A stretch of 43,830 nt of DNA from Candidatus Micrarchaeota archaeon (GTDB lineage: Archaea; Micrarchaeota; Micrarchaeia; Anstonellales; Bilamarchaeaceae). The notes under the pieces were generated by a model, which ran no database searches, was not told the origin of the DNA, and saw nothing but the letters and a program-made list of their open reading frames with translations. Of this stretch, positions 1 through 43,830 are shown one piece after another (the stretch's first letter is position 1; each line of letters starts with the position of its first letter). Where the stretch lies: contig JAGVWJ010000002.1 in the NCBI GenBank assembly GCA_018304385.1, positions 1 through 43,830 of the forward strand, read 5' to 3'. A program made the translations under genes and the position numbers.

Positions 1-192
1 CGTGTTGGGATTGTTGAAAATAACCAATATTTAGAAAAGGCTGTACGCATTTATTCTAATACTTATACTAACCCACAGATGTACAGATGCAAGATCACCC
101 TTTATGTATATAATAAAGATGGGGTAATTGAATCTAGGTTAGAAAAACCGATTGATATAAGGTGCGAATTGAAGAAGAATGCTGTATTATGA
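1..192 (+). CDS. 3' end of a hypothetical protein (partial, runs off the window start)
   Basis: Frame 1 is open from base 1 (RVGIVENNQYLEK...KKNAVL) to TGA at 190-192; no recognisable motif. Confidence 0.5.
   Translation, partial: RVGIVENNQYLEKAVRIYSNTYTNPQMYRCKITLYVYNKDGVIESRLEKPIDIRCELKKNAVL
158..192 (+). repeat. Left copy of a ~35-bp imperfect direct repeat flanking the DUF433/DUF5615 TA module
   Basis: taaggtgcgaattgaagaagaatgctgtattatga; 18-bp core aagaatgctgtattatga (175-192) is identical to 823-840. Confidence 0.85.
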
Positions 193-549
193 CATGGCTC
201 TAATACGATATCTACCTAACTCTAAGATAACAATCTTCTTAACTAGATTATTCGGATCGAATTTTTCAAGGAAGTTTTTTAGAATCCTCACGATATCATG
301 CGCTGTAAAGTAATTGGGTAATCTCAAAATAATTAAACCATGGTGCGCTTGGCTCGGATAAATAATCGAACTACCAAATTCCAAATCTTTAGTAATTAAA
401 ATTGCATTCTGTTTCTTGGCATATTCAGCTATTTCCTTATCGCTAGCATTACTTAATCCTACTTCGCTTGCGTGTTCAACTTGAAAACCCAATAATACAA
501 GTTCTTTAACTGTAGACTTAGGGATGTTCTGATCAAGAAATAATTTCAT
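187..549 (-). CDS. DUF5615 / VapC45-like PIN-domain toxin
   Basis: MKLFLDQNIP...L.N.SDKEI...A......LITKDLEFG pattern; lies downstream of DUF433. Start moved from 582 to the ATG at 549. Confidence 0.85.
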   Translation of the reverse strand: MKLFLDQNIPKSTVKELVLLGFQVEHASEVGLSNASDKEIAEYAKKQNAILITKDLEFGSSIIYPSQAHHGLIILRLPNYFTAHDIVRILKNFLEKFDPNNLVKKIVILELGRYRIRAMS

Positions 550-769
550 GGGGTGTAGGCACCTTATGGACTTCTTCTCCATGAATTAATGAAGCAGCAT
601 AACGAATAACTGCTAATATTTGCTCTTTTGAAAGGCCGTATTCCTTTTTTATATCTTCATAAGTCATACCACCTTCTAACATACCAAGTACTTCATCTAC
701 AGTAATACGGGTACCTTTTATAATTGGTTTTCCATGCCTTATCTTCTCATCAATTACAATCTCTGCCAT
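533..769 (-). CDS. DUF433 antitoxin
   Basis: I.IDEKIRHGKPIIKGTRITV..VL.ML..G.T.EDI...Y.LS.EQI.A.I.YA is the typical DUF433 signature. Confidence 0.92.
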   Translation of the reverse strand: MAEIVIDEKIRHGKPIIKGTRITVDEVLGMLEGGMTYEDIKKEYGLSKEQILAVIRYAASLIHGEEVHKVPTPHEIIS

Positions 770-790
770 GTTTTTATTACGCTAATTAGA

Positions 791-798
791 TATATAAA
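791..798 (-). promoter_or_regulatory. Putative archaeal TATA box for a leaderless TA transcript
   Basis: Minus strand TTTATATA lies 22 nt upstream of the ATG at 769. Confidence 0.55.
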
Positions 799-805
799 AG
801 TTACT

Positions 806-840
806 TAAGGGCGATTTGAAGAAAGAATGCTGTATTATGA
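806..840 (+). repeat. Right copy of the ~35-bp direct repeat flanking the TA module
   Basis: taagggcgatttgaagaaagaatgctgtattatga, near-identical to 158-192. Confidence 0.85.
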
Positions 841-849
841 AGACCATAC

Positions 850-2199
850 TTAAATCCTTCTAGAAAAACCTTGTCCTTTTAAAAATGACAAAACCTCATC
901 CGCTTTTAAATTTCTATTTTCTCCAACTGCAAATTTAAGGATTCTTTCTGATATTCTCTTCTTAGTTAATCTTCTTTCTAAGGCCTGCAATTTTTCTGGT
1001 TTACTGATATCTATATTCAATAATTCAGCTACAAGGAGAATTACATTAGCTTCGCTACTATACGGTCCAATTCCTGCTCTAGTAGAATAACCTAAATTAC
1101 TTGGATCAAAAGGGCTAAAGACAATATTAGCACCATTAATACCGCCTTCTAAAAGCGCTTTTAATATAGTTCTGGCATGCGTACCAACATATGTTCTAAA
1201 GGCTTCCGGGTCCCTGAAGGTAGTACGCTTTATAGGTGCGCCATAAATTTCTGCTATCTTCTCCTCCCATCTTAAAAGACCGTGAAAATCAAAGCCTCCA
1301 TTATCATGAGGTGCCGCTAGCAGACTTATCCAATCATGAAGAATTCTACCAGCATCTGTAGCCTGATGAAGGTACATATTTAGAGCTAACTCTACCAAAT
1401 CTACATTGCCAGCTCGTTCCCCCATGCCAAGCCATGTTGCATGTATCCCATCTGCACCTGCCTGAAGGGCTGCAAGAGAATTTGCAATAGCCAAACCACA
1501 ATCATCATGAGGATGGAACTCTAGAAATCTTTCATCACCGATTTGTTCTCTCATAAATTTAAATAAGGCAAAGGCACCTGTAGGATTAAGATAGCCGATG
1601 GTATCCGCTAATACAAAGCCATTTACGCCTTCAAAATCCCTGAATAGCTCTGCAATTCTTTTCAAGATTTCTGGATTCGTACGACTTGCATTCTCTAATC
1701 CTATCCAAACATTTAATCTATTTTCTAATGCTAATTTTACAGCGCTCTTAAAATTTTCCTCTACATCTTCGATAGCCCATTTTTCAACAGCCATACGTAT
1801 GCGGCTTACATCCTGAAAGATACAGATTTCGACTTCTCTACTTTCTCCCTTTGATTTTTTCTGAATTTCAACTATTGGTTGTATATCTCCTTCTAAAGGC
1901 CTTGCTAGCATACGGGGTCGCATGTGTTTGGATAAACATTCATTTGCCATTACAACTAAATCTTCAAAGCCTTTTCTTTTTTCGGTTGGAAAACCGATAT
2001 TAATATTATCTACACCCGCGGCATGTGTCAATTCTATTATCCTAATAGACTGCTCCAAAGTTGGCTTTTTAGCTAATCTTCCTTGTTCTCCATCACGCTT
2101 GTCAAAATGAATATACCAAGGTCTGTGGGCACGGCCATTATTGTTCCAATCATGCGCATAGCCAGGTAAAAGTCTTGGGCTTGTTTTAAATTCCATCAT
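850..2199 (-). CDS. DRE-TIM metallolyase, LeuA/homocitrate/citramalate synthase-like (HMGL-like), no C-terminal regulatory domain
   Basis: RDGEQ motif, metal-binding HPH, GLAIANSLAALQAGA and GMGERAGN; otherwise divergent. Confidence 0.85.
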   Translation of the reverse strand: MMEFKTSPRLLPGYAHDWNNNGRAHRPWYIHFDKRDGEQGRLAKKPTLEQSIRIIELTHAAGVDNINIGFPTEKRKGFEDLVVMANECLSKHMRPRMLARPLEGDIQPIVEIQKKSKGESREVEICIFQDVSRIRMAVEKWAIEDVEENFKSAVKLALENRLNVWIGLENASRTNPEILKRIAELFRDFEGVNGFVLADTIGYLNPTGAFALFKFMREQIGDERFLEFHPHDDCGLAIANSLAALQAGADGIHATWLGMGERAGNVDLVELALNMYLHQATDAGRILHDWISLLAAPHDNGGFDFHGLLRWEEKIAEIYGAPIKRTTFRDPEAFRTYVGTHARTILKALLEGGINGANIVFSPFDPSNLGYSTRAGIGPYSSEANVILLVAELLNIDISKPEKLQALERRLTKKRISERILKFAVGENRNLKADEVLSFLKGQGFSRRI

Positions 2200-2293
2200 G
2201 TTATTATTAGCTGTTTAGTATGTATATTAATTTAATGATTAAAAATTTTCACAAAAAGGAGTATTTATTAATTTTAGTATAAAATAATAAAAT

Positions 2294-3265
2294 ATGGAGT
2301 CTTTAGATAATGTTGATATGAAAATCCTAGCTGAATTGGACTTGGATGCCAGGCAGCCTATTACAAAGATAGCAAAAAAACTAAGAATTTCAAAGGAAGT
2401 TGCAGGCTATAGGATTAGAAAGATGGAAAGAGAGGCATACATAAAAGGTTATTATACTGTTTTGAATCCTTCGCTTCTTGGTATAACTTACTATCGCATT
2501 CTGTTAAAGTTCTATTCACTGGATATAAAGACTGAAAAGGAGATCTTGACATTTCTAATAGATCATAGATATGTAGGATGGATAGCAAGTTGTTTTGGAA
2601 AATATGATTTAATAGGGGTTATAGAAGTCGAAAACGCTTATCAATTTGATCAGTTTCTTTATGAATTTTTAATTAAGTATGGGAAATATATTGTTGAAAA
2701 AGAAATTACAATTTTCTCTGCCTCATTTGCTTTTAATAAGAAATTTCTTACGGATAACTACAAAACAGAAGTGCTGGAATATATACACCAACCAAAAAAA
2801 ATAAAAGTTGACAAGATGGACTTAAAGATTATTAAGAATCTATCCACAAATGCAAGAAAAACTTTAGTAGAGATAGCTAAAGATTTAAGTTTAACCCCAA
2901 AGGCGATTTCTGATAGGATAAAGAAATTGGAGAATTCAGGAGTTTTGCAAGGTTATCGTACAAGTATTGATTTTTCTAAGCTAGGCTATCTACACACACA
3001 TACTTTAATAAAATTAGAAAACATTGAAACGAGAAAAAAATTAATGAATTTTTTTAGAGAACATAAATCTACGCTCTATGGAGCATTCCAGATTGGTGCT
3101 TATGATATTTCTATAGAATCAGTAGTTAGAAATTTAGATGAACTTAATAGTTTTATTCATGAGATGCGTAATCTTTTTATTAAGGATATTAAAAACTATG
3201 ATGCACTCATATTAACTAAGGAGTATAAATTAACTTACTACCCATTCCAAGCTTTTCAACTATAA
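2294..3265 (+). CDS. Tandem double Lrp/AsnC-family transcriptional regulator
   Basis: Two HTH-RAM repeats (D.KIL.EL..DARQP...IAK.L; D.KII..L..NAR....EIAK.L); divergent from the LeuA-like gene. Confidence 0.88.
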   Translation: MESLDNVDMKILAELDLDARQPITKIAKKLRISKEVAGYRIRKMEREAYIKGYYTVLNPSLLGITYYRILLKFYSLDIKTEKEILTFLIDHRYVGWIASCFGKYDLIGVIEVENAYQFDQFLYEFLIKYGKYIVEKEITIFSASFAFNKKFLTDNYKTEVLEYIHQPKKIKVDKMDLKIIKNLSTNARKTLVEIAKDLSLTPKAISDRIKKLENSGVLQGYRTSIDFSKLGYLHTHTLIKLENIETRKKLMNFFREHKSTLYGAFQIGAYDISIESVVRNLDELNSFIHEMRNLFIKDIKNYDALILTKEYKLTYYPFQAFQL

Positions 3266-3709
3266 CTAAATCAATTTTATCTCTTTATCTGCAATCAAGT
3301 GACTCGCATATCCAATTATTCCAGCTATTGCAAGATTGAAATTAAATAAAAGATACAAAATAGCCCCATAGATCACTACAAAAAACAAGCTGTGCGTTAT
3401 GCCACGATGCCTTGGTCTTAGAAAAGTAATTATAAGAAAGTATATGCCAATAAGCAGAATTGCTGTTTTTCCAATCTCGAGCAATTGACAATTACTGCAA
3501 GAGTTATAGCTATACACCAAAGCAAATAAAACAAATGACTTATCAGCAATGCTCCTTATTTTACTCATTTTATGGTCTATGTCAGGTAATAAAGCGCTAA
3601 ATCCTGCAAAAATCGAAAGGAAGATAATTGATTCAAATTTAACATTCATTAAATATAAGGCTAGTGCAGCTAGCAACGTACCGATAATTGCATGGGAACG
3701 CCAATCCAT
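3266..3709 (-). CDS. Membrane-bound metal-dependent hydrolase (YdjM/DUF457-like)
   Basis: N-terminal H, LPDIDH, HRGITHSL and GYASHLIAD motifs; several hydrophobic helices. Confidence 0.85.
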   Translation of the reverse strand: MDWRSHAIIGTLLAALALYLMNVKFESIIFLSIFAGFSALLPDIDHKMSKIRSIADKSFVLFALVYSYNSCSNCQLLEIGKTAILLIGIYFLIITFLRPRHRGITHSLFFVVIYGAILYLLFNFNLAIAGIIGYASHLIADKEIKLI

Positions 3710-3755
3710 AGTATATGTTATAAACCAAAAATTAAAAGGCTAATTGAGAAACTGT

Positions 3756-5039
3756 TCAGAAGTCTCCATTTTCATATCTACTAATAGCATAACTTATGAA
3801 TTCATTAAAGAGTGGTAGATATTCTTCTAACTCTTTCCATGAAGAAAATGGATAATTGGTTTTCCTTTGTGATAAAAATGTCTTCTGCATATAAGGTTCG
3901 TAAAATCTTAAAAGATTCTCCGGAATCATATCAAGCTCTATAAGATAAGAATAGCCTTCATGAATAAGAAAAGTTTCTCTGTAGTAATCAGGACTAATCC
4001 CTAACTCTGCGTATCTATCTCTATACTCACTAAGAGTACTAGTAGGCCCTAATGTTAGATTAGAAACGTCAACCTGAAAGTTTTCGATAGCAAATATAGC
4101 ACTCTCTAATCTGCGTCTTTGTTCTCTAGATAACTCAGGATATTTCTCTCTGATAAAATCTACTCTAAATTTCCTCATTATATCTATCATATCTCCTTCT
4201 TCACTTACAAGATATTCATCTACTTCACCAGCCATTACACTATACTGCGTTCTTCTAAGTTCAATCATTTTTCTCAAACTTTCTTCATCTAGCTCAAAAT
4301 TTTCCAAAAATTGTTTTAGAGCATCTACAAACTCTGTTTGTTCTGTTTCAGATAAACCAGTAGAAAAAACATCATGTAAGAGCTCATGAACGATTGTACG
4401 TAATGCAAATACTTCATTTCCAGGTATTAACTCTTCTTTTTTGTATTTAACGATATTATATTCAGTACAGTAAGATTGTGGGCACACAGCAATTTTATGT
4501 CCTTCAACATCTACTATACTATAAACGTCACCATGATGATACCCACTAGGTATGTTACTCCCTGCGCCAGTTGAAAATATTAGAAACACATTATTTTCTA
4601 AAATTGCAATAACATCTGGATCTGTAATATTAAATTTTTCTAAAATAGTTGGAATAACTATCTCTTCTAGATCTTTTCGATAAGCATCTCTAATTTCTGG
4701 TGGTATATCTTTAGTAGAAACATAAGAACCAGGAAATGTCTTCCAATCTGAAGCAGGAACACCAAGTGAAACATCTTTAATTTTAAAACTATTATTCTCT
4801 TTTTCTAACAAAAATGTAGGAAACCATGCCAATTCCTTAATTTCTTCTTGCTTTCTTTCAGTTTTAGTCTCTGGCACTGGGCCGCACCCGCTTAATAACC
4901 CTACAATAGCTAAGGGTGATAAAATAACCATTGCTGCTGTCTTTGCTATATCTTTCCAAGTACGTTCTTTTCTGGTTGGCACTAACCGTCCAACCTTTTC
5001 ATCTTCTTGTGCTGATTGTTTTTGCTTAAAGACAGACAT
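3756..5039 (-). CDS. Putative lipoprotein with HEXXH zinc-peptidase motif
   Basis: Hydrophobic stretch ending in LLSG-C (lipobox-like); IVHELLHD motif. Confidence 0.55.
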   Translation of the reverse strand: MSVFKQKQSAQEDEKVGRLVPTRKERTWKDIAKTAAMVILSPLAIVGLLSGCGPVPETKTERKQEEIKELAWFPTFLLEKENNSFKIKDVSLGVPASDWKTFPGSYVSTKDIPPEIRDAYRKDLEEIVIPTILEKFNITDPDVIAILENNVFLIFSTGAGSNIPSGYHHGDVYSIVDVEGHKIAVCPQSYCTEYNIVKYKKEELIPGNEVFALRTIVHELLHDVFSTGLSETEQTEFVDALKQFLENFELDEESLRKMIELRRTQYSVMAGEVDEYLVSEEGDMIDIMRKFRVDFIREKYPELSREQRRRLESAIFAIENFQVDVSNLTLGPTSTLSEYRDRYAELGISPDYYRETFLIHEGYSYLIELDMIPENLLRFYEPYMQKTFLSQRKTNYPFSSWKELEEYLPLFNEFISYAISRYENGDF

Positions 5040-5052
5040 TTTAAACCGCCCA

Positions 5053-6336
5053 CTAAGGATACAACCTGGTTCTATCCCTTGGAAATAATGTTGCCTCTCT
5101 AATGTTATCCAAATTGCAGATCTTCATTGTTAAACGCTCAAGCCCAATGCTCCAACCAGCATGTGGTGGCGCGCCCATTCTAAAAGCATTCAAATAGAAT
5201 TCAAATTTGTATGGATCTAAACCACGCTTCTTTAATTGATCTTCTAAAATTTCTACTTTGTGAATTCTTTGTGCACCACTTGCAATTTCTAAGCCACGAT
5301 AAACTAGATCAAAAGCATTACATTTTTTCTCATCCTTTTGTGGCATAGAATAGAACGCGCGTGTGGCAGTTGGCCATTCATATATAAAGTATAAATCCTC
5401 TCCAAGCAGCTCTTGTAATTTCTTTTCTGCTTCTTTTGAAAAATCGTCTCCCCAATTGATTTTAAATTTAGCTTTATTCAGTTTATCAATCAAATCAGTG
5501 TAGGTATAGCGTGGAATATTTTTTGGTACTTCAAGCTTACTGCCTACTGCTTCCAAATCTGCGCTTGCATGTTCTTTAACAGAATTTAATACATGTAGAA
5601 CAACGCCTTCTAATATTTTCATTACATCTTCGTGATCTGCAAAACCCATTTCAATATCCATCTGCAAAACTTCATTTAGATGTGTAACTGTATTGTGTTT
5701 CTCAGCACGAAATACTGGCACCGTCATAAATACGCGATCAAATCCCCCAATAACAGTTAGCTGTTTGTATAATTGAGGAGATTGCACTAGGAACGCAAGA
5801 TTTTCAAAATACTGGATGGGAAAAACATCAGTGCCACCTTCTGTTGCAGCTCCGGTTATGCAAGAGGGATGGATTTCTACAAATTGTTCTTGCAAAAGAT
5901 ATTCTCTAAATGCATTTGCAACAATAGATTTTATTTTAAAAACTGCAGAAACCTTTTTTCTTCTTAAATCTACATAGCGATAGTCTAATCTTGTATCTAG
6001 CTCGGCTGGCACAGCATCACTTGGATCAACTGGCAGCTTACGCTCAACCTTATTTAGAATTTCAAAGCTGGTTGGAATAAGCTCAACACCATCTGGTGCT
6101 ATTTTATTTGGAACTAACTCGCCTTCGAATGTAACTACGTCTTCACGATTGCATTTTATTGCATCAAGCAATGAATCATCAATCTTGCCTTTTTTTGCTG
6201 TTACTTGTAATATGCCGGTTCGGTCACGAACAAGAATAAATTTAAGCTTGCCTAGATCGCGGAAATCGTAAACCCAACCAGCAATTTTGGCTTTTTTGGC
6301 TTTCTTTGCTTCATTTATATAATATGTTCTGAACAT
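5053..6336 (-). CDS. aspS: Aspartyl-tRNA synthetase, archaeal type (probably non-discriminating)
   Basis: OB-fold N-terminus (IAGWV..FRDLG), RLDYRYVDLR, LVQSPQLYKQ, FRAE, GAPPHAGWSIGLERL; Pro in the KIAPDGVE loop suggests the ND type. Confidence 0.93.
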   Translation of the reverse strand: MFRTYYINEAKKAKKAKIAGWVYDFRDLGKLKFILVRDRTGILQVTAKKGKIDDSLLDAIKCNREDVVTFEGELVPNKIAPDGVELIPTSFEILNKVERKLPVDPSDAVPAELDTRLDYRYVDLRRKKVSAVFKIKSIVANAFREYLLQEQFVEIHPSCITGAATEGGTDVFPIQYFENLAFLVQSPQLYKQLTVIGGFDRVFMTVPVFRAEKHNTVTHLNEVLQMDIEMGFADHEDVMKILEGVVLHVLNSVKEHASADLEAVGSKLEVPKNIPRYTYTDLIDKLNKAKFKINWGDDFSKEAEKKLQELLGEDLYFIYEWPTATRAFYSMPQKDEKKCNAFDLVYRGLEIASGAQRIHKVEILEDQLKKRGLDPYKFEFYLNAFRMGAPPHAGWSIGLERLTMKICNLDNIREATLFPRDRTRLYP

Positions 6337-6387
6337 AGAAATCGTATAAACTAATTGTGATCTAAGATTATAAAAGTAATGTTTTAG

Positions 6388-7620
6388 TTATGCTGCTGCC
6401 TTTACCCTTCTTTCAACATTATCTAAAGATGAAAGCATAATTCCTGCTTCCGAAATAGTATTCCTAAAGTACACCAAGCCAGCTAGGATATCTCTACCTG
6501 CAATATCCTTTGCTTTGGTTAGTGTTTTCTGCCACGTATCTACATCCCTGGTTTTAATACTATTTCCAAATAAAACCAAGGTGGCATCCGCAACAATATC
6601 AATGGCAGCTATTGGATTTTTTTGTCCAAATTCATATATAGCTTCGTTCGCCATATCAGTATTGCCAGATTGCAAAGTGGCAATGAAAGCATATTTGAAA
6701 ACAGATGATTCAATGCCAAGTTTGCTTCCTGGTTTTACCTGCTCAGCAAAAGCTTTTCCTAAGATTTCTTGTTCTTTGCCCTTATCAAACTTAACACCAT
6801 AATCAAAACAATACGTTTTTAGTGCAGCCCTTGCAATTTCTTCTGCATTATCTTCTTTACCTTGTCTTATGAATAAATGTTTTTTAGCTGTATCGTAGCC
6901 ACGGGTTTTTGCTATATTTACTGCATTAGCAAATTGGGGTTGAGTAACCTTTTCAGATGGATTTGAGCGATTATAAATCAGATAAACCTGGGCCAAAGCT
7001 ATAGATGGATCATGTTTTGCAAGCCTTTCGAGAAAGCTATTTGTTGCAACAGCATCCCTCTTACTAATTAAAGCCAAACTATCCTCAAGAACCCTAAAGG
7101 GTATGTTAACCATAACTCCATTAGCTTGGAGGGTCTTAATCCCCTCAAGTACTTTCTTTTTTTCCGCTGTGGAAAGCGTAAGGCCCATATTTTCGTATAC
7201 ATTAAGTGCTTTTGTTGCAAGCTCGGTAAAGTTTTTTGGCTCGTTTGTTGTGCTTCTTGAATCAGATAAAAAATCTCCCTGAAGCTTCGCAATCTCAGCA
7301 TAGACTTCTTGCCGAAGCCTTTTTCCTTGCTCAGGTGCTTTACGCTCAATTTTTTTAAGCCCTTGTTCTACTTTTGTTAAATCAAAATCGTTATTTTTTG
7401 CTAATGCTACTAGCGCTGCCTTACGTGCAGCAAACCTTAAACTTGCCAAAGATAGATTCTCATTGGCAATATAATCTATTGTAGTTGACATCTCACGCCC
7501 AAAGAGATCAGCTGGTTTGGCACCTAATCGCCTACAAAAATCAGTGAGTTCAGAACGTACTATATCTTTTGATTTACCCAGCATTGATTTACTTTCACCA
7601 TCTTTTAACCGGTTAGTCAT
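6388..7620 (-). CDS. Hypothetical alpha-helical protein
   Basis: 410-aa ORF, Ala/Lys-rich, third gene of an apparent operon; no motif recognised. Confidence 0.75.
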   Translation of the reverse strand: MTNRLKDGESKSMLGKSKDIVRSELTDFCRRLGAKPADLFGREMSTTIDYIANENLSLASLRFAARKAALVALAKNNDFDLTKVEQGLKKIERKAPEQGKRLRQEVYAEIAKLQGDFLSDSRSTTNEPKNFTELATKALNVYENMGLTLSTAEKKKVLEGIKTLQANGVMVNIPFRVLEDSLALISKRDAVATNSFLERLAKHDPSIALAQVYLIYNRSNPSEKVTQPQFANAVNIAKTRGYDTAKKHLFIRQGKEDNAEEIARAALKTYCFDYGVKFDKGKEQEILGKAFAEQVKPGSKLGIESSVFKYAFIATLQSGNTDMANEAIYEFGQKNPIAAIDIVADATLVLFGNSIKTRDVDTWQKTLTKAKDIAGRDILAGLVYFRNTISEAGIMLSSLDNVERRVKAAA

Positions 7621-7624
7621 TGAA

Positions 7625-8647
7625 TCACCCTACTGCCTTTGTCTTCTTTGCTGCCTTGACAAGCTTGAACGCATCATCAGCTATACGCATGGCACCTTCA
7701 GGGTCGCTTGTCACCTGGGTTCTAGCTTGGGCTATCTTCTGTAAACCAACCTCAAGAAACCGGTCCCCTTCTTCTTTCTTTTTTCTAAGTTCGTTAATTT
7801 CTCTTTGCTTGGTATTAATAAAAACAAGTGCTTCTCTCACAGCAGGTTTTATATTTAATTCCTTATCTAAATCAGCCAAAATTTTATTACGGTCACTTTC
7901 AACTTTTTTAGCTAATGCAACAATTGTACCATCGTCCAACTTACCTGTTTGCAGTACGCGTAAATTTCCTTGTAGTTCTTTTATTGATACAACTGTTGAT
8001 TTACTTTCCAAATTGTCTCCAGCTGGCTTACTTGTATAACCTAAATAATAAAAATTATAAAATGGTGTAAAGAAACTACCATCATTAAAACGTTCTACTA
8101 TATAGTCAAGCTTATCTAGCTTATCTAATTTTTCAGCCAAGTCGCGTGCTTTTGGTTGCCCCTCTAATTCACTATATATATCCCTAGCTTCAGAATATTT
8201 TCGTTCTAGCAAGCAATTCTTTGCCATTTCCATTATTTTTGCTTCTAAGGCTGGTTTTTGTTCTTCAGGTGCTGAAGTATAAGCCATTGCATAATAATAT
8301 CCAGCAGCCTTCCATTCTAATTTATATTCACGCTCTTTTGCTTTACTTAATGCTGCCTCCATTGCGGCCTTTTGTTGCTCTTGCTTGGCTAAATCAACTT
8401 CTTGTTGTGCTTTTTGTTGTTTTTGCTTAGATAATACATCATCTAAATCTCGTTTAATATATGCTGTTAAAACTGCTCTTAGGTTCTTTCTCTTTTCTGG
8501 ATTCATTGCTTTTATGTGTTCTGTGGCCCTTCCAATAACTGCATTTAGCTCTGGTGCAACGGAAGCATAACGATTATCCTTAAGGATATTAATCGCCTCA
8601 GTAGCGGCGATTGTTTTTACCTTTGCCTCTAGAGACTTTTCTGCCAT
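7625..8647 (-). CDS. Hypothetical coiled-coil / TPR-like protein
   Basis: 340-aa ORF with GGTGT RBS; Q/K/A-rich coiled coil and a TPR-like segment (WKAAGYYYAMA...YSEARDIY). Confidence 0.75.
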   Translation of the reverse strand: MAEKSLEAKVKTIAATEAINILKDNRYASVAPELNAVIGRATEHIKAMNPEKRKNLRAVLTAYIKRDLDDVLSKQKQQKAQQEVDLAKQEQQKAAMEAALSKAKEREYKLEWKAAGYYYAMAYTSAPEEQKPALEAKIMEMAKNCLLERKYSEARDIYSELEGQPKARDLAEKLDKLDKLDYIVERFNDGSFFTPFYNFYYLGYTSKPAGDNLESKSTVVSIKELQGNLRVLQTGKLDDGTIVALAKKVESDRNKILADLDKELNIKPAVREALVFINTKQREINELRKKKEEGDRFLEVGLQKIAQARTQVTSDPEGAMRIADDAFKLVKAAKKTKAVG

Positions 8648-8666
8648 GTTTTACACCGTTAAAAAA

Positions 8667-8933
8667 CTACGCTTTACGTATTTTCGGTATCATTTTTCCA
8701 ATTCCTTTTGATACTGAACCACGTTTGGAAAACAAGGATTTTAAACCACTTTTAACTGACTGAGATATTTTGCTAGCATTTTCGTATTTTGTAGCCTTGT
8801 CAATAACACTACTTACTTCAGCTTTTGTAAGCGAATCAGCAGATATGCCAATGTTCTTGGTAAAACTTTGAAGAGTAGTTAGTGCTATTTCCTTTTTCTC
8901 AACTTCTCCTAACATTAATTTTTCTGGGCACAT
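8667..8933 (-). CDS. Small hypothetical protein
   Basis: 88-aa ORF, first gene of the operon; EVSSVIDKATKY resembles ELNAVIGRATEH in the next gene. Confidence 0.6.
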   Translation of the reverse strand: MCPEKLMLGEVEKKEIALTTLQSFTKNIGISADSLTKAEVSSVIDKATKYENASKISQSVKSGLKSLFSKRGSVSKGIGKMIPKIRKA

Positions 8934-8985
8934 AATATGAAGATGGTCACTTACTTATTTAAAACCTTAGTTTTATGTTTCTCTT

Positions 8986-9441
8986 ATGGTTATCTTTACA
9001 AAGCGTGAATCATATGAAAAACAGATTGCTATATACTTAGGTAATAGAGATTATCAAAAAGCATACGAGTTATCAAAAGAATTTGTAGAACGCTTTAGTA
9101 CTGAAATGATTGCACATTTTTTATTAATGAAAAGTGCGTTCTGGCTAAAGAACTTTGATGAGGCAATAAAAGAAGGAAGAGAAGCGTTTAATCTATCTCA
9201 TGGAGAGGACATGCTCACATGCGCGATCATATTAAGCAGCGCTTATTACTTAAATGGAAATCAGGAAGAATGCTATAAACTATTAGGTAAAATGAAAACA
9301 GAGGGCAATCCTGATGTGGAAAAATTAATGTTTATTTATTCTTTGGCAGCTAATAACGAACAGGAGGCAATGACACATATTGATAAATTGTATAAGATAA
9401 ACCGCAGACTAGCAGAAGAGTTTATTATGAAGTTCTTGTGA
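8986..9441 (+). CDS. TPR-like protein
   Basis: Repeated helical pairs (DYQKAYELSKE; NFDEAIKEGREA; NEQEAMTHIDKL). Confidence 0.65.
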   Translation: MVIFTKRESYEKQIAIYLGNRDYQKAYELSKEFVERFSTEMIAHFLLMKSAFWLKNFDEAIKEGREAFNLSHGEDMLTCAIILSSAYYLNGNQEECYKLLGKMKTEGNPDVEKLMFIYSLAANNEQEAMTHIDKLYKINRRLAEEFIMKFL

Positions 9442-9442
9442 A

Positions 9443-9589
9443 TTAATCAACGTATGCTCCGCTGCATTTCCAGAATAACAATGGGAAGAAAAGCCTTAGG
9501 AATATTGCACTACCTAAAACAGTTGCAACTATAAAGAACATTGCAATTGCGTAATCCCTTATTTTTCCGCTTTTATTTTCAGATGCCAT
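9443..9589 (-). CDS. Small membrane protein (48 aa, not in the ORF track)
   Basis: MASENKSGKIRDYAIAMFFIVATVLGSAIFLRLFFPLLFWKCSGAYVD*, preceded by a GGTGA RBS. Confidence 0.55.
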   Translation of the reverse strand: MASENKSGKIRDYAIAMFFIVATVLGSAIFLRLFFPLLFWKCSGAYVD

Positions 9590-9646
9590 ATTGTCACCAG
9601 ATGCTTATAACAAATAAGGAATAAATAAAACTCGAAATAGTTCTCC

Positions 9647-9661
9647 AAAAAGCGAACAAAA
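9647..9661 (+). repeat. Left copy of a 15-bp direct repeat flanking the RHH/PIN TA module
   Basis: aaaaagcgaacaaaa, identical to 10372-10386. Confidence 0.65.
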
Positions 9662-9734
9662 AGCAAAGAATTTAAAGAATCAGATAACACATAATTATTT
9701 AAATTATTTGTTTTAACATAAATATGGTGATTAA

Positions 9735-9956
9735 ATGGTTAATATAACTCTTTCGATACCTGCTGAGATTAAAAAAATGATGGAAACATACGAAGAAGTA
9801 AAATGGAGTGAGGTCGCAAGAAAGGCGATAATACAAAAACTTGCAGTGTTAAGAAAGCTAGATGAACTTAGCCAATCAAGCAAAATTACTGATAAAGACA
9901 TTGAGAAGATGGAACATGAAATAAAAAGAAAAGTAGCTAAGAAACACGGGATATAA
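9735..9956 (+). CDS. Ribbon-helix-helix antitoxin (VapB/CopG-like)
   Basis: MVNITLSIP.EIKK.M......KWSEVARKAI pattern; GGTGA RBS; abuts a PIN gene. Confidence 0.85.
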   Translation: MVNITLSIPAEIKKMMETYEEVKWSEVARKAIIQKLAVLRKLDELSQSSKITDKDIEKMEHEIKRKVAKKHGI

Positions 9957-10373
9957 ATGGACTTGGTTGTAGATACAAATATACTACTTGCTTGTTTTAA
10001 GCCAAACTCCGTTACGAGAAGATTAATTGCTATTGAAGATTTACATTTATTTACTACAGAATATCAGTTAATTGAGGTTAAAGAATATGTTGGCAAGATA
10101 GCTGACAAATACTCTCTTAGTGAATCCTTTATTGAAGAAACCTTTATGTTTTTGGAGGAACACCTTGAGATTGTTCCAAAAGAGGACTATCAAAATTTCA
10201 TTAGTAAGGTTGAGAACCTAATTTCAGATAAAGATGATTTGCCTGCTTTGGCACTAGCTGCTGCAAAAAACATTGCAGTTTGGTCAAATGATCCTCACTT
10301 TGAAGAGCAGGATAAGATTAAAGTTTATAAAACAAAGGAATTGATCGAACTAATAAAGAGAAGTGAGTTATAA
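9957..10373 (+). CDS. PIN-domain toxin (VapC-like)
   Basis: LVVDTNIL, D.DD.P.LALA, VWSNDPHF acidic PIN motifs. Confidence 0.92.
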   Translation: MDLVVDTNILLACFKPNSVTRRLIAIEDLHLFTTEYQLIEVKEYVGKIADKYSLSESFIEETFMFLEEHLEIVPKEDYQNFISKVENLISDKDDLPALALAAAKNIAVWSNDPHFEEQDKIKVYKTKELIELIKRSEL

Positions 10374-10386
10374 AAAGCGAACAAAA
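10372..10386 (+). repeat. Right copy of the 15-bp direct repeat
   Basis: aaaaagcgaacaaaa, identical to 9647-9661. Confidence 0.65.
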
Positions 10387-10394
10387 TCAAAACG

Positions 10395-10402
10395 TTTATA
10401 AA
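10395..10402 (+). promoter_or_regulatory. Putative TATA box driving the structured leader and ArsR-like gene
   Basis: TTTATAAA preceded by a purine-rich stretch, about 23 nt upstream of the first hairpin. Confidence 0.55.
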
Positions 10403-10424
10403 AGAAAAAAACAGATTTTATTTA

Positions 10425-10664
10425 TCCTGATCCTCCAAAAAAAGTCGGATCAGTCTGTTCACAACCAATAAAGTAACTTCCGTGGTTGTGACTAAGAACA
10501 AGCTTTGCCAGGATGACATTGAAATTTTTGCAAAAAAATAAATTTCAATACTTGACGCAATTTTTTGAATTTGCGTCAATGGCATAAAAATCCTGACAAG
10601 ATGCCCACGCAATTGTTGCCAAGAAAAAGAGGCAACAATCGGGAAACGTAGTTGGTTGTGAACA
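10425..10664 (+). promoter_or_regulatory. Highly structured ~240-nt leader / candidate cis-regulatory RNA
   Basis: Five perfect 7-10 bp stems, one 10-bp stem with a single mismatch, and a perfect 13-bp long-range complement (10456-10468 with 10652-10664). Confidence 0.6.
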
Positions 10665-11158
10665 TGGATTACATCCTAATTGATAGGCAAAAACTAAAGG
10701 CGCTGTTAAGCGAGAGCAGAATTACAATACTTAAACACCTTGCAAAGCGTCGCTACACTATAACAGAGCTTGCAGAAATGCTAAACACTACCAAAAGCAA
10801 TGTTGCAGATCATCTTGATAAATTAGAGGAAACGCAGCTCGTAGAGCAAATAGATGAAGGAAGGAAATGGAAGTATTATACGCTTACAACCGAAGGAAGG
10901 AGGGTGATTGAAGGCGGAAGCATTGCGAAACCAATAGCTATACTTCTTGTAAGCGCTTTCCTAATGACCATAGTTGCATTTAACATATTAACTACTATAA
11001 GCGAAAGTGCAAGGCTCGCCGCTTTGCAGCAGGTTGATAGCGAATTTAGTTTTATACCAAAGTTTGATATGATTGTAATGGTTACAGCAGAAATGGTTTT
11101 AGCAATAATTCTAATATGGTCGATTCTTGAATTCGTAAAATGTAGGGGCAGGATATAG
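10664..11158 (+). CDS. ArsR-family winged-HTH protein with two C-terminal transmembrane helices
   Basis: KALLSESRITILK.L..RRYTITELAE.L...KSNV..HL.KL.E..LV......RKWKYYTLT..G, followed by two hydrophobic segments. Confidence 0.85.
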   Translation: MDYILIDRQKLKALLSESRITILKHLAKRRYTITELAEMLNTTKSNVADHLDKLEETQLVEQIDEGRKWKYYTLTTEGRRVIEGGSIAKPIAILLVSAFLMTIVAFNILTTISESARLAALQQVDSEFSFIPKFDMIVMVTAEMVLAIILIWSILEFVKCRGRI

Positions 11159-11998
11159 ATGCGAGTAGATATAAAAATAATTTACGCAATTATTTTATTA
11201 CTAGTTATAATTGCAATAGACGCGCTATTTATCGAACCATATAGATTAATTATTACTGAAAACAATTTCGATTTGTTTGATGGTGCTGATACAAAAATAA
11301 GAATAATTCTTATTAGTGATATACATATTGGTTCGCAACGAGATGGTTATTTGGATGAGGTTGTAAATAAAATAAATAATTTGGAACCAGATATTATATT
11401 GATTGCGGGGGATAGTATTAATCATCATGAAATAGAATTATCAAGGCTCGCACCATTGAAAAAGCTTAGAACACGCTATGGTGCTTTTGCAGTTTTAGGA
11501 AATCATGATTATGGATGGTGGGGTTGTCCAATATCTCAGAACGAAATAGAAATGAGCAATAAGGTAGAAAAAAGAATTGAAGAGCTTGGCATAACAGTAA
11601 TGCGAAACGAAAATAAGATAATTGAAATAAATGGCAAGCGCTTTGCTCTTATTGGTTTGGATGACGTATGGGTATGCAAAAATGATTATAAAAAGGCAAG
11701 CGAAAATGTTAGCGATACCCTGCCTAAGATAATATTTATGCATAACAGCAAATCGATAGACCCGCAGCAAGTAACAGGAAAAAGCCTAATTCTAGCTGGG
11801 CATACACATTGCGGTCAAATAAGAATACCTTTTGTTACAGAGTCTTTGCTTGTGCAAGGCGAATTTGGGCATATTACTGGAGGTAAAGCTCAACTAGATA
11901 GCGATACTGAGATATATACCACGTGCGGCGTAACGCAAGGATCAATGAATATAAGATTCCTTACTAATCCAGAGATAAGCACGATCAGCATCGAATAG
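11159..11998 (+). CDS. Calcineurin-like metallophosphoesterase (YkuE/YaeI-like), N-terminal membrane anchor
   Basis: SDIHIG, AGD, LGNHDY, H and AGHTHCGQ motifs. Confidence 0.92.
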   Translation: MRVDIKIIYAIILLLVIIAIDALFIEPYRLIITENNFDLFDGADTKIRIILISDIHIGSQRDGYLDEVVNKINNLEPDIILIAGDSINHHEIELSRLAPLKKLRTRYGAFAVLGNHDYGWWGCPISQNEIEMSNKVEKRIEELGITVMRNENKIIEINGKRFALIGLDDVWVCKNDYKKASENVSDTLPKIIFMHNSKSIDPQQVTGKSLILAGHTHCGQIRIPFVTESLLVQGEFGHITGGKAQLDSDTEIYTTCGVTQGSMNIRFLTNPEISTISIE

Positions 11999-12065
11999 GC
12001 CAATTCGCAATCATCCAATTTCTCCAACAATACTGTTTTTAAGCCTTTCCTTTCAAAATCATATT

Positions 12066-12500
12066 ATGGTTTCAGAGTTACGAGTAGGAGACATTATGAC
12101 AAAACAGGTCGTTATAGCTAATATAAGTGACTCCTTAGACAAGGTAGCAAAGATTATGCAAAAACATAATATTGGCTCGGTTATAGTAGTCGATGAGAAG
12201 GCGCAAAAACACGCCAGAGGCATAATAACTGAACGCGATATTGTGCACAAGATAATCGCAAAGGGTAAAGATCCTTACAAAACAAAAGTAGAACAAGTGA
12301 TGAGCAAGCCATTGCGCGTAGTAAAGCCTGATACAGCATTGGAAGAGGCTGCACGTGCGATGAAGGATAACAAAATAAAGAGGCTACCTGTTGTTAATGA
12401 CGATAACGAGCTTATTGGTATTATAAGCGAAGGAGACATAATGCGCATATTCCCTGCGATTGTGGATATAATCGAGGAACGCGCAGCGCTTAATAAATAA
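12066..12500 (+). CDS. CBS-domain pair protein
   Basis: V.DIM...V; IGSVIVVD; GIITERDI; IKRLPVVN; GIISEGDI. Confidence 0.93.
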   Translation: MVSELRVGDIMTKQVVIANISDSLDKVAKIMQKHNIGSVIVVDEKAQKHARGIITERDIVHKIIAKGKDPYKTKVEQVMSKPLRVVKPDTALEEAARAMKDNKIKRLPVVNDDNELIGIISEGDIMRIFPAIVDIIEERAALNK

Positions 12501-12616
12501 TCATGATCATAATAATATGCTGTGCATGGATGGCGCCGGGAGATATAATCCGTGAACGTTGCGTCAACAATGCACAGTAAACTACTCTAATTTTGCGAAA
12601 CCAGGAGTAATAGTAG

Positions 12617-12862
12617 ATGCAATTCGAAGCAAAGGTAAAAACAAATTCAAGAAAGTTTGCAATAAGATACAAAAACGGTATTGTTATCCATGCAACGCAA
12701 AGGCCAATGCATAACAAAGTAAATATAGAGATTATCAAGGAGCTAAGCTGTATTTTCAATAGGCGGGTATGGATAAAGGCAGGTATGCAAAGTCATAACA
12801 AGATTATTGAGGTAGACGGTGATGAAAACGAGATCTTGGAAAGACTGCAATCTATCGTTTAA
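12617..12862 (+). CDS. DUF167 (YggU-like) protein
   Basis: KVKTNSRK...I.....P..NK.N.EIIKELS..F...V.I..G..SH.KIIEV; AGGAG RBS. Confidence 0.75.
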   Translation: MQFEAKVKTNSRKFAIRYKNGIVIHATQRPMHNKVNIEIIKELSCIFNRRVWIKAGMQSHNKIIEVDGDENEILERLQSIV

Positions 12863-12878
12863 GCGATTAGTGAGAATC

Positions 12879-13214
12879 ATGGATGAGCTAAAAGAGAGTA
12901 TTGTATTTGTTGAAGGAAAAAAAGATCGCGAGGCGCTTGCAGCTATTGGCATAACAAATGTGCTTACAGTGGCTGGTAATTTGCGAACAGCTTGCAGTAA
13001 AGCAATTGACGCAAAGAGAGTGATAGTACTTACAGATCTCGATAGACGCGGTGATGAATTAGCAAAAAGGGCAGTTGAAGAGTTGCAGGGATATAGTATT
13101 AACGCAAACATAGAATATAGAAAAATATTAGGAGGTATACTTAATTTGAAATATTTCGAAGATATTGATAAAAAATATAAGAAATTTTTAGAGGAGTTAG
13201 AAAATAATAATTAA
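12879..13214 (+). CDS. Small Toprim-domain protein (RNase M5 / primase-like)
   Basis: IVFVEGKKDREAL and VIVLTDLDRRG Toprim motifs; start moved from 12819 to the ATG at 12879. Confidence 0.85.
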   Translation: MDELKESIVFVEGKKDREALAAIGITNVLTVAGNLRTACSKAIDAKRVIVLTDLDRRGDELAKRAVEELQGYSINANIEYRKILGGILNLKYFEDIDKKYKKFLEELENNN

Positions 13215-13227
13215 ATTGGTGATTCAA

Positions 13228-14511
13228 ATGGCAAAAACGTATATAGATACAGTAAAATATTTGGTATATGCAAATGTAGATATTGGTGGATTAGTGGAAA
13301 AACCAGATGTTGTTGGCGCAATATTTGGCCAGACTGAAGGGTTATTAGGGGATGAACTAGATCTAAGAGACCTACAGAAAAATGGAAGAATAGGAAGAAT
13401 AGAGGTTGACTTAAACGGCAAAGAAGGGAGAACTATTGGCATTATAAAAATCCCAAGCAGCTTAGACATGGTAGAAACATGCATAATCGCTGCTGCATTA
13501 GAGACAGTTGATAGAGTTGGTCCATGTGAAGCAAATATAAAGATAGGTAAGGTTGAGGATACTAGAAATGTAAAACGTAAAGTGCTAGTTGATAGGGCTA
13601 AGGGCTTACTCAAAACGCTAATCAATACTGAACTACCAGAAAGCAAAGAGATTTCTGAAATGGTAAGGGATGAGGTTAAAACAGCAGAGATAGTTGAGTA
13701 TGGATATGAACGATTGCCTGCTGGTCCAAACGTTGATAAAATGAATGAGGTCATGCTTGTTGAAGGTCGTGCAGACGTCATAAACCTGCTAAAGAATGAC
13801 ATAACAAATGCGGTTGCAATAGGCGGGGCAAAGGTACCACCAACAATTGTAAAGCTATCAAAAGAAAAGGAGATAACTGTATTCTTAGATGGCGACAGAG
13901 GCGGAGATATAATACTAAACGAGTTGATTCAAGGCGGCGTTGAAATAGATTTTATAGCGCGCGCTCCAACTGGCAAAGAGGTTGAAGAATTAACTCGTAA
14001 GGAGATTATAAAGTGTGTACGTGGTCGTATGCCATTTGAACAAGAAACAGAAGGACAGAATAAAAGAGAGGATAGAGACGCAAGAATCAAAAGGAAATTC
14101 GATCGTGCTGAAAGAAGAGAATACAATGATATCCAGGATGCAATTGCAACAGAGAAAATAACAGAAAAGGTAGCAGAAATCCAACCAATAATACATGAAA
14201 AAATGCAAGAGGCAAAAACACTGCAGGTTGACAAAAGTACTCTGATAAAAGAATTGGAAGAATTAAACAATACGCTACGCGCAAGATTTTATAACAGCGG
14301 TTATGAAAGAGTAAAGGAAATAGCTGTTAGAGATGTGATTAAAGCATTGGAAGAAACAAGAGATGTATCTGCAATAGTATTTGATGGGATAATTACGCAA
14401 CGATTAGTAGATTTAGCTGCACATCGTGGCGTTAAATTACTTGTAGGAATAAAGATTGGTAATGTAAATAAAACGCCAGAAGGAATAGAAATTATTACTA
14501 AAAGCAGGTAG
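13228..14511 (+). CDS. dnaG: Archaeal DnaG-type primase / exosome-associated protein
   Basis: GLVEKPDVVGAIFGQTEGLLG, DLRDLQKNGRIGRI, VEGRADV, FLDGDRGG; GGTGA RBS before ATG 13228. Confidence 0.95.
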   Translation: MAKTYIDTVKYLVYANVDIGGLVEKPDVVGAIFGQTEGLLGDELDLRDLQKNGRIGRIEVDLNGKEGRTIGIIKIPSSLDMVETCIIAAALETVDRVGPCEANIKIGKVEDTRNVKRKVLVDRAKGLLKTLINTELPESKEISEMVRDEVKTAEIVEYGYERLPAGPNVDKMNEVMLVEGRADVINLLKNDITNAVAIGGAKVPPTIVKLSKEKEITVFLDGDRGGDIILNELIQGGVEIDFIARAPTGKEVEELTRKEIIKCVRGRMPFEQETEGQNKREDRDARIKRKFDRAERREYNDIQDAIATEKITEKVAEIQPIIHEKMQEAKTLQVDKSTLIKELEELNNTLRARFYNSGYERVKEIAVRDVIKALEETRDVSAIVFDGIITQRLVDLAAHRGVKLLVGIKIGNVNKTPEGIEIITKSR

Positions 14512-14536
14512 CTATTAGCTTGTGGCAGGTGGCTTT
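14509..14536. repeat. Degenerate heptamer tract (4 units)
   Basis: tagctat tagcttg tggcagg tggcttt. Confidence 0.6.
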
Positions 14537-14671
14537 ACCAGTAGAAACATAAATTACATATAGGTTGTTGTAAAAGACTTTAAGGACGTGGTGGGCGAAT
14601 TCGTAGGCGCCAAAGTTTATGATGCAAATTATGAATGCTTAATCGGGAAGATGATAAATTGGACACAATAG
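14522..14671 (+). pseudogene. Relic of a C-terminal TRAM domain, MiaB/MtaB-like methylthiotransferase type
   Basis: Translates VAGGFTSRNINYI*VVVKDFKDVVGEFVGAKVYDANYECLIGKMINWTQ*, matching the R..NY..VVV....GEFV.(V)KI..A....LIG pattern; internal TAG at 14561; no upstream gene body. Confidence 0.55.
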
Positions 14672-15594
14672 AAGTAAAAGATCTAGAAGTATCTTATTCT
14701 GGTGGCAAAAAGAGTATCTCTAACTGCAGCTTTTCTATTTCATCTAGTGAGATATTTGGATTACTTGGGTTTAATGGAGCAGGAAAAAGCACTATCATAA
14801 AGGTTTTGTCTGGTGTGATAAAAAATTTCAGCGGAGAGGTTAAAATAACTGGTGAAAATATTAAAATTAATCCTGAAAAAAGTCACTCCTCTATTGCTTA
14901 TGTGCCACAGTTTCATTCTATGTTTGATGATTTTACAGTGAAAGAAAATATATTATTTTTTTGTAAGATGGAAGGGGTTGATTATGGGGAAATAGAAAAA
15001 ACTACCAATGCACTTCTTGAAGAATTTCAATTAAAAAGATTTGAAAATATTAAAGCTGGCATGTTATCGGGTGGTTACCGGCAACTTTTAAACATAGCTA
15101 TCTCTATGATTTTAGATAAGCCAATTGTAATATTCGATGAGCCTACCGCAGGCTTAGATCTATGGGCAAAGAGAAGAGTAATAGACTATATAAAAAATCT
15201 AAAACATAAAGGAAAAACAGTAATACTTACTACGCATGATTTACAAGATGCAGAACAACTCTGCGATAATGTCATAATCATATCCGATGGGATAGTAATG
15301 GCAAGCAGTAGCATGAGAAATCTTATCCAGAACCTTGGCGGGGATTATCTCATCAACGTATCACTAGAAAAACAAATAAATATAAAAAATCTAAAACTTG
15401 AATTTTCAAAATTAGTCAGTAGTACACAGGACCAAGTAGTTGTCTCTACAACTTCAAAAAATATTGCGTTTGCAATAAAGGAACTTATGTCAAGTATTGA
15501 AGATGCGGGCTTATCTATAACTGACTTTAAGGTAAAAGAACCAACACTTAGCGATGTATTCTCAAATATTGCATTTAAGGTGCAAGGCAAATGA
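14635..15594 (+). CDS. ABC-2 type transporter ATP-binding protein
   Basis: Walker A GFNGAGKST, signature LSGG, Walker B IFDEPT, H-loop TTH, DUF4162-like tail; true start may be the TTG at 14659. Confidence 0.93.
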   Translation: MLNREDDKLDTIEVKDLEVSYSGGKKSISNCSFSISSSEIFGLLGFNGAGKSTIIKVLSGVIKNFSGEVKITGENIKINPEKSHSSIAYVPQFHSMFDDFTVKENILFFCKMEGVDYGEIEKTTNALLEEFQLKRFENIKAGMLSGGYRQLLNIAISMILDKPIVIFDEPTAGLDLWAKRRVIDYIKNLKHKGKTVILTTHDLQDAEQLCDNVIIISDGIVMASSSMRNLIQNLGGDYLINVSLEKQINIKNLKLEFSKLVSSTQDQVVVSTTSKNIAFAIKELMSSIEDAGLSITDFKVKEPTLSDVFSNIAFKVQGK

Positions 15595-17423
15595 AATTCT
15601 TTGATGTATTTATTAATTATATTAGATTTACCTTGAAGCAGGGATCTACATCATTTCTCGTTATGGTATATCCCATTTTTCTTATCCTTATTATAGGAAC
15701 TGGCTTATCTATAACCAATCCAAATAAAATTAATGTCGCAGTTCTTGGATCAGATGAGATATTTAACATACTGGCGAGAGACAACTCCATAAATATCATT
15801 AAAGCAGATAATGTTGATAATCTTGAATGGCTAGTAAGAAGCAAAAAAGCAATCATGGGCATAGCCATAGAAAAAGAGGGTGATAGAAAAGTAATAAATG
15901 TTTTTATGGATTCTACGAAAAAGGCTGTCTTAAGCAACCTGCTTCTGCTTATAGATAAGGCAGTCAATGAAGAAAAGATTAAATCTGCTAACGACTTAAG
16001 TTCAATACAAAAAAAATTAGCACCAAAGCTAATAGAGATAAAGAATAAATATCAACAAATGGACACTGTTATAACAGAGATTACGGAAATACAAGAAAAA
16101 GCTGCAAGTATAGGATCTGAGCTAGACCAAAGCAAGACTGAATTATCTAATTATAATGAAGAGTTGCTTTCATATAAGTCAGGTTTGGGTAGCATAGATG
16201 ATTATAATCAAAAATTATCTGATTACGAATTACGCTTATCAGATATATTGAATGACGTATCAAACGCAGAAGCAGAGAGAAACAATCTAGTACTAAAAAT
16301 TAATGACCGCATCTACAAAATAAGTGGATACATCACAAAAACTAACACAGCCTTGAGCTATGTAAGAAATGCAAAATTATATACAACTGTGCCAATTGTT
16401 GTATCTAATCTTAACAAGATTGAAAATGAGATAACTAGTGTTAAAAGTGATCTTATTGAGGCACAAAACGATCTAATAGATATAAACAATGACCTCTCTA
16501 GAATAGATTTCTATCCGATTAAAAACGATATCTCAAACACAAAAAACGAGATAAGTACTACAAACTATCAATTAAGATCATTCAAAACAGAGGCTAATAC
16601 AAAAATAGATTCTATGCTATTAAAAGTAGCACAACTTGACAATAAGATATCTATATCGATAAATGAGCTAAAAGAATTTGAAGAAAAACTAAGTTTTACC
16701 AAAGCAGAAACATTCAGGGCAAAGGACCTTGTTAGTGAAATAATAAGACCACTAGATGATTTCATTGGTAAAAAGCCTGAAGAACTTTTGCCCCCTGAAA
16801 TAAATTCGTTCAGTGTTTTTAAAGATGAGAAAACAATTAATATGTTCTTCCCATCAATTATAGGAATTGATATGCTGTTAGCAAGTCTTCTATTACCTAT
16901 GATAATGAAAGTAAGAATGAAAGAACAAGGTGTGGAATTAAGGATGCTCAGAAGCAAAGCAAGTTCTATTTCTATTATACTTGGGGAATTTTTAGCAAAC
17001 TATGTGATGGGTCTTTTCCAATTGTTTGTCATTATTTTATTTGGAGTTGTACTATTTGAAGTTAGATTTGCTAGTTTTCTTGGCTTTTTGGGTGTTTTCT
17101 TTACAATACCGCTTGTTTTTGTCTCTCTTGGTTTAATGTTATCCCAAATTATAAACAGAAGTAGCACTGCTTTTCTTCTTTCTCTTTTAATAAGCATTCC
17201 GATGATATTTGTAAGTGGAACAATCATACCTATAGAATTTCTCAATCCACTTGTAGCGTTTTTTGGCTCGCTCACACCACTATATATATCAATAAATTTC
17301 TCAGAAAAATTAATCTTTAGAAATACCGGATTACTACAGGCGCTAGTTGATTATGGATATATCATATTTTTTACTTTGATCAATCTGACTATTGCAACAA
17401 TTATTTATAGATTAAAAAAATAG
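15591..17423 (+). CDS. ABC-2 permease with a long extracellular coiled-coil (YhgE/Pip-like architecture)
   Basis: N-terminal TM helix, ~300-aa heptad-rich region, C-terminal ABC-2 TM bundle (FVSGTIIP.EFL..., TPL). Confidence 0.85.
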   Translation: MKFFDVFINYIRFTLKQGSTSFLVMVYPIFLILIIGTGLSITNPNKINVAVLGSDEIFNILARDNSINIIKADNVDNLEWLVRSKKAIMGIAIEKEGDRKVINVFMDSTKKAVLSNLLLLIDKAVNEEKIKSANDLSSIQKKLAPKLIEIKNKYQQMDTVITEITEIQEKAASIGSELDQSKTELSNYNEELLSYKSGLGSIDDYNQKLSDYELRLSDILNDVSNAEAERNNLVLKINDRIYKISGYITKTNTALSYVRNAKLYTTVPIVVSNLNKIENEITSVKSDLIEAQNDLIDINNDLSRIDFYPIKNDISNTKNEISTTNYQLRSFKTEANTKIDSMLLKVAQLDNKISISINELKEFEEKLSFTKAETFRAKDLVSEIIRPLDDFIGKKPEELLPPEINSFSVFKDEKTINMFFPSIIGIDMLLASLLLPMIMKVRMKEQGVELRMLRSKASSISIILGEFLANYVMGLFQLFVIILFGVVLFEVRFASFLGFLGVFFTIPLVFVSLGLMLSQIINRSSTAFLLSLLISIPMIFVSGTIIPIEFLNPLVAFFGSLTPLYISINFSEKLIFRNTGLLQALVDYGYIIFFTLINLTIATIIYRLKK

Positions 17424-17909
17424 TTATTGATAAACATACACATCAAAAGTAGCAAGCTCTTCGGTATTAGTTAATCCATTTAATATAGTAACAATACGGC
17501 GGACCTTTGCAATTTGATCTGCATCTACAGCTGTAATATCGCTGCCTATGGCAGGCGCATTATTTACGAACACGCTTACATTAAATGGTGTTGAAAATTT
17601 ATCTTTTAACTGGGTTTGTGTGAGCGTTTTTGCGCAATCAAACTTGGTTTTATTTATCCTTCTGTCTTGCCAACCCATAGAGAGACCTAACTGCTTATGG
17701 GCAGCACTATTACATGCAGCGCCCTCGGGATAACCAGGCGTTAACATAATATCACTTATGCGAAGCGCCTCTTTTGCAAAATCATTTGTTTGTGAATTTA
17801 ACGCAGTTCTGGTGCTATGCCAGTAAGAAAGCAAAGTAAAAAGCGCAAGTATAAACATCACACTGGCGACAATTGCATCAAAGCTGAAGTACTGGCCTTT
17901 TAATTTCAT
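17424..17909 (-). CDS. Type IV pilin-like protein (class III signal peptide)
   Basis: MKLKG|QYFSFDAIVASVMFILALFTLL. Confidence 0.75.
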   Translation of the reverse strand: MKLKGQYFSFDAIVASVMFILALFTLLSYWHSTRTALNSQTNDFAKEALRISDIMLTPGYPEGAACNSAAHKQLGLSMGWQDRRINKTKFDCAKTLTQTQLKDKFSTPFNVSVFVNNAPAIGSDITAVDADQIAKVRRIVTILNGLTNTEELATFDVYVYQ

Positions 17910-17911
17910 AT

Positions 17912-18385
17912 TTACACCGGTTGATTCACGAGCAACGTAGTTCCATTATTATAGAACGATATCACATTTTTGCAATTACTGCTTATTATTTTTTTACTTG
18001 GGCTTACACAACCTACAAAGTTATAATTATAAATGGGGATAGGATAGAAATTTGTTATATTTCCATAGGTTCCTTTCCATGTAAAGTACAAACCACCATT
18101 CGTAGTATCAAACAAAACCTCATAAGGTTTTGAAATGAGTGTTTTCTTAAATGTCATATTAAATCTGAAACCTTCACCGCTGCGCACTGAGAGTACAACT
18201 GCATCAGCGAAGCTATCTCCAACCTCTCTACTAAGAATAGACTCACGAAAACTTATTTCATTAGCCTGTAACGAAGAAACTATAGATAATGTAGCAATGA
18301 CAACAAGTAGAAAAACACCTGCGTATAGGAAGAATTCACTAGCTACCTGCCCATTGCTCATTGCTGATTGCCGACTGCTATCCAT
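17912..18385 (-). CDS. Type IV pilin-like protein (class III signal peptide)
   Basis: ...SNG|QVASEFFLYAGVFLLVVIATL, with E at +5. Confidence 0.75.
   Translation of the reverse strand: MDSSRQSAMSNGQVASEFFLYAGVFLLVVIATLSIVSSLQANEISFRESILSREVGDSFADAVVLSVRSGEGFRFNMTFKKTLISKPYEVLFDTTNGGLYFTWKGTYGNITNFYPIPIYNYNFVGCVSPSKKIISSNCKNVISFYNNGTTLLVNQPV
18340..18381. repeat. Degenerate heptamer tract (6 units) inside a pilin signal peptide
   Basis: tagctac ctgccca ttgctca ttgctga ttgccga ctgctat. Confidence 0.7.
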
Positions 18386-18809
18386 ATACTTCTACCTCAA
18401 CATCACCATTAGGCTTTGATTTTGTTCTTAATGTTATTGAAAATAAACCAGCCCGTTTATTCAGCGAACTAGGATTAATTATTGTCGCATTTGCAAATAT
18501 AGGAGAGGCTGCTTCATAAACGCCGCTAGATGTTTTAAGCCTTATTACAACCTCTTTGTCTTTTATACTTAAATTTTGCATGTTTGTAGGAAACGCAATA
18601 GTAATTGTTTTTTTCGATCCTGGGCCCTGAACAAATAACTCGTTAATATTGTCTGCAATCGTCTTAGATGCTGCATCTGCTTGCGCGAGCGTAGATTTTT
18701 CATACCCAAACTGAGAAACAGATAGCAGTAATAAAAGTACTGGGATTGTGAATGCGAAAACTACACCCACTGTTATTAATAGTTCTAATGAAACCTGTGC
18801 TTTCATCAT
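18378..18809 (-). CDS. Type IV pilin-like protein (class III signal peptide)
   Basis: MMKA|QVSLELLITVGVVFAFTIPVLL, E at +5; GAGGTG RBS before ATG 18809. Confidence 0.85.
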   Translation of the reverse strand: MMKAQVSLELLITVGVVFAFTIPVLLLLLSVSQFGYEKSTLAQADAASKTIADNINELFVQGPGSKKTITIAFPTNMQNLSIKDKEVVIRLKTSSGVYEAASPIFANATIINPSSLNKRAGLFSITLRTKSKPNGDVEVEVYG

Positions 18810-20386
18810 TCGCACCTCGCCTTGGTATCTACACAAGAAATATCCTTTCCATTCAAGAAATCGGATTTTGCATTTGATCCTAGCCTGAAATGCCCAAGCA
18901 AAGAATCATCAGAACACATATTGAAATCCCTACATCCAGGCATTCCTCTTATTTTATCACCAGAAATAGATGGATTTGAAAATAGCTCTCGATCTGCCCT
19001 ACTTACTGTATCTGGATAAGATGGAACAACTGGTGCACCAGCATCAATACCTGCTCCGCCAATATATTTGCCAACTAAAAATGTTTCTATTCCATAGGTG
19101 CTACTATTGCGCGCAAATGCATCGTCAAATAATCTTTGGAAATAGGATGGCGAGCGATAGTTTCGAACATAATAGCTACACATTGTGAAATCTCTAAGTT
19201 TTTCAATATCGTAGATGGCTGCTTGTGATTGCGAAGCAAGTTTTCTTTCTTTATTTGCGTTTACATCCTCATAACTATATTTCATAACAAATAACATACA
19301 TTTTCCATCTGGGCAATCACCACCAGAGTTTATATTGAAATTAGGTCGAACAATGAATGGTTTATTTGTTTGAATGTATGCACCACTAAAATCTGGATTA
19401 GGACAATCTAGAGAATTATAAACTAAAGCATTGATTGTATTGAATTGATTATTCTTGCCTGGACAGGCAGAAGCAGAGGCCTCTACTGTATTAGTAACAA
19501 TATATGCGCCAAACTGACCATAATCAACTGTTGCATTACTCAAACCCGCAATTTCTGTATAATTACCAACTAAGATATACCTGCTTCTTTGGTTATCTTG
19601 GATGCTCTGTGCGTTATTTACGTGCACCATCGGCCCATAGAACCAGCCTTGGCCATCACTTGTAGGAACGGAAAGGTCCCGTGGTGTAAAGTTAGAGCTA
19701 TTCTGATAGCCTGAATAAAAGAAGAATTGCTTTTCTATTGGTGTTGCTGAGCCATGTTTCTTATCTTCTCTATTTATTGCAGGATCAACTAAGCCCTCTA
19801 TAGTCATATTGCCACGCAAACTATAGTCCCTGCTTATAGATGCAAGGCCGCTCTTTTCCTCTATAGTAAGGTGAACATCAAATGAATAATTAAGCGAATG
19901 AACAGCTACCTGCTTTATTGAAAAATTATCCAATGAGAATCTGCCTATTTGCATGCCGGTTTTTGATATAGAATTATTTAGACTATCAACCCACCCAGTA
20001 AAGGAATTTTGAACACCAATATCTAACTCTAAATTAGTAACAAAATTGCTAGCATTCGCTTTGCCATAGTACATCAACTCATAGAATGTTTTATTTACAT
20101 AATAAAATTCACCAGCTGACCCACTAATACCATTGGATTTAACTGGGTTATCTGCAGCAAACTCATTTAGTTTAAATAATGCGTCATAAGAAACTATTCT
20201 AGCTAGTTTTTCCAATTTATCTTTTGTAACTTGCGTGGCTACAAGGTCTAGATTAGATGTTCTAAAACGATCTGAAAATCGCCTCTCATTTTCCTCTACT
20301 GCTTTTGTCCATATAGATATAGATAATAATATGTAACTAAGTATCAAGAAAATCGCGACTACAAAGAAAAAACCCTTGGAATTCAT
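18806..20386 (-). CDS. Large pilin-like / adhesin-like surface protein with class III signal peptide
   Basis: MNSKG|FFFVVAIFLILSYILL followed by a ~500-aa Asn/Ser-rich, Cys-containing domain. Confidence 0.7.
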   Translation of the reverse strand: MNSKGFFFVVAIFLILSYILLSISIWTKAVEENERRFSDRFRTSNLDLVATQVTKDKLEKLARIVSYDALFKLNEFAADNPVKSNGISGSAGEFYYVNKTFYELMYYGKANASNFVTNLELDIGVQNSFTGWVDSLNNSISKTGMQIGRFSLDNFSIKQVAVHSLNYSFDVHLTIEEKSGLASISRDYSLRGNMTIEGLVDPAINREDKKHGSATPIEKQFFFYSGYQNSSNFTPRDLSVPTSDGQGWFYGPMVHVNNAQSIQDNQRSRYILVGNYTEIAGLSNATVDYGQFGAYIVTNTVEASASACPGKNNQFNTINALVYNSLDCPNPDFSGAYIQTNKPFIVRPNFNINSGGDCPDGKCMLFVMKYSYEDVNANKERKLASQSQAAIYDIEKLRDFTMCSYYVRNYRSPSYFQRLFDDAFARNSSTYGIETFLVGKYIGGAGIDAGAPVVPSYPDTVSRADRELFSNPSISGDKIRGMPGCRDFNMCSDDSLLGHFRLGSNAKSDFLNGKDISCVDTKARCE

Positions 20387-20395
20387 ATTAATCAT

Positions 20396-20980
20396 CTAGA
20401 TAAACACCGTTAATTTAACCACCTTTATGCTTACGCTCGGAAGAGTATATGGCGATATTGGTACATCGCAGACAACTGCAGCACCACTGCAAGTCATATA
20501 GCTATATGGATTCTCTGGTGGTGTTGGCTGATCTTTATAATCAAAAACAACTGTGTATGAAGAAACAGTAAGTCTTTGATTTTTTGTATTATGCGGATCA
20601 TCTAGGATCGTATTGCCATTTGCTGTGTTGTATAGCTCGGTCCAAGAACCGCCTGTGCTTGTCTCTACTGCATAGCCAAACTGTTGTGGTATGCGCTGGC
20701 CAATAAAAAAATCAATATCCCCTTTTGAGTCATCTGTACGCAGTATAAGAAAATCTAATACACTAATATCAGGAGTACAGTCTGGTTGTGGATAGGTGCA
20801 TTTAGTCTGGGATAGTGCCAAAAGCGTATCTTTTGATAGATAATGCGCCTGCGTAAGCGAATTATAATAAGCAGAAGGAATACTAGAAAAGAATATTAGT
20901 GTGTAAATCGCAACAAGCGCCAGCGTAAATGCTATAAATGCGTCTAAAGAAAAGATAAACCCACGGACAGTATTTTTCAT
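20396..20980 (-). CDS. Type IV pilin-like protein (class III signal peptide)
   Basis: MKNTVRG|FIFSLDAFIAFTLALVAI; start moved from 21055 to 20980; TTTATAAA at 21003-21010 fits a leaderless promoter. Confidence 0.78.
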   Translation of the reverse strand: MKNTVRGFIFSLDAFIAFTLALVAIYTLIFFSSIPSAYYNSLTQAHYLSKDTLLALSQTKCTYPQPDCTPDISVLDFLILRTDDSKGDIDFFIGQRIPQQFGYAVETSTGGSWTELYNTANGNTILDDPHNTKNQRLTVSSYTVVFDYKDQPTPPENPYSYMTCSGAAVVCDVPISPYTLPSVSIKVVKLTVFI

Positions 20981-21011
20981 TAAATCTATTTCCGTTACAA
21001 TATTTATAAAC

Positions 21012-22088
21012 CTAATACTCCCGATCATTGAACAGCTCATTCTTAAAGAATTCATATTTTTCTTTTAGAATGGAATCGTTTTCTGCGCGATTACGGAACT
21101 CTTCACCTTGCAATATGTAAAAGGTAAAGTGCTGCGCAAAGTTTTCTGCATCATTAGCAGTTGAATAAACGTCCATAAACCCATAAGGTGGAGAACTAGC
21201 TGAAGCATTATAAGCAAATGTCACATTAAAAATAACTGCTCGTTTTTCATCAAGATGTTTCCAATGGTTTTCCTTGTCTTCATATATGCCACGAATACCA
21301 TGGTAATCTAAGATATGTGCAAATTCGTGGATCACCTGCTGCTCGCTTAATGATTGTTCAAGAATAGATCCTCGATCCATTCCAACTAAAATGCCTTGTT
21401 CTGGCCAGGATCCTAAAACAGTATAACCGCGACCGTATTGGTGGCTTAAATAAAATGTTTTATCTTTCATAGACTTAAGCAAATCATCTGGGATTTTATA
21501 AAGTCCTTTAGAAACCTCTAATATATTCTGGATATCGTCAACAGGCAAAAAGTCTCCTGGTTTTGATCCATTGTAATAAAAATCATTTACTGATTTGTTC
21601 ACACCAACTAGCTTAATACTATGAGCAGCTGCCCATTCCTTGAATTTATTTATCTCTTCAGATATATCTTGTTCTGTTATATTTTGCTCTATAGCCACTG
21701 CGGTTTCGTTTCTAATAATTGTATCAACAACATAACTTTCTTTTTTATATATGCATTCTCCATATCCGCTTCCACATTCATTACAGATTTTATATCCAAC
21801 TGAACAGAAATTTTCAATGCATTGCGTGCGTGCGCCAGGTGTACAGATTCTTTTTGTTATGCATCCTGTCCATGCACCATCAACACATACGCGCTCGCCA
21901 CTGCAGCCAAGAGAATTAGTACATGCTTCTTGCTCGCCATCTTTACAAGCTGGTTTAGGCATGGAGATCTTAGAAAGTGAAGGCGCTTGCTGGCTAATAG
22001 TTGGTCCAAAAAAAGCATAGACAATAACAAATAGCAGAACAATTAACAAAAACAGAGGACCATACTTATTTAACATGAATAGAATCAC
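21012..22088 (-). CDS. Membrane-anchored protein with Cys-rich repeats and a C-terminal zincin peptidase domain
   Basis: N-terminal TM, two Cys-rich modules (C..G....C....GCSG.R.C..G.W.GC), IHEFAHILD and downstream Y....E.FA. Confidence 0.72.
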   Translation of the reverse strand: MILFMLNKYGPLFLLIVLLFVIVYAFFGPTISQQAPSLSKISMPKPACKDGEQEACTNSLGCSGERVCVDGAWTGCITKRICTPGARTQCIENFCSVGYKICNECGSGYGECIYKKESYVVDTIIRNETAVAIEQNITEQDISEEINKFKEWAAAHSIKLVGVNKSVNDFYYNGSKPGDFLPVDDIQNILEVSKGLYKIPDDLLKSMKDKTFYLSHQYGRGYTVLGSWPEQGILVGMDRGSILEQSLSEQQVIHEFAHILDYHGIRGIYEDKENHWKHLDEKRAVIFNVTFAYNASASSPPYGFMDVYSTANDAENFAQHFTFYILQGEEFRNRAENDSILKEKYEFFKNELFNDREY

Positions 22089-23059
22089 TATTCAAATTTT
22101 AGTGAAACCTTACCATTTGAATTATCTTGGAATACTCCTTTAAAAAACGAATTAAGACCGAATAAACCTTGCTCATCCTGAGTAATTTTTATCTCGCAGG
22201 TTCTAGCATCTTCTCTTGGTATACCCGCGAGCTCAGCAACCTTCTTTAATGCATCACGCTTACTGCCTAGTTGATCAACTAAACCAACCTGCTTTGCCTG
22301 TCTTCCACTTAATATCCTGCCATCAAGTACCTCTTCAAATTTTTCTCTATTTAGCTTATCCTTTCTGTTTTCTAGTACTGTTGATTTGAATTCAACAAAT
22401 ACCTCATCTACAATATCCTGGATGATCTTCTTTTCTTCAACAGTCATAGGCCTTGAAGGCGAACCTATGTCCTTGTGCTCTCCAGATGTAACTGAAGTCA
22501 TGTTTAAGCCGACCTTTTCAAATAGTTCAGACATGTCGCTAAATGTAGCAACTACGCCAATGCTTCCAGTGATTGCATTAGGATCTGCAACTATATAATC
22601 AGTAGGTGTCGCAATATAATAACCTCCAGATGCAGCTACCTCCCTAAAATATGCAACCTTGGGTTTTTTCAATTCCTTAATTGAATCATATATCTCGCGC
22701 GTTGCAACTACTCCACCGCCTGGCGAATTTATCACGAAGAGTACGCCTACAACATCATCGCGTGTATCTAAATTATAGATAATATTAGCTATTTCCTCTG
22801 ATCCGGCTTGGCCTTCTGAAAACAGAGATGCTTTTGCGCTTTGAGTAGTAATTTCTTGATCAATGTTAACAATTGCTATACATCTGCCGCCAAAAAAGAA
22901 TGATACACCTGGTGAAGATGAAAATGCAAATACAAATGCAATAAGAACTAGGAAACCTGCTACTAACAGAAATATGGTTACATATAAGGAAAGATTATTT
23001 TTCTGTTTTGGAACAAGTTCAATTTTACTGGAGGATTTATAATCATCAGTTCTAGGCAT
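22088..23059 (-). CDS. sppA: Signal peptide peptidase SppA (peptidase S49)
   Basis: INSPGGGV, AASGGYYIA, TGSIGV, KDIGSP, DGRILSG.QA..VGLVD.LG. Confidence 0.95.
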   Translation of the reverse strand: MPRTDDYKSSSKIELVPKQKNNLSLYVTIFLLVAGFLVLIAFVFAFSSSPGVSFFFGGRCIAIVNIDQEITTQSAKASLFSEGQAGSEEIANIIYNLDTRDDVVGVLFVINSPGGGVVATREIYDSIKELKKPKVAYFREVAASGGYYIATPTDYIVADPNAITGSIGVVATFSDMSELFEKVGLNMTSVTSGEHKDIGSPSRPMTVEEKKIIQDIVDEVFVEFKSTVLENRKDKLNREKFEEVLDGRILSGRQAKQVGLVDQLGSKRDALKKVAELAGIPREDARTCEIKITQDEQGLFGLNSFFKGVFQDNSNGKVSLKFE

Positions 23060-23060
23060 T

Positions 23061-23123
23061 GAGAAATCACCTGTGATTTCGAGAGACTTGAGCTTTGCTC
23101 AAGCGGATCGAGAAATCACCTGT
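23061..23123. repeat. 14-bp direct repeat bracketing a 35-bp hairpin insert
   Basis: gagaaatcacctgt at 23061-23074 and 23110-23123; internal inverted repeat cttgagc-ttt-gctcaag (23087-23103). Confidence 0.75.
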
Positions 23124-23175
23124 TATTTTGTTAAAATGGAAGTATATAAAAACTTATACCTGAATTTATAAAATA

Positions 23176-23691
23176 ATGTTAGACTTAATATCGCTAATTT
23201 TATACATACTACCAAGCTATTTCGCTAATTCTGTTCCTGTAGTGCTTGGTGGTGGGCTGGCGCTGGACTTAGGAAAGAAATTTTCTGATAAACAAAGGAT
23301 ATTTGGAGAAGGAAAAACTATTCGCGGATTTATTGCGGGTGTTGCTGCAGGCATATTAGTTGCTGCATTGATTGCTAACGGCGTTGTATTGCCATTTTTT
23401 GAAGATAAACAATCCCAGTTTTTAGCTGGCACTGCACTTGCGTTTGGCACAATGCTTGGCGATGCTCTTGGCAGCTTTATAAAAAGAAGAATGAAAATAA
23501 AGCAAGGCCAGCCATTTTTATTGGATACTTTTCTGTTTGTTGTTTTTGCGCTTGTGCTTGCTTACCCATTTACGCTTCCCAGCTTTTATAACAGTGAGAA
23601 CATTTTATTTATATTAGTAGTTACACTTATTTTGCATCCTATGTTTAATATAATCGCGAACAAGTTAGGATTAAAAAAGGTGCCGTGGTAA
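23176..23691 (+). CDS. carS: CDP-archaeol synthase (DUF46)
   Basis: LPSYFANSVPV..GGG..LD.G..F.D..RIFGEGKTIRG; G.MLGD.LGSFIKRR. Confidence 0.9.
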   Translation: MLDLISLILYILPSYFANSVPVVLGGGLALDLGKKFSDKQRIFGEGKTIRGFIAGVAAGILVAALIANGVVLPFFEDKQSQFLAGTALAFGTMLGDALGSFIKRRMKIKQGQPFLLDTFLFVVFALVLAYPFTLPSFYNSENILFILVVTLILHPMFNIIANKLGLKKVPW

Positions 23692-23720
23692 TTTAAACAC
23701 TTCGTTACATAAAGTATTAC

Positions 23721-24467
23721 ATGAACCAATTAGTTACATCTCGGTTAACAGCTGATTCAAAACTTCCAAAAGGATTTGGCAAATATAAACGAGAGACCCC
23801 TCACCCAGTAAGAAGATTAAAAATAAGAGAAAACCCCGTGCTAGCAGAGCTTAAAGAGGCTTGGCGCAGATTTGAATACATAATAGATGATGCAGATATA
23901 CGACAGAATTACAAAAAAGCCTGCGAAGCAATAAAAAGAATTAGATATTCTGCGAGAGATGTGGAAAATTTTAGTATTGCAATAGCAGAATTCCAAGAAG
24001 AGGAAGACTTCTTCTATTCGAAAGCTGGCTTATTTTTAAGTGCATTAATTAATAGTGGGACTGATGAAGATTACGTCTTGCAAATAGCACATCTGGAAAA
24101 GGAACTTTGTGACTTAGGCTATAAGAATATTAAAAATATAGTAATAAAAGGAAGCGTCAAATTGAATACATGCCAACTTATGGAGAGAGGAACTGTAACA
24201 ATAGAGGGAAACTGCGATGCGCAGTCTATGTTTTGTATGAAAGGTGGAACCATCGTAATAAACGGTAATCTTAATGCAAGTGAATGTTGTGAGCGTATGA
24301 CTGGCGGAGCAATCATAGTAAAGGGTGATCTTATCGGGGAAATGGAGGATGGAATGTACGGTGGCGAGCTGCATGTGTATGGCGACTACACAGATAAAGA
24401 AGTTCGAACAATTGGTAAGTGGAAGTTTTATCACAAAGGAGTCTTAGTCACAGGAAAAGAAGAATAG
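23721..24467 (+). CDS. Hypothetical protein with a C-terminal FwdC/GltB-like (GXGXG) beta-helix
   Basis: Repeats MERGTVTIEGN, MKGGTIVINGN, MTGGAIIVKGD, MYGGELHVYGD. Confidence 0.7.
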   Translation: MNQLVTSRLTADSKLPKGFGKYKRETPHPVRRLKIRENPVLAELKEAWRRFEYIIDDADIRQNYKKACEAIKRIRYSARDVENFSIAIAEFQEEEDFFYSKAGLFLSALINSGTDEDYVLQIAHLEKELCDLGYKNIKNIVIKGSVKLNTCQLMERGTVTIEGNCDAQSMFCMKGGTIVINGNLNASECCERMTGGAIIVKGDLIGEMEDGMYGGELHVYGDYTDKEVRTIGKWKFYHKGVLVTGKEE

Positions 24468-24501
24468 AAAGCCTTTAATTAATTACATTAGTTTTCTTCT
24501 T

Positions 24502-25575
24502 ATGGAACTAACCAAAGCATTGGCACTCGAAGCAAAGAAAAAAGGCAAGCTTGCGTTTCATGATGAGTATGGTATAAAGTTTGCTAGATTTATAGCTGAT
24601 TTTCGTAGTATAGAACGTGGCACTATTATTATTGGCAATAGAGTAATTTATGCCTATCCACACATTAAACGAATTTTTACGCTTGAACGCGGTATTGCAA
24701 GAAATATAAAAAGCGAAACTGTTTATATAGAGGAGAAAATTGATGGATATAATACCCGGGTAGCGAGCGTAAATGGAAAGATTGTTGCATTTAGCAGAGG
24801 CGGATTTATAGATTATTTTATTACTGAAAAAGTGAGCGAGAGTACTTCAATAAGAAAATTCTTTTCAAAATTTCCTCAAGCTATTTTTTGTGCTGAAGCA
24901 ATAGGCAATACTCCATATACAAAGCCAACGAAAGATTTTGACATAAAGATCTTTGTTTTTGATATAGCTACAAATAATGGATACGTACCTTGCAGTGAGC
25001 GATACGAACTACTAAGGAAATTTGGAATTGAAGACGTACCTGCTATTGGAAAATTTCAAAGAATTAACATAAAAGATATAAATAAAATTGCGTTAGCAAT
25101 TTTAAAGGCAAAAAAAGAGGGTATTGTAATTAAAAGCGATGATAGAAAGGAGGCAATAAAATATGTCACACCTTATGCAGACATTAGCGATATAGCAAAC
25201 AATACAAGATTATTATTTGATATGCCACTTGGATTTTACATGCAACGCGTGCTAAGGAGCGCAATGTTCATAAAGGACTTTGATCTTGATCATGAGCACT
25301 ATGCAAAGCAACTTGGCGAAGCATTTTACAATAAATTAATAGATGCACTTCAGAAATTAGAAAAAGGTGAAGAAATCAGTGAGGAGTTTGAAATAACAAT
25401 AAAAGATACAAACACGTGGGATATGCTTTTGAGGCAGATGAGTCGCGAAGTGAAGATAGAAAAACTATTTGAAAAGGAAGAGAATGGAAAATTGCGCATT
25501 AGATTTAAGAAGATTTATAGAAGAACGAATAAGAGATTGCGTGAATTGCTAAATGGAAAGGGAGTGGAGGATTAA
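24502..25575 (+). CDS. ATP-dependent RNA ligase, Pab1020 family
   Basis: Motif I EEKIDGYN, SRGGF, VFDI, KEGIVIK, VKY-like KYVT and the C-terminal P.GF...RV.R dimerisation region. Confidence 0.92.
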   Translation: MELTKALALEAKKKGKLAFHDEYGIKFARFIADFRSIERGTIIIGNRVIYAYPHIKRIFTLERGIARNIKSETVYIEEKIDGYNTRVASVNGKIVAFSRGGFIDYFITEKVSESTSIRKFFSKFPQAIFCAEAIGNTPYTKPTKDFDIKIFVFDIATNNGYVPCSERYELLRKFGIEDVPAIGKFQRINIKDINKIALAILKAKKEGIVIKSDDRKEAIKYVTPYADISDIANNTRLLFDMPLGFYMQRVLRSAMFIKDFDLDHEHYAKQLGEAFYNKLIDALQKLEKGEEISEEFEITIKDTNTWDMLLRQMSREVKIEKLFEKEENGKLRIRFKKIYRRTNKRLRELLNGKGVED

Positions 25576-25586
25576 AGATATACCGA

Positions 25587-25604
25587 TTTACCAGAAATGG
25601 TAAA
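25587..25604 (+). terminator. Hairpin after the RNA ligase gene, possible terminator
   Basis: tttacca-gaaa-tggtaaa perfect 7-bp stem, with a T-rich tract about 10 nt downstream. Confidence 0.4.
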
Positions 25605-25685
25605 CAGATGGCCTTTTATTTTTTCGTATGTTTTGCGTTTTCGGTTTCGATAAGATTAAAAATAGGATAAAATATAATTTTATTT

Positions 25686-25898
25686 ATGAAGTTGCGGGTT
25701 ATTATCGAACAGGATGAAGATGGCATTTATGTTGCTACATGCCCAAATTTACCAGGATGCGTCTCACAAGGAAAAACCAGAGAAGAGGCATTAGAAAACA
25801 TAAAAGATGCCATGCAAGGTTATATTGTCAGTTTAAAGAAACATAACGAACCCATACCTCCTTCTATCCAAGAAGAAGTTGTTGAAGTTCATGCCTAA
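25686..25898 (+). CDS. hicB: HicB-family antitoxin
   Basis: IIEQDEDG.YVATCP.LPGCVSQG.T.EEAL.NIKDA. Confidence 0.93.
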   Translation: MKLRVIIEQDEDGIYVATCPNLPGCVSQGKTREEALENIKDAMQGYIVSLKKHNEPIPPSIQEEVVEVHA

Positions 25899-26124
25899 AT
25901 TGCCAGTTATTTCAGGTAAAGAGTTAGTTAAACTTTTATTTAAGCTAGGCTATCAGTTGGATCATCAGACTGGAAGTCATATGATTCTTAGACAAGACCA
26001 TGAGCCACATAGGAGAGTTACTGTACCGAATCATAAGGAAATCGCAAAAGGAACCCTATTATCAATAATGAGGGAAGTGGGGCTATCAAGAGACGAATTT
26101 TTCAAGCTTTATTATGGAAAATAG
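25891..26124 (+). CDS. hicA: HicA-family mRNA interferase toxin
   Basis: MPKLPVISGKELVK.L...GY...HQTGSH..L......VTVPNH.EI.KGTL.SI; start moved to 25891. Confidence 0.93.
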   Translation: MPKLPVISGKELVKLLFKLGYQLDHQTGSHMILRQDHEPHRRVTVPNHKEIAKGTLLSIMREVGLSRDEFFKLYYGK

Positions 26125-26168
26125 CTGCAAAGAAATAGTTTATTAATCACTAATTTGAATAACTTCCT

Positions 26169-27023
26169 ATGAAAGAAGAAACAAAAGCGCTTATAGAACT
26201 TAATCTTGGTGTTTTACTCCTCTCAATGGTAGGGTTATTCGGAAAATGGATAGAATTACCAGCAACTATAATTATTCTAGGGCGGGTCTTTTTTGCTACA
26301 ATTGCTTTATTCACAATCCTAAAATTATCCAAACAAAGTCTAGTAATAAAGTCAAAGAAGGAATTAGGTTATTTGGTTATAATGGGGATATTTTTTGGAA
26401 TCCATATGGTTGCATTCTTTGAGTCAGTACAAATATCAACTGTGGCAATAGCAATGATAACCATTTATACATACCCACTCTTCATAACCTTTCTTGAGCC
26501 CCTCCTATCAAAAGAGAAGTTAAGGGGGATAGATATCATTCTTGCTTTGGTCGTACTTTTAGGTGTGATATTAATAGTTCCGAATTTTGAAATTGCGAAT
26601 GATACTTTCAAGGGGGTTTTATGGGGTCTTTTAGCTGCTTTTACCTTTTCAGTAGCAACAGTTATGAATAGAAAATATGTGCAATCTTATTCAAGTTCAT
26701 TAATCATGTTTTATGAAACTGCAATATCATTCATAATTTTAATTCCGTTTCTTTTTATTGAGCACTTTATAATAAAAACTATTGATCTATTTTTAGTCAT
26801 GCTATTGGGGGTAGTCTTTACTGCTATCGCATATACGTTATTCGTAAAAGGTATGAAATATATTAAAGCCCAAAAAGCTGGTCTGATTGCAACAATCGAA
26901 CCAGTTTATAGCATCTTCTTTGCTGCGATATTCTTGGCTGAAATTCCTGAATTGAGAACGTTAATTGGAGCAGCACTAATTCTTGGTGTTGCTATCTTTA
27001 CGCAGTTGAAAATGGAAAACTAG
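26169..27023 (+). CDS. EamA/DMT-family transporter
   Basis: Ten hydrophobic segments in two EamA repeats; IEPV..I..A..FL.E motif. Confidence 0.9.
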   Translation: MKEETKALIELNLGVLLLSMVGLFGKWIELPATIIILGRVFFATIALFTILKLSKQSLVIKSKKELGYLVIMGIFFGIHMVAFFESVQISTVAIAMITIYTYPLFITFLEPLLSKEKLRGIDIILALVVLLGVILIVPNFEIANDTFKGVLWGLLAAFTFSVATVMNRKYVQSYSSSLIMFYETAISFIILIPFLFIEHFIIKTIDLFLVMLLGVVFTAIAYTLFVKGMKYIKAQKAGLIATIEPVYSIFFAAIFLAEIPELRTLIGAALILGVAIFTQLKMEN

Positions 27024-27065
27024 TGGCCTATTGCCAACGGCCAATTGCTAAATGCCAATAGCCAA
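27024..27065. repeat. Degenerate heptamer tract (6 units) filling a convergent intergenic gap
   Basis: tggccta ttgccaa cggccaa ttgctaa atgccaa tagccaa. Confidence 0.85.
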
Positions 27066-27638
27066 CTATTTACTATTCTTTAACAAATCATAAAACTTGC
27101 TTGCATTGAGCCATTCGCAACCTATTTTATCTGCAAATTTAAGCACGCCTTCATCACTGCTAACAAGCGTTGCCTCTAATTCCTTTGCCAAAAGCAATAG
27201 ATCAAAATCCTCCTTGCTATCTACTAAGCCAGTGCGCACTGCATCTCTATACTTATCACGCAAGCGCTTAAGCTTTTCATCATTTTCTGGTCGATTATCT
27301 TGTGCAAATTCTTCTGCTAGGCGCAGGCCTTTGTTTATTCGATGACGAACATCTTCGATAAAATCATTAAGCACTGCTGCTGGCAGATATAATGCATATG
27401 TGTTTGGGGCACGCTTTTTAACATATAGATCAAGCTGGTGCGCTTCTTTTTCTCCAATAAAATTTCTAAGTTCCTTGGATATGCTTGGCGGAATGAAAAA
27501 ATCTCCTCCACTTCGTTTCTTAATCAGTTTAACAAATCCTCTAACTGCTGCACTAGGGTCTTTACCAAAGTTCTCACGTGCGTGTGGATTAACAAATAAA
27601 GAGGTGTCTATTACGAATCTTCTGGGGGGTATTGCCAT
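27066..27638 (-). CDS. RNA-free RNase P (HARP, PIN-like; 'RNA ligase partner' family)
   Basis: FVIDTSLF.NP, F.IPPSI..EL, IED.R.RINKGLRLAE, LR.KYR.A.R.G.VDSKED.D..LLA.EL.A.LVS.DEG. Confidence 0.92.
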   Translation of the reverse strand: MAIPPRRFVIDTSLFVNPHARENFGKDPSAAVRGFVKLIKKRSGGDFFIPPSISKELRNFIGEKEAHQLDLYVKKRAPNTYALYLPAAVLNDFIEDVRHRINKGLRLAEEFAQDNRPENDEKLKRLRDKYRDAVRTGLVDSKEDFDLLLLAKELEATLVSSDEGVLKFADKIGCEWLNASKFYDLLKNSK

Positions 27639-27671
27639 ATTTTAGATTAAAAAGAGAAAACTTAAAAGCAT

Positions 27672-27734
27672 TAGTTATTGGTTATTGGTCACATATCAAA
27701 TACCAATTACTAATTACCAACTACCAAAGACCAA
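27672..27734. repeat. Palindromic heptamer tract (9 units, GT/AC variant)
   Basis: tagttat tggttat tggtcac atatcaa ataccaa ttactaa ttaccaa ctaccaa agaccaa. Confidence 0.85.
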
Positions 27735-27737
27735 GTA

Positions 27738-28838
27738 CTATAAAAACTTAACCAACCCTCTTCCAATCTCTGGTATGTTCCCACCAAACAGGTTAGATGT
27801 GGAAAGCACGAAAGTAAGCACTAATACCATGGCAACCAAAGGTATGAAGCATATGGTAATGGTAATATGCCTAAGTACGCCTGTCAAACTAGAGTCAGTA
27901 GATATATTAAATGGCGAGGTTGGATCAATTCCTAAGAAATCTTTTATCTTGCTTCTATGAAGACTCATCCAGGATTTTATCTCAAACATCTTGCCAGCTG
28001 TTGTAAACCCACAATATTGCATGTCACCTAGATTTGGTAAGGTGCAAACAACATTAGAAGTAAATCCAGGACCTGATTCGTAAGTTACTGCGCCAACATT
28101 CCCGCCAGTATCCATGATTGCTGGTTTTACATAAGGTAATGTCATACTGGTTGCAAGAATGTATGTCATTGGAAATACCAGATACATACCAATTGCAAAT
28201 GCGATTATATATGCGCCTGCACCGCGTGTAGGAGGAAATGCGCGTAGCACTACGCCAACACCAACAAAAAATAACGCATAATGATTAATGAAATTCAGTA
28301 TATGCACTATAACATAATAAGAAAATACGAAAAATTGCAATGCCTGCGTTGCATTATTTATACGCTCTACTAATATTTTAAAACCAAATCCGCTAGCATG
28401 CTCGCTCATAAATATTTCTAGATAAACAGATGCTATTGCCTCAGAAGGTATGCTTATTACATATAGCATATTAATTATTTTTCTGCTACAGGTAATTGCT
28501 GGCTCCATGTACAATTTTGTAATATCAATAAGCGTTGCAGGTTGACCACCTGCAGTAACAAGCGTGCCTGGCAAAGGAATACCATATGATGCGCTAAACA
28601 TTTCGCTTGCAATGCCAACGAGCATATTTTCTCCGCCTTTCACAACGCCAATTATTACTAATACCAAGAAAACAGTAGATGCTGCATAAACAATTTCTAC
28701 TTTAGCAACCTGCTGGAATTGCGGGAATTGGAATACTTTGGAAAACATTAGTAATAGCACTGAAGCAAATACACTAATCAATGCTGCAAGGATTGCAAAT
28801 GATTCCCAACCTACAAACACAGTTTCATGACCAGCCAT
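27738..28838 (-). CDS. Multi-pass membrane protein, paralog 6 of 6 (VirB6/CedA-like by inference)
   Basis: AK.E motif after TM1; G..LRAFPPTRGAGAYIIA...FP; C-terminal GGNIPEI..L. Confidence 0.8.
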   Translation of the reverse strand: MAGHETVFVGWESFAILAALISVFASVLLLMFSKVFQFPQFQQVAKVEIVYAASTVFLVLVIIGVVKGGENMLVGIASEMFSASYGIPLPGTLVTAGGQPATLIDITKLYMEPAITCSRKIINMLYVISIPSEAIASVYLEIFMSEHASGFGFKILVERINNATQALQFFVFSYYVIVHILNFINHYALFFVGVGVVLRAFPPTRGAGAYIIAFAIGMYLVFPMTYILATSMTLPYVKPAIMDTGGNVGAVTYESGPGFTSNVVCTLPNLGDMQYCGFTTAGKMFEIKSWMSLHRSKIKDFLGIDPTSPFNISTDSSLTGVLRHITITICFIPLVAMVLVLTFVLSTSNLFGGNIPEIGRGLVKFL

Positions 28839-28839
28839 C

Positions 28840-29982
28840 TTAGATCATCCTAGTTAACGTAGTAATATCAACTTCTTCTCCTAGTGATTTGCTCATATAT
28901 TTTACAGCTTGTACAAGTACTAAAACATTTAATGCTGGCAACAGATAACCAACAGCAAACGCAATGCCAACAACAGTAAGTGGCACAAAGAATGCTACGG
29001 CAAATAATGTGCCAAAGAAATTTTGGAATATTTCACCAAGTTTTACAAGATTACCAATTGTAAGATTCCATAATATGTCTACAAAACTTTCTACTTGTTT
29101 TTCAGTTGAAAGAGATGGTGCTACTGATGGAGTTGCTGGAGTTCCTGCTGAAGGCGGAGTGCTAGGTGTTGGGTCTGGACAACCTGGAAGATAATCACCA
29201 AATTCAGCGCATGCAACATCTTTAACAGCATCATCCATACCTCTAATTGGACTATCTGGACTTAGGACTATCTGAGCATTTATTATTGTTACAAATGGAA
29301 CGATAAATAAAAACCCAAGGCCAATGGCAATTAATGCACCACCCAAACGACGCGTTGGCGTAAATGATCTTAACACTAAACCAAGCGGGATATAAAATTT
29401 CAAGAACCCAACAACAGCAAATTCAAATACAATGCGCTGTGCAGTATTAATGATATATGCAATTGTTAATGCAGAATTAATATTGTAGATTATCTGCTTT
29501 AAAGGAGCTGCAAAACCAGCAAGCGGCGCAGCAACAATACCAACACCAAGCGGACGCGAATATGGCGTTGCTGATGCGAGATTGTCTGTCCATACGCCAA
29601 ATAAATAATCTGTTTCCATCCAACCAATAATCATATCCCCTACCTCAATGTAATATTGCTGGGTAGCCTTGTATATTTTATCATCAGGATGATGACCATG
29701 CGGAAATATAGAGCCAACTGTTAATGAATTCATCATAGCCACAGCAGATATAATGAAAACAACCAATATTGCACTCATTATTAATTCGAATAATTCTAGC
29801 TTGACAAAACCTATAGTACCTTGGTTTCTAAGTATGACGCCAATCAAATAGATGAATGTTAAAAGCATAAGTGAGGTAATTAGCGCTGCAGCTAATGCTG
29901 CTGTCCAATCTGGGAATAGCGCTGCAAAATCACCGCCGCGATCAATGAATCCCTGAATATCAAATATGTGTGATGTCATCAA
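28840..29982 (-). CDS. Multi-pass membrane protein, paralog 5 of 6
   Basis: VKLELFE; PLGLVLRSFTPTRRLGGALIA; LLPALN...GEEVDI..LTRMI. Confidence 0.8.
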   Translation of the reverse strand: MMTSHIFDIQGFIDRGGDFAALFPDWTAALAAALITSLMLLTFIYLIGVILRNQGTIGFVKLELFELIMSAILVVFIISAVAMMNSLTVGSIFPHGHHPDDKIYKATQQYYIEVGDMIIGWMETDYLFGVWTDNLASATPYSRPLGVGIVAAPLAGFAAPLKQIIYNINSALTIAYIINTAQRIVFEFAVVGFLKFYIPLGLVLRSFTPTRRLGGALIAIGLGFLFIVPFVTIINAQIVLSPDSPIRGMDDAVKDVACAEFGDYLPGCPDPTPSTPPSAGTPATPSVAPSLSTEKQVESFVDILWNLTIGNLVKLGEIFQNFFGTLFAVAFFVPLTVVGIAFAVGYLLPALNVLVLVQAVKYMSKSLGEEVDITTLTRMI

Positions 29983-31241
29983 ATCAACCTGACGAATGCA
30001 AAGAAATTAATATCAACATTAAAGAATCGCGCAGTTTCTCGCGCGCTTGTAAGTGTTATGAAAATATTAATTAGTGGCAATATTAGACTCATAATAACAA
30101 TGAAAAATACTGATGCTTTTATAAGTTCAAAGGCTACGCTAAGTGCACCTGTTAAGAAAAACGGTATGAATACACCTCCCATAAACAATAGAAGCACCCA
30201 AAATATGCCGAAAATGCCAAGCCCACCGTAATCCCTTACAAAATTAACAATTGGCGAGTTTGGATCTACTGCGCCACAATAATCACTAATGCCATTACCA
30301 AAGCTAGAAAGCCCGCCATATACGTTACATCCCATTAGCTTATAGATTTCATAATTAACTATAAACATAAATGGATAGAATAAAGAAAATGAAAATACTA
30401 ATGCGATAAATGCATCTCCTGCACCGCGTATTGGCGGTATTGAACGCATAAGCATTCCTATTGGGATAAATATTGAGAATGTCCATTTTTTTATCATGCA
30501 CATTGTTGTTATATGCACAACCCATTCGCCTATGCCAACGCTTAGGAATTGCATGGAAAATCCAAGAATATCTATCAATGGTTTTAATACTGGGCCAAGA
30601 TTAAAGGAAAACATAGCGCGCCATGTTACGCCAAACCACATTGTTGCAGAGAATAATGTATGTATAACCATATTATAAGATATTAAAAGGAAAAAATTAG
30701 TTGTCATATCTTTAACTAATAATTCAGAAAACACAATTGATGCATCTATATAGGTTGGTGCCTGCATATAAACAACATCAGTAGTACCTGCTGGTATATT
30801 CATTGAATACCATTGAGTAGCAGCGCTCATTACTACTATAATAAAGGTAACCCTAAGAAATGTTATGCCAATTTGGAAAAATTCCTCTTTAGCAATGGCA
30901 ATTATATTAGGAGATTGTAAAAATATACCAAACAAATAAACTAGCGTATAAATCATTACAAGTATAAATAAAACTAGCCCTATAGGTGCCAACCATTCTG
31001 ATTTAGCAAAATCAAGCCAACCACCTGGAGGATCGCACGTGCCTGCACCTATCCATCCAAAAACAGACTGGAATGCAGCATTCACTTTAGTTGTTGAGCT
31101 TCGTATAAACTCGCAGGTACTATCGTGTACTACATTGCCTTCTGCATCTATATTTTCACAATCATGGTTTGTTGCATTGCTGACTGGTACGACTAACAAA
31201 AACGCAAGCATGAAAACGAACAACAACATTTTATATTTCAT
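29979..31241 (-). CDS. Multi-pass membrane protein, paralog 4 of 6
   Basis: AKEEFFQ; PIGMLMRSIPPIRGAGDAFIA...FYP; ILPLIN; start moved from 31289 to MKYK at 31241 because the extension is repeat-derived. Confidence 0.8.
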   Translation of the reverse strand: MKYKMLLFVFMLAFLLVVPVSNATNHDCENIDAEGNVVHDSTCEFIRSSTTKVNAAFQSVFGWIGAGTCDPPGGWLDFAKSEWLAPIGLVLFILVMIYTLVYLFGIFLQSPNIIAIAKEEFFQIGITFLRVTFIIVVMSAATQWYSMNIPAGTTDVVYMQAPTYIDASIVFSELLVKDMTTNFFLLISYNMVIHTLFSATMWFGVTWRAMFSFNLGPVLKPLIDILGFSMQFLSVGIGEWVVHITTMCMIKKWTFSIFIPIGMLMRSIPPIRGAGDAFIALVFSFSLFYPFMFIVNYEIYKLMGCNVYGGLSSFGNGISDYCGAVDPNSPIVNFVRDYGGLGIFGIFWVLLLFMGGVFIPFFLTGALSVAFELIKASVFFIVIMSLILPLINIFITLTSARETARFFNVDINFFAFVRLI

Positions 31242-31264
31242 ATGTATTTCCTGCCTTGGGCCCC

Positions 31265-31316
31265 GAGCAATGAGCAAACGTTGGCTCATGGCTCATTGCG
31301 CACTGCTCATTGCTAT
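31265..31316. repeat. Palindromic heptamer tract (GAGC/GCTC variant)
   Basis: gagcaat gagcaaa ... tggctca tggctca ttgcgca ctgctca ttgctat. Confidence 0.8.
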
Positions 31317-32698
31317 ATTAAATGTGTCAACCCAGCTATTTCTATATCCCCTCCAAGCACCATAGATAAACTTCTTATAGCTGCAATGGATGCTAGTATG
31401 CCAAGTAAACCAAAGAATATTGAAAAGAATGCATATCTGGCAAGCATGTCAAAAATGCCACCATTATCAAATGCACTTCCTGGGAATGGATCATACCATT
31501 TACTTGAACTAATGTTTTGGAACCATTTCATTCCAACATCATAATTATCCTTAAATGCCCTGAGCGCTTGATCACGATCAGTAACTCGATTGCCTGTATT
31601 AAAGTTATACGCGCTATCTTCACCACTTGGACGCAGCAACTCACCATCCTCTAAACTCTTTTTATGATCTCCCCCACCCTCTGATTTAATATAAACATCT
31701 AGTTTTCTATATTCTTCTGCTTCTTTGCCTAAATCCAGTTTCGATCCAAGAATTGTGATATTACCACTCGCATATATGTAGTGGGCTATTTTTGGATCCA
31801 GGTCATCTGCTGTACGTAGCTCATCTTTAATGTGCTTTATTATAATGCCAGGAAATACATAAAACATAGGGAATATAAAAAATAATACAAGTGCTATTGC
31901 CATTAAAAGACCGCCTAATTTTCTGGTAAATACAAATGTTCGCATGATTATGCCTAGTATAAATAAGCCAGGAAACAATGCCTGACTTATAAAGCTGATT
32001 AGTACTTCTTGGAATTTTAATAATGTCATTATCTTTATTGCTGTTTCAAAAATAAATGTCTTCATTAAATTGCCAAGCACCACAAATCCACGCCATGGCG
32101 TAAGTGTAAAGAAACCTGCCTTTTCAAAAACAAATTCAATATTTATTGCAAAATCCGCTAATGTTGAACTAAGGAGCGAACTAAGATAAACATGAAAATT
32201 AAAATCATCCAATTCACCAAATAATGTATTAAGAAAATACATAGCAACCCTTATGTGGCAATATGGGATACCTTCTTTTTTTACTGGGTCCCAATAATAA
32301 GGAGAATTAGGATTATCTGCTAGGAATGTACCAGTCTCTTTACAAAGATCAACAGGCTCGTAGCTATAATCTAAAAATGTCCTTCCAAGCGCAGCACTTC
32401 CAACAAGGTTTCTGCCAACAGGATAGTATACCGAAAATTCTCCATTAGTATCAACTACAAGCGATTTAACAAGACTATTTCCAGTGTTAACTGTAAACAT
32501 AACAAATGCAATTATAACGGCAGAATAAAATATTTCAACAAAACCAGTTTTTGCAGCGCCTTTTATTTTATCATTTTGTATAAATATTCCAAGAAGATAA
32601 ACAACAATGTTAACAAATACTGCTATAAGTATAAGTAATCCCATAATAGGCATCCAATAATTTAACAACGCATCATCAAATATTAAACCCATATTCAT
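31313..32698 (-). CDS. Multi-pass membrane protein, paralog 3 of 6
   Basis: AKTGFVE; LGIIMRTFVFTRKLGGLLMA...IFP; GGDIEIAGLTHLI; start moved from 32722 to 32698 (AGGAG RBS). Confidence 0.8.
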   Translation of the reverse strand: MNMGLIFDDALLNYWMPIMGLLILIAVFVNIVVYLLGIFIQNDKIKGAAKTGFVEIFYSAVIIAFVMFTVNTGNSLVKSLVVDTNGEFSVYYPVGRNLVGSAALGRTFLDYSYEPVDLCKETGTFLADNPNSPYYWDPVKKEGIPYCHIRVAMYFLNTLFGELDDFNFHVYLSSLLSSTLADFAINIEFVFEKAGFFTLTPWRGFVVLGNLMKTFIFETAIKIMTLLKFQEVLISFISQALFPGLFILGIIMRTFVFTRKLGGLLMAIALVLFFIFPMFYVFPGIIIKHIKDELRTADDLDPKIAHYIYASGNITILGSKLDLGKEAEEYRKLDVYIKSEGGGDHKKSLEDGELLRPSGEDSAYNFNTGNRVTDRDQALRAFKDNYDVGMKWFQNISSSKWYDPFPGSAFDNGGIFDMLARYAFFSIFFGLLGILASIAAIRSLSMVLGGDIEIAGLTHLI

Positions 32699-32701
32699 CT
32701 C

Positions 32702-32778
32702 CTGCTTTTGGCTTTTGGCCATTAGCTAGTAGCTACGAGCCAACAGCCAAAGGCTAAGAGCCAATTGCTCATTGCCAA
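32702..32778. repeat. Palindromic heptamer tract (11 units)
   Basis: ctgcttt tggcttt tggccat tagctag tagctac gagccaa cagccaa aggctaa gagccaa ttgctca ttgccaa. Confidence 0.88.
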
Positions 32779-32779
32779 A

Positions 32780-33799
32780 TCATATTTTCATAAGCACGAA
32801 TTTTATAAACGTATTAATGAATGAAAACGTAATAGTTAGCGATAGCGCAGGCAAGAAAAGTGCAGCAAGTGACAGCGTTGCAAGGCTATCTAATATAGGC
32901 TCGAACATTATTGGTGTTAACATGTTAATGCCTAGCTCTGAGAATATTAGTCTAAATAGCTGCCCAAATACAGGAACCTTTCCAATGCCAAAAGGAAACG
33001 AAACTAATGGGCTTCCAATAAAACCAAATATGAAATAATTAGAGCTGCAAAATGTTGATAGCTGATAACCTTGCCGCACGTATCCCTGATAGTTCATTGA
33101 CTCTAAGATCTTTTCATTTATCACATAAGTGAGCGGAAATACTGCCTGAAACCCAATTGCAAACGCAATAAGGAAGATACCAGCATCACGGGTTGGGGGA
33201 AAGAACCTAAGGGCATCACGAGTTGGTGGAAAGAACCTAAGGATAATGCCTGCAGGTAAGAAGAACCTTACCATTGTGACGTCAATAAGTTGAAATATTA
33301 CTAACTGAGCATTAAGGCTGCCAAATGCTGCTGTTAACCCAAAACCAAGCACATTCGTAACGCCAACAAACGTATCCATGCCTGGAAATATTTTATATGT
33401 AAGTGTTAAAACAAATTCGCCTATTCTTCTGGTAAGTGTACTTAGGACAGATACGCATATCTGAACCAAATACACATCGTTTATTCCTTTCAGTGTATCA
33501 CTAAGTGTGGATTTTAAAAAATTAGAGCCAGCCTCAATAGCACTAGTAGCACCTCCGCCTGCCATACCCGCAGCAATTAAATTTGCAGCAGTAAAGAAAC
33601 CAATAGCAAATAGCAGAATGAAGAATGAGGCAAAAAATTCTGAAAGCTCAACATTAAACCAAACCTCTAAGCTTTGTAGTTTAAGAACTTTAGATGCAAG
33701 ATACGTAAGTATAATTAAGCCAAGAATAACACTACTCACAAGCATAATAACGAAAAGATAAATGCTTACTGCATCTTGTGCGCCAGTCATAATCATCAC
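32780..33799 (-). CDS. Multi-pass membrane protein, paralog 2 of 6
   Basis: VELSE; PAGIILRFFPPTRDA(LRFFPPTRDA)GIFLIA...VFP; FLPALS. Confidence 0.8.
   Translation of the reverse strand: MMIMTGAQDAVSIYLFVIMLVSSVILGLIILTYLASKVLKLQSLEVWFNVELSEFFASFFILLFAIGFFTAANLIAAGMAGGGATSAIEAGSNFLKSTLSDTLKGINDVYLVQICVSVLSTLTRRIGEFVLTLTYKIFPGMDTFVGVTNVLGFGLTAAFGSLNAQLVIFQLIDVTMVRFFLPAGIILRFFPPTRDALRFFPPTRDAGIFLIAFAIGFQAVFPLTYVINEKILESMNYQGYVRQGYQLSTFCSSNYFIFGFIGSPLVSFPFGIGKVPVFGQLFRLIFSELGINMLTPIMFEPILDSLATLSLAALFLPALSLTITFSFINTFIKFVLMKI
33183..33242. repeat. 30-bp in-frame tandem duplication
   Basis: gcatcacgggttgggggaaagaacctaagg / gcatcacgagttggtggaaagaacctaagg; both differences are synonymous. Confidence 0.92.
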
Positions 33800-35391
33800 A
33801 CTAATTTCGTCAAGCCCATTATTTCAACCTCGCCACCTATTAACTCAGATATATTTCTATACATTGTAATGGTAATAATAATCTCAATTACTGATGTGAT
33901 AGTAACCAATATGATAAACTGGGATATTGCAACAACCTCTTCTATTATAAACTTATAAAGACCGCCTGAAGAACCTAAAGGTATCCCCTTACCCAGATTC
34001 ATAAGCCAGTCGCCAGAAAATGTCATCATTGTTATCCAGATGTTAACTACAGTACCTACGAAACTTACTATAGCACTTGCAGTGCCAGTTATCACATTCC
34101 AAACGCTGCATAAAAATCTAGGAAGATAATTGCATTTATCAACTTGTGTCCTTTGTATAATGTCTTTATCTTTTTGGAAATGATCTAAGAAATGACTCGA
34201 TTCTTCTTTTGCCTCGTCCTGCATATGCCTAAGCTTGTCTGCTCTTTGCGCATCTGTTAACCCGGGATCATTGTAAAAGCTAATTGCATCCTCATTTGGC
34301 GTAAATAAAAACAGCGCTGGCTTGAATATATCAAAAACAAGATAATTGGAAAACATAATAGATAAAGGATAGATAAAATAAACAACAATGCATATAGCAA
34401 TAAGGCTCGAACCTGTTGCCCTAAACCAAGGAAACGCACGCATAATTAGACCAAATGGCAATAGTATTGTTGGTATTGCATCCCTTGCAAATATTACAAT
34501 AAACTCTTTTGCCCAGATAACTGACATGAGATAGCCAATTGCCTCTACTACCACAGTATGCGCATTAGCTAATAGTATCAAACCATCAAAAGGCATTAAT
34601 GAGAATGAAATAATATTTACTGCTGGAAATGGCGAGCCAATGGGAAAAGAAACTGTTGATAAAAATCCAATGAGTACCTCAAAAAGGTATAAACTAGTAT
34701 AGTGTGTTCTTAGCTTTACAAAAAATATTTCTAGCGAACCATATGCAACGTCCAGATGTGATGTTAAATAGGTATATCCAGCCTGTGTTTGTGTTGTTGT
34801 AGGGATATTCAAACCTGGCGTAGATTGCGCAATTATACCAGTAGATATATCTGTAAACAACTGAGTAATTGTAACCCAGGAAATTAGGATAACTATGCTC
34901 ATAATTAATACGCCAAGCTCTTCTTTTGCTGCTAGCTGCAATGGCGGATGTTGAAGTACCTGACCTGGCAAATAGAATAAAACAACCCATATAACCCCAA
35001 ATAAAAGCGCAACAATTATATGTTTAAAATAAGGTGGTGGAAACTTACCTGTAAGCAGATTTACTATGTTCTGCTCTGTGAATACAACATAAATAATAAT
35101 TGCGATAAATGCTGCGATTGCAAGGTTTTCTGCCCAGATTGTTGCTTTTGCGCGCGTTTCTGCACCAAAAGACTGACCTAGCGTGTATAACACGGCTGCA
35201 GATAGTATAAGAAGCATTATTGATGGACCTAAGAAACTACGAAAAGTATGCATCGTATTGCACATATCTTGTGAGATAGTACCTGGCGCGTATATACCGC
35301 ATTCGGAATATTGGGCAAAACTAGTACCGATTATTAGCAAAAACACTACTAGTATTAATAGCGGTTTTATACCCATAAATATATTGCACAT
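33796..35391 (-). CDS. Multi-pass membrane protein, paralog 1 of 6, with an extra N-terminal VirB2/TrbC-pilin-like hairpin
   Basis: Signal peptide (..SFA|QY), two-helix module (LILSAAVLYTLGQSFGAETRAKATIWAENLAIAAFIAII), AAKEEL, PFGLIMRAFPWFRATGSSLIA...IYP, GGEVEIMGLTKLV. Confidence 0.78.
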   Translation of the reverse strand: MCNIFMGIKPLLILVVFLLIIGTSFAQYSECGIYAPGTISQDMCNTMHTFRSFLGPSIMLLILSAAVLYTLGQSFGAETRAKATIWAENLAIAAFIAIIIYVVFTEQNIVNLLTGKFPPPYFKHIIVALLFGVIWVVLFYLPGQVLQHPPLQLAAKEELGVLIMSIVILISWVTITQLFTDISTGIIAQSTPGLNIPTTTQTQAGYTYLTSHLDVAYGSLEIFFVKLRTHYTSLYLFEVLIGFLSTVSFPIGSPFPAVNIISFSLMPFDGLILLANAHTVVVEAIGYLMSVIWAKEFIVIFARDAIPTILLPFGLIMRAFPWFRATGSSLIAICIVVYFIYPLSIMFSNYLVFDIFKPALFLFTPNEDAISFYNDPGLTDAQRADKLRHMQDEAKEESSHFLDHFQKDKDIIQRTQVDKCNYLPRFLCSVWNVITGTASAIVSFVGTVVNIWITMMTFSGDWLMNLGKGIPLGSSGGLYKFIIEEVVAISQFIILVTITSVIEIIITITMYRNISELIGGEVEIMGLTKLV

Positions 35392-35418
35392 GTTAAGTTT
35401 TTATAGGTAAGTTTCTAT

Positions 35419-38235
35419 ATGTTATTTATGGATTTTACTACTATTGAGCATACTTGGCGCCAGACTTGGGAGCACGAGCACGTTTTCGAACCAGAACCTG
35501 CAAAAGGCAAAAAGAAATTTGTTACTGCTGCATTTCCATATCCGAACTCGCCGCAGCATATAGGCCACGGCAGAACGTATACTACGTTAGATATATACGC
35601 GCGCTATTTGCGCATGCTTGACTACAATGTACTATTTCCAATGGGATTTCATGTAACTGGCACGCCTATTATTGCAATGGCAAAGCGCATAGCAGATCGC
35701 GACCCAGAAGTATTAGAAATATTTGAAAAAATTTATGGAATTGATCGAGCCACAAGCCAAAAGCTAACCGCGCCAGAGCAATTAGTTATGTATTTCTCAA
35801 AAGAAATAGAACAAGGCATGCATGAAATGGGGTATAGTATTGATTGGCGCCGCAAGTTCTATAGCTTTGATAAGAAATTTAATCGATTTATCCAATGGCA
35901 GTTCCACAAACTAAAACAGCTTGGCTATATTGTACAAGGCGAGCATCCGATTGCATGGTGCCCAAGTGATAAGCAGGCAGTTGGCGGACATGATACGCGC
36001 GGGGATGTTGACCCAGAGTTAAAGGAATTTACTACAATAAAATTTCGCTTTGAAGATGGTTTCTTGCTTACAGCTACTTTAAGACCAGAGACAATTTATG
36101 GTGTAACAAACATCTGGATAAATCCCGATCTTTTGTATGTAAAAGCAAAAAGCGGGAAGAATGGTGAGATATATTATATCTCAAAAAAAGCATATGAAAA
36201 GATGAACTGGCAGGGGTTTGAACTTAAAATCCTCGAGGAGTTTATTGGAAGCAAACTGCTAAATAAAACGTCAAAAAATCTTGTAATGGAAAATTCTCTG
36301 CATACCGAATATTATGATGAAGCATTTGTGGAGATACCTCTTTATCCTGCGCCATATGTAAAGGATGATACTGGAACTGGTGTGGTTATGAGCGTACCAT
36401 CTCATGCACCATATGATCATATTGCACTTTTAGACATGGGAATAAAACTAGATTACACACAGATAATCAAGGTTGAAGGATATGGATTTATGGCGCAAGA
36501 GCTTATCGAGCAGCGCGGAATAAAAAACCAGCATGATCAAAAACTAGAAGATATTGTCAAGGAAGTTTATAAAAAAGAGATTCTAACTGGGGTAATGGTT
36601 GCTGGCCCATTTAAAGGCGAACGTGTTTCAGTAGCAATTGAAAAAACGAAAAAGGATTTATTTGATAAAAATTTTGCTATTAGATTTCTGGAGATAGATA
36701 ATAAACCTGTTTATTGCCGCTGTGGAAGCGAGGTTGTTGCAACTGTTCTCAAAAATCAATGGTTTATTGATTATGGAAATGAAAAATGGAAAAATACAGC
36801 GAAGCAATGCTTAGAGCATATGAAAATAATTCCTGAAAAATCACGTGGTGAATATTTATACGCAATAGACTGGTTTAAGCAAAAGGCATGCGCACGCGCT
36901 AGCGGTTTAGGTACCAGATTCCCTTTTGATGAAAAATTAATGATAGAAGCGCTTAGCGATTCTACTATTTATATGGCATTTTATACGATTTCGCATTTGT
37001 TGGATGGCATAGATGAAAAAGAAATGAATGAAGAATTCTTTGATTATGTTCTTTTAGGAAAAGAGCCAAAAAACAAAAAGCTAAAGGCTAATTGCCAAAG
37101 GCTAAGAGCAAGCTTTTTATACTGGTATCCTTGTGATTCACGCCACAGCGCTGGAGACTTAATCCGAAATCATTTGCCATTTTATATTTTCAATCATGTT
37201 GCAATTTTTCCAAAAGAGCATTGGCCAAAGCAAATAGTAACTAATGGATTTGTATTAATGGACGGCAAGAAAATGAGCAAAAGCATGGGAAATATATTGC
37301 CATTACGAAAAGCAATACGCGAATATGGCGCTGATGTTATAAGATTTTCAATAGTTAGCGGTGCAGATTTAACACAGGATACTGATTTTAATAAAAGCGT
37401 TGCAGAAGGAACTAAAACTAGATTGGAATTCATAGCGAGGTTAGTTGAAGAAACTGCTAGTGGCAAGTGGCAGGTAGCTGTTAGCCACGAGCCAAAAGCC
37501 AATAGCCAAAAGCCAATAGATAACTGGCTCCAATCCCGTTTAAACAAAAAAATAAAATTAGCCAAAGAATATTACGAAAAATTTGCAATACGCGAGCTCG
37601 CATTGGAAATTTTTTATGATCTAGTAAATGATTTGCACTGGTATATTAAACGTACTAATCAACCACAGTTAAAAGATTTTCTCAAAACATGGTCTTTGCT
37701 TATTGCGCCATTTATGCCTTATGTTGCAGAGGAATTCTGGCATAAGCTAGGTGGCAAGGGGTTAGTTGTAAGTGCAAAATTTCCAAAAGCAGATGATAAA
37801 AAAATTGATGAAACTGCAGAAATGGGCGAGAACCTAGTAAAAGAAACATTAGCTGATATTGAAAATGTTATTAAGCTCATAGGCAAACAACCTCAGAATA
37901 TTTACATTTATGTCGCAGGTGCATGGAAACACAAGCTTTACGAAATGATAAAAAAAGAAAAGGCATTTGATAAAGTAATGAAACTCGCTGCTCAAGACCC
38001 AGAACTCAAAACAATAATGAATGATGTTCAACGCGTTACTAAGCAGCTAATTAAAAATGCGCATTCACTACCTGAAACGCTGAGCGAAAAAGGAGAGCTT
38101 GTAGCCCTACAAGATGCTATTACATTTTTTGAGCGAGAATTAAAATGCAAAATATTCTTATTACATGATAAGGATGGAAAACACGAAAAATCTAAAAATG
38201 CATTACCAAATAAGCCAGCTATTATGCTGGAGTAA
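35419..38235 (+). CDS. leuS: Leucyl-tRNA synthetase, archaeal type
   Basis: AFPYPN..QHIGH, GFHVTGTPI, ATLRPET, GTGVVMSVPSHAPYD, KMSKSMGN. Confidence 0.95.
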   Translation: MLFMDFTTIEHTWRQTWEHEHVFEPEPAKGKKKFVTAAFPYPNSPQHIGHGRTYTTLDIYARYLRMLDYNVLFPMGFHVTGTPIIAMAKRIADRDPEVLEIFEKIYGIDRATSQKLTAPEQLVMYFSKEIEQGMHEMGYSIDWRRKFYSFDKKFNRFIQWQFHKLKQLGYIVQGEHPIAWCPSDKQAVGGHDTRGDVDPELKEFTTIKFRFEDGFLLTATLRPETIYGVTNIWINPDLLYVKAKSGKNGEIYYISKKAYEKMNWQGFELKILEEFIGSKLLNKTSKNLVMENSLHTEYYDEAFVEIPLYPAPYVKDDTGTGVVMSVPSHAPYDHIALLDMGIKLDYTQIIKVEGYGFMAQELIEQRGIKNQHDQKLEDIVKEVYKKEILTGVMVAGPFKGERVSVAIEKTKKDLFDKNFAIRFLEIDNKPVYCRCGSEVVATVLKNQWFIDYGNEKWKNTAKQCLEHMKIIPEKSRGEYLYAIDWFKQKACARASGLGTRFPFDEKLMIEALSDSTIYMAFYTISHLLDGIDEKEMNEEFFDYVLLGKEPKNKKLKANCQRLRASFLYWYPCDSRHSAGDLIRNHLPFYIFNHVAIFPKEHWPKQIVTNGFVLMDGKKMSKSMGNILPLRKAIREYGADVIRFSIVSGADLTQDTDFNKSVAEGTKTRLEFIARLVEETASGKWQVAVSHEPKANSQKPIDNWLQSRLNKKIKLAKEYYEKFAIRELALEIFYDLVNDLHWYIKRTNQPQLKDFLKTWSLLIAPFMPYVAEEFWHKLGGKGLVVSAKFPKADDKKIDETAEMGENLVKETLADIENVIKLIGKQPQNIYIYVAGAWKHKLYEMIKKEKAFDKVMKLAAQDPELKTIMNDVQRVTKQLIKNAHSLPETLSEKGELVALQDAITFFERELKCKIFLLHDKDGKHEKSKNALPNKPAIMLE
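37063..37112. repeat. Heptamer tract in frame within leuS
   Basis: aagctaa aggctaa ttgccaa aggctaa gagcaag, encoding KLKANCQRL. Confidence 0.75.
37454..37519. repeat. Palindromic heptamer tract (9 units) in frame within leuS
   Basis: ctgctag tggcaag tggcagg tagctgt tagccac gagccaa aagccaa tagccaa aagccaa tag. Confidence 0.9.
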
Positions 38236-38266
38236 TCAAATTGTTTATACTGTGTGAATACTATAT

Positions 38267-39127
38267 TCACGCAGCGTGAACATGATTTAATCTCCTTAGA
38301 AGCGCTTCAGTGAGCTGAATAGCAGCAGTTGCTGACTCTCTAATTAGAACATCGTAAAGTTTCAAACTTAATGATATCTTTTCTAATGTGTTCGGAACCT
38401 GCCCAACGAATAAGATGCCAAAAGAGCATGATAGCATCTCTAATGCATCTAAAACATCATTAGATAGAACTGCTGTTCGTAAAGGATCAAACTGCAAACC
38501 CATTGCAGAGAAGAGTTCTGCTGTTGCAGTAACCTTAGTTCTATTAACTGCTCCATTAGTTTGCGAATCTTCAGCCCCAATCAATGTTTTAAATCCAACA
38601 AACTTTCCGTCTTCAAATCTTTCTTCGCTGCCAACTGCATAATCAAATCCAAATGTTCTAGCAATCCATTCGGCACTTAACTTGCTTGCACGTGTTGCTA
38701 CAACCAATTTTACATTATGCATTGCTCTTAATCGCGTTAATGCAGCTATGATGTCAAATCTAAAACCAGAATCTTTTCCTATGTCTTCCATTAATGTTGC
38801 CCAATCACTTTGCCTAAAACCACGAGAGTATAACTCATTAAAAACTATGAATGGCATTTCACTTAGAGATACTTCGCCTCTTCTAAATTTTAATAAAAAG
38901 CTTCTTGTAATTTTATCTGCTTCTTTTGGACCGCAAAGTTTTTGCAAGGCGAGCTTAGGTGAATCTTCCATAGTAAGAGTACGATCAATATCAACGATAA
39001 TAGTATCTATCTTTGGTGCACGATTTGCTGCTGCATTTGCAATTATTCTTCTTATTGCAAAGTGTGGTGCTGCAATCGCTGCTGCTAAAAATGGCCTAGA
39101 GTTTGGACTGGGATAAAAAGAGTTCAT
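38267..39127 (-). CDS. HAD-superfamily hydrolase (phosphoserine phosphatase-like), atypical motif IV
   Basis: IIVDIDRTLT (DxDxT), VVATRA, FGFDY..G.E....DG.F.G, Lys in NRTKV, SNDVLD in place of GD..ND. Confidence 0.65.
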   Translation of the reverse strand: MNSFYPSPNSRPFLAAAIAAPHFAIRRIIANAAANRAPKIDTIIVDIDRTLTMEDSPKLALQKLCGPKEADKITRSFLLKFRRGEVSLSEMPFIVFNELYSRGFRQSDWATLMEDIGKDSGFRFDIIAALTRLRAMHNVKLVVATRASKLSAEWIARTFGFDYAVGSEERFEDGKFVGFKTLIGAEDSQTNGAVNRTKVTATAELFSAMGLQFDPLRTAVLSNDVLDALEMLSCSFGILFVGQVPNTLEKISLSLKLYDVLIRESATAAIQLTEALLRRLNHVHAA

Positions 39128-39178
39128 AAAATAGTATTAACTTAAAAGTTTAAATATTGGTGTTTCATCTATTATGCT

Positions 39179-40063
39179 ATGACAACTTTACTCGATCTAC
39201 TAAAATCAAAAATTCCTAAAAGCAAACTGCAATTTGCACCACGCTCTTTTGATCTAATTGGCAGCATGGCAATAGTTGAAATAAAGGATGAAGTTAAAAA
39301 ATATGAAAAGCAAATTGCAAATGCAATAATGCAACTGCATAAGCCGATCAGAACGGTTGTGAAAAAATCAAGCGCAATGAAAGGCGAGTATCGTGTCCGT
39401 AGGGTAAAGATAATTGCTGGGGGGAAAAGTACTGAAACTATTTATCGTGAGCATAATGTAGCCATGAGATTTGATGTTGCAAAAACATATTTCTCTGTTC
39501 GCTTAAGTCATGAACGTGAACGCGTTGCTGCATTGGTTAAAAATAAAGAAAATGTTTTAGTAATGTTTGCAGGTGTTGGACCATTTGCATTGGTTATTGC
39601 CAAGAAGCATCCTAAAGCAAATGTTATTGGAATAGAAAAAAACCCTGCTGCCGCGAAATATTTTGAGGAAAATATTAAATTGAATAAATTGCAAAATTGC
39701 AAAGCGATTCGAGGAGATGTGAGAAAGGTTATTGCAATTGGCAGTTGGCCGTTGGCTAGTGGCCAAAAGCTAAAAGCCAATAGCCAAAGGCTAATTAGCT
39801 GGGCAGATAGAATTCTTATGCCGTTGCCAAAAAGCGCTGAAAACTTTTTAGATGTTGCTTTTAAGGCTGCGAAAAATAATTGTGTTATTCATTTCTATAA
39901 TTTTGGAGCTGATGAAAATGTCTTTGAGCAAGTTAGAGAAAAAATAAATAAAGCTGCGAAAAAATGCAATGTTAAAATAAAAATTCTAAATGAAAAAATT
40001 GTTAGACCGTACGCACCACATATAGTGCAGGTTTGTATAGATTTTAAAGTAAATAAAAATTAG
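39179..40063 (+). CDS. trm5: Trm5/Met10-family SAM-dependent tRNA methyltransferase, lacking a full D1 domain
   Basis: PRSFDLIG..AIVEI, GE.RVR....IAG...TET..REH, YFSVRLS.ER, MFAGVGPFA, N..LNK, ILMPLPKSA, IHFY.F. Confidence 0.85.
   Translation: MTTLLDLLKSKIPKSKLQFAPRSFDLIGSMAIVEIKDEVKKYEKQIANAIMQLHKPIRTVVKKSSAMKGEYRVRRVKIIAGGKSTETIYREHNVAMRFDVAKTYFSVRLSHERERVAALVKNKENVLVMFAGVGPFALVIAKKHPKANVIGIEKNPAAAKYFEENIKLNKLQNCKAIRGDVRKVIAIGSWPLASGQKLKANSQRLISWADRILMPLPKSAENFLDVAFKAAKNNCVIHFYNFGADENVFEQVREKINKAAKKCNVKIKILNEKIVRPYAPHIVQVCIDFKVNKN
39732..39794. repeat. Palindromic heptamer tract (9 units) in frame within trm5
   Basis: ttgcaat tggcagt tggccgt tggctag tggccaa aagctaa aagccaa tagccaa aggctaa. 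Confidence 0.9.
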
Positions 40064-40069
40064 AAAAAA

Positions 40070-40166
40070 TTAGGATCGCATTGAACGGATATTTCCAATC
40101 CTGCGGAAACCGGCGCATCCGATTACATTGGTATAGACCGGCTGCTTCCGTTGTTCACGACCCTAA
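40070..40166 (-). ncRNA. Candidate structured non-coding RNA of unknown family
   Basis: GC-rich island; closing stem UUAGGGUCG/CGAUCCUAA with a G-U pair on the minus strand; upstream TTTAAATA (40198-40205); downstream U6 (40064-40069). Confidence 0.6.
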
Positions 40167-40227
40167 TCGAATCGCTTATTAAGATACTGATTTTGAGTAT
40201 TTAAATGTTTCTAAAAATAGTTAGACA

Positions 40228-40260
40228 AGTGGCTAATATTAGACACGCGTCTAAGCCACT
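40228..40260 (-). terminator. Hairpin after the presenilin-like gene
   Basis: agtggct/agccact outer stem and tagac/gtcta inner stem. Confidence 0.35.
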
Positions 40261-40267
40261 CTCAATC

Positions 40268-40951
40268 TTAGTAAAAGCCTAACAACCTGCCCAATATAAA
40301 GAACACAAGCATACCTAGCGTAATAGGCGGAAGTGCAGGAAGAATTACCTTTTTGCGCATTGCAAAGTACATTAGCAAGACTATCGAAACAATGGATCCA
40401 ATGAAAATAAACAGCGACGCCATTGGGGAAAGAGATAGCGCAGAAACATCAAACATTACTGGTGCAACAATATCCCCTGTGCCTAAATCAATACGGTTGC
40501 GCTCGCCTTTTTCTGTAAAGCGTGGTTTTCCTTCTTTAACGCTTGCACTAACTGTAAATGCAAGATCATTTTTTATAAGCACCTCGGCCATTTTCACCAT
40601 GTGCTTTGTTTTGAATACAGCAATGAAATCATAAACTGATAACAAGAGCAGCATAATTATAATTGGTAAAATTCCAAGAGAAATACCAAATATTACACCT
40701 ACCCCTCCAGTTGCAAGAATTGCTGCTGCATTCTTTAATTTTGGTAAAAAGAATTTTGCAATTGCGAATGCAATGCCTAGTGCAACAGCAAATAGTGTTG
40801 CATTTTCATAATCATTCCCTAGAGCGCGTAGCACGGCATAAAAAACGATTGAACTGGAAGTAGAAATCATCAATACTTCAAGCAATCGAAACAGCATCTC
40901 GCCTTTGTAAAATTTTATTATTGCCATTATCACAATTGCACCAATAAGCAC
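40268..40951 (-). CDS. Presenilin/SPP-like (A22, GxGD) intramembrane aspartyl protease, apparently 5'-truncated
   Basis: LSVYDFIAVF (YD), DLGTGD (GxGD), LPALPPI (PAL); frame stays open to 41050 with no start codon. Confidence 0.82.
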   Translation of the reverse strand: MLIGAIVIMAIIKFYKGEMLFRLLEVLMISTSSSIVFYAVLRALGNDYENATLFAVALGIAFAIAKFFLPKLKNAAAILATGGVGVIFGISLGILPIIIMLLLLSVYDFIAVFKTKHMVKMAEVLIKNDLAFTVSASVKEGKPRFTEKGERNRIDLGTGDIVAPVMFDVSALSLSPMASLFIFIGSIVSIVLLMYFAMRKKVILPALPPITLGMLVFFILGRLLGFY

Positions 40952-41099
40952 ATAAACAAAGAAATAAACTGCAGACCGATTAATTGAGCTAGGGTAAAAA
41001 ACAGTAATATTTGGAATAGGAGTTTCATAAGTAGATATAAAAGAGATGATTTAAGTTATTTTCCTTACATACAAATAACAGTTTATTGGGAGTGATTAA

Positions 41100-41426
41100 A
41101 TGATTTGCCCTATGTGTAATTCAAAATTAAAAAAAGGAAAGATCAAAGAAGAATACCTTGGGCATGATCTGGGAATATTTGATGGATTTACTTGCACAAA
41201 ATGCGGAGAAACCTTGTTAACTGAAGAAAGTGTAAAAAAGGCGCAGCAGAAAGCAAAAGAACTTGGAATTCTTGGATTAGCTGAAAAAACGACGATTTCA
41301 AAAAGCGGAAATTCCTTAATGGTTAGGATAAAAAAGAATGTTGCAGAATACTTGGGTCTTACAGAAGGTGAAAAAGTTATTATCCACCCAGAAGGTAAGA
41401 AAAAACTAGTTGTAGAAGTTATTTAG
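41100..41426 (+). CDS. YgiT/YokU-type zinc finger fused to an AbrB/SpoVT domain (antitoxin-like, no partner)
   Basis: CPMC...C.KCGE.LL, then KTTISKSGNSLMVRI.K.VAE.LGL.EGEKV.I; GGAGTGA RBS. Confidence 0.8.
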   Translation: MICPMCNSKLKKGKIKEEYLGHDLGIFDGFTCTKCGETLLTEESVKKAQQKAKELGILGLAEKTTISKSGNSLMVRIKKNVAEYLGLTEGEKVIIHPEGKKKLVVEVI

Positions 41427-41458
41427 TATCTTACATGCACCGAAAACTGGAAACTGTT

Positions 41459-41493
41459 TGGCTCAAAGCCCAAGGTTCATGGCCCATGGCAAT
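41459..41493. repeat. Degenerate heptamer tract (5 units) after the MCM stop codon
   Basis: tggctca aagccca aggttca tggccca tggcaat. Confidence 0.65.
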
Positions 41494-41498
41494 ATTAA

Positions 41499-43830
41499 CT
41501 ACTTTCTCCCCCCCACGAGCCGCACATGACCATGCTCCTTTTCGTATAAATCTCCACTTCTAAGCAGTTCAGCAATTAATTTTCTAGCGTCCTGTTCGAT
41601 TATTCCGTAATTGGCAGCGTCTTTTATGATTTTTTCTACATCCGCGCTATCCTCTCTAGTTAGATGATCTTTAATAATATCTAACACAGTATCAACCTTC
41701 TGCAGCTTCTCTCGCTCGGTTTTTGATTTTCCTAGAGTAACAACATCAGAATCCAATACCCCGGTCGCCCTGTCGGTCATAACCTGACGCATAACATAAT
41801 TCATAAGACCAATAGCAGTATCGGCATCTTTTTCCTCAACAGTAGCATTTAATCGCATCTTTGCATTTGCTTCAGCTAGGCGCACCAATCCTTCCAGATA
41901 ACGGGGCGTAATCGCAACTGAACCAGTATCTTTGCTGCGGCGCCTTAGATCAATATAAAAGTCTTTGATCTTGTCTATTGCAGGTTGCGTTAACTGCGGT
42001 AAAATACTTCTTCTGGCATAAGCAATATACATACGCAATAAATCTTTATCAATTAGAGGCTGTTCCTGCTCTGTTTTTTTACCCATATGAGCAGCTAGTA
42101 TATGCTGTGCTAATTTAGCATCCTTTTCTTCATCAAGAACATCTACTATTGGAAATAAAAGATCAAAACGCGAATTGTGGCAAAGAATTCCGCCAAGACC
42201 TGCTACAAAATTTTCGTCCCCCGCAACCGAAATATCATAAACGTAATGGGAAGAATCGGCAGGCTCAATTTTCTTAATTCGTGCGACACCAAGGTCCCCT
42301 TCTAAAAATCGTTGTACGAACTCCATGGTTTCTAATGCGCCCTTGGCACCATTACTGGTGGAATAAAACATTTGAAAACCACCTTTTGCAAGTATCTTTC
42401 TCTCGCTCTTTAGTATGCCTCTCTTAAACCATTTATTAACAAAAGTTCTTCCTCCCTCCCTAACAAATCCAAATGTTGCTTCGTACTCTTGAACGGAATG
42501 TGGCGTAGTAAAATAATTGAGGTGTTCAAGCCGATACGGAATTCGTGCTGATAAAAATTCGCTCCACCATCTTTCCGTCACGCTTCTTCGTTTGGATTTT
42601 GTTTCTGGCCGCAACCCTAAAAATGCCTTTGCGTAGTTAGAATCACTAATCATACGAATAGTTTTTGCGAGCTCACCAAGTGGAAGATAGGAATAAAATT
42701 TACGATTTTTAAACCGTGGGAGTTGCGGGGGAAACTAACTTATAATATCCATGTGAAGTAATTGGACGACCGTTCAGTAAAGCTGTACGCTCCTTCTCAT
42801 CTCTGCCTACCGTGCCTATGATACCACATGTAAGAAGGAGATATAAAACGTCAGAAATAAGTTCACGACTAACCGTAACTCCGGCATCTCCGTTGAACCA
42901 CGCATCTAAGAATTGTTTTTTGAGGTCTGTTGTAACATTAAATACAATATCTGGAATCTTTTTCGTGTGTGCACTGTGGCCCACGTTAAGAACGTCGTGA
43001 AGCAGATGATAGATAAGACGATTTCCGACATTTACTTTAGATGCATTTCTATCCGGCAATATACTTACCGTTTGCTTGAAAAGTGTAAAAATAATATTTT
43101 TTACTTCCTCTATAAAGTGGGTTTCTTTTTTATTGAAGCAAAAACTAAGCAAATGAGAACGAGAACTAGAAATAAATAGTGACCCTTCTGCAATATAATA
43201 TCCTAAGAGGCGTAGAAGTTCTTTGGAAACAGGAATAAAGGTTGGTACCCCGCTGGGTGATCCACCCTTGCATTTCAAGGTACAATACCTTAGCTCATCA
43301 TTTTTTAATTGATGCGCAAATTCAAGCGGTAACTTCTTGAAATTAATCCAATGTCTAGGTATCTTGCTAAGGCGCGAAAACACAGACATGGGGACATTGT
43401 GCAAGAATAATCCTCTAGTTATTTTAAGCCTAAGTAATTCATGCGCTAAATTAATTTCCGTAATCTCAATAGTGTTAGACGGCAAGCGTTTTGGAATGAT
43501 AACAAAATCTCCTTCCTTAAGCTGATCTGATGGGACCGTAACTATCTTTGAATCCCTGAAAATAAAAACGCTGTGACCAGGGGTAATTTTTATTTCCCGC
43601 CCAGATTCAAGAGTTAATTTATGCAGGGGTTTTTCGTAGGTGTGTCTAAAAACATAAGTAATCGGCCTCCAGTTTATTTTGAGCGTTTCTTGGTCAAAGG
43701 CAAGCACTTCGACCTTTTCTGCTGGTTTTGGTATTCCGTGTTCATCTTTAGAATAATACAAATCAATAAATTTACCAATCTTAATTGTTTTAATCCGGTC
43801 ATTTTGTTTTATAAGAATTGGTTCGTCGTA
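41499..43830 (-). CDS. mcm: MCM replicative helicase, 3' part (partial), intein-interrupted and frameshifted
   Basis: C-extein 41499-42173: SRFDLLF (Arg finger), LRMYIAYAR, ITPRYLEGLVRLAEA.AK.RL, winged-helix tail. Confidence 0.92.
42174..43830 (-). mobile_element. Intein with LAGLIDADG homing endonuclease, inserted before the MCM SRF motif (N-terminus just outside the window)
   Basis: YDEPILI (post block A), ITPGHSVF (block B), LLGYYIAEGS and FLDAWFNGDAG (LAGLIDADG), VYDISV..ENF (block F), CHN|S junction; +1 frameshift at 42727-42734. Confidence 0.92.

Follow-up and report, generated by a model that had tools for sequence, protein, structure and literature searches.

The ArsR-family regulator gene of this Candidatus Micrarchaeota archaeon is preceded by a strongly structured stretch of 242 nt, and the question is whether this stretch is a regulatory RNA of the gene or a sequence that has come from elsewhere. 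The original prediction, made for positions 10425-10664 of the 43,830-nt stretch of DNA analysed here (the window), was a translational on/off switch or thermosensor dedicated to the regulator; a MITE and an array of palindromic operators were named as alternatives. All stems proposed at that time were recovered in the inverted-repeat list and in the minimum free energy (MFE) fold, and so were the two exclusive alternatives for arm A, which can pair either locally with A'1 or over 13 bp with A'2 (Table 1). The proposed upstream TATA box was present as well, with 20 nt between its 3′ end and the TATCC at 10423. The last base of the 13-bp closing stem is A10664 of the ATG at 10664-10666.

Table 1. 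Features of the leader and its neighbouring genes; coordinates are positions in the window.
Feature	Coordinates	Strand	Size or pairing	Basis
PIN-domain gene upstream of the leader	9957-10373			
TATA-like box TTTATAAA of the ArsR-family gene	10395-10402	+		read from sequence
Whole composite copy of the dispersed element (model R1), TATCC to final A	10423-10664	+		
5′ hairpin H1, CTGATCC / GGATCAG	10427-10453	+	13-nt loop	
H1 stem	10427-33/10447-53		7 bp	inverted-repeat list and fold
Arm A TGTTCACAACCAA, 5′ side of closing stem	10456-10468	+		inverted-repeat list
Closing stem	10456-68/10652-64		13 bp, 100% complementary	
Local alternative inverted repeat	10459-74/10476-91			
Inner arm A'1 TGGTTGTGA, local alternative partner of arm A	10483-10491	+		
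Nested insert (outer stem and three hairpins)	10492-10636	+		
Outer stem of insert	10505-14/10590-99		one mismatch	seen in MFE fold
Insert hairpin 1 (10518-10549)	10518-27/10540-49		10 bp	
Insert hairpin 2 (10552-10579)	10552-63/10568-79		12 nt, 92%	
Insert hairpin 3 (10612-10639)	10612-20/10631-39		9 bp	
Conserved unpaired tail AATCGGGAAACGTAG; family consensus AATCGGnAWWACTTAGT	10637-10651	+		alignments
Arm A'2 TTGGTTGTGAACA, 3′ side of closing stem, last base the A of ATG	10652-10664	+		
ArsR-family winged-helix regulator, two hydrophobic C-terminal segments	10664-11158	+	164 aa	Pfam HTH_5, 1e-9
Metallophosphoesterase gene directly 3′ of the regulator	11159-11998			Pfam Metallophos, 1.6e-14

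The MFE of the leader was -79.7 kcal/mol, versus -50.7 +/- 4.6 kcal/mol in dinucleotide shuffles (z = -6.3), and none of the 200 shuffles was as good. The reverse strand showed the same fold strength (z = -6.3). The pairings of arm A with A'1 and A'2 are mutually exclusive. The closed long-range pairing was predicted to win at all temperatures tested from 10 to 55 °C; its advantage was 6.2 kcal/mol at 37 °C and fell from 9.6 kcal/mol at 10 °C to 4.0 kcal/mol at 55 °C. In the predicted ensemble the probability of being unpaired was about zero for 10652-10663, and the 12 nt preceding the AUG were paired in essentially all of it. A sequestered start region, a second possible partner for it and a strong z-score are also what a riboswitch or RNA thermometer of the ArsR-family gene would offer. 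However, an RNA thermometer has a weak stem with mismatches that covers the SD/AUG and melts at physiological temperatures, whereas the stem found here is a perfect 13-bp helix that is still favoured from 10 to 55 °C. An Rfam search with the leader and 13 other copies of the same element gave nothing near a gathering score (the top scores were 19.5 of 37.6 bits for ES036 and 21.2 of 120.3 bits for RAGATH-22), in agreement with the earlier failure to match the leader to any riboswitch.

The surroundings of the regulator gene were compared with those of its homologues. Alignments with the homologues begin at residue 2-5, which makes the ATG at 10664 the start codon. The closest homologues are at most 45% identical in related genomes and at most 55% in metagenomes. 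The element was not found within 1.5 kb of the gene at any of 91 homologous loci (80 from metagenomes and 11 from related genomes). On visual inspection, a TATA-like box precedes the ATG by about 20-25 nt in 7 of the 11 homologues from related genomes, which is a leaderless layout; a strict TATA pattern occurred only nine times among 72 metagenomic homologues, six of these at 20-23 nt, which lends this layout weak support. Two other assemblies of the same population encode an identical regulator protein and have an identical leader, so that no polymorphism was seen at the ArsR site. An empty ArsR site was found neither in these two assemblies nor among the homologues of relatives and metagenomes. 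Directly upstream of the element lies a likely VapBC-type toxin-antitoxin pair (9735-10373), with a 73-aa RHH_12 ORF abutting the PIN_2 gene.

A DNA search of the organism's own 1.53-Mb assembly, followed by reading of the matches, revealed 14 copies of the element, which we call R1, on contigs C1, C2, C4, C16, C20 (two), C24, C26, C29, C31, C39, C51, C55 and C60. These copies adjoin unrelated genes, such as those for an AAA ATPase, a HisF paralogue and membrane proteins, and a short ORF before ftsZ. The R1 unit of about 97 nt begins with TATCC, followed by H1 (6-9 bp), ATCTA, the arm TWCANAACC, a variable interior and the arm GGTTNTGWATA; the arms form a closing stem of 11-13 bp around the interior, in which the motifs GAGATAAAAC, AATCGG and ACTTAGT are conserved and unpaired. 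The boundaries follow from the copy on C29 (10879-10992, antisense, between the stop codon of an SDR gene and the start of the HisF paralogue). This copy is 99% identical over 97 nt to one in G021, a genome of another genus (C73:4665-4778), and the flanks have no homology; the unit therefore extends from TATCC to the final TA, which in the window corresponds to 10423-10664. The HisF paralogue shares only 45-49% identity with homologues from the relatives searched (G001, G005 and G009).

On C26 (31813-32000) a copy ends on the ATG of a putative 46-codon ORF, and an FtsZ-like gene follows this ORF directly. The H1 loop can contain an extra insertion of about 50 nt (CAGYGAMCTYCGKTCACTAG...CAGGAT), which was present on C16 (9126-9194), on C31 (3656-3725) and in the related genome G002 (C12, L054), and its own stem shows compensatory changes among these three. 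Over-length copies in G015 (L102 and L105) and G021 (L098) suggest the same H1-loop insertion.

The genome-wide count bears on both the main reading and the MITE alternative of the original prediction. A riboswitch or thermosensor dedicated to the ArsR-family gene fails because many dispersed copies exist in unrelated contexts (14 here and up to 74 in relatives), so that the same architecture stands before unrelated genes, while the homologous ArsR loci are without it. In addition, the interior of the leader is built of repeats that it has in common with other genera, and R1 differs from riboswitches in that it lacks a conserved aptamer, an Rfam match, a link to any one gene family and a G-U signature on the sense strand. 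We therefore consider a dedicated switch or thermometer extremely improbable. The MITE alternative came close to the truth as far as the dispersed copies are concerned, but its boundaries have to be changed, as the unit is 10423-10664 and includes the 5′ hairpin. Likewise, the 13-bp inverted repeat exists, but it is the internal closing stem of the element, and the interior holds three further nested repeats. At the true ends only about 5 nt are inverted (TATMC...GWATA), and the 11-13 bp inverted repeat begins after the 5′ hairpin. R1 is small, non-coding and multicopy and varies in copy number and position between relatives, as MITEs do; it departs from the classical TIR-MITE in that the long inverted repeat does not enclose the 5′ hairpin.

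To follow R1 in other genomes, a covariance model was built from 11 copies, which recovers all copies in this genome. Among 24 other genomes of the same GTDB family the model detected R1 in 10, and each of these had between 1 and 74 hits. Outside this family it gave no hit, neither in 16 genomes from other families of the order nor in 123 genomes that represent 19 further families of the phylum. Copy numbers varied even within a genus, with counts of 14, 0 and 12 in one (g1) and of 19, 0 and 0 in another (g2). In the genome with 74 hits, several matches lie at contig ends. When 185,579 species genomes were scanned for exact motif matches, these came almost only from metagenome-assembled genomes (MAGs) labelled Candidatus Micrarchaeota or Candidatus Bilamarchaeaceae. 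Seven exact 19-mer matches on viral contigs and 11 in genomes labelled otherwise were checked with the model: all viral and bacterial ones were chance matches, and one MAG labelled Candidatus ainarchaeum carries a real copy. Viruses were rejected as carriers, as no viral 19-mer match was a true copy. R1 was found only in one family of Micrarchaeota, probably the Bilamarchaeaceae.

Insertions could be traced at several sites. The 17 copies fetched from G041 are almost the same in sequence and form two subtypes, between which the arms differ by compensatory changes; this is the signature of a recent burst. On C2 of this genome, the element lies between the former GGAG RBS region and the ATG of an intact 680-codon AAA-ATPase gene; the orthologue in G002 (74% identity over 54 alignable N-terminal residues) has the same TATA box and the GGAG RBS before its ATG, and the element is absent. 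Among the ATPase sites only that of G002 was usable for such a comparison, and the relatives of HisF were too divergent (45-49%). G003 and G070 do not have the copy that is present at G041:C5:9857. When the copy at G041:C2:7557-7670 was compared with G070:C34, homology ended exactly at the 5′ end of the element; in G041 the upstream ORF continues for 29 codons within the element and stops in arm A'2. In G070 (C34) the same upstream gene ends at a TGA overlapping the ATG of the next gene, and this downstream gene is absent after the element in G041, so that a rearrangement coincides with the insertion. A further copy (G041:C43:4689-4958) abuts, on the opposite strand, the truncated end of a tnpB (Cas12f1-like_TNB) fragment and appears to have inserted into the gene of another mobile element. 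Taken together, R1 is repeated, patchy, variable in copy number, polymorphic between orthologous sites, near-identical across genera and unlinked to ArsR genes.

The copy in front of the ArsR-family gene is longer than the simpler copies of its subfamily, such as that on C2, and the difference of about 145 nt (10492-10636) lies between the inner arm and the AATCGGGAAAC tail. The hairpins of this insert gave separate matches of 88-97% identity on C31 and C15 of the same genome and in G005, G021 and G022; matches in G006 and G029 were weaker and do not look like the same hairpin. Hairpins 1 and 2 occur as a paired module inside R1 copies on C31 and in G021, at a different position, hairpin 2 has a copy of its own in G005, and hairpin 3 is found with 94-97% identity on C15, in G005 and in G022. 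The insert is therefore made up of three separate dispersed mini-repeats nested in R1 as their host element.

The mini-repeats were also inspected at their other sites. The two-hairpin module consists of CATTGAAAWWTTT..AAATTTCAAT followed by TTGACRC..GYGTCAA and stands directly after arm A in R1 copies of two genera (own C31, L005, 3744-3810; G021:C133; G021:C44); in the window (10518-10579) it has another position within the element. Its second hairpin shows a compensatory change, and the module behaves as an independent nested mini-repeat. The third hairpin, ATTGTTGCC..GGCAACAAT, has CGGGAA after it and shows 94-97% identity between three genera (window, 10604-10645; own C15:7308-7340; G005:C39:29558-29593; G022:C95:4287-4320). 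It is accompanied on C15 and in G005 by another nested hairpin, CCCATTGTTCGA..TCGAACAAT, which has a repeated ACAAT on its flanks. These hairpin chains have the AATCGGGAA tail in common with R1.

The composition of the insert also bears on the operator array that had been named as an alternative. ArsR proteins commonly recognise inverted repeats close to the promoters of their own genes, and several perfect palindromes downstream of the promoter could thus be operators for autoregulation, or sites for another DNA-binding protein. However, the five palindromes have five different sequences, each of them is a copy of a repeat that occurs at unrelated loci, and homologous loci are without these palindromes. 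Because the palindromes are copies of repeats found in other genera too, the operator array is unsupported, and we regard it as very improbable.

Covariation, which had been suggested as a check of the predicted RNA, was strong across 80 copies from nine genomes, though almost purely Watson-Crick. Standard pairs were formed in 96.6% of the cells in the alignment, compared to 80.1% in shuffles and 27-44% when the partners were slid; as the alignment was fitted to the model, these figures are somewhat inflated. Compensatory changes were found in 13 of 17 pairs, comprising 6 of 6 in H1 and 7 of 11 in the closing stem. We counted 1286 Watson-Crick pairs, 11 G-U pairs on the sense strand and 21 A-C combinations, which correspond to G-U on the other strand. 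Since sense G-U pairs are not in excess of antisense ones, there is no sign of selection on the sense RNA in particular. The constraint looks like complementarity itself, as expected for mobile DNA that is recognised by its hairpins or for young copies of paired masters.

R1 has no general orientation preference: of 97 copies, 29 lie between divergent genes, 18 in tandem regions in sense, 20 in tandem regions in antisense and 7 between convergent genes, and copies are also found behind stop codons. Nevertheless, one placement departs strongly from chance: a TG follows the element in 31 of the 97 copies, so that its last A begins an ATG, and in 15 of the 97 this A is a real start, which we defined as the ATG of an ORF of at least 65 codons (65 to 680 codons were observed). 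It is always the same end and strand of the element that abuts the ORF. A strict TATA-like box 17-25 nt upstream of the TATCC was present in 7 of these 15 copies versus 4 of the 82 others, with about 5-7% matches in other distance bins; by eye, about 10 of the 15 have a TATA. The copy in front of the ArsR-family gene fits this arrangement, with 20 nt between its TATA box at 10395-10402 and the element and a TG after the element. Moreover, G follows TAT in 29 of 63 copies versus about 18% G in the genome. The abutment on start codons and the TATA spacing look like insertion at the +1 of leaderless genes, at the TA of TATG, and in the C2 case a gene with a Shine-Dalgarno sequence was struck at the same position.

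A second arm complementary to arm A, such as A'1 in the window, was present in seven copies (6 of 78 scored and the window copy), of which five belong to this genome and one each to G021 and G005. In these two genomes, which are of other genera, the second arm has changed together with arm A. Two-arm copies abut real ORFs in 5 of 7 cases versus 10 of 73 for single-arm copies, a hint, from a small sample of related copies, that the two-arm variant matters where the element covers the start codon.

These observations would be accommodated if the mobile R1 were at the same time a portable RNA leader, which, where its 3′ end abuts an AUG, is either cut at the base of the closing stem, restoring a leaderless mRNA, or sets translation by toggling between the A:A'1 pairing, with a free start, and the A:A'2 pairing, with a buried one. 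The 15 copies ending exactly on a start-codon A, the frequent G after TAT, the C2 copy before the ATG of its intact gene, the two-arm excess at real ORFs and the co-changing inner arm all point in this direction. On the other hand, sense and antisense copies are about equally frequent in tandem regions (18 versus 20), copies also lie behind stops and between convergent genes, G-U pairs are no commoner on the sense strand, and the closed state is preferred by 4 to 10 kcal/mol at all temperatures tested. On balance such a double role seems unlikely to us. In its most specific form this reading would make R1 a mobile 5′ leader with strand specificity that targets the +1/ATG of leaderless archaeal genes and is then cleaved or folded on and off by its inner arm; we think this quite unlikely, but if true it would be a transposable translation-control module of a kind not described in archaea. 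The flush abutment and the two-arm association are hints that some copies may have a role at the RNA level.

Three other possible signals were considered and rejected. Reading of the copies revealed no TATA-like box 23-30 nt before the ATG inside the element, so an internal promoter for a leaderless transcript was discarded. A Shine-Dalgarno sequence in the 3′ arm was dismissed, as GGTTGTGA is similar to GGAGGTGA in a subset of the arm variants only and its end lies 2 nt from the ATG. An anti-SD mimic in the H1 loop was excluded too, since CCTCC is found in one subfamily only.

We also searched for the target site and the enzyme that may mobilise R1. A TA at both ends fits the two empty-site comparisons, but TA is also part of the conserved element and of the covarying stem. 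The 17 near-identical G041 copies showed no duplication longer than TA, and no fixed target of 4-5 nt was seen 5′ of the copies. Genes for the Y1 transposase domain (Y1_Tnp), TnpB and the IS630-type DDE_3 were each surveyed in 31 genomes. Five of the 12 genomes that carry R1, the three richest among them, have Y1_Tnp, as do four of the 16 that lack R1; none was detected in this genome, G002, G009 or G017, which have 12-14 copies each. TnpB did not track the element, and neither did DDE_3, which occurs in one of the 31. Filter-free model searches and motif scans at eight tnpA or tnpB loci revealed no element ends, and no autonomous partner with R1 ends was found near Y1_Tnp or TnpB genes in these incomplete assemblies.

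How R1 relates to known systems can be judged from these properties. Correia repeat-enclosed elements are bounded by long terminal inverted repeats and show a TA duplication. In Neisseria, these elements (CREE/NEMIS) are non-coding repeats of ~100-200 bp, with more than 120 copies reported in N. gonorrhoeae, that lie mostly just 5′ of genes, are co-transcribed into mRNA leaders, fold and alter expression; they can carry regulatory sites. Sigma-70-like promoters and a site for IHF are present in them as well, and when transcribed they are cleaved by RNase III at the TIRs (PMC10969869). Among the described systems R1 most resembles such elements that become folded mRNA leaders. It differs from them in being archaeal and asymmetric, with a 5′ hairpin and a separate closing stem, in showing no promoter of its own and at most a possible TA duplication, and in lying flush with start codons in 15% of the copies. 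With REP/BIME-RAYT systems and the IS200/IS605 PATEs R1 has in common that hairpins are strictly kept while the sequence is imperfectly conserved, and that clear TIRs or target site duplications are missing. The strand-specific placement at start codons fits the structure-recognising single-strand mechanism of these systems, and the three R1-richest genomes encode a Y1 transposase. In contrast to REP/RAYT and PATE systems, however, Y1 was undetected in four genomes with 12-14 copies and present in four without R1, and, unlike in PATEs, no R1-like ends were found at the tnpA/tnpB genes examined and no fixed 5′ target of 4-5 nt was seen. The papers searched on repeats of Micrarchaeota or DPANN gave no description of the R1 family, and in a large census of MITEs Altiarchaeum and a Woesearchaeon are the only DPANN mentioned (PMC11602168).

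Taken as a whole, the data make it probable that 10423-10664 consists of small non-autonomous mobile repeats nested in one another, rather than being a sensor that evolved for the ArsR-family gene. According to this model, R1 would have landed at the TA of an ancestral TATA-N20-TATG, at the +1 of a probably leaderless gene, and the three unrelated hairpin mini-repeats would have been added later to its interior. As the 3′ end of the TATA box lies 20 nt before the element, transcription is expected from about 10423-10426; the host promoter would now initiate at the first bases of the element and the whole 242 nt would become a 5′ leader. At equilibrium the closing stem would then bury the 12 nt preceding the AUG together with its A. 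A'1 would be transcribed about 170 nt before A'2 and could keep the start region open for a time, and any opening would be kinetic, protein-driven or derived from processing. The base pairing may be kept because the element itself requires it while it spreads, most likely in the form of folded single-stranded DNA or RNA. In this way insertion would convert leaderless genes into genes with a long structured leader.

For the regulator, these results remove a false riboswitch lead. They raise the question of how a formerly leaderless archaeal mRNA is translated when it has a structured leader of 100-240 nt and no Shine-Dalgarno sequence, and whether transcription start sites are recognised by the insertion machinery. 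For the lineage, they define a repeat family without a description in the papers searched, which is confined to one lineage and has clear boundaries, a covariance model and strong covariation, and they show that small structured repeats in Micrarchaeota nest in one another and cross genus boundaries.

Follow-up and report, generated by a model that had tools for sequence, protein, structure and literature searches.

A dispersed family of heptamer arrays

The stretch of DNA analyzed here (the window, 43,830 nucleotides, corresponding to contig C4:1-43830 of assembly G000) carries tracts with a 7-nt period at ten sites, raising the question of what kind of element these tracts represent. The host is a small groundwater archaeon, whose leucyl-tRNA synthetase (LeuRS) relatives all belong to Candidatus Micrarchaeota, and its assembly spans 1.53 Mb, is 89% complete and has 36% GC, with ~90% of the sequence in ORFs. 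A preliminary description of the window had listed a fixed-phase GC (or GT/AC) core at the ten sites, and arrays of this kind were indeed found at all ten; the core was GC at every site except 27672, where it is GT/AC. Tandem Repeats Finder reported rows of period 7 or 14 at 18348, 27025, 27670/27697, 31284, 32704, 37076, 37490 and 39734/39762.

Genome-wide, runs of the pattern (GC + 5 nt) were compared to those of a simulated background of three second-order Markov genomes. There were 194 runs of at least four units (8-16 simulated), 130 of at least five (0-1 simulated) and 32 of at least six (none simulated), while the same GC-core test at periods 5, 6, 8, 9 and 10 yielded 15-61 runs. Lag-7 self-similarity, which does not depend on the core, gave 115 tracts at a threshold of at least 23 of 35 matches, compared to 4-12 tracts at lags 5, 8, 10, 11 and 13; an earlier threshold of 22/28, which returned only 30 tracts, proved too strict because the heptamer units are so degenerate, and was replaced by the windows of 35 comparisons. 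The 7-nt autocorrelation suggested as a check thus gave a strong excess, and the dispersed heptamer-repeat family proposed for this archaeon is real. We estimate that G000 holds roughly 150-250 heptamer arrays, mostly intergenic, a few of them translated inside essential enzymes.

The basic module comprises about five degenerate heptamers

The unit profile is fixed at positions 3 and 4 only (G 0.94, C 0.95), and heptamers of one array differ from each other at 3-4 of their 7 positions. The degeneracy and the sub-variants claimed previously were both observed, the latter as recurring sub-families that are shared by unrelated loci and form no continuum; in sub-family B the element ends recur as well, with CTGCC on one side and GGCAG on the other. 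Copies share a degenerate consensus, with no master sequence, and are not near-identical. Counting arms strictly, 63 had 4 units, 99 had 5, 13 had 6 and 6 had 7, a distribution with its mode at five units and no geometric decay. The basic module is therefore a run of about five heptamers, occurring either singly or as an inverted pair that folds into a periodically interrupted hairpin, and such two-arm elements are numerous in the genome.

Ten arrays at gene ends and inside genes

Seven of the ten arrays lie at or between the ends of ORFs. The one at 14502..14538 comprises five GC-core heptamers and overlaps the stop codon of the ORF at 13216-14511 (+) (fold z -0.2), and that at 18340..18381, with six heptamers of the GCTCA/GCTGA type on the + strand, sits at the junction of the minus-strand ORFs 17912-18385 and 18378-18836 (z +0.7). 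Six heptamers of the GCCAA type at 27024..27065 occupy the whole 42-nt gap between two stop codons, those of the convergent ORFs 26169-27023 (+) and 27066-27638 (-), the latter encoding a PIN_5 ribonuclease; at the PIN_5 locus of the sister genome G002 the neighbour differs, and no array is present at the equivalent site. An inverted pair at 27672..27741, with a TTGGT arm and then an ACCAA arm, is flanked by the PIN_5 start on one side and by the stop of ORF 27738-28838 (-) on the other (-16.4 kcal/mol, z -1.4). The sub-family B hairpin element at 31251..31318 (-), listed earlier as 31265, consists of a TGAGC-type arm, a short ACG-containing loop and a GCTCA-type arm, lies between two minus-strand ORFs and ends ~10 nt ahead of an ATG (-23.9 kcal/mol, z -1.3). 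A sub-family A element with 11 in-phase GC heptamers, arranged as a TTGGC arm, a TAGCTA centre and a GCCAA arm, occupies 32702..32780 (-) between ORFs 31313-32722 and 32780-33799, both on the minus strand (-33.4 kcal/mol, z -2.9). In G002 the assembly is interrupted here; a similar element, ~80% identical and with unrelated flanks, opens another G002 contig, C69, likewise at a break. The last array, at 41459..41493, has five heptamers of the GCTCA/GCCCA type and lies between ORF 41100-41426 (+) and the MCM gene at 41499-42653 (-), within a 437-nt block (41063-41500) that is missing from G002, where its flanks abut.

The remaining three arrays are read in frame. Two are hosted by the LeuRS gene (35419..38235, +): a translated single array at 37063..37111 (+), in which five of seven units have a GC core, and an inverted-pair hairpin at 37454..37519 (+) in a variable linker of the enzyme (-22.3 kcal/mol, z -2.7). 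The former amounts to +15 nt shared by G000 and G002 relative to G001 and others, the phase in G002 being identical and the cores mutated to AC/AT/GT; the latter adds a net 30 nt relative to 11 of 11 aligned LeuRS orthologues. The third, an inverted-pair hairpin at 39732..39797 (+) (-33.1 kcal/mol, z -3.6), lies in a gene at 39179..40063 (+) that we named Trm5-like methyltransferase on reading its sequence; it adds 48 nt (16 aa) relative to G002 and is missing from G009 too. None of the in-frame arrays contains a stop codon, and all three length differences (+48, +30 and +15 nt) preserve the reading frame. At the two clean insertions (Trm5-like and LeuRS) we saw neither a target-site duplication nor a terminal signature.

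With respect to folding, the excess over shuffled sequences was clear at 32702, 37454 and 39732 and weak at 27672 and 31265, whereas the single arrays at 14509, 18340, 27024, 37063 and 41459 folded at the level of shuffles. The claim that many copies can fold back on themselves therefore holds for about half of the ten.

Placement and probable turnover among relatives

Although ~90% of the genome is ORF, 33 of the 44 large elements lie between genes or at their ends. Arrays lie between co-directional ORFs in 51 of 71 cases, many begin 0-10 nt from a stop codon, and tiny gaps adjoining stop and start codons are filled by them. Those near stop codons show a strand bias of 50 to 20 relative to the upstream gene.

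The distribution among relatives is patchy. The pattern was counted 82 times in G000, 24 times in G002 and not at all in G001, a 92% complete assembly of the same genus, and among 401 genomes of the phylum (a tally that includes the unpublished G048, with a count of 1) only G300 (36), G198 (14) and G009 (12) stood out besides G000 and G002. The syntenic stretches of the sister genomes G001 and G002 contained no lag-7 tracts, compared to six in the window, and their DNA is array-free at most of the ten sites, the outcome of the comparison at orthologous loci that had been called for. That copies differ between close relatives fits turnover, in line with part of the earlier claim that the repeats are actively spreading; recent copy-and-paste is not demonstrated, since the copies are not near-identical.

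Heptamer arrays bracket a four-helix-bundle gene in other genomes

Four-helix-bundle genes had been suggested as candidates for co-occurrence with the repeats, and such an association was found in other genomes. In related Micrarchaeota, inverted heptamer arrays with 4-5 units each enclose the gene at three of three loci of the high-scoring TIGR02436/PF05635 four-helix-bundle type (two in G009, one in G300). Of the 401 genomes just these two, both of them array-rich, contain such high-scoring PF05635 genes (E about 1e-38). In unit type and in their ACG-rich loops, the G009 flanking hairpins agree with sub-family B of G000. The same was observed in metagenomes: across 80 loci, the mean best lag-7 scores of the two flanks were 22.8 and 22.0 of 35, whereas other lags scored about 13 and windows at a distance of 500 nt scored 12.7. 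The threshold was exceeded upstream in 59/71 loci, downstream in 55/71 and on both sides in 49/71, compared to 0/96 control windows, and in 43 of these 49 metagenome loci the flanking arrays, 4-5 units long, were reverse complements. Six of six loci on viral contigs had an upstream array. This quantitative link between heptamer arrays and the TIGR02436/PF05635 gene family appears to be new; we found no published link of PF05635, S23p or four-helix-bundle genes with heptamer repeats in a literature of which our coverage is incomplete.

In the 89% complete G000 assembly itself we found neither a high-scoring PF05635 gene nor a remnant of one (tblastn with the G009 protein gave only E>0.3), and no four-helix-bundle ORF lies there between inverted arrays, as one does in G009, G300 and the 49 metagenome loci. 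The array-rich G002 and G198 lack the gene too, in assemblies 75-86% complete. G009 and G300 carry a gene-bearing element between the V-ATPase B and D genes; a relic of it was sought in the corresponding G000 gap, which holds a nucleoside-phosphorylase-like ORF and no heptamers. The sole family member in G000, a divergent one (C22:1820-2128, 66 bits), has no array on either side. Some 30 related genomes carry this divergent type, and the majority of these are array-free (e.g., G001, G006 and G012). For that reason we dropped an origin driven by a reverse transcriptase or diversity-generating retroelement (DGR), a single reverse transcriptase gene being present near a contig end (C2:18553-18969). 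The trans-acting generator postulated in the preliminary description is likewise unsupported, because the array-bracketed gene type is absent from the G000 assembly.

Origin and role of the arrays

The explanation we favour, and to which we would give an even chance, is that the tracts are genome-wide heptamer-array modules, an archaeal equivalent of the intergenic heptamer repeats of bacteria; that they are the gene-less form of an element with a four-helix-bundle gene; and that they are probable binding or processing sites for a protein. Each module consists of ~5 degenerate tandem 7-nt units in which a two-base core and one or two adjacent bases are fixed. The complete element would be a small TIGR02436/PF05635 gene between two inverted arrays of 4-5 units, much as in 23S rRNA intervening sequences that bear an ORF. 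Most likely, the arrays would serve as strand-specific RNA or single-stranded DNA sites to be bound or processed by the four-helix-bundle family; the entries of two solved relatives, 2gsc, which comes from Xanthomonas, and 2rld, hold five chains each, a number that may match the five units. Copies would persist only where a 90%-coding genome allows, either directly at stop and start codons or inside genes, where arrays that are stop-free and a multiple of three long could be tolerated as additional residues in variable enzyme loops. From these patterns we infer the binding of a protein to the arrays, the derivation of gene-less arrays from gene-bearing ones or their dependence on them, and the origin of the copies; the association could also run the reverse way, the gene inserting into arrays already present.

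A different account, which we regard as rather unlikely, holds that the arrays are cis-regulatory sites serving the host, either heptad-spaced binding sites or structured RNA in leaders and trailers. They would be selected and non-mobile and would act on translation, on the stability of mRNA or on where transcripts begin and end, with the four-helix-bundle gene as one more user. The codon-adjacent, strand-biased placement agrees with this, as do the mostly transcribed Xanthomonas repeats (PMC4692102), the Beggiatoaceae TAACTGA repeats, which lie a few nt 5' of start codons and were proposed as sites of a post-transcriptional regulator (PMC4679880), and the element at 32702, all 11 units of which retain their GC core although the genome has 36% GC. 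However, the arrays of LeuRS and the Trm5-like gene lie inside coding sequence and so can have no leader function, orthologous gaps of the sister genomes function array-free, the downstream genes in this window have no common function, and only about half of the copies fold.

It is improbable that the arrays are non-autonomous transposable elements akin to MITEs, REPs or REPINs, that owe their movement to a transposase gene at another locus or to an element since lost, even though palindromic pairs, hundreds of copies, intergenic preference, lineage-specific presence and the recurring ends of sub-family B would all fit. The earlier remark that no transposase is in view extends to the whole G000 assembly (89% complete) for Y1/RAYT (PF01797), the one transposase family searched, which in the same search matched 6 of 14 control genomes; moreover, no target duplication is visible at the clean insertions, every second copy is a single array and so has no inverted ends, the consensus is degenerate and without a master, and 7-nt periodicity with a five-unit mode is foreign to known MITEs. 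Birth in place by replication slippage of heptamers, as in microsatellites, seems to us very improbable. Units are tandem and head-to-tail, and many bacterial genomes contain an excess of heptameric repeats (work cited in PMC4692102); yet the units are neither near-identical nor of monotonically decaying array length, inverted pairing is frequent, and the same sub-families recur at unrelated loci. Simple slippage does not suffice, as had been argued before from the degenerate units; array length peaks sharply at five, and the drop at six units largely refutes this origin.

A broader reading may tentatively be considered, which we hold to be possible but not probable: five-unit arrays would be the cognate sites of pentameric TIGR02436/PF05635 (Avd-like) proteins, the gene with its inverted arrays would form a widespread but unrecognised class of element in bacteria and archaea, and the STRR, GGGAATC and TAACTGA heptameric repeats would be its gene-less arrays. 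Long-unexplained heptameric repeats would then be gene-less arrays, written even into essential enzymes of this archaeon.

To our knowledge, the heptameric repeats of cyanobacteria, xanthomonads, Beggiatoaceae and Bacteroidetes have been recorded for decades, and we know of no generator, binding partner or function identified for them. The present data extend the phenomenon to DPANN archaea, whose tiny genomes have scarce intergenic bases, and show that LeuRS and a tRNA methyltransferase can accommodate arrays as inserts that are translated. The array-gene link (49/71 loci on both sides against 0/96 controls) provides a concrete lead on heptamer repeats and makes an open question bench-testable: does a four-helix-bundle protein bind five heptads, which strand and molecule does it bind, and how does it affect neighbouring genes?

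Comparison with known repeat systems

Rickettsia palindromic elements are bacterial, 100-150 nt long and have a conserved full-length consensus without 7-nt periodicity. Like them, elements of G000 are palindromic and reside in frame in protein genes, translated as extra peptide and missing from orthologues (+48 nt in the Trm5-like gene, +30 nt in LeuRS); the resemblance is one of behaviour only, the sequence families being unrelated. REP/REPIN-RAYT systems (PMC3116915) share with the arrays the form of short palindromes outside genes, present hundreds of times per genome and often paired in inverted orientation, but REPs have a fixed sequence and a RAYT, whereas here the heptads are degenerate and no RAYT gene was found.

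The ORF-bearing intervening sequences of 23S rRNA likewise place a small four-helix-bundle gene within inverted repeats able to form a long stem, and in the majority of TIGR02436/PF05635 loci the inverted repeats proved to be heptamer arrays with 4-5 units; the window elements differ in being gene-less and outside rRNA, in a genome without the high-scoring gene type. The Avd protein of DGRs is a distant member of the same family.

The repeat system had been called undescribed, which is too strong because bacterial heptamer arrays that lie at the ends of genes, favour one unit number and frequently form inverted pairs are already published (PMC4692102, PMC4679880); we found no archaeal report of them in the literature. 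The TAACTGA repeats of Beggiatoaceae, Cyanobacteria and Bacteroidetes, with 2-6 units a few nt 5' of start codons (MacGregor 2015, PMC4679880), are heptamer arrays with occasional intra-ORF copies, a patchy phylogenetic spread and no known mechanism, as here, but their units are nearly invariant and almost always direct, whereas ours are degenerate and often form inverted pairs. The G-rich repeats of Xanthomonas (GGGAATC/GGGANTN) and Nostoc (GGGGAYT) form some 180-190 arrays in each genome (Rehm et al. 2015, PMC4692102), with 70-75 inverted pairs per genome and enrichment between co-directional ORFs, at most 50 bp from start or stop codons (PMC4692102). As in the archaeal arrays, their units vary around a conserved core, one unit number is clearly preferred, and inverted pairs and codon-adjacent placement occur; they differ in having a G-run core and a preferred number of 4, compared to GC (or GT/AC) and 5 here, where several sub-families coexist in an archaeal host, and no gene-family link was reported for them. 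A run of at least three G per unit, the mark of the G-quadruplex subclass, was not found, only G3 and C4 being fixed, and with no G-run in the core no G-quadruplex is expected in the G000 arrays. The arrays nevertheless exhibit all three features of the heptameric class, namely an excess over chance and over other periods, codon-adjacent placement, and a preferred unit number with inverted pairs, and the closest known kind is the bacterial heptameric repeats of Xanthomonas and Nostoc, the Beggiatoaceae TAACTGA arrays and STRR.

Period-7 arrays are in strong excess in the source genome

The window corresponds to contig C4, positions 1-43830, of the source genome G000 (1.53 Mb in 65 contigs, 36.5% GC), whose LeuRS has close relatives all from Candidatus Micrarchaeota MAGs. 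Degenerate heptamer runs of fixed phase were found at all ten positions where the preliminary description had placed them (14509, 18340, 27024, 27672, 31265, 32702, 37063, 37454, 39732 and 41459), and for eight of these sites an independent Tandem Repeats Finder run gave a period of 7 or 14. Across the whole genome, (GC + 5 nt) runs of at least four, five and six units numbered 194, 130 and 32, compared with 8-16, 0-1 and 0 in second-order Markov simulations, and the same test repeated at periods 5, 6, 8, 9 and 10 gave 15-61 matches. A lag-7 self-identity scan that assumed no core (threshold at least 23 of 35) returned 115 tracts, versus 4-12 at lags 5, 8, 10, 11 and 13. In the unit profile the central GC alone was fixed (0.94 and 0.95), the remaining positions being biased yet variable. 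We estimate 150-250 arrays in the genome, about one per 7 kb, a density in agreement with ten arrays in the 44-kb window.

The common denominator is a five-unit array

The basic module was a single array of about five units (63, 99, 13 and 6 strict arms had 4, 5, 6 and 7 units, respectively), found singly or as inverted pairs. Comparison of 44 large elements revealed two recurring pair types: sub-family A, with a TTGGC-type arm, a TAGCTA centre and a GCCAA-type arm, and sub-family B, with CTGCC, 4-5 TGAGC-type units, a short ACG-rich loop, 4-5 GCTCA-type units and GGCAG, the GGCAG end often lying ~10 nt 5' of an ATG. The 27672 element represents a third type, with a GT/AC core. Hairpins with one helix segment per 7 nt and small internal loops between were predicted for three paired elements, 32702 (-33.4 kcal/mol, z -2.9 versus shuffles), 37454 (-22.3 kcal/mol, z -2.7) and 39732 (-33.1 kcal/mol, z -3.6); folding was weak at 27672 and 31265 (z about -1.4), and the five single arrays of the window had no advantage over shuffles. 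The description of the copies as often palindromic thus applies to about half of those in the window and fails for the single arrays; what all copies have in common is the array and not the hairpin.

Arrays gather at gene ends and a few are read through

An approximate map of 1581 ORFs, covering about 90% of the bases, placed 33 of the 44 large elements between genes or across a gene end. Many arrays started 0-10 nt from a stop codon, and the array at 27024-27065 exactly fits the 42-nt gap separating two convergent stop codons. Arrays near stop codons preferred one sense-strand orientation (50 to 20), and the few deep within ORFs preferred the opposite, stop-free one (16 to 6); these biases point to a strand-specific constraint, due at least in part to stop codons inside the units. 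A PIN_5 ribonuclease gene (27066-27638, minus strand, E 2e-53) has arrays on both sides (27024-27065 and 27672-27741); in G002, the closest relative, it has another downstream neighbour and no array there. Six consecutive large minus-strand ORFs occupy 27738-35391, and the five that were scanned (all but 28840-29982) had no Pfam match at E<=0.01; within the ORF at 32780-33799, 30 nt are duplicated in tandem (33183-33242, 93% identity).

Three arrays are read through without stops by LeuRS (35419-38235) and a Trm5-like methyltransferase (39179-40063). The Trm5-like gene is 16 residues longer (+48 nt) than in G002, and the insert is also missing in G009, another genome of the phylum. The 37454 array lengthens a LeuRS linker of variable length by a net 30 nt in comparison with each of the eleven aligned orthologues, and at the 37063 array G000 and G002 both have 15 nt more than other genomes. 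At the latter site, the G002 copy keeps the 7-nt phase, with AC, AT or GT cores where G000 has GC; we take it as a probable decayed shared copy, the alternative being overwriting in G000. Each of the three differences in length is divisible by 3 but not by 7, the expected outcome of reading-frame selection.

Arrays differ among related genomes

A six-unit GC pattern matched 82 times in G000; the congeneric G002 assembly (75% complete) had 24 matches, and G001, of the same genus and 92% complete, had none. In a sample of 401 genomes from the phylum, conspicuous counts were confined to G300 (36), G198 (14) and G009 (12), which also harbor the unit sub-families of G000. As for presence in sister genomes, the arrays differed: 15.8 kb of the window held six lag-7 tracts, the syntenic DNA of G002 (13.4 kb) and G001 (16.7 kb) none, and that of G009 (19.5 kb) two. 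The block at 41063-41500, comprising a small ORF and the 41459 array, is missing in G002, where its flanks abut, and G002 contigs end on or close to no fewer than two array sites, 27672 and 32702. This 437-nt block encodes 108 aa with a DUF7479 zinc-ribbon-like N-terminus and an AbrB/MazE-like C-terminus, followed by the heptamer array, and CTTACAT short direct repeats lie on both sides of the ORF. The neighbouring MCM helicase gene (41499-43830, minus strand) contains an intein-like segment: its ORF at 41499-42653 has Pfam matches to MCM_lid and the final part of the MCM P-loop domain, together with a sub-threshold one to Intein_splicing (31 bits, cut-off 35.8), and a second long ORF runs on to the window edge.

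Inverted arrays bracket a four-helix-bundle gene in other genomes

The preliminary description had suggested looking for co-occurring genes, four-helix-bundle genes among them, and such a gene emerged in the PF05635/TIGR02436 family. Its high-scoring type (E about 1e-38; TIGR02436 125-127 bits) occurred only in G009 and G300 among the 401 genomes, both within the four array-richest, and all three of its loci were bracketed by inverted heptamer arrays, those in G009 being of sub-family B with ACG-rich loops as in G000. We then fetched 80 metagenome loci with an alignment of the high-scoring proteins and scored the 150 nt upstream of the gene and the region around its stop codon. The best lag-7 score averaged 22.8 of 35 upstream and 22.0 around the stop codon, compared with ~13 at every other lag and 12.7 for lag 7 at 500 nt distance. 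At a threshold of 20, the upstream flank was positive in 59/71 loci, the downstream flank in 55/71 and both in 49/71, versus 0/96 control windows. In 43 of these 49 the two arrays were mutual reverse complements; they were 4-5 units long, with unit sequence varying by locus, and all six viral-contig matches had the upstream array.

Avd of diversity-generating retroelements, a nucleic-acid-binding homopentamer, is a distant member of this family. The solved relatives 2gsc (Xanthomonas campestris) and 2rld each have five chains in the deposit. Our literature searches found no paper tying the family to heptamer repeats.

Several loci deserve separate mention. In two genera (L066, G009:C16; L068, G300:C71), the high-scoring gene occupies one and the same position, between the genes for V-ATPase B and D, with flanking units of TGAGC/GCTCA and GGTAG/CTACC types, respectively. 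G000 has one PF05635 match (66 bits), of a divergent type common to about 30 related genomes and with no arrays in its flanks (C22:1820-2128, L060); upstream of it are a hairpin and a short conserved ORF, both also present in relatives. NCBIfam does not call its product Avd. A reverse-transcriptase gene of G000 (C2:18553-18969, L067) adjoins the end of its contig, and a heptamer array lies immediately past the gene (C2:18289-18325); this gene and the divergent four-helix-bundle gene of G000 may be halves of a DGR-like unit. In G006 (L063, C5), a PF05635 gene (1501-1809) has a direct repeat on both sides, including GTTTTGG-type heptamers, and a tRNA-like 5' sequence upstream; ARAGORN found no tRNA in the locus.

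What the arrays may belong to

On our preferred reading, which we hold with evenly divided confidence, the arrays are cis sites of an element in which a four-helix-bundle gene sits within a hairpin, the dispersed G000 copies then being its gene-less form. Against it, the high-scoring gene is not in the assemblies of G000, G002 and G198, the association between arrays and gene could run in either direction, and no insertion signature was seen. That the arrays instead serve the host as regulatory sites seems unlikely to us, and that they are a conventional transposase-driven MITE or REP distinctly improbable. Least credible is an origin by slippage, given the arm-length distribution with its peak at five units. 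Overall, the repeats of the preliminary description are real, and its interpretation is in part supported; the heptamer family of G000 offers a testable clue to the system of which such repeats form part.

Comparison with known heptameric repeats

The window tracts are members of a class of heptameric repeats that is known from prokaryotes but unexplained. In Xanthomonas, Rehm et al. (PMC4692102) described about 186 arrays per genome, along with 70-75 inverted pairs, a favoured number of units and sites within 50 bp of start/stop codons. MacGregor (PMC4679880) described TAACTGA arrays directly 5' of start codons, for which no mechanism was evident. The GCAnCCA-type arrays of G300, from a related genus (C21:5418-5524 and C74:13383-13461), reach 11-15 or more units and far exceed the five-unit modules of G000. 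What is new in G000 is an archaeal member of this class.

Follow-up and report, generated by a model that had tools for sequence, protein, structure and literature searches.

Six diverged, VirB6-like membrane proteins in fixed order: the probable membrane core of a type IV secretion-derived machine in Micrarchaeota

Introduction

What does a cell of Micrarchaeota, which are tiny host-dependent archaea, do with six tandem genes for diverged membrane proteins that match no named family in sequence? The genes lie in the window analyzed here, a 43,830-nt stretch of contig JAGVWJ010000002.1 (Candidatus Micrarchaeota archaeon, assembly GCA_018304385.1). A first-pass annotation, made from the sequence alone, had read them as six co-oriented paralogs that might form a VirB6/CedA-like channel for host contact or DNA transfer. 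We followed up that reading by structure prediction, profile searches, phylogeny and comparison of gene neighborhoods. The best explanation, to which we give a probability of about 0.7, is that W1–W6 are six non-interchangeable membrane-core subunits of a chromosomal machine that derives from type IV secretion (T4SS) and is a core feature of Micrarchaeota. We found no description of this system in the literature searched.

Results

Six paralogous genes in an operon-like array

ORF calling filled positions 27738–35391 of the window with six minus-strand genes in tandem (Table 1), whose products total 2,521 amino acids. Because each of W1–W6 has orthologs in other Micrarchaeota (36–93% identity), we regard all six as real genes. 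W6 had 228 homologs at E <= 1e-10, none of them annotated beyond "hypothetical protein" of Micrarchaeota, and among the 52 homologs of W5 all the taxonomically named ones were Micrarchaeota. The W1/W2 and W4/W5 junctions are 4-nt overlaps and the remaining junctions are gaps of 57, 23 and 1 nt, so that the spacing looks operon-like. Translation probably starts at Met6 of W1 (35376), at Met4 of W2 and, for W5, at the ATG at 29979. The element TATAAAAA upstream of W1 is a candidate promoter, which would yield a leaderless operon transcript. The sequence doubled by the tandem duplication in W2 is the most conserved cytoplasmic loop of the family; the duplication is missing from the ortholog of the closest relative, which shows a 10-aa gap in the alignment.

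Table 1. Features of the six-gene array, with positions in the window
Feature	Coordinates	Strand	Evidence and description
W1, position-1 VirB6-like paralog	33796..35391	-	ORF; 531 aa; signal peptide, N-terminal VirB2-like pilin module and five-TM core; ortholog B1, 40% identity, E 5e-95; family HMM match
W2, position-2 paralog	32780..33799	-	ORF; 339 aa, the shortest copy; lacks the C-terminal tail motif; ortholog B2, 41% identity, E 9e-69; closest relative's gene, 89% identity
W3, position-3 paralog	31313..32722	-	ORF; 469 aa; biggest external regions in the array; ortholog B3, 36% identity, E 4e-97
W4, position-4 paralog	29979..31289	-	ORF; 436 aa; signal peptide and ~100-aa Cys-containing N-terminal external extension; ortholog B4, 44% identity, E 3e-117; groups with position-4 genes of its own order (SH-aLRT 95)
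W5, position-5 paralog	28840..29982	-	ORF; 380 aa (379 aa from the ATG at 29979); copy chosen for folding; position-5 genes form one clade (SH-aLRT 96)
W6, position-6 paralog, last gene of the operon	27738..28838	-	ORF; 366 aa; ortholog B6, 40% identity, E 1e-87
VirB2/CedA1-like pilin module fused to W1 (about aa 5-117)	35041..35376	-	Signal peptide, hydrophobic helix, short AE(T)RAK loop, hydrophobic helix
TATA-box-like element TATAAAAA	35398..35405	-	Read from sequence; ~26 nt upstream of the W1 ATG at 35376, inside the 27-nt gap between W1 and the divergent LeuRS gene
In-frame 30-bp tandem duplication in W2	33183..33242	-	Tandem Repeats Finder; 2 copies, 93% match; doubles LRFFPPTRDA

BLASTP among W1–W6 gave E-values down to 1e-12, and an HMM built from the six found seven further members elsewhere in the genome (E 1e-14 to 1e-35), which bears out the paralogy claimed in the first-pass annotation. 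Pairwise identity is 18–23%. The motifs that the annotation had listed were also recovered: a core that is invariant across the six (G..R.....R..G....A.........P); a (K)xE motif after TM1, whose glutamate in W5, E63, is almost invariant in 19 sequences; and a C-terminal G(G/E)x(I/V)xI..L..(L/M)I tail, claimed for most copies and present in W1, W3, W5 and W6, degenerate in W4 and absent from W2.

Two short loops of the family carry a strong basic charge (14 and 24 K+R per 100 aa) and no Cys, whereas the N-terminal extensions and two long variable regions are acidic. Nearly all Cys residues sit in those extensions, in the variable regions and in the neighboring stretch that aligns as TM5 and takes up some of the large inserts; none sit in the C-terminal tail. 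These signals fit a five-TM topology in which the N-terminus lies outside and the C-terminus inside, which would place the variable, Cys-containing regions on the exterior, as the annotation had them.

A predicted VirB6-like fold

The AlphaFold (AF2) model of W5 (pLDDT 82.7, pTM 0.75) had TrwI/VirB6 as its best match among 48,161 PDB chains (7o3v_F; Z 9.3, rmsd 6.5, 241 of 261 residues aligned), with a Z-score inside the range that, by the search tool's own caveat, all-helical models may reach through arrangement alone. The second match in the same set was DotA of the Dot/Icm protochannel (Z 8.2). The Foldseek E-value of 0.9 makes this a moderate fold match. In the ESM Atlas, the nearest families after the model's own were TrbL_2 (TM 0.42/0.57; 0.57 by target) and TrbL (0.46/0.41; 0.41 by target). 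The structural similarity to VirB6 that the annotation had supposed was thus found.

The sequence searches came back empty. None of W1–W6 matched Pfam or NCBIfam at E <= 1, and for the six paralogs of a second array (on contig C19) and a single-copy paralog (on contig C2) there was no Pfam match at E <= 0.01 other than a sub-threshold one to Ninjurin. The family HMM found nothing among PDB sequences at E <= 10. In hhalign, the family profile reached probabilities of 0.1–0.2% both with the single TrwI sequence and with a profile of 32 TrwI sequences, which covers the proteobacterial TrwI branch only. The VirB6-like assignment therefore stands on fold, at moderate strength, and on encoding together with a VirB4-type ATPase and a VirB2-type pilin (next section), but not at the level of sequence profiles (PF04610, PF19478 and relatives).

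Pilins and motor genes

VirB2-like pilins, which such a channel would work with according to the annotation, are encoded in this genome as free genes on C1 and C36, besides the copy fused to W1. The W1 module aligns with these free genes, sharing 41% identity with a 125-aa protein on C1, and with small genes that relatives carry ahead of their single-copy VirB6-like gene. A clearly homologous separate pilin module also occurs in position 2 of Bilamarchaeum. Five of the eight members of the pilin alignment matched Pfam T4SS_pilin (best E 1.1e-5) and four of the eight matched TrbC/VirB2; W1's own module had no direct Pfam match, and the G016 pilin gene reached 21.9 bits against a cut-off of 26.6. 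A pilin HMM matched the first hairpin of the core paralogs weakly and in two paralogs only (G100 position 4, E 1e-5; G087b position 3, E 3e-4).

The annotation had placed the ATPase outside the window, and VirB4/HerA-type ATPases are indeed encoded elsewhere in this genome, on C33 and C2; in single-array relatives the ATPase comes directly after the six genes. The operon in G016, G100 and G108 runs from a DUF7847-like membrane gene through the six paralogs and two ~277-aa 2-TM genes to a 505-aa ATPase. G038 has the identical order with a 520-aa candidate gene at the ATPase position, and in G103 the ATPase lies 1.7 kb past the array. This ATPase matches DUF87, AAA_10 and TraG P-loop in Pfam, and its PDB sequence matches are HerA, DptH and VirB4 (4ag5, E 2.7e-7); in sequence it is as close to the HerA clade as to VirB4, or closer.

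The two 2-TM proteins that adjoin arrays in relatives appear, from a predicted model (pLDDT 76.9), to have the fold of the VirB4 N-domain. All ten top Foldseek PDB matches of the model were TrwK/VirB4 (probability 0.96–1.00), and the sole VIA match covering the soluble domain was TrwK (Z 9.1, 166 residues). Searches did not find PF03135, the Pfam VirB4 N-domain, and PF02534, the VirD4-type coupling protein, was not found in this genome (89% complete).

In this genome, contig C33 carries orthologs of all the relatives' motor-operon genes, with 46% identity for the ATPase. The genome also holds the second six-gene array on C19 and, on C2, a minimal single-copy module of pilin, one paralog, VirB4-N-like protein and ATPase. 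Neither six-gene array in this genome or its family adjoins an ATPase or pilin gene, and the link between array and motor here rests on orthology with other families. Synteny of the arrays with housekeeping genes is conserved.

Discussion

Comparison with archaeal DNA importers

The Ced system of Sulfolobales (CedA, CedE, CedA1, CedA2, CedB, CedD) and the Ted system of Thermoproteales (TedA, TedB, TedC) are archaeal DNA-import systems (PMC9905601, PMC11868833). Compared by description rather than by CedA/TedA sequence, they share with the Micrarchaeota system a chromosomal, domesticated T4SS derivation, a VirB2-like pilin, a polytopic VirB6-like protein, a VirB4/HerA-type ATPase and the lack of outer-membrane parts. 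A possible further parallel is the resemblance to their own VirB2-like pilins that the VirB6-like proteins of Ced and Ted show in the N-terminal region (PMC9905601).

These parallels make a Ced/Ted-type importer, or exchanger of DNA between Micrarchaeota cells, the best surviving alternative; the six paralogs would be its membrane channel, with nothing host-specific about them. Ced and Ted, which import DNA, are the closest archaeal VirB2/VirB6/VirB4-like systems (PMC9905601, PMC11868833). Ced likewise divides the VirB4 N-domain function over two proteins, there CedB and CedD, and has a second VirB6-like paralog with five TM helices, CedE (PMC11868833), and the minimal module on C2 and in relatives is exactly the Ced/Ted parts list. 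Yet Ced and Ted need one or two VirB6-like proteins, which leaves unexplained why there should be six fixed subunits whose Cys-rich external domains are large and variable; the inspected loci held no DNA-processing genes linked to the array; and the system belongs to the constitutive core of genomes of 0.7–1.5 Mb, present in nearly all of a DPANN phylum. We consider this alternative unlikely. The Micrarchaeota system, as far as comparison by description goes, is probably a T4SS of the Ced/Ted kind, set apart by its fixed six-paralog array and by a motor split differently, with the VirB4 N-domain fold in two 2-TM proteins and the ATPase separate.

Comparison with bacterial systems

VirB6/TrbL proteins (TrwI of plasmid R388; PDB 7o3v, 8rtd; PF04610, PF19478) are, like the W1–W6 family, polytopic, with long helices protruding from the membrane. 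The family has no sequence or profile similarity to TrwI, although TrwI is the best structural match of the W5 model. TrwI is a homo-pentamer under a VirB5 pentamer at the base of the T4SS stalk in R388, whereas the Micrarchaeota subunits are six different proteins, and their genes are chromosomal and vertically inherited rather than plasmid-borne. No equivalents of VirB5, VirB8, VirB9 or VirB10 of bacterial T4SS were seen in the Micrarchaeota system.

With no sequence similarity to any known family, a Z of 9.3 and a Foldseek E of 0.9 that are not decisive for helical proteins, and an ATPase that matches the HerA clade no worse than VirB4, the genes might encode an unrelated membrane protein peculiar to the lineage, such as a transporter or a factor that helps to build the envelope or S-layer, whose likeness to VirB6 is superficial and whose ATPase belongs to a different HerA-type machine. 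Three independent parts nevertheless agree, namely the VirB6-like fold, the VirB4 N-domain fold of the adjacent 2-TM proteins (Foldseek probability 1.00) and the T4SS_pilin/TrbC matches of the adjacent small genes, and the two proteins that the W5 model matches best in the PDB both belong to T4SS stalks or protochannels. We therefore judge an unrelated protein to be quite improbable. W1–W6 derive by ancient divergence from a single five-helix membrane protein and most likely build the membrane core of a conjugation-like (T4SS-like) machine that occurs across the phylum.

Tandem arrays of VirB6 paralogs occur in obligate symbionts, as rvhB6a-e in Rickettsiales, virB6-1..4 in Anaplasmataceae and the trwI copies of Bartonella. 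Like the Micrarchaeota arrays, they consist of diverged tandem VirB6-like genes, some with large extra domains, in the reduced genomes of host-dependent cells; unlike them, they are bacterial and Pfam-recognizable, and their copy number varies by lineage. The chromosomal T4SS of Patescibacteria/CPR is also conjugation-derived (VirB4, VirB3-like, VirB6, VirB2-like pilins) and kept in the reduced chromosomes of ultrasmall epibionts, and in one cultivated strain VirB6, PrgI/VirB3 and TrsD are reported to be essential for epibiotic growth (PMC12102498). It differs in being bacterial, with monoderm-type parts found by standard HMMs, in having one VirB6 where Micrarchaeota have an array of six paralogs, and in a motor that is not split over three genes (PMC12102498). 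The paper also cites pilin amplification in Bartonella and Anaplasma (PMC12102498).

Six genes in one order across the phylum

The family is present in 135 of the 151 genomes of the phylum. All 18 complete arrays (13 genomes; eight sampled families plus two public assemblies) hold exactly six genes in one order. The random variation of paralog number among relatives that would have counted against the first-pass annotation is thus not seen, and with the VirB6-like fold and the VirB4/HerA-type ATPases all three of its refuting conditions have come out in its favor, which supports its reading in part. On the tree, position labels required 7 changes, compared with a minimum of 6 and a mean of 41 after shuffling; each position is an ancient orthologous lineage whose order is kept across families. 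The paralogs are about 20% identical, with no trace of recent duplication or conversion inside an array, and some external domains carry inserts of more than 1000 aa. The fixed number, the shared order and the tracking of phylogeny by position together point to a fixed six-subunit assembly.

The least probable reading is that the paralogs are interchangeable versions, each a homo-oligomer serving host-range or surface variation: VirB6 amplification in symbionts is a known pattern, several Bartonella TrwI copies were among the database matches, the external domains are the variable parts and this genome has an entire second array, but variation families grow and shrink, and the constancy, positional orthology and divergence just described, together with translational coupling in one operon, argue against it.

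A proposed assembly

For the machine with six non-interchangeable subunits, we infer the physical assembly, stoichiometry, pilus formation and cargo as follows. Each subunit would have five TM helices (N-out/C-in) with a pilin-like first helical hairpin, two variable Cys-containing external domains and, on the cytoplasmic side, a conserved R-x5-R-x2-G loop and a conserved GG(D/E)(I/V)xI tail. Six subunits in fixed positions, most simply 1:1:1:1:1:1, would form a VirB6-like platform or channel, on whose conserved cytoplasmic faces the VirB4-like motor may dock. Following the pattern of bacterial T4SS and Ced/Ted, the three-gene motor, encoded here on C33, would act with the platform to pull VirB2-like pilins (from C1, C36 and the W1-fused copy) out of the membrane and assemble a pilus or conduit. 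The variable external domains would be the part that faces the exterior or a partner cell, and the second array on C19 is probably an alternative head sharing one motor. As the function we consider contact and exchange with a host or partner cell most likely, and DNA may be among the things exchanged, as in Ced/Ted.

A more specific version is tentative, and we lean against it: a VirB6-type ring that is truly hetero-hexameric, each paralog contributing one subunit in the order of the genes, would be six-fold like the VirB4-like motor, as opposed to the 5:6 mismatch of bacterial T4SS, and in two-array lineages one motor would dock alternately on two six-subunit heads with host-contacting external domains. 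The machine may be how Micrarchaeota cells connect to other cells; if the hetero-hexamer with its two heads is real, it would be the conduit by which Micrarchaeota draw material from their hosts.

Six paralogous membrane proteins encoded in one predicted operon

Six minus-strand ORFs of 339-531 aa occupy positions 27738-35391 of the window, and we named them W1-W6 by transcription order. Because neighbouring ORFs either overlap by 4 nt or lie 1-57 nt apart, we read them as a single operon, bordered by a divergent LeuRS gene on one side and by a PIN_5 gene downstream. The rest of the window is archaeal housekeeping DNA (CDP-archaeol synthase, intein-bearing MCM, RNA ligase and Trm5), and the names on homologs are Candidatus Micrarchaeota or Bilamarchaeaceae. 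The spacing of a TATA-like element from the second ATG of W1 makes Met6 the probable real start of this protein, on a leaderless transcript.

The first-pass annotation had described the six genes as divergent paralogs, and the comparison bore this out: the proteins share 18-23% identity and an invariant core (G..R.....R..G....A.........P), with BLASTP values between paralogs down to 1e-12. The (K)xE motif past the first transmembrane (TM) helix was found as claimed, and the C-terminal GG(D/E)(I/V)xI..L tail was indeed present in most, being degenerate in W4 and missing from W2. Across 19 family members, two short loops were basic (14 and 24 K+R per 100 aa) and held no Cys; the N-terminal extensions and two long variable regions were acidic by charge count. 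Nearly all Cys fell in these extensions and variable regions and in an adjoining stretch aligned as TM5, which takes up part of the large inserts. Charge and Cys counts thus place the acidic, Cys-bearing variable regions outside, as the annotation had proposed. Together with signal peptides at the start of W1 and W4, these features fit a protein of five TM helices with its N-terminus outside and its C-terminus inside, in which the conserved Arg-rich loop and tail would be cytoplasmic and the variable domains would face outward.

The residues doubled in W2 (LRFFPPTRDA) belong to the family's most conserved loop, predicted to be cytoplasmic. This duplication is private, being missing from the 89%-identical ortholog in the closest relative, GCA_053535495, and may be explained as a recent variant or as an artefact of the assembly.

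Several other features of the window were recorded. Arrays of 7-nt and 14-nt units (for example, ATTGGTT and CAATTAC) lie at operon gene junctions (27025-27066, 27670-27740, 31284-31314 and 32704-32719), and the short repeat arrays past the W6 stop could pair as a hairpin; the first-pass annotation gave these arrays as a finding of their own. Five co-oriented genes at 17424-20980 (529, 219, 152, 157 and 161 aa) gave no Pfam match; an earlier note interprets this group as an operon of class III signal-peptide (type IV pilin-like) genes. The intein-carrying MCM helicase gene at 41499-43830 is seen as two ORFs (384 aa; 350 or 373 aa), with a possible frameshift noted earlier at 42700-42740.

Coordinates of features in the window and on other contigs of the same genome
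Feature	Location	Strand	Remarks
TATA-like element TATAAAAA	window 35398-35405	minus	about 26 nt upstream of the second ATG of W1 (35376)
W2 tandem duplication, 30 bp, in-frame	window 33183-33242	minus	doubles LRFFPPTRDA
VirB2-like two-helix pilin gene, 125 aa	C1 (L013) 6337-6714		near contig end; 41% identity to W1 N-terminal module
Tandem partner of the C1 pilin gene, 115 aa	C1 (L013) 6757-7104		one long hydrophobic helix; C-terminal cysteines
Second six-gene array	C19 (L011) 6225-13824		same family as W1-W6
DUF7847/GPDPase_memb-like multi-pass membrane protein, 251 aa	C57 (L039) 5895-6650	minus	orthologs directly precede the array in families f9 and f10

Family assignment by sequence and fold

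Pfam and NCBIfam searches with W1-W6 returned no family at E <= 1; two CrgA rows for W1 were dismissed as chance level. The family HMM matched nothing among all PDB sequences at E <= 10. Using hhalign, neither the family profile nor a profile of W5 orthologs gave a signal against TrwI, the VirB6 protein of the plasmid R388 type IV secretion system (T4SS; probability 0.1-0.2%). The family profile was equally silent (0.1-0.2%) against a 32-sequence TrwI profile, which is narrow, its members being at least 50% identical to TrwI.

With 50 orthologs as input, AlphaFold2 gave a confident model of W5 (pLDDT 82.7, pTM 0.75). Its best match among 48,161 PDB representatives was TrwI/VirB6, a stalk component of the R388 T4SS, aligned over 241 of 261 residues (Z 9.3, rmsd 6.5 Å); DotA, of the Legionella Dot/Icm protochannel, ranked second (Z 8.2). 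Beyond the protein's own Micrarchaeota ('Microcaldota') clusters, the closest families in the ESM Atlas were TrbL_2 (CD1112 type) and TrbL. Foldseek of the same model against the PDB gave no match at E <= 0.001, with TrwI at ranks 7-8 (E 0.9). The similarity to VirB6 anticipated by the first-pass annotation thus tops the structural comparison, but the fold evidence taken alone is suggestive rather than conclusive: the Foldseek E value was 0.9, a Z of 9.3 is attainable by helical look-alikes and the TrwI profile was silent. A complex prediction for W5 and W6 from their own alignments scored 0.02 against a mark of 0.32, which speaks neither for nor against binding.

The number and order of paralogs are fixed

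Had the paralogs been a loose expansion, their number should vary randomly among relatives. Instead, all 18 complete arrays contained six genes. These arrays came from 13 genomes, representing eight sampled families plus Ca. Bilamarchaeum dharawalense and GCA_053535495; for five of the 13, gene counts were inferred from match coordinates and open-frame lengths rather than ORF calls. One more array, in genome G030, is divided over contig ends and stands outside the 18. Ca. Bilamarchaeum dharawalense has one-to-one orthologs of W1-W6 (36-44% identity, E 1e-69 to 1e-117) with order and synteny kept; GCA_053535495 likewise has one-to-one orthologs in this order and synteny.

In a tree of 60 sequences, position labels could be accounted for by 7 changes, where at least 6 are required and shuffled labels took 41 on average. 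Position 5 was monophyletic, as was the single-copy clade (SH-aLRT 96 for each). The family HMM found 13 members in this genome: the six in the window, six in an array on contig C19 and one alone on contig C2. The two arrays of the window genome's family group together at positions 1, 4, 5 and 6 and are direct sisters at 1, 4 and 6, a pattern that makes the second array a duplicate of the whole operon.

Of 151 genomes sampled from the whole phylum, 135 had the protein family; this tally takes in one unpublished genome (G029), which supports none of the other results. A search of a library of 1.84 billion proteins at E <= 0.001 gave 3,306 cluster representatives of the family, and every representative with a source-given name was called hypothetical or uncharacterised. 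Some members reach 1,100-1,600 aa through inserts. The core of such members (for example, P0104, P0123, P0162, P0175 and P0193) matches in two stretches, kept apart by a very large insert in the second external region; this suggests adhesin-like elaboration of single positions. The position-3 protein of the C19 array has 650 aa, with a Cys-rich external insert of about 300 aa. Two genes that match no protein family lie past this array (13825-16316), one of 204 aa and one of more than 631 aa that is cut off by the contig end. In G087, a genome of the same family as this one, genes of 1131 and 984 aa come after the equivalent array.

VirB4-like motor genes and pilin-like genes in relatives and in this genome

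We compared the corresponding loci of five closed or nearly closed relatives. The operons of G016, G100 and G108 run in the order of a DUF7847-like membrane gene, the six paralogs, two paralogous genes for proteins of about 277 aa with two N-terminal TM helices (2-TM proteins) and a gene for an ATPase of 505 aa; upstream of the G016 operon there is a pilin-like gene. G038 (family f10) keeps this order, with a 520-aa gene outside the ATPase cluster in the ATPase slot. Families f9 and f10 have one array each. The single-copy paralog of G016, G100, G038 and G108 sits in a minimal module of a ~125-aa gene, the paralog, one 2-TM protein and an ATPase; the G087 module is without the upstream small gene.

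The ATPases carry DUF87, AAA_10 and TraG P-loop domains and match HerA-clade proteins, DptH and VirB4 (4ag5) by sequence. For the folded 2-TM protein (pLDDT 76.9), the ten best Foldseek PDB matches were all TrwK/VirB4 (probability 0.96-1.00), and TrwK was the only structural match across the whole soluble domain (Z 9.1, 166 residues). By these matches, the 2-TM protein resembles a VirB3-like anchor joined to a VirB4 N-domain, separate from the ATPase domain. For the small genes, five of eight members matched Pfam T4SS_pilin (best E 1.1e-5) and four TrbC/VirB2. Three separate components thus agree: the VirB6-like fold, the VirB4-like motor parts and the pilin-like genes all indicate a machine derived from T4SSs and similar in kind to Ced and Ted, the archaeal DNA-import systems.

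Both partners that the first-pass annotation had sought outside the window are encoded in this genome. VirB4/HerA-type ATPases lie on contigs C33 and C2. The C33 motor module consists of two 2-TM/VirB4-N-like genes, a gene for a 520-aa ATPase that shares 46% identity with its array-linked counterpart in G016, and a coiled-coil/wHTH gene. On C2 (10470-14478), two minus-strand genes, one of 643 aa without a family and one of 691 aa (AAA_5/MoxR-like), are inserted between the VirB4-N-like 2-TM gene and the ATPase gene of the minimal module, which in G087 is contiguous, without such an insertion. Free pilin-like genes lie on contigs C1 and C36. W1 carries a fused copy of this pilin module at residues 5-117, with 41% identity to the C1 gene; Ca. 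Bilamarchaeum has the module on the position-2 protein, not on position 1. Neither PF03135 (the VirB4 N-domain family) nor PF02534 (the VirD4 coupling protein) had a match in this genome, which is 89% complete. Relatives of the DUF7847/GPDPase_memb-like protein in the Atlas occur in Iainarchaeota too.

Two sets of genes were rejected as machine parts: the soluble, PRTase-like post-array genes of Ca. Bilamarchaeum (306 and 279 aa), whose orthologs lie on contig C20 here, and the genome's three T2SSE (type IV pilus/archaellum) ATPases, which have their own pilus-type clusters and no family link.

In four one-array genomes (G016, G100, G108 and G103, of families f9, f10 and f11), motor and array were contiguous; in all four two-array families checked (f1, f2, f6 and f17), the two were encoded apart. 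This distribution would fit one motor serving two alternative six-subunit heads.

Discussion

We propose that six distinct VirB6-like subunits would assemble in fixed positions as a membrane platform. Their conserved cytoplasmic loop and tail would dock the split VirB4-like motor, which would feed VirB2-like pilins into a pilus or conduit, and the variable Cys-containing external domains would form the outward or partner-facing surface. The most likely role, in our view, is to make contact with a host or partner cell and to allow exchange with it, followed by DNA import as in Ced; the role may also be that of a pilus only.

Rickettsiales and Bartonella have tandem VirB6 copies whose number varies, and several TrwI copies were found for Bartonella. 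In bacterial T4SSs, VirB6 is a homo-pentamer, in contrast to the six different proteins encoded here. Ced and Ted are archaeal T4SS-type machines with the same parts list (PMC9905601; PMC11868833). The Micrarchaeota system resembles both in this list and perhaps in the pilin-like N-terminus of their VirB6-like protein, and it resembles Ced also in that Ced has CedE as a further five-TM paralog and shares out the VirB4 N-domain between CedB and CedD; unlike it, Ced and Ted have only one or two VirB6-like proteins. Full-text literature searches on DPANN or Micrarchaeota together with VirB proteins or type IV secretion yielded no account of the present system.

To our knowledge, no molecular apparatus for host attachment or exchange has been established for Micrarchaeota. 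The system described here is a concrete candidate for this role in DPANN archaea, nearly phylum-wide and vertically inherited, with a parts list of a VirB2-like pilin, six VirB6-like subunits and a three-gene VirB4-like motor. If true, it would be the first VirB6 platform that is a fixed six-protein hetero-oligomer, which would bear on the symmetry of the platform versus that of the hexameric motor. It would extend the range of domesticated conjugation-derived machines from Crenarchaeota (Ced/Ted) to DPANN, in parallel with the ultrasmall bacterial epibionts of the Patescibacteria, which have kept a chromosomal T4SS with several components reported essential for epibiotic growth in one cultivated strain (PMC12102498).
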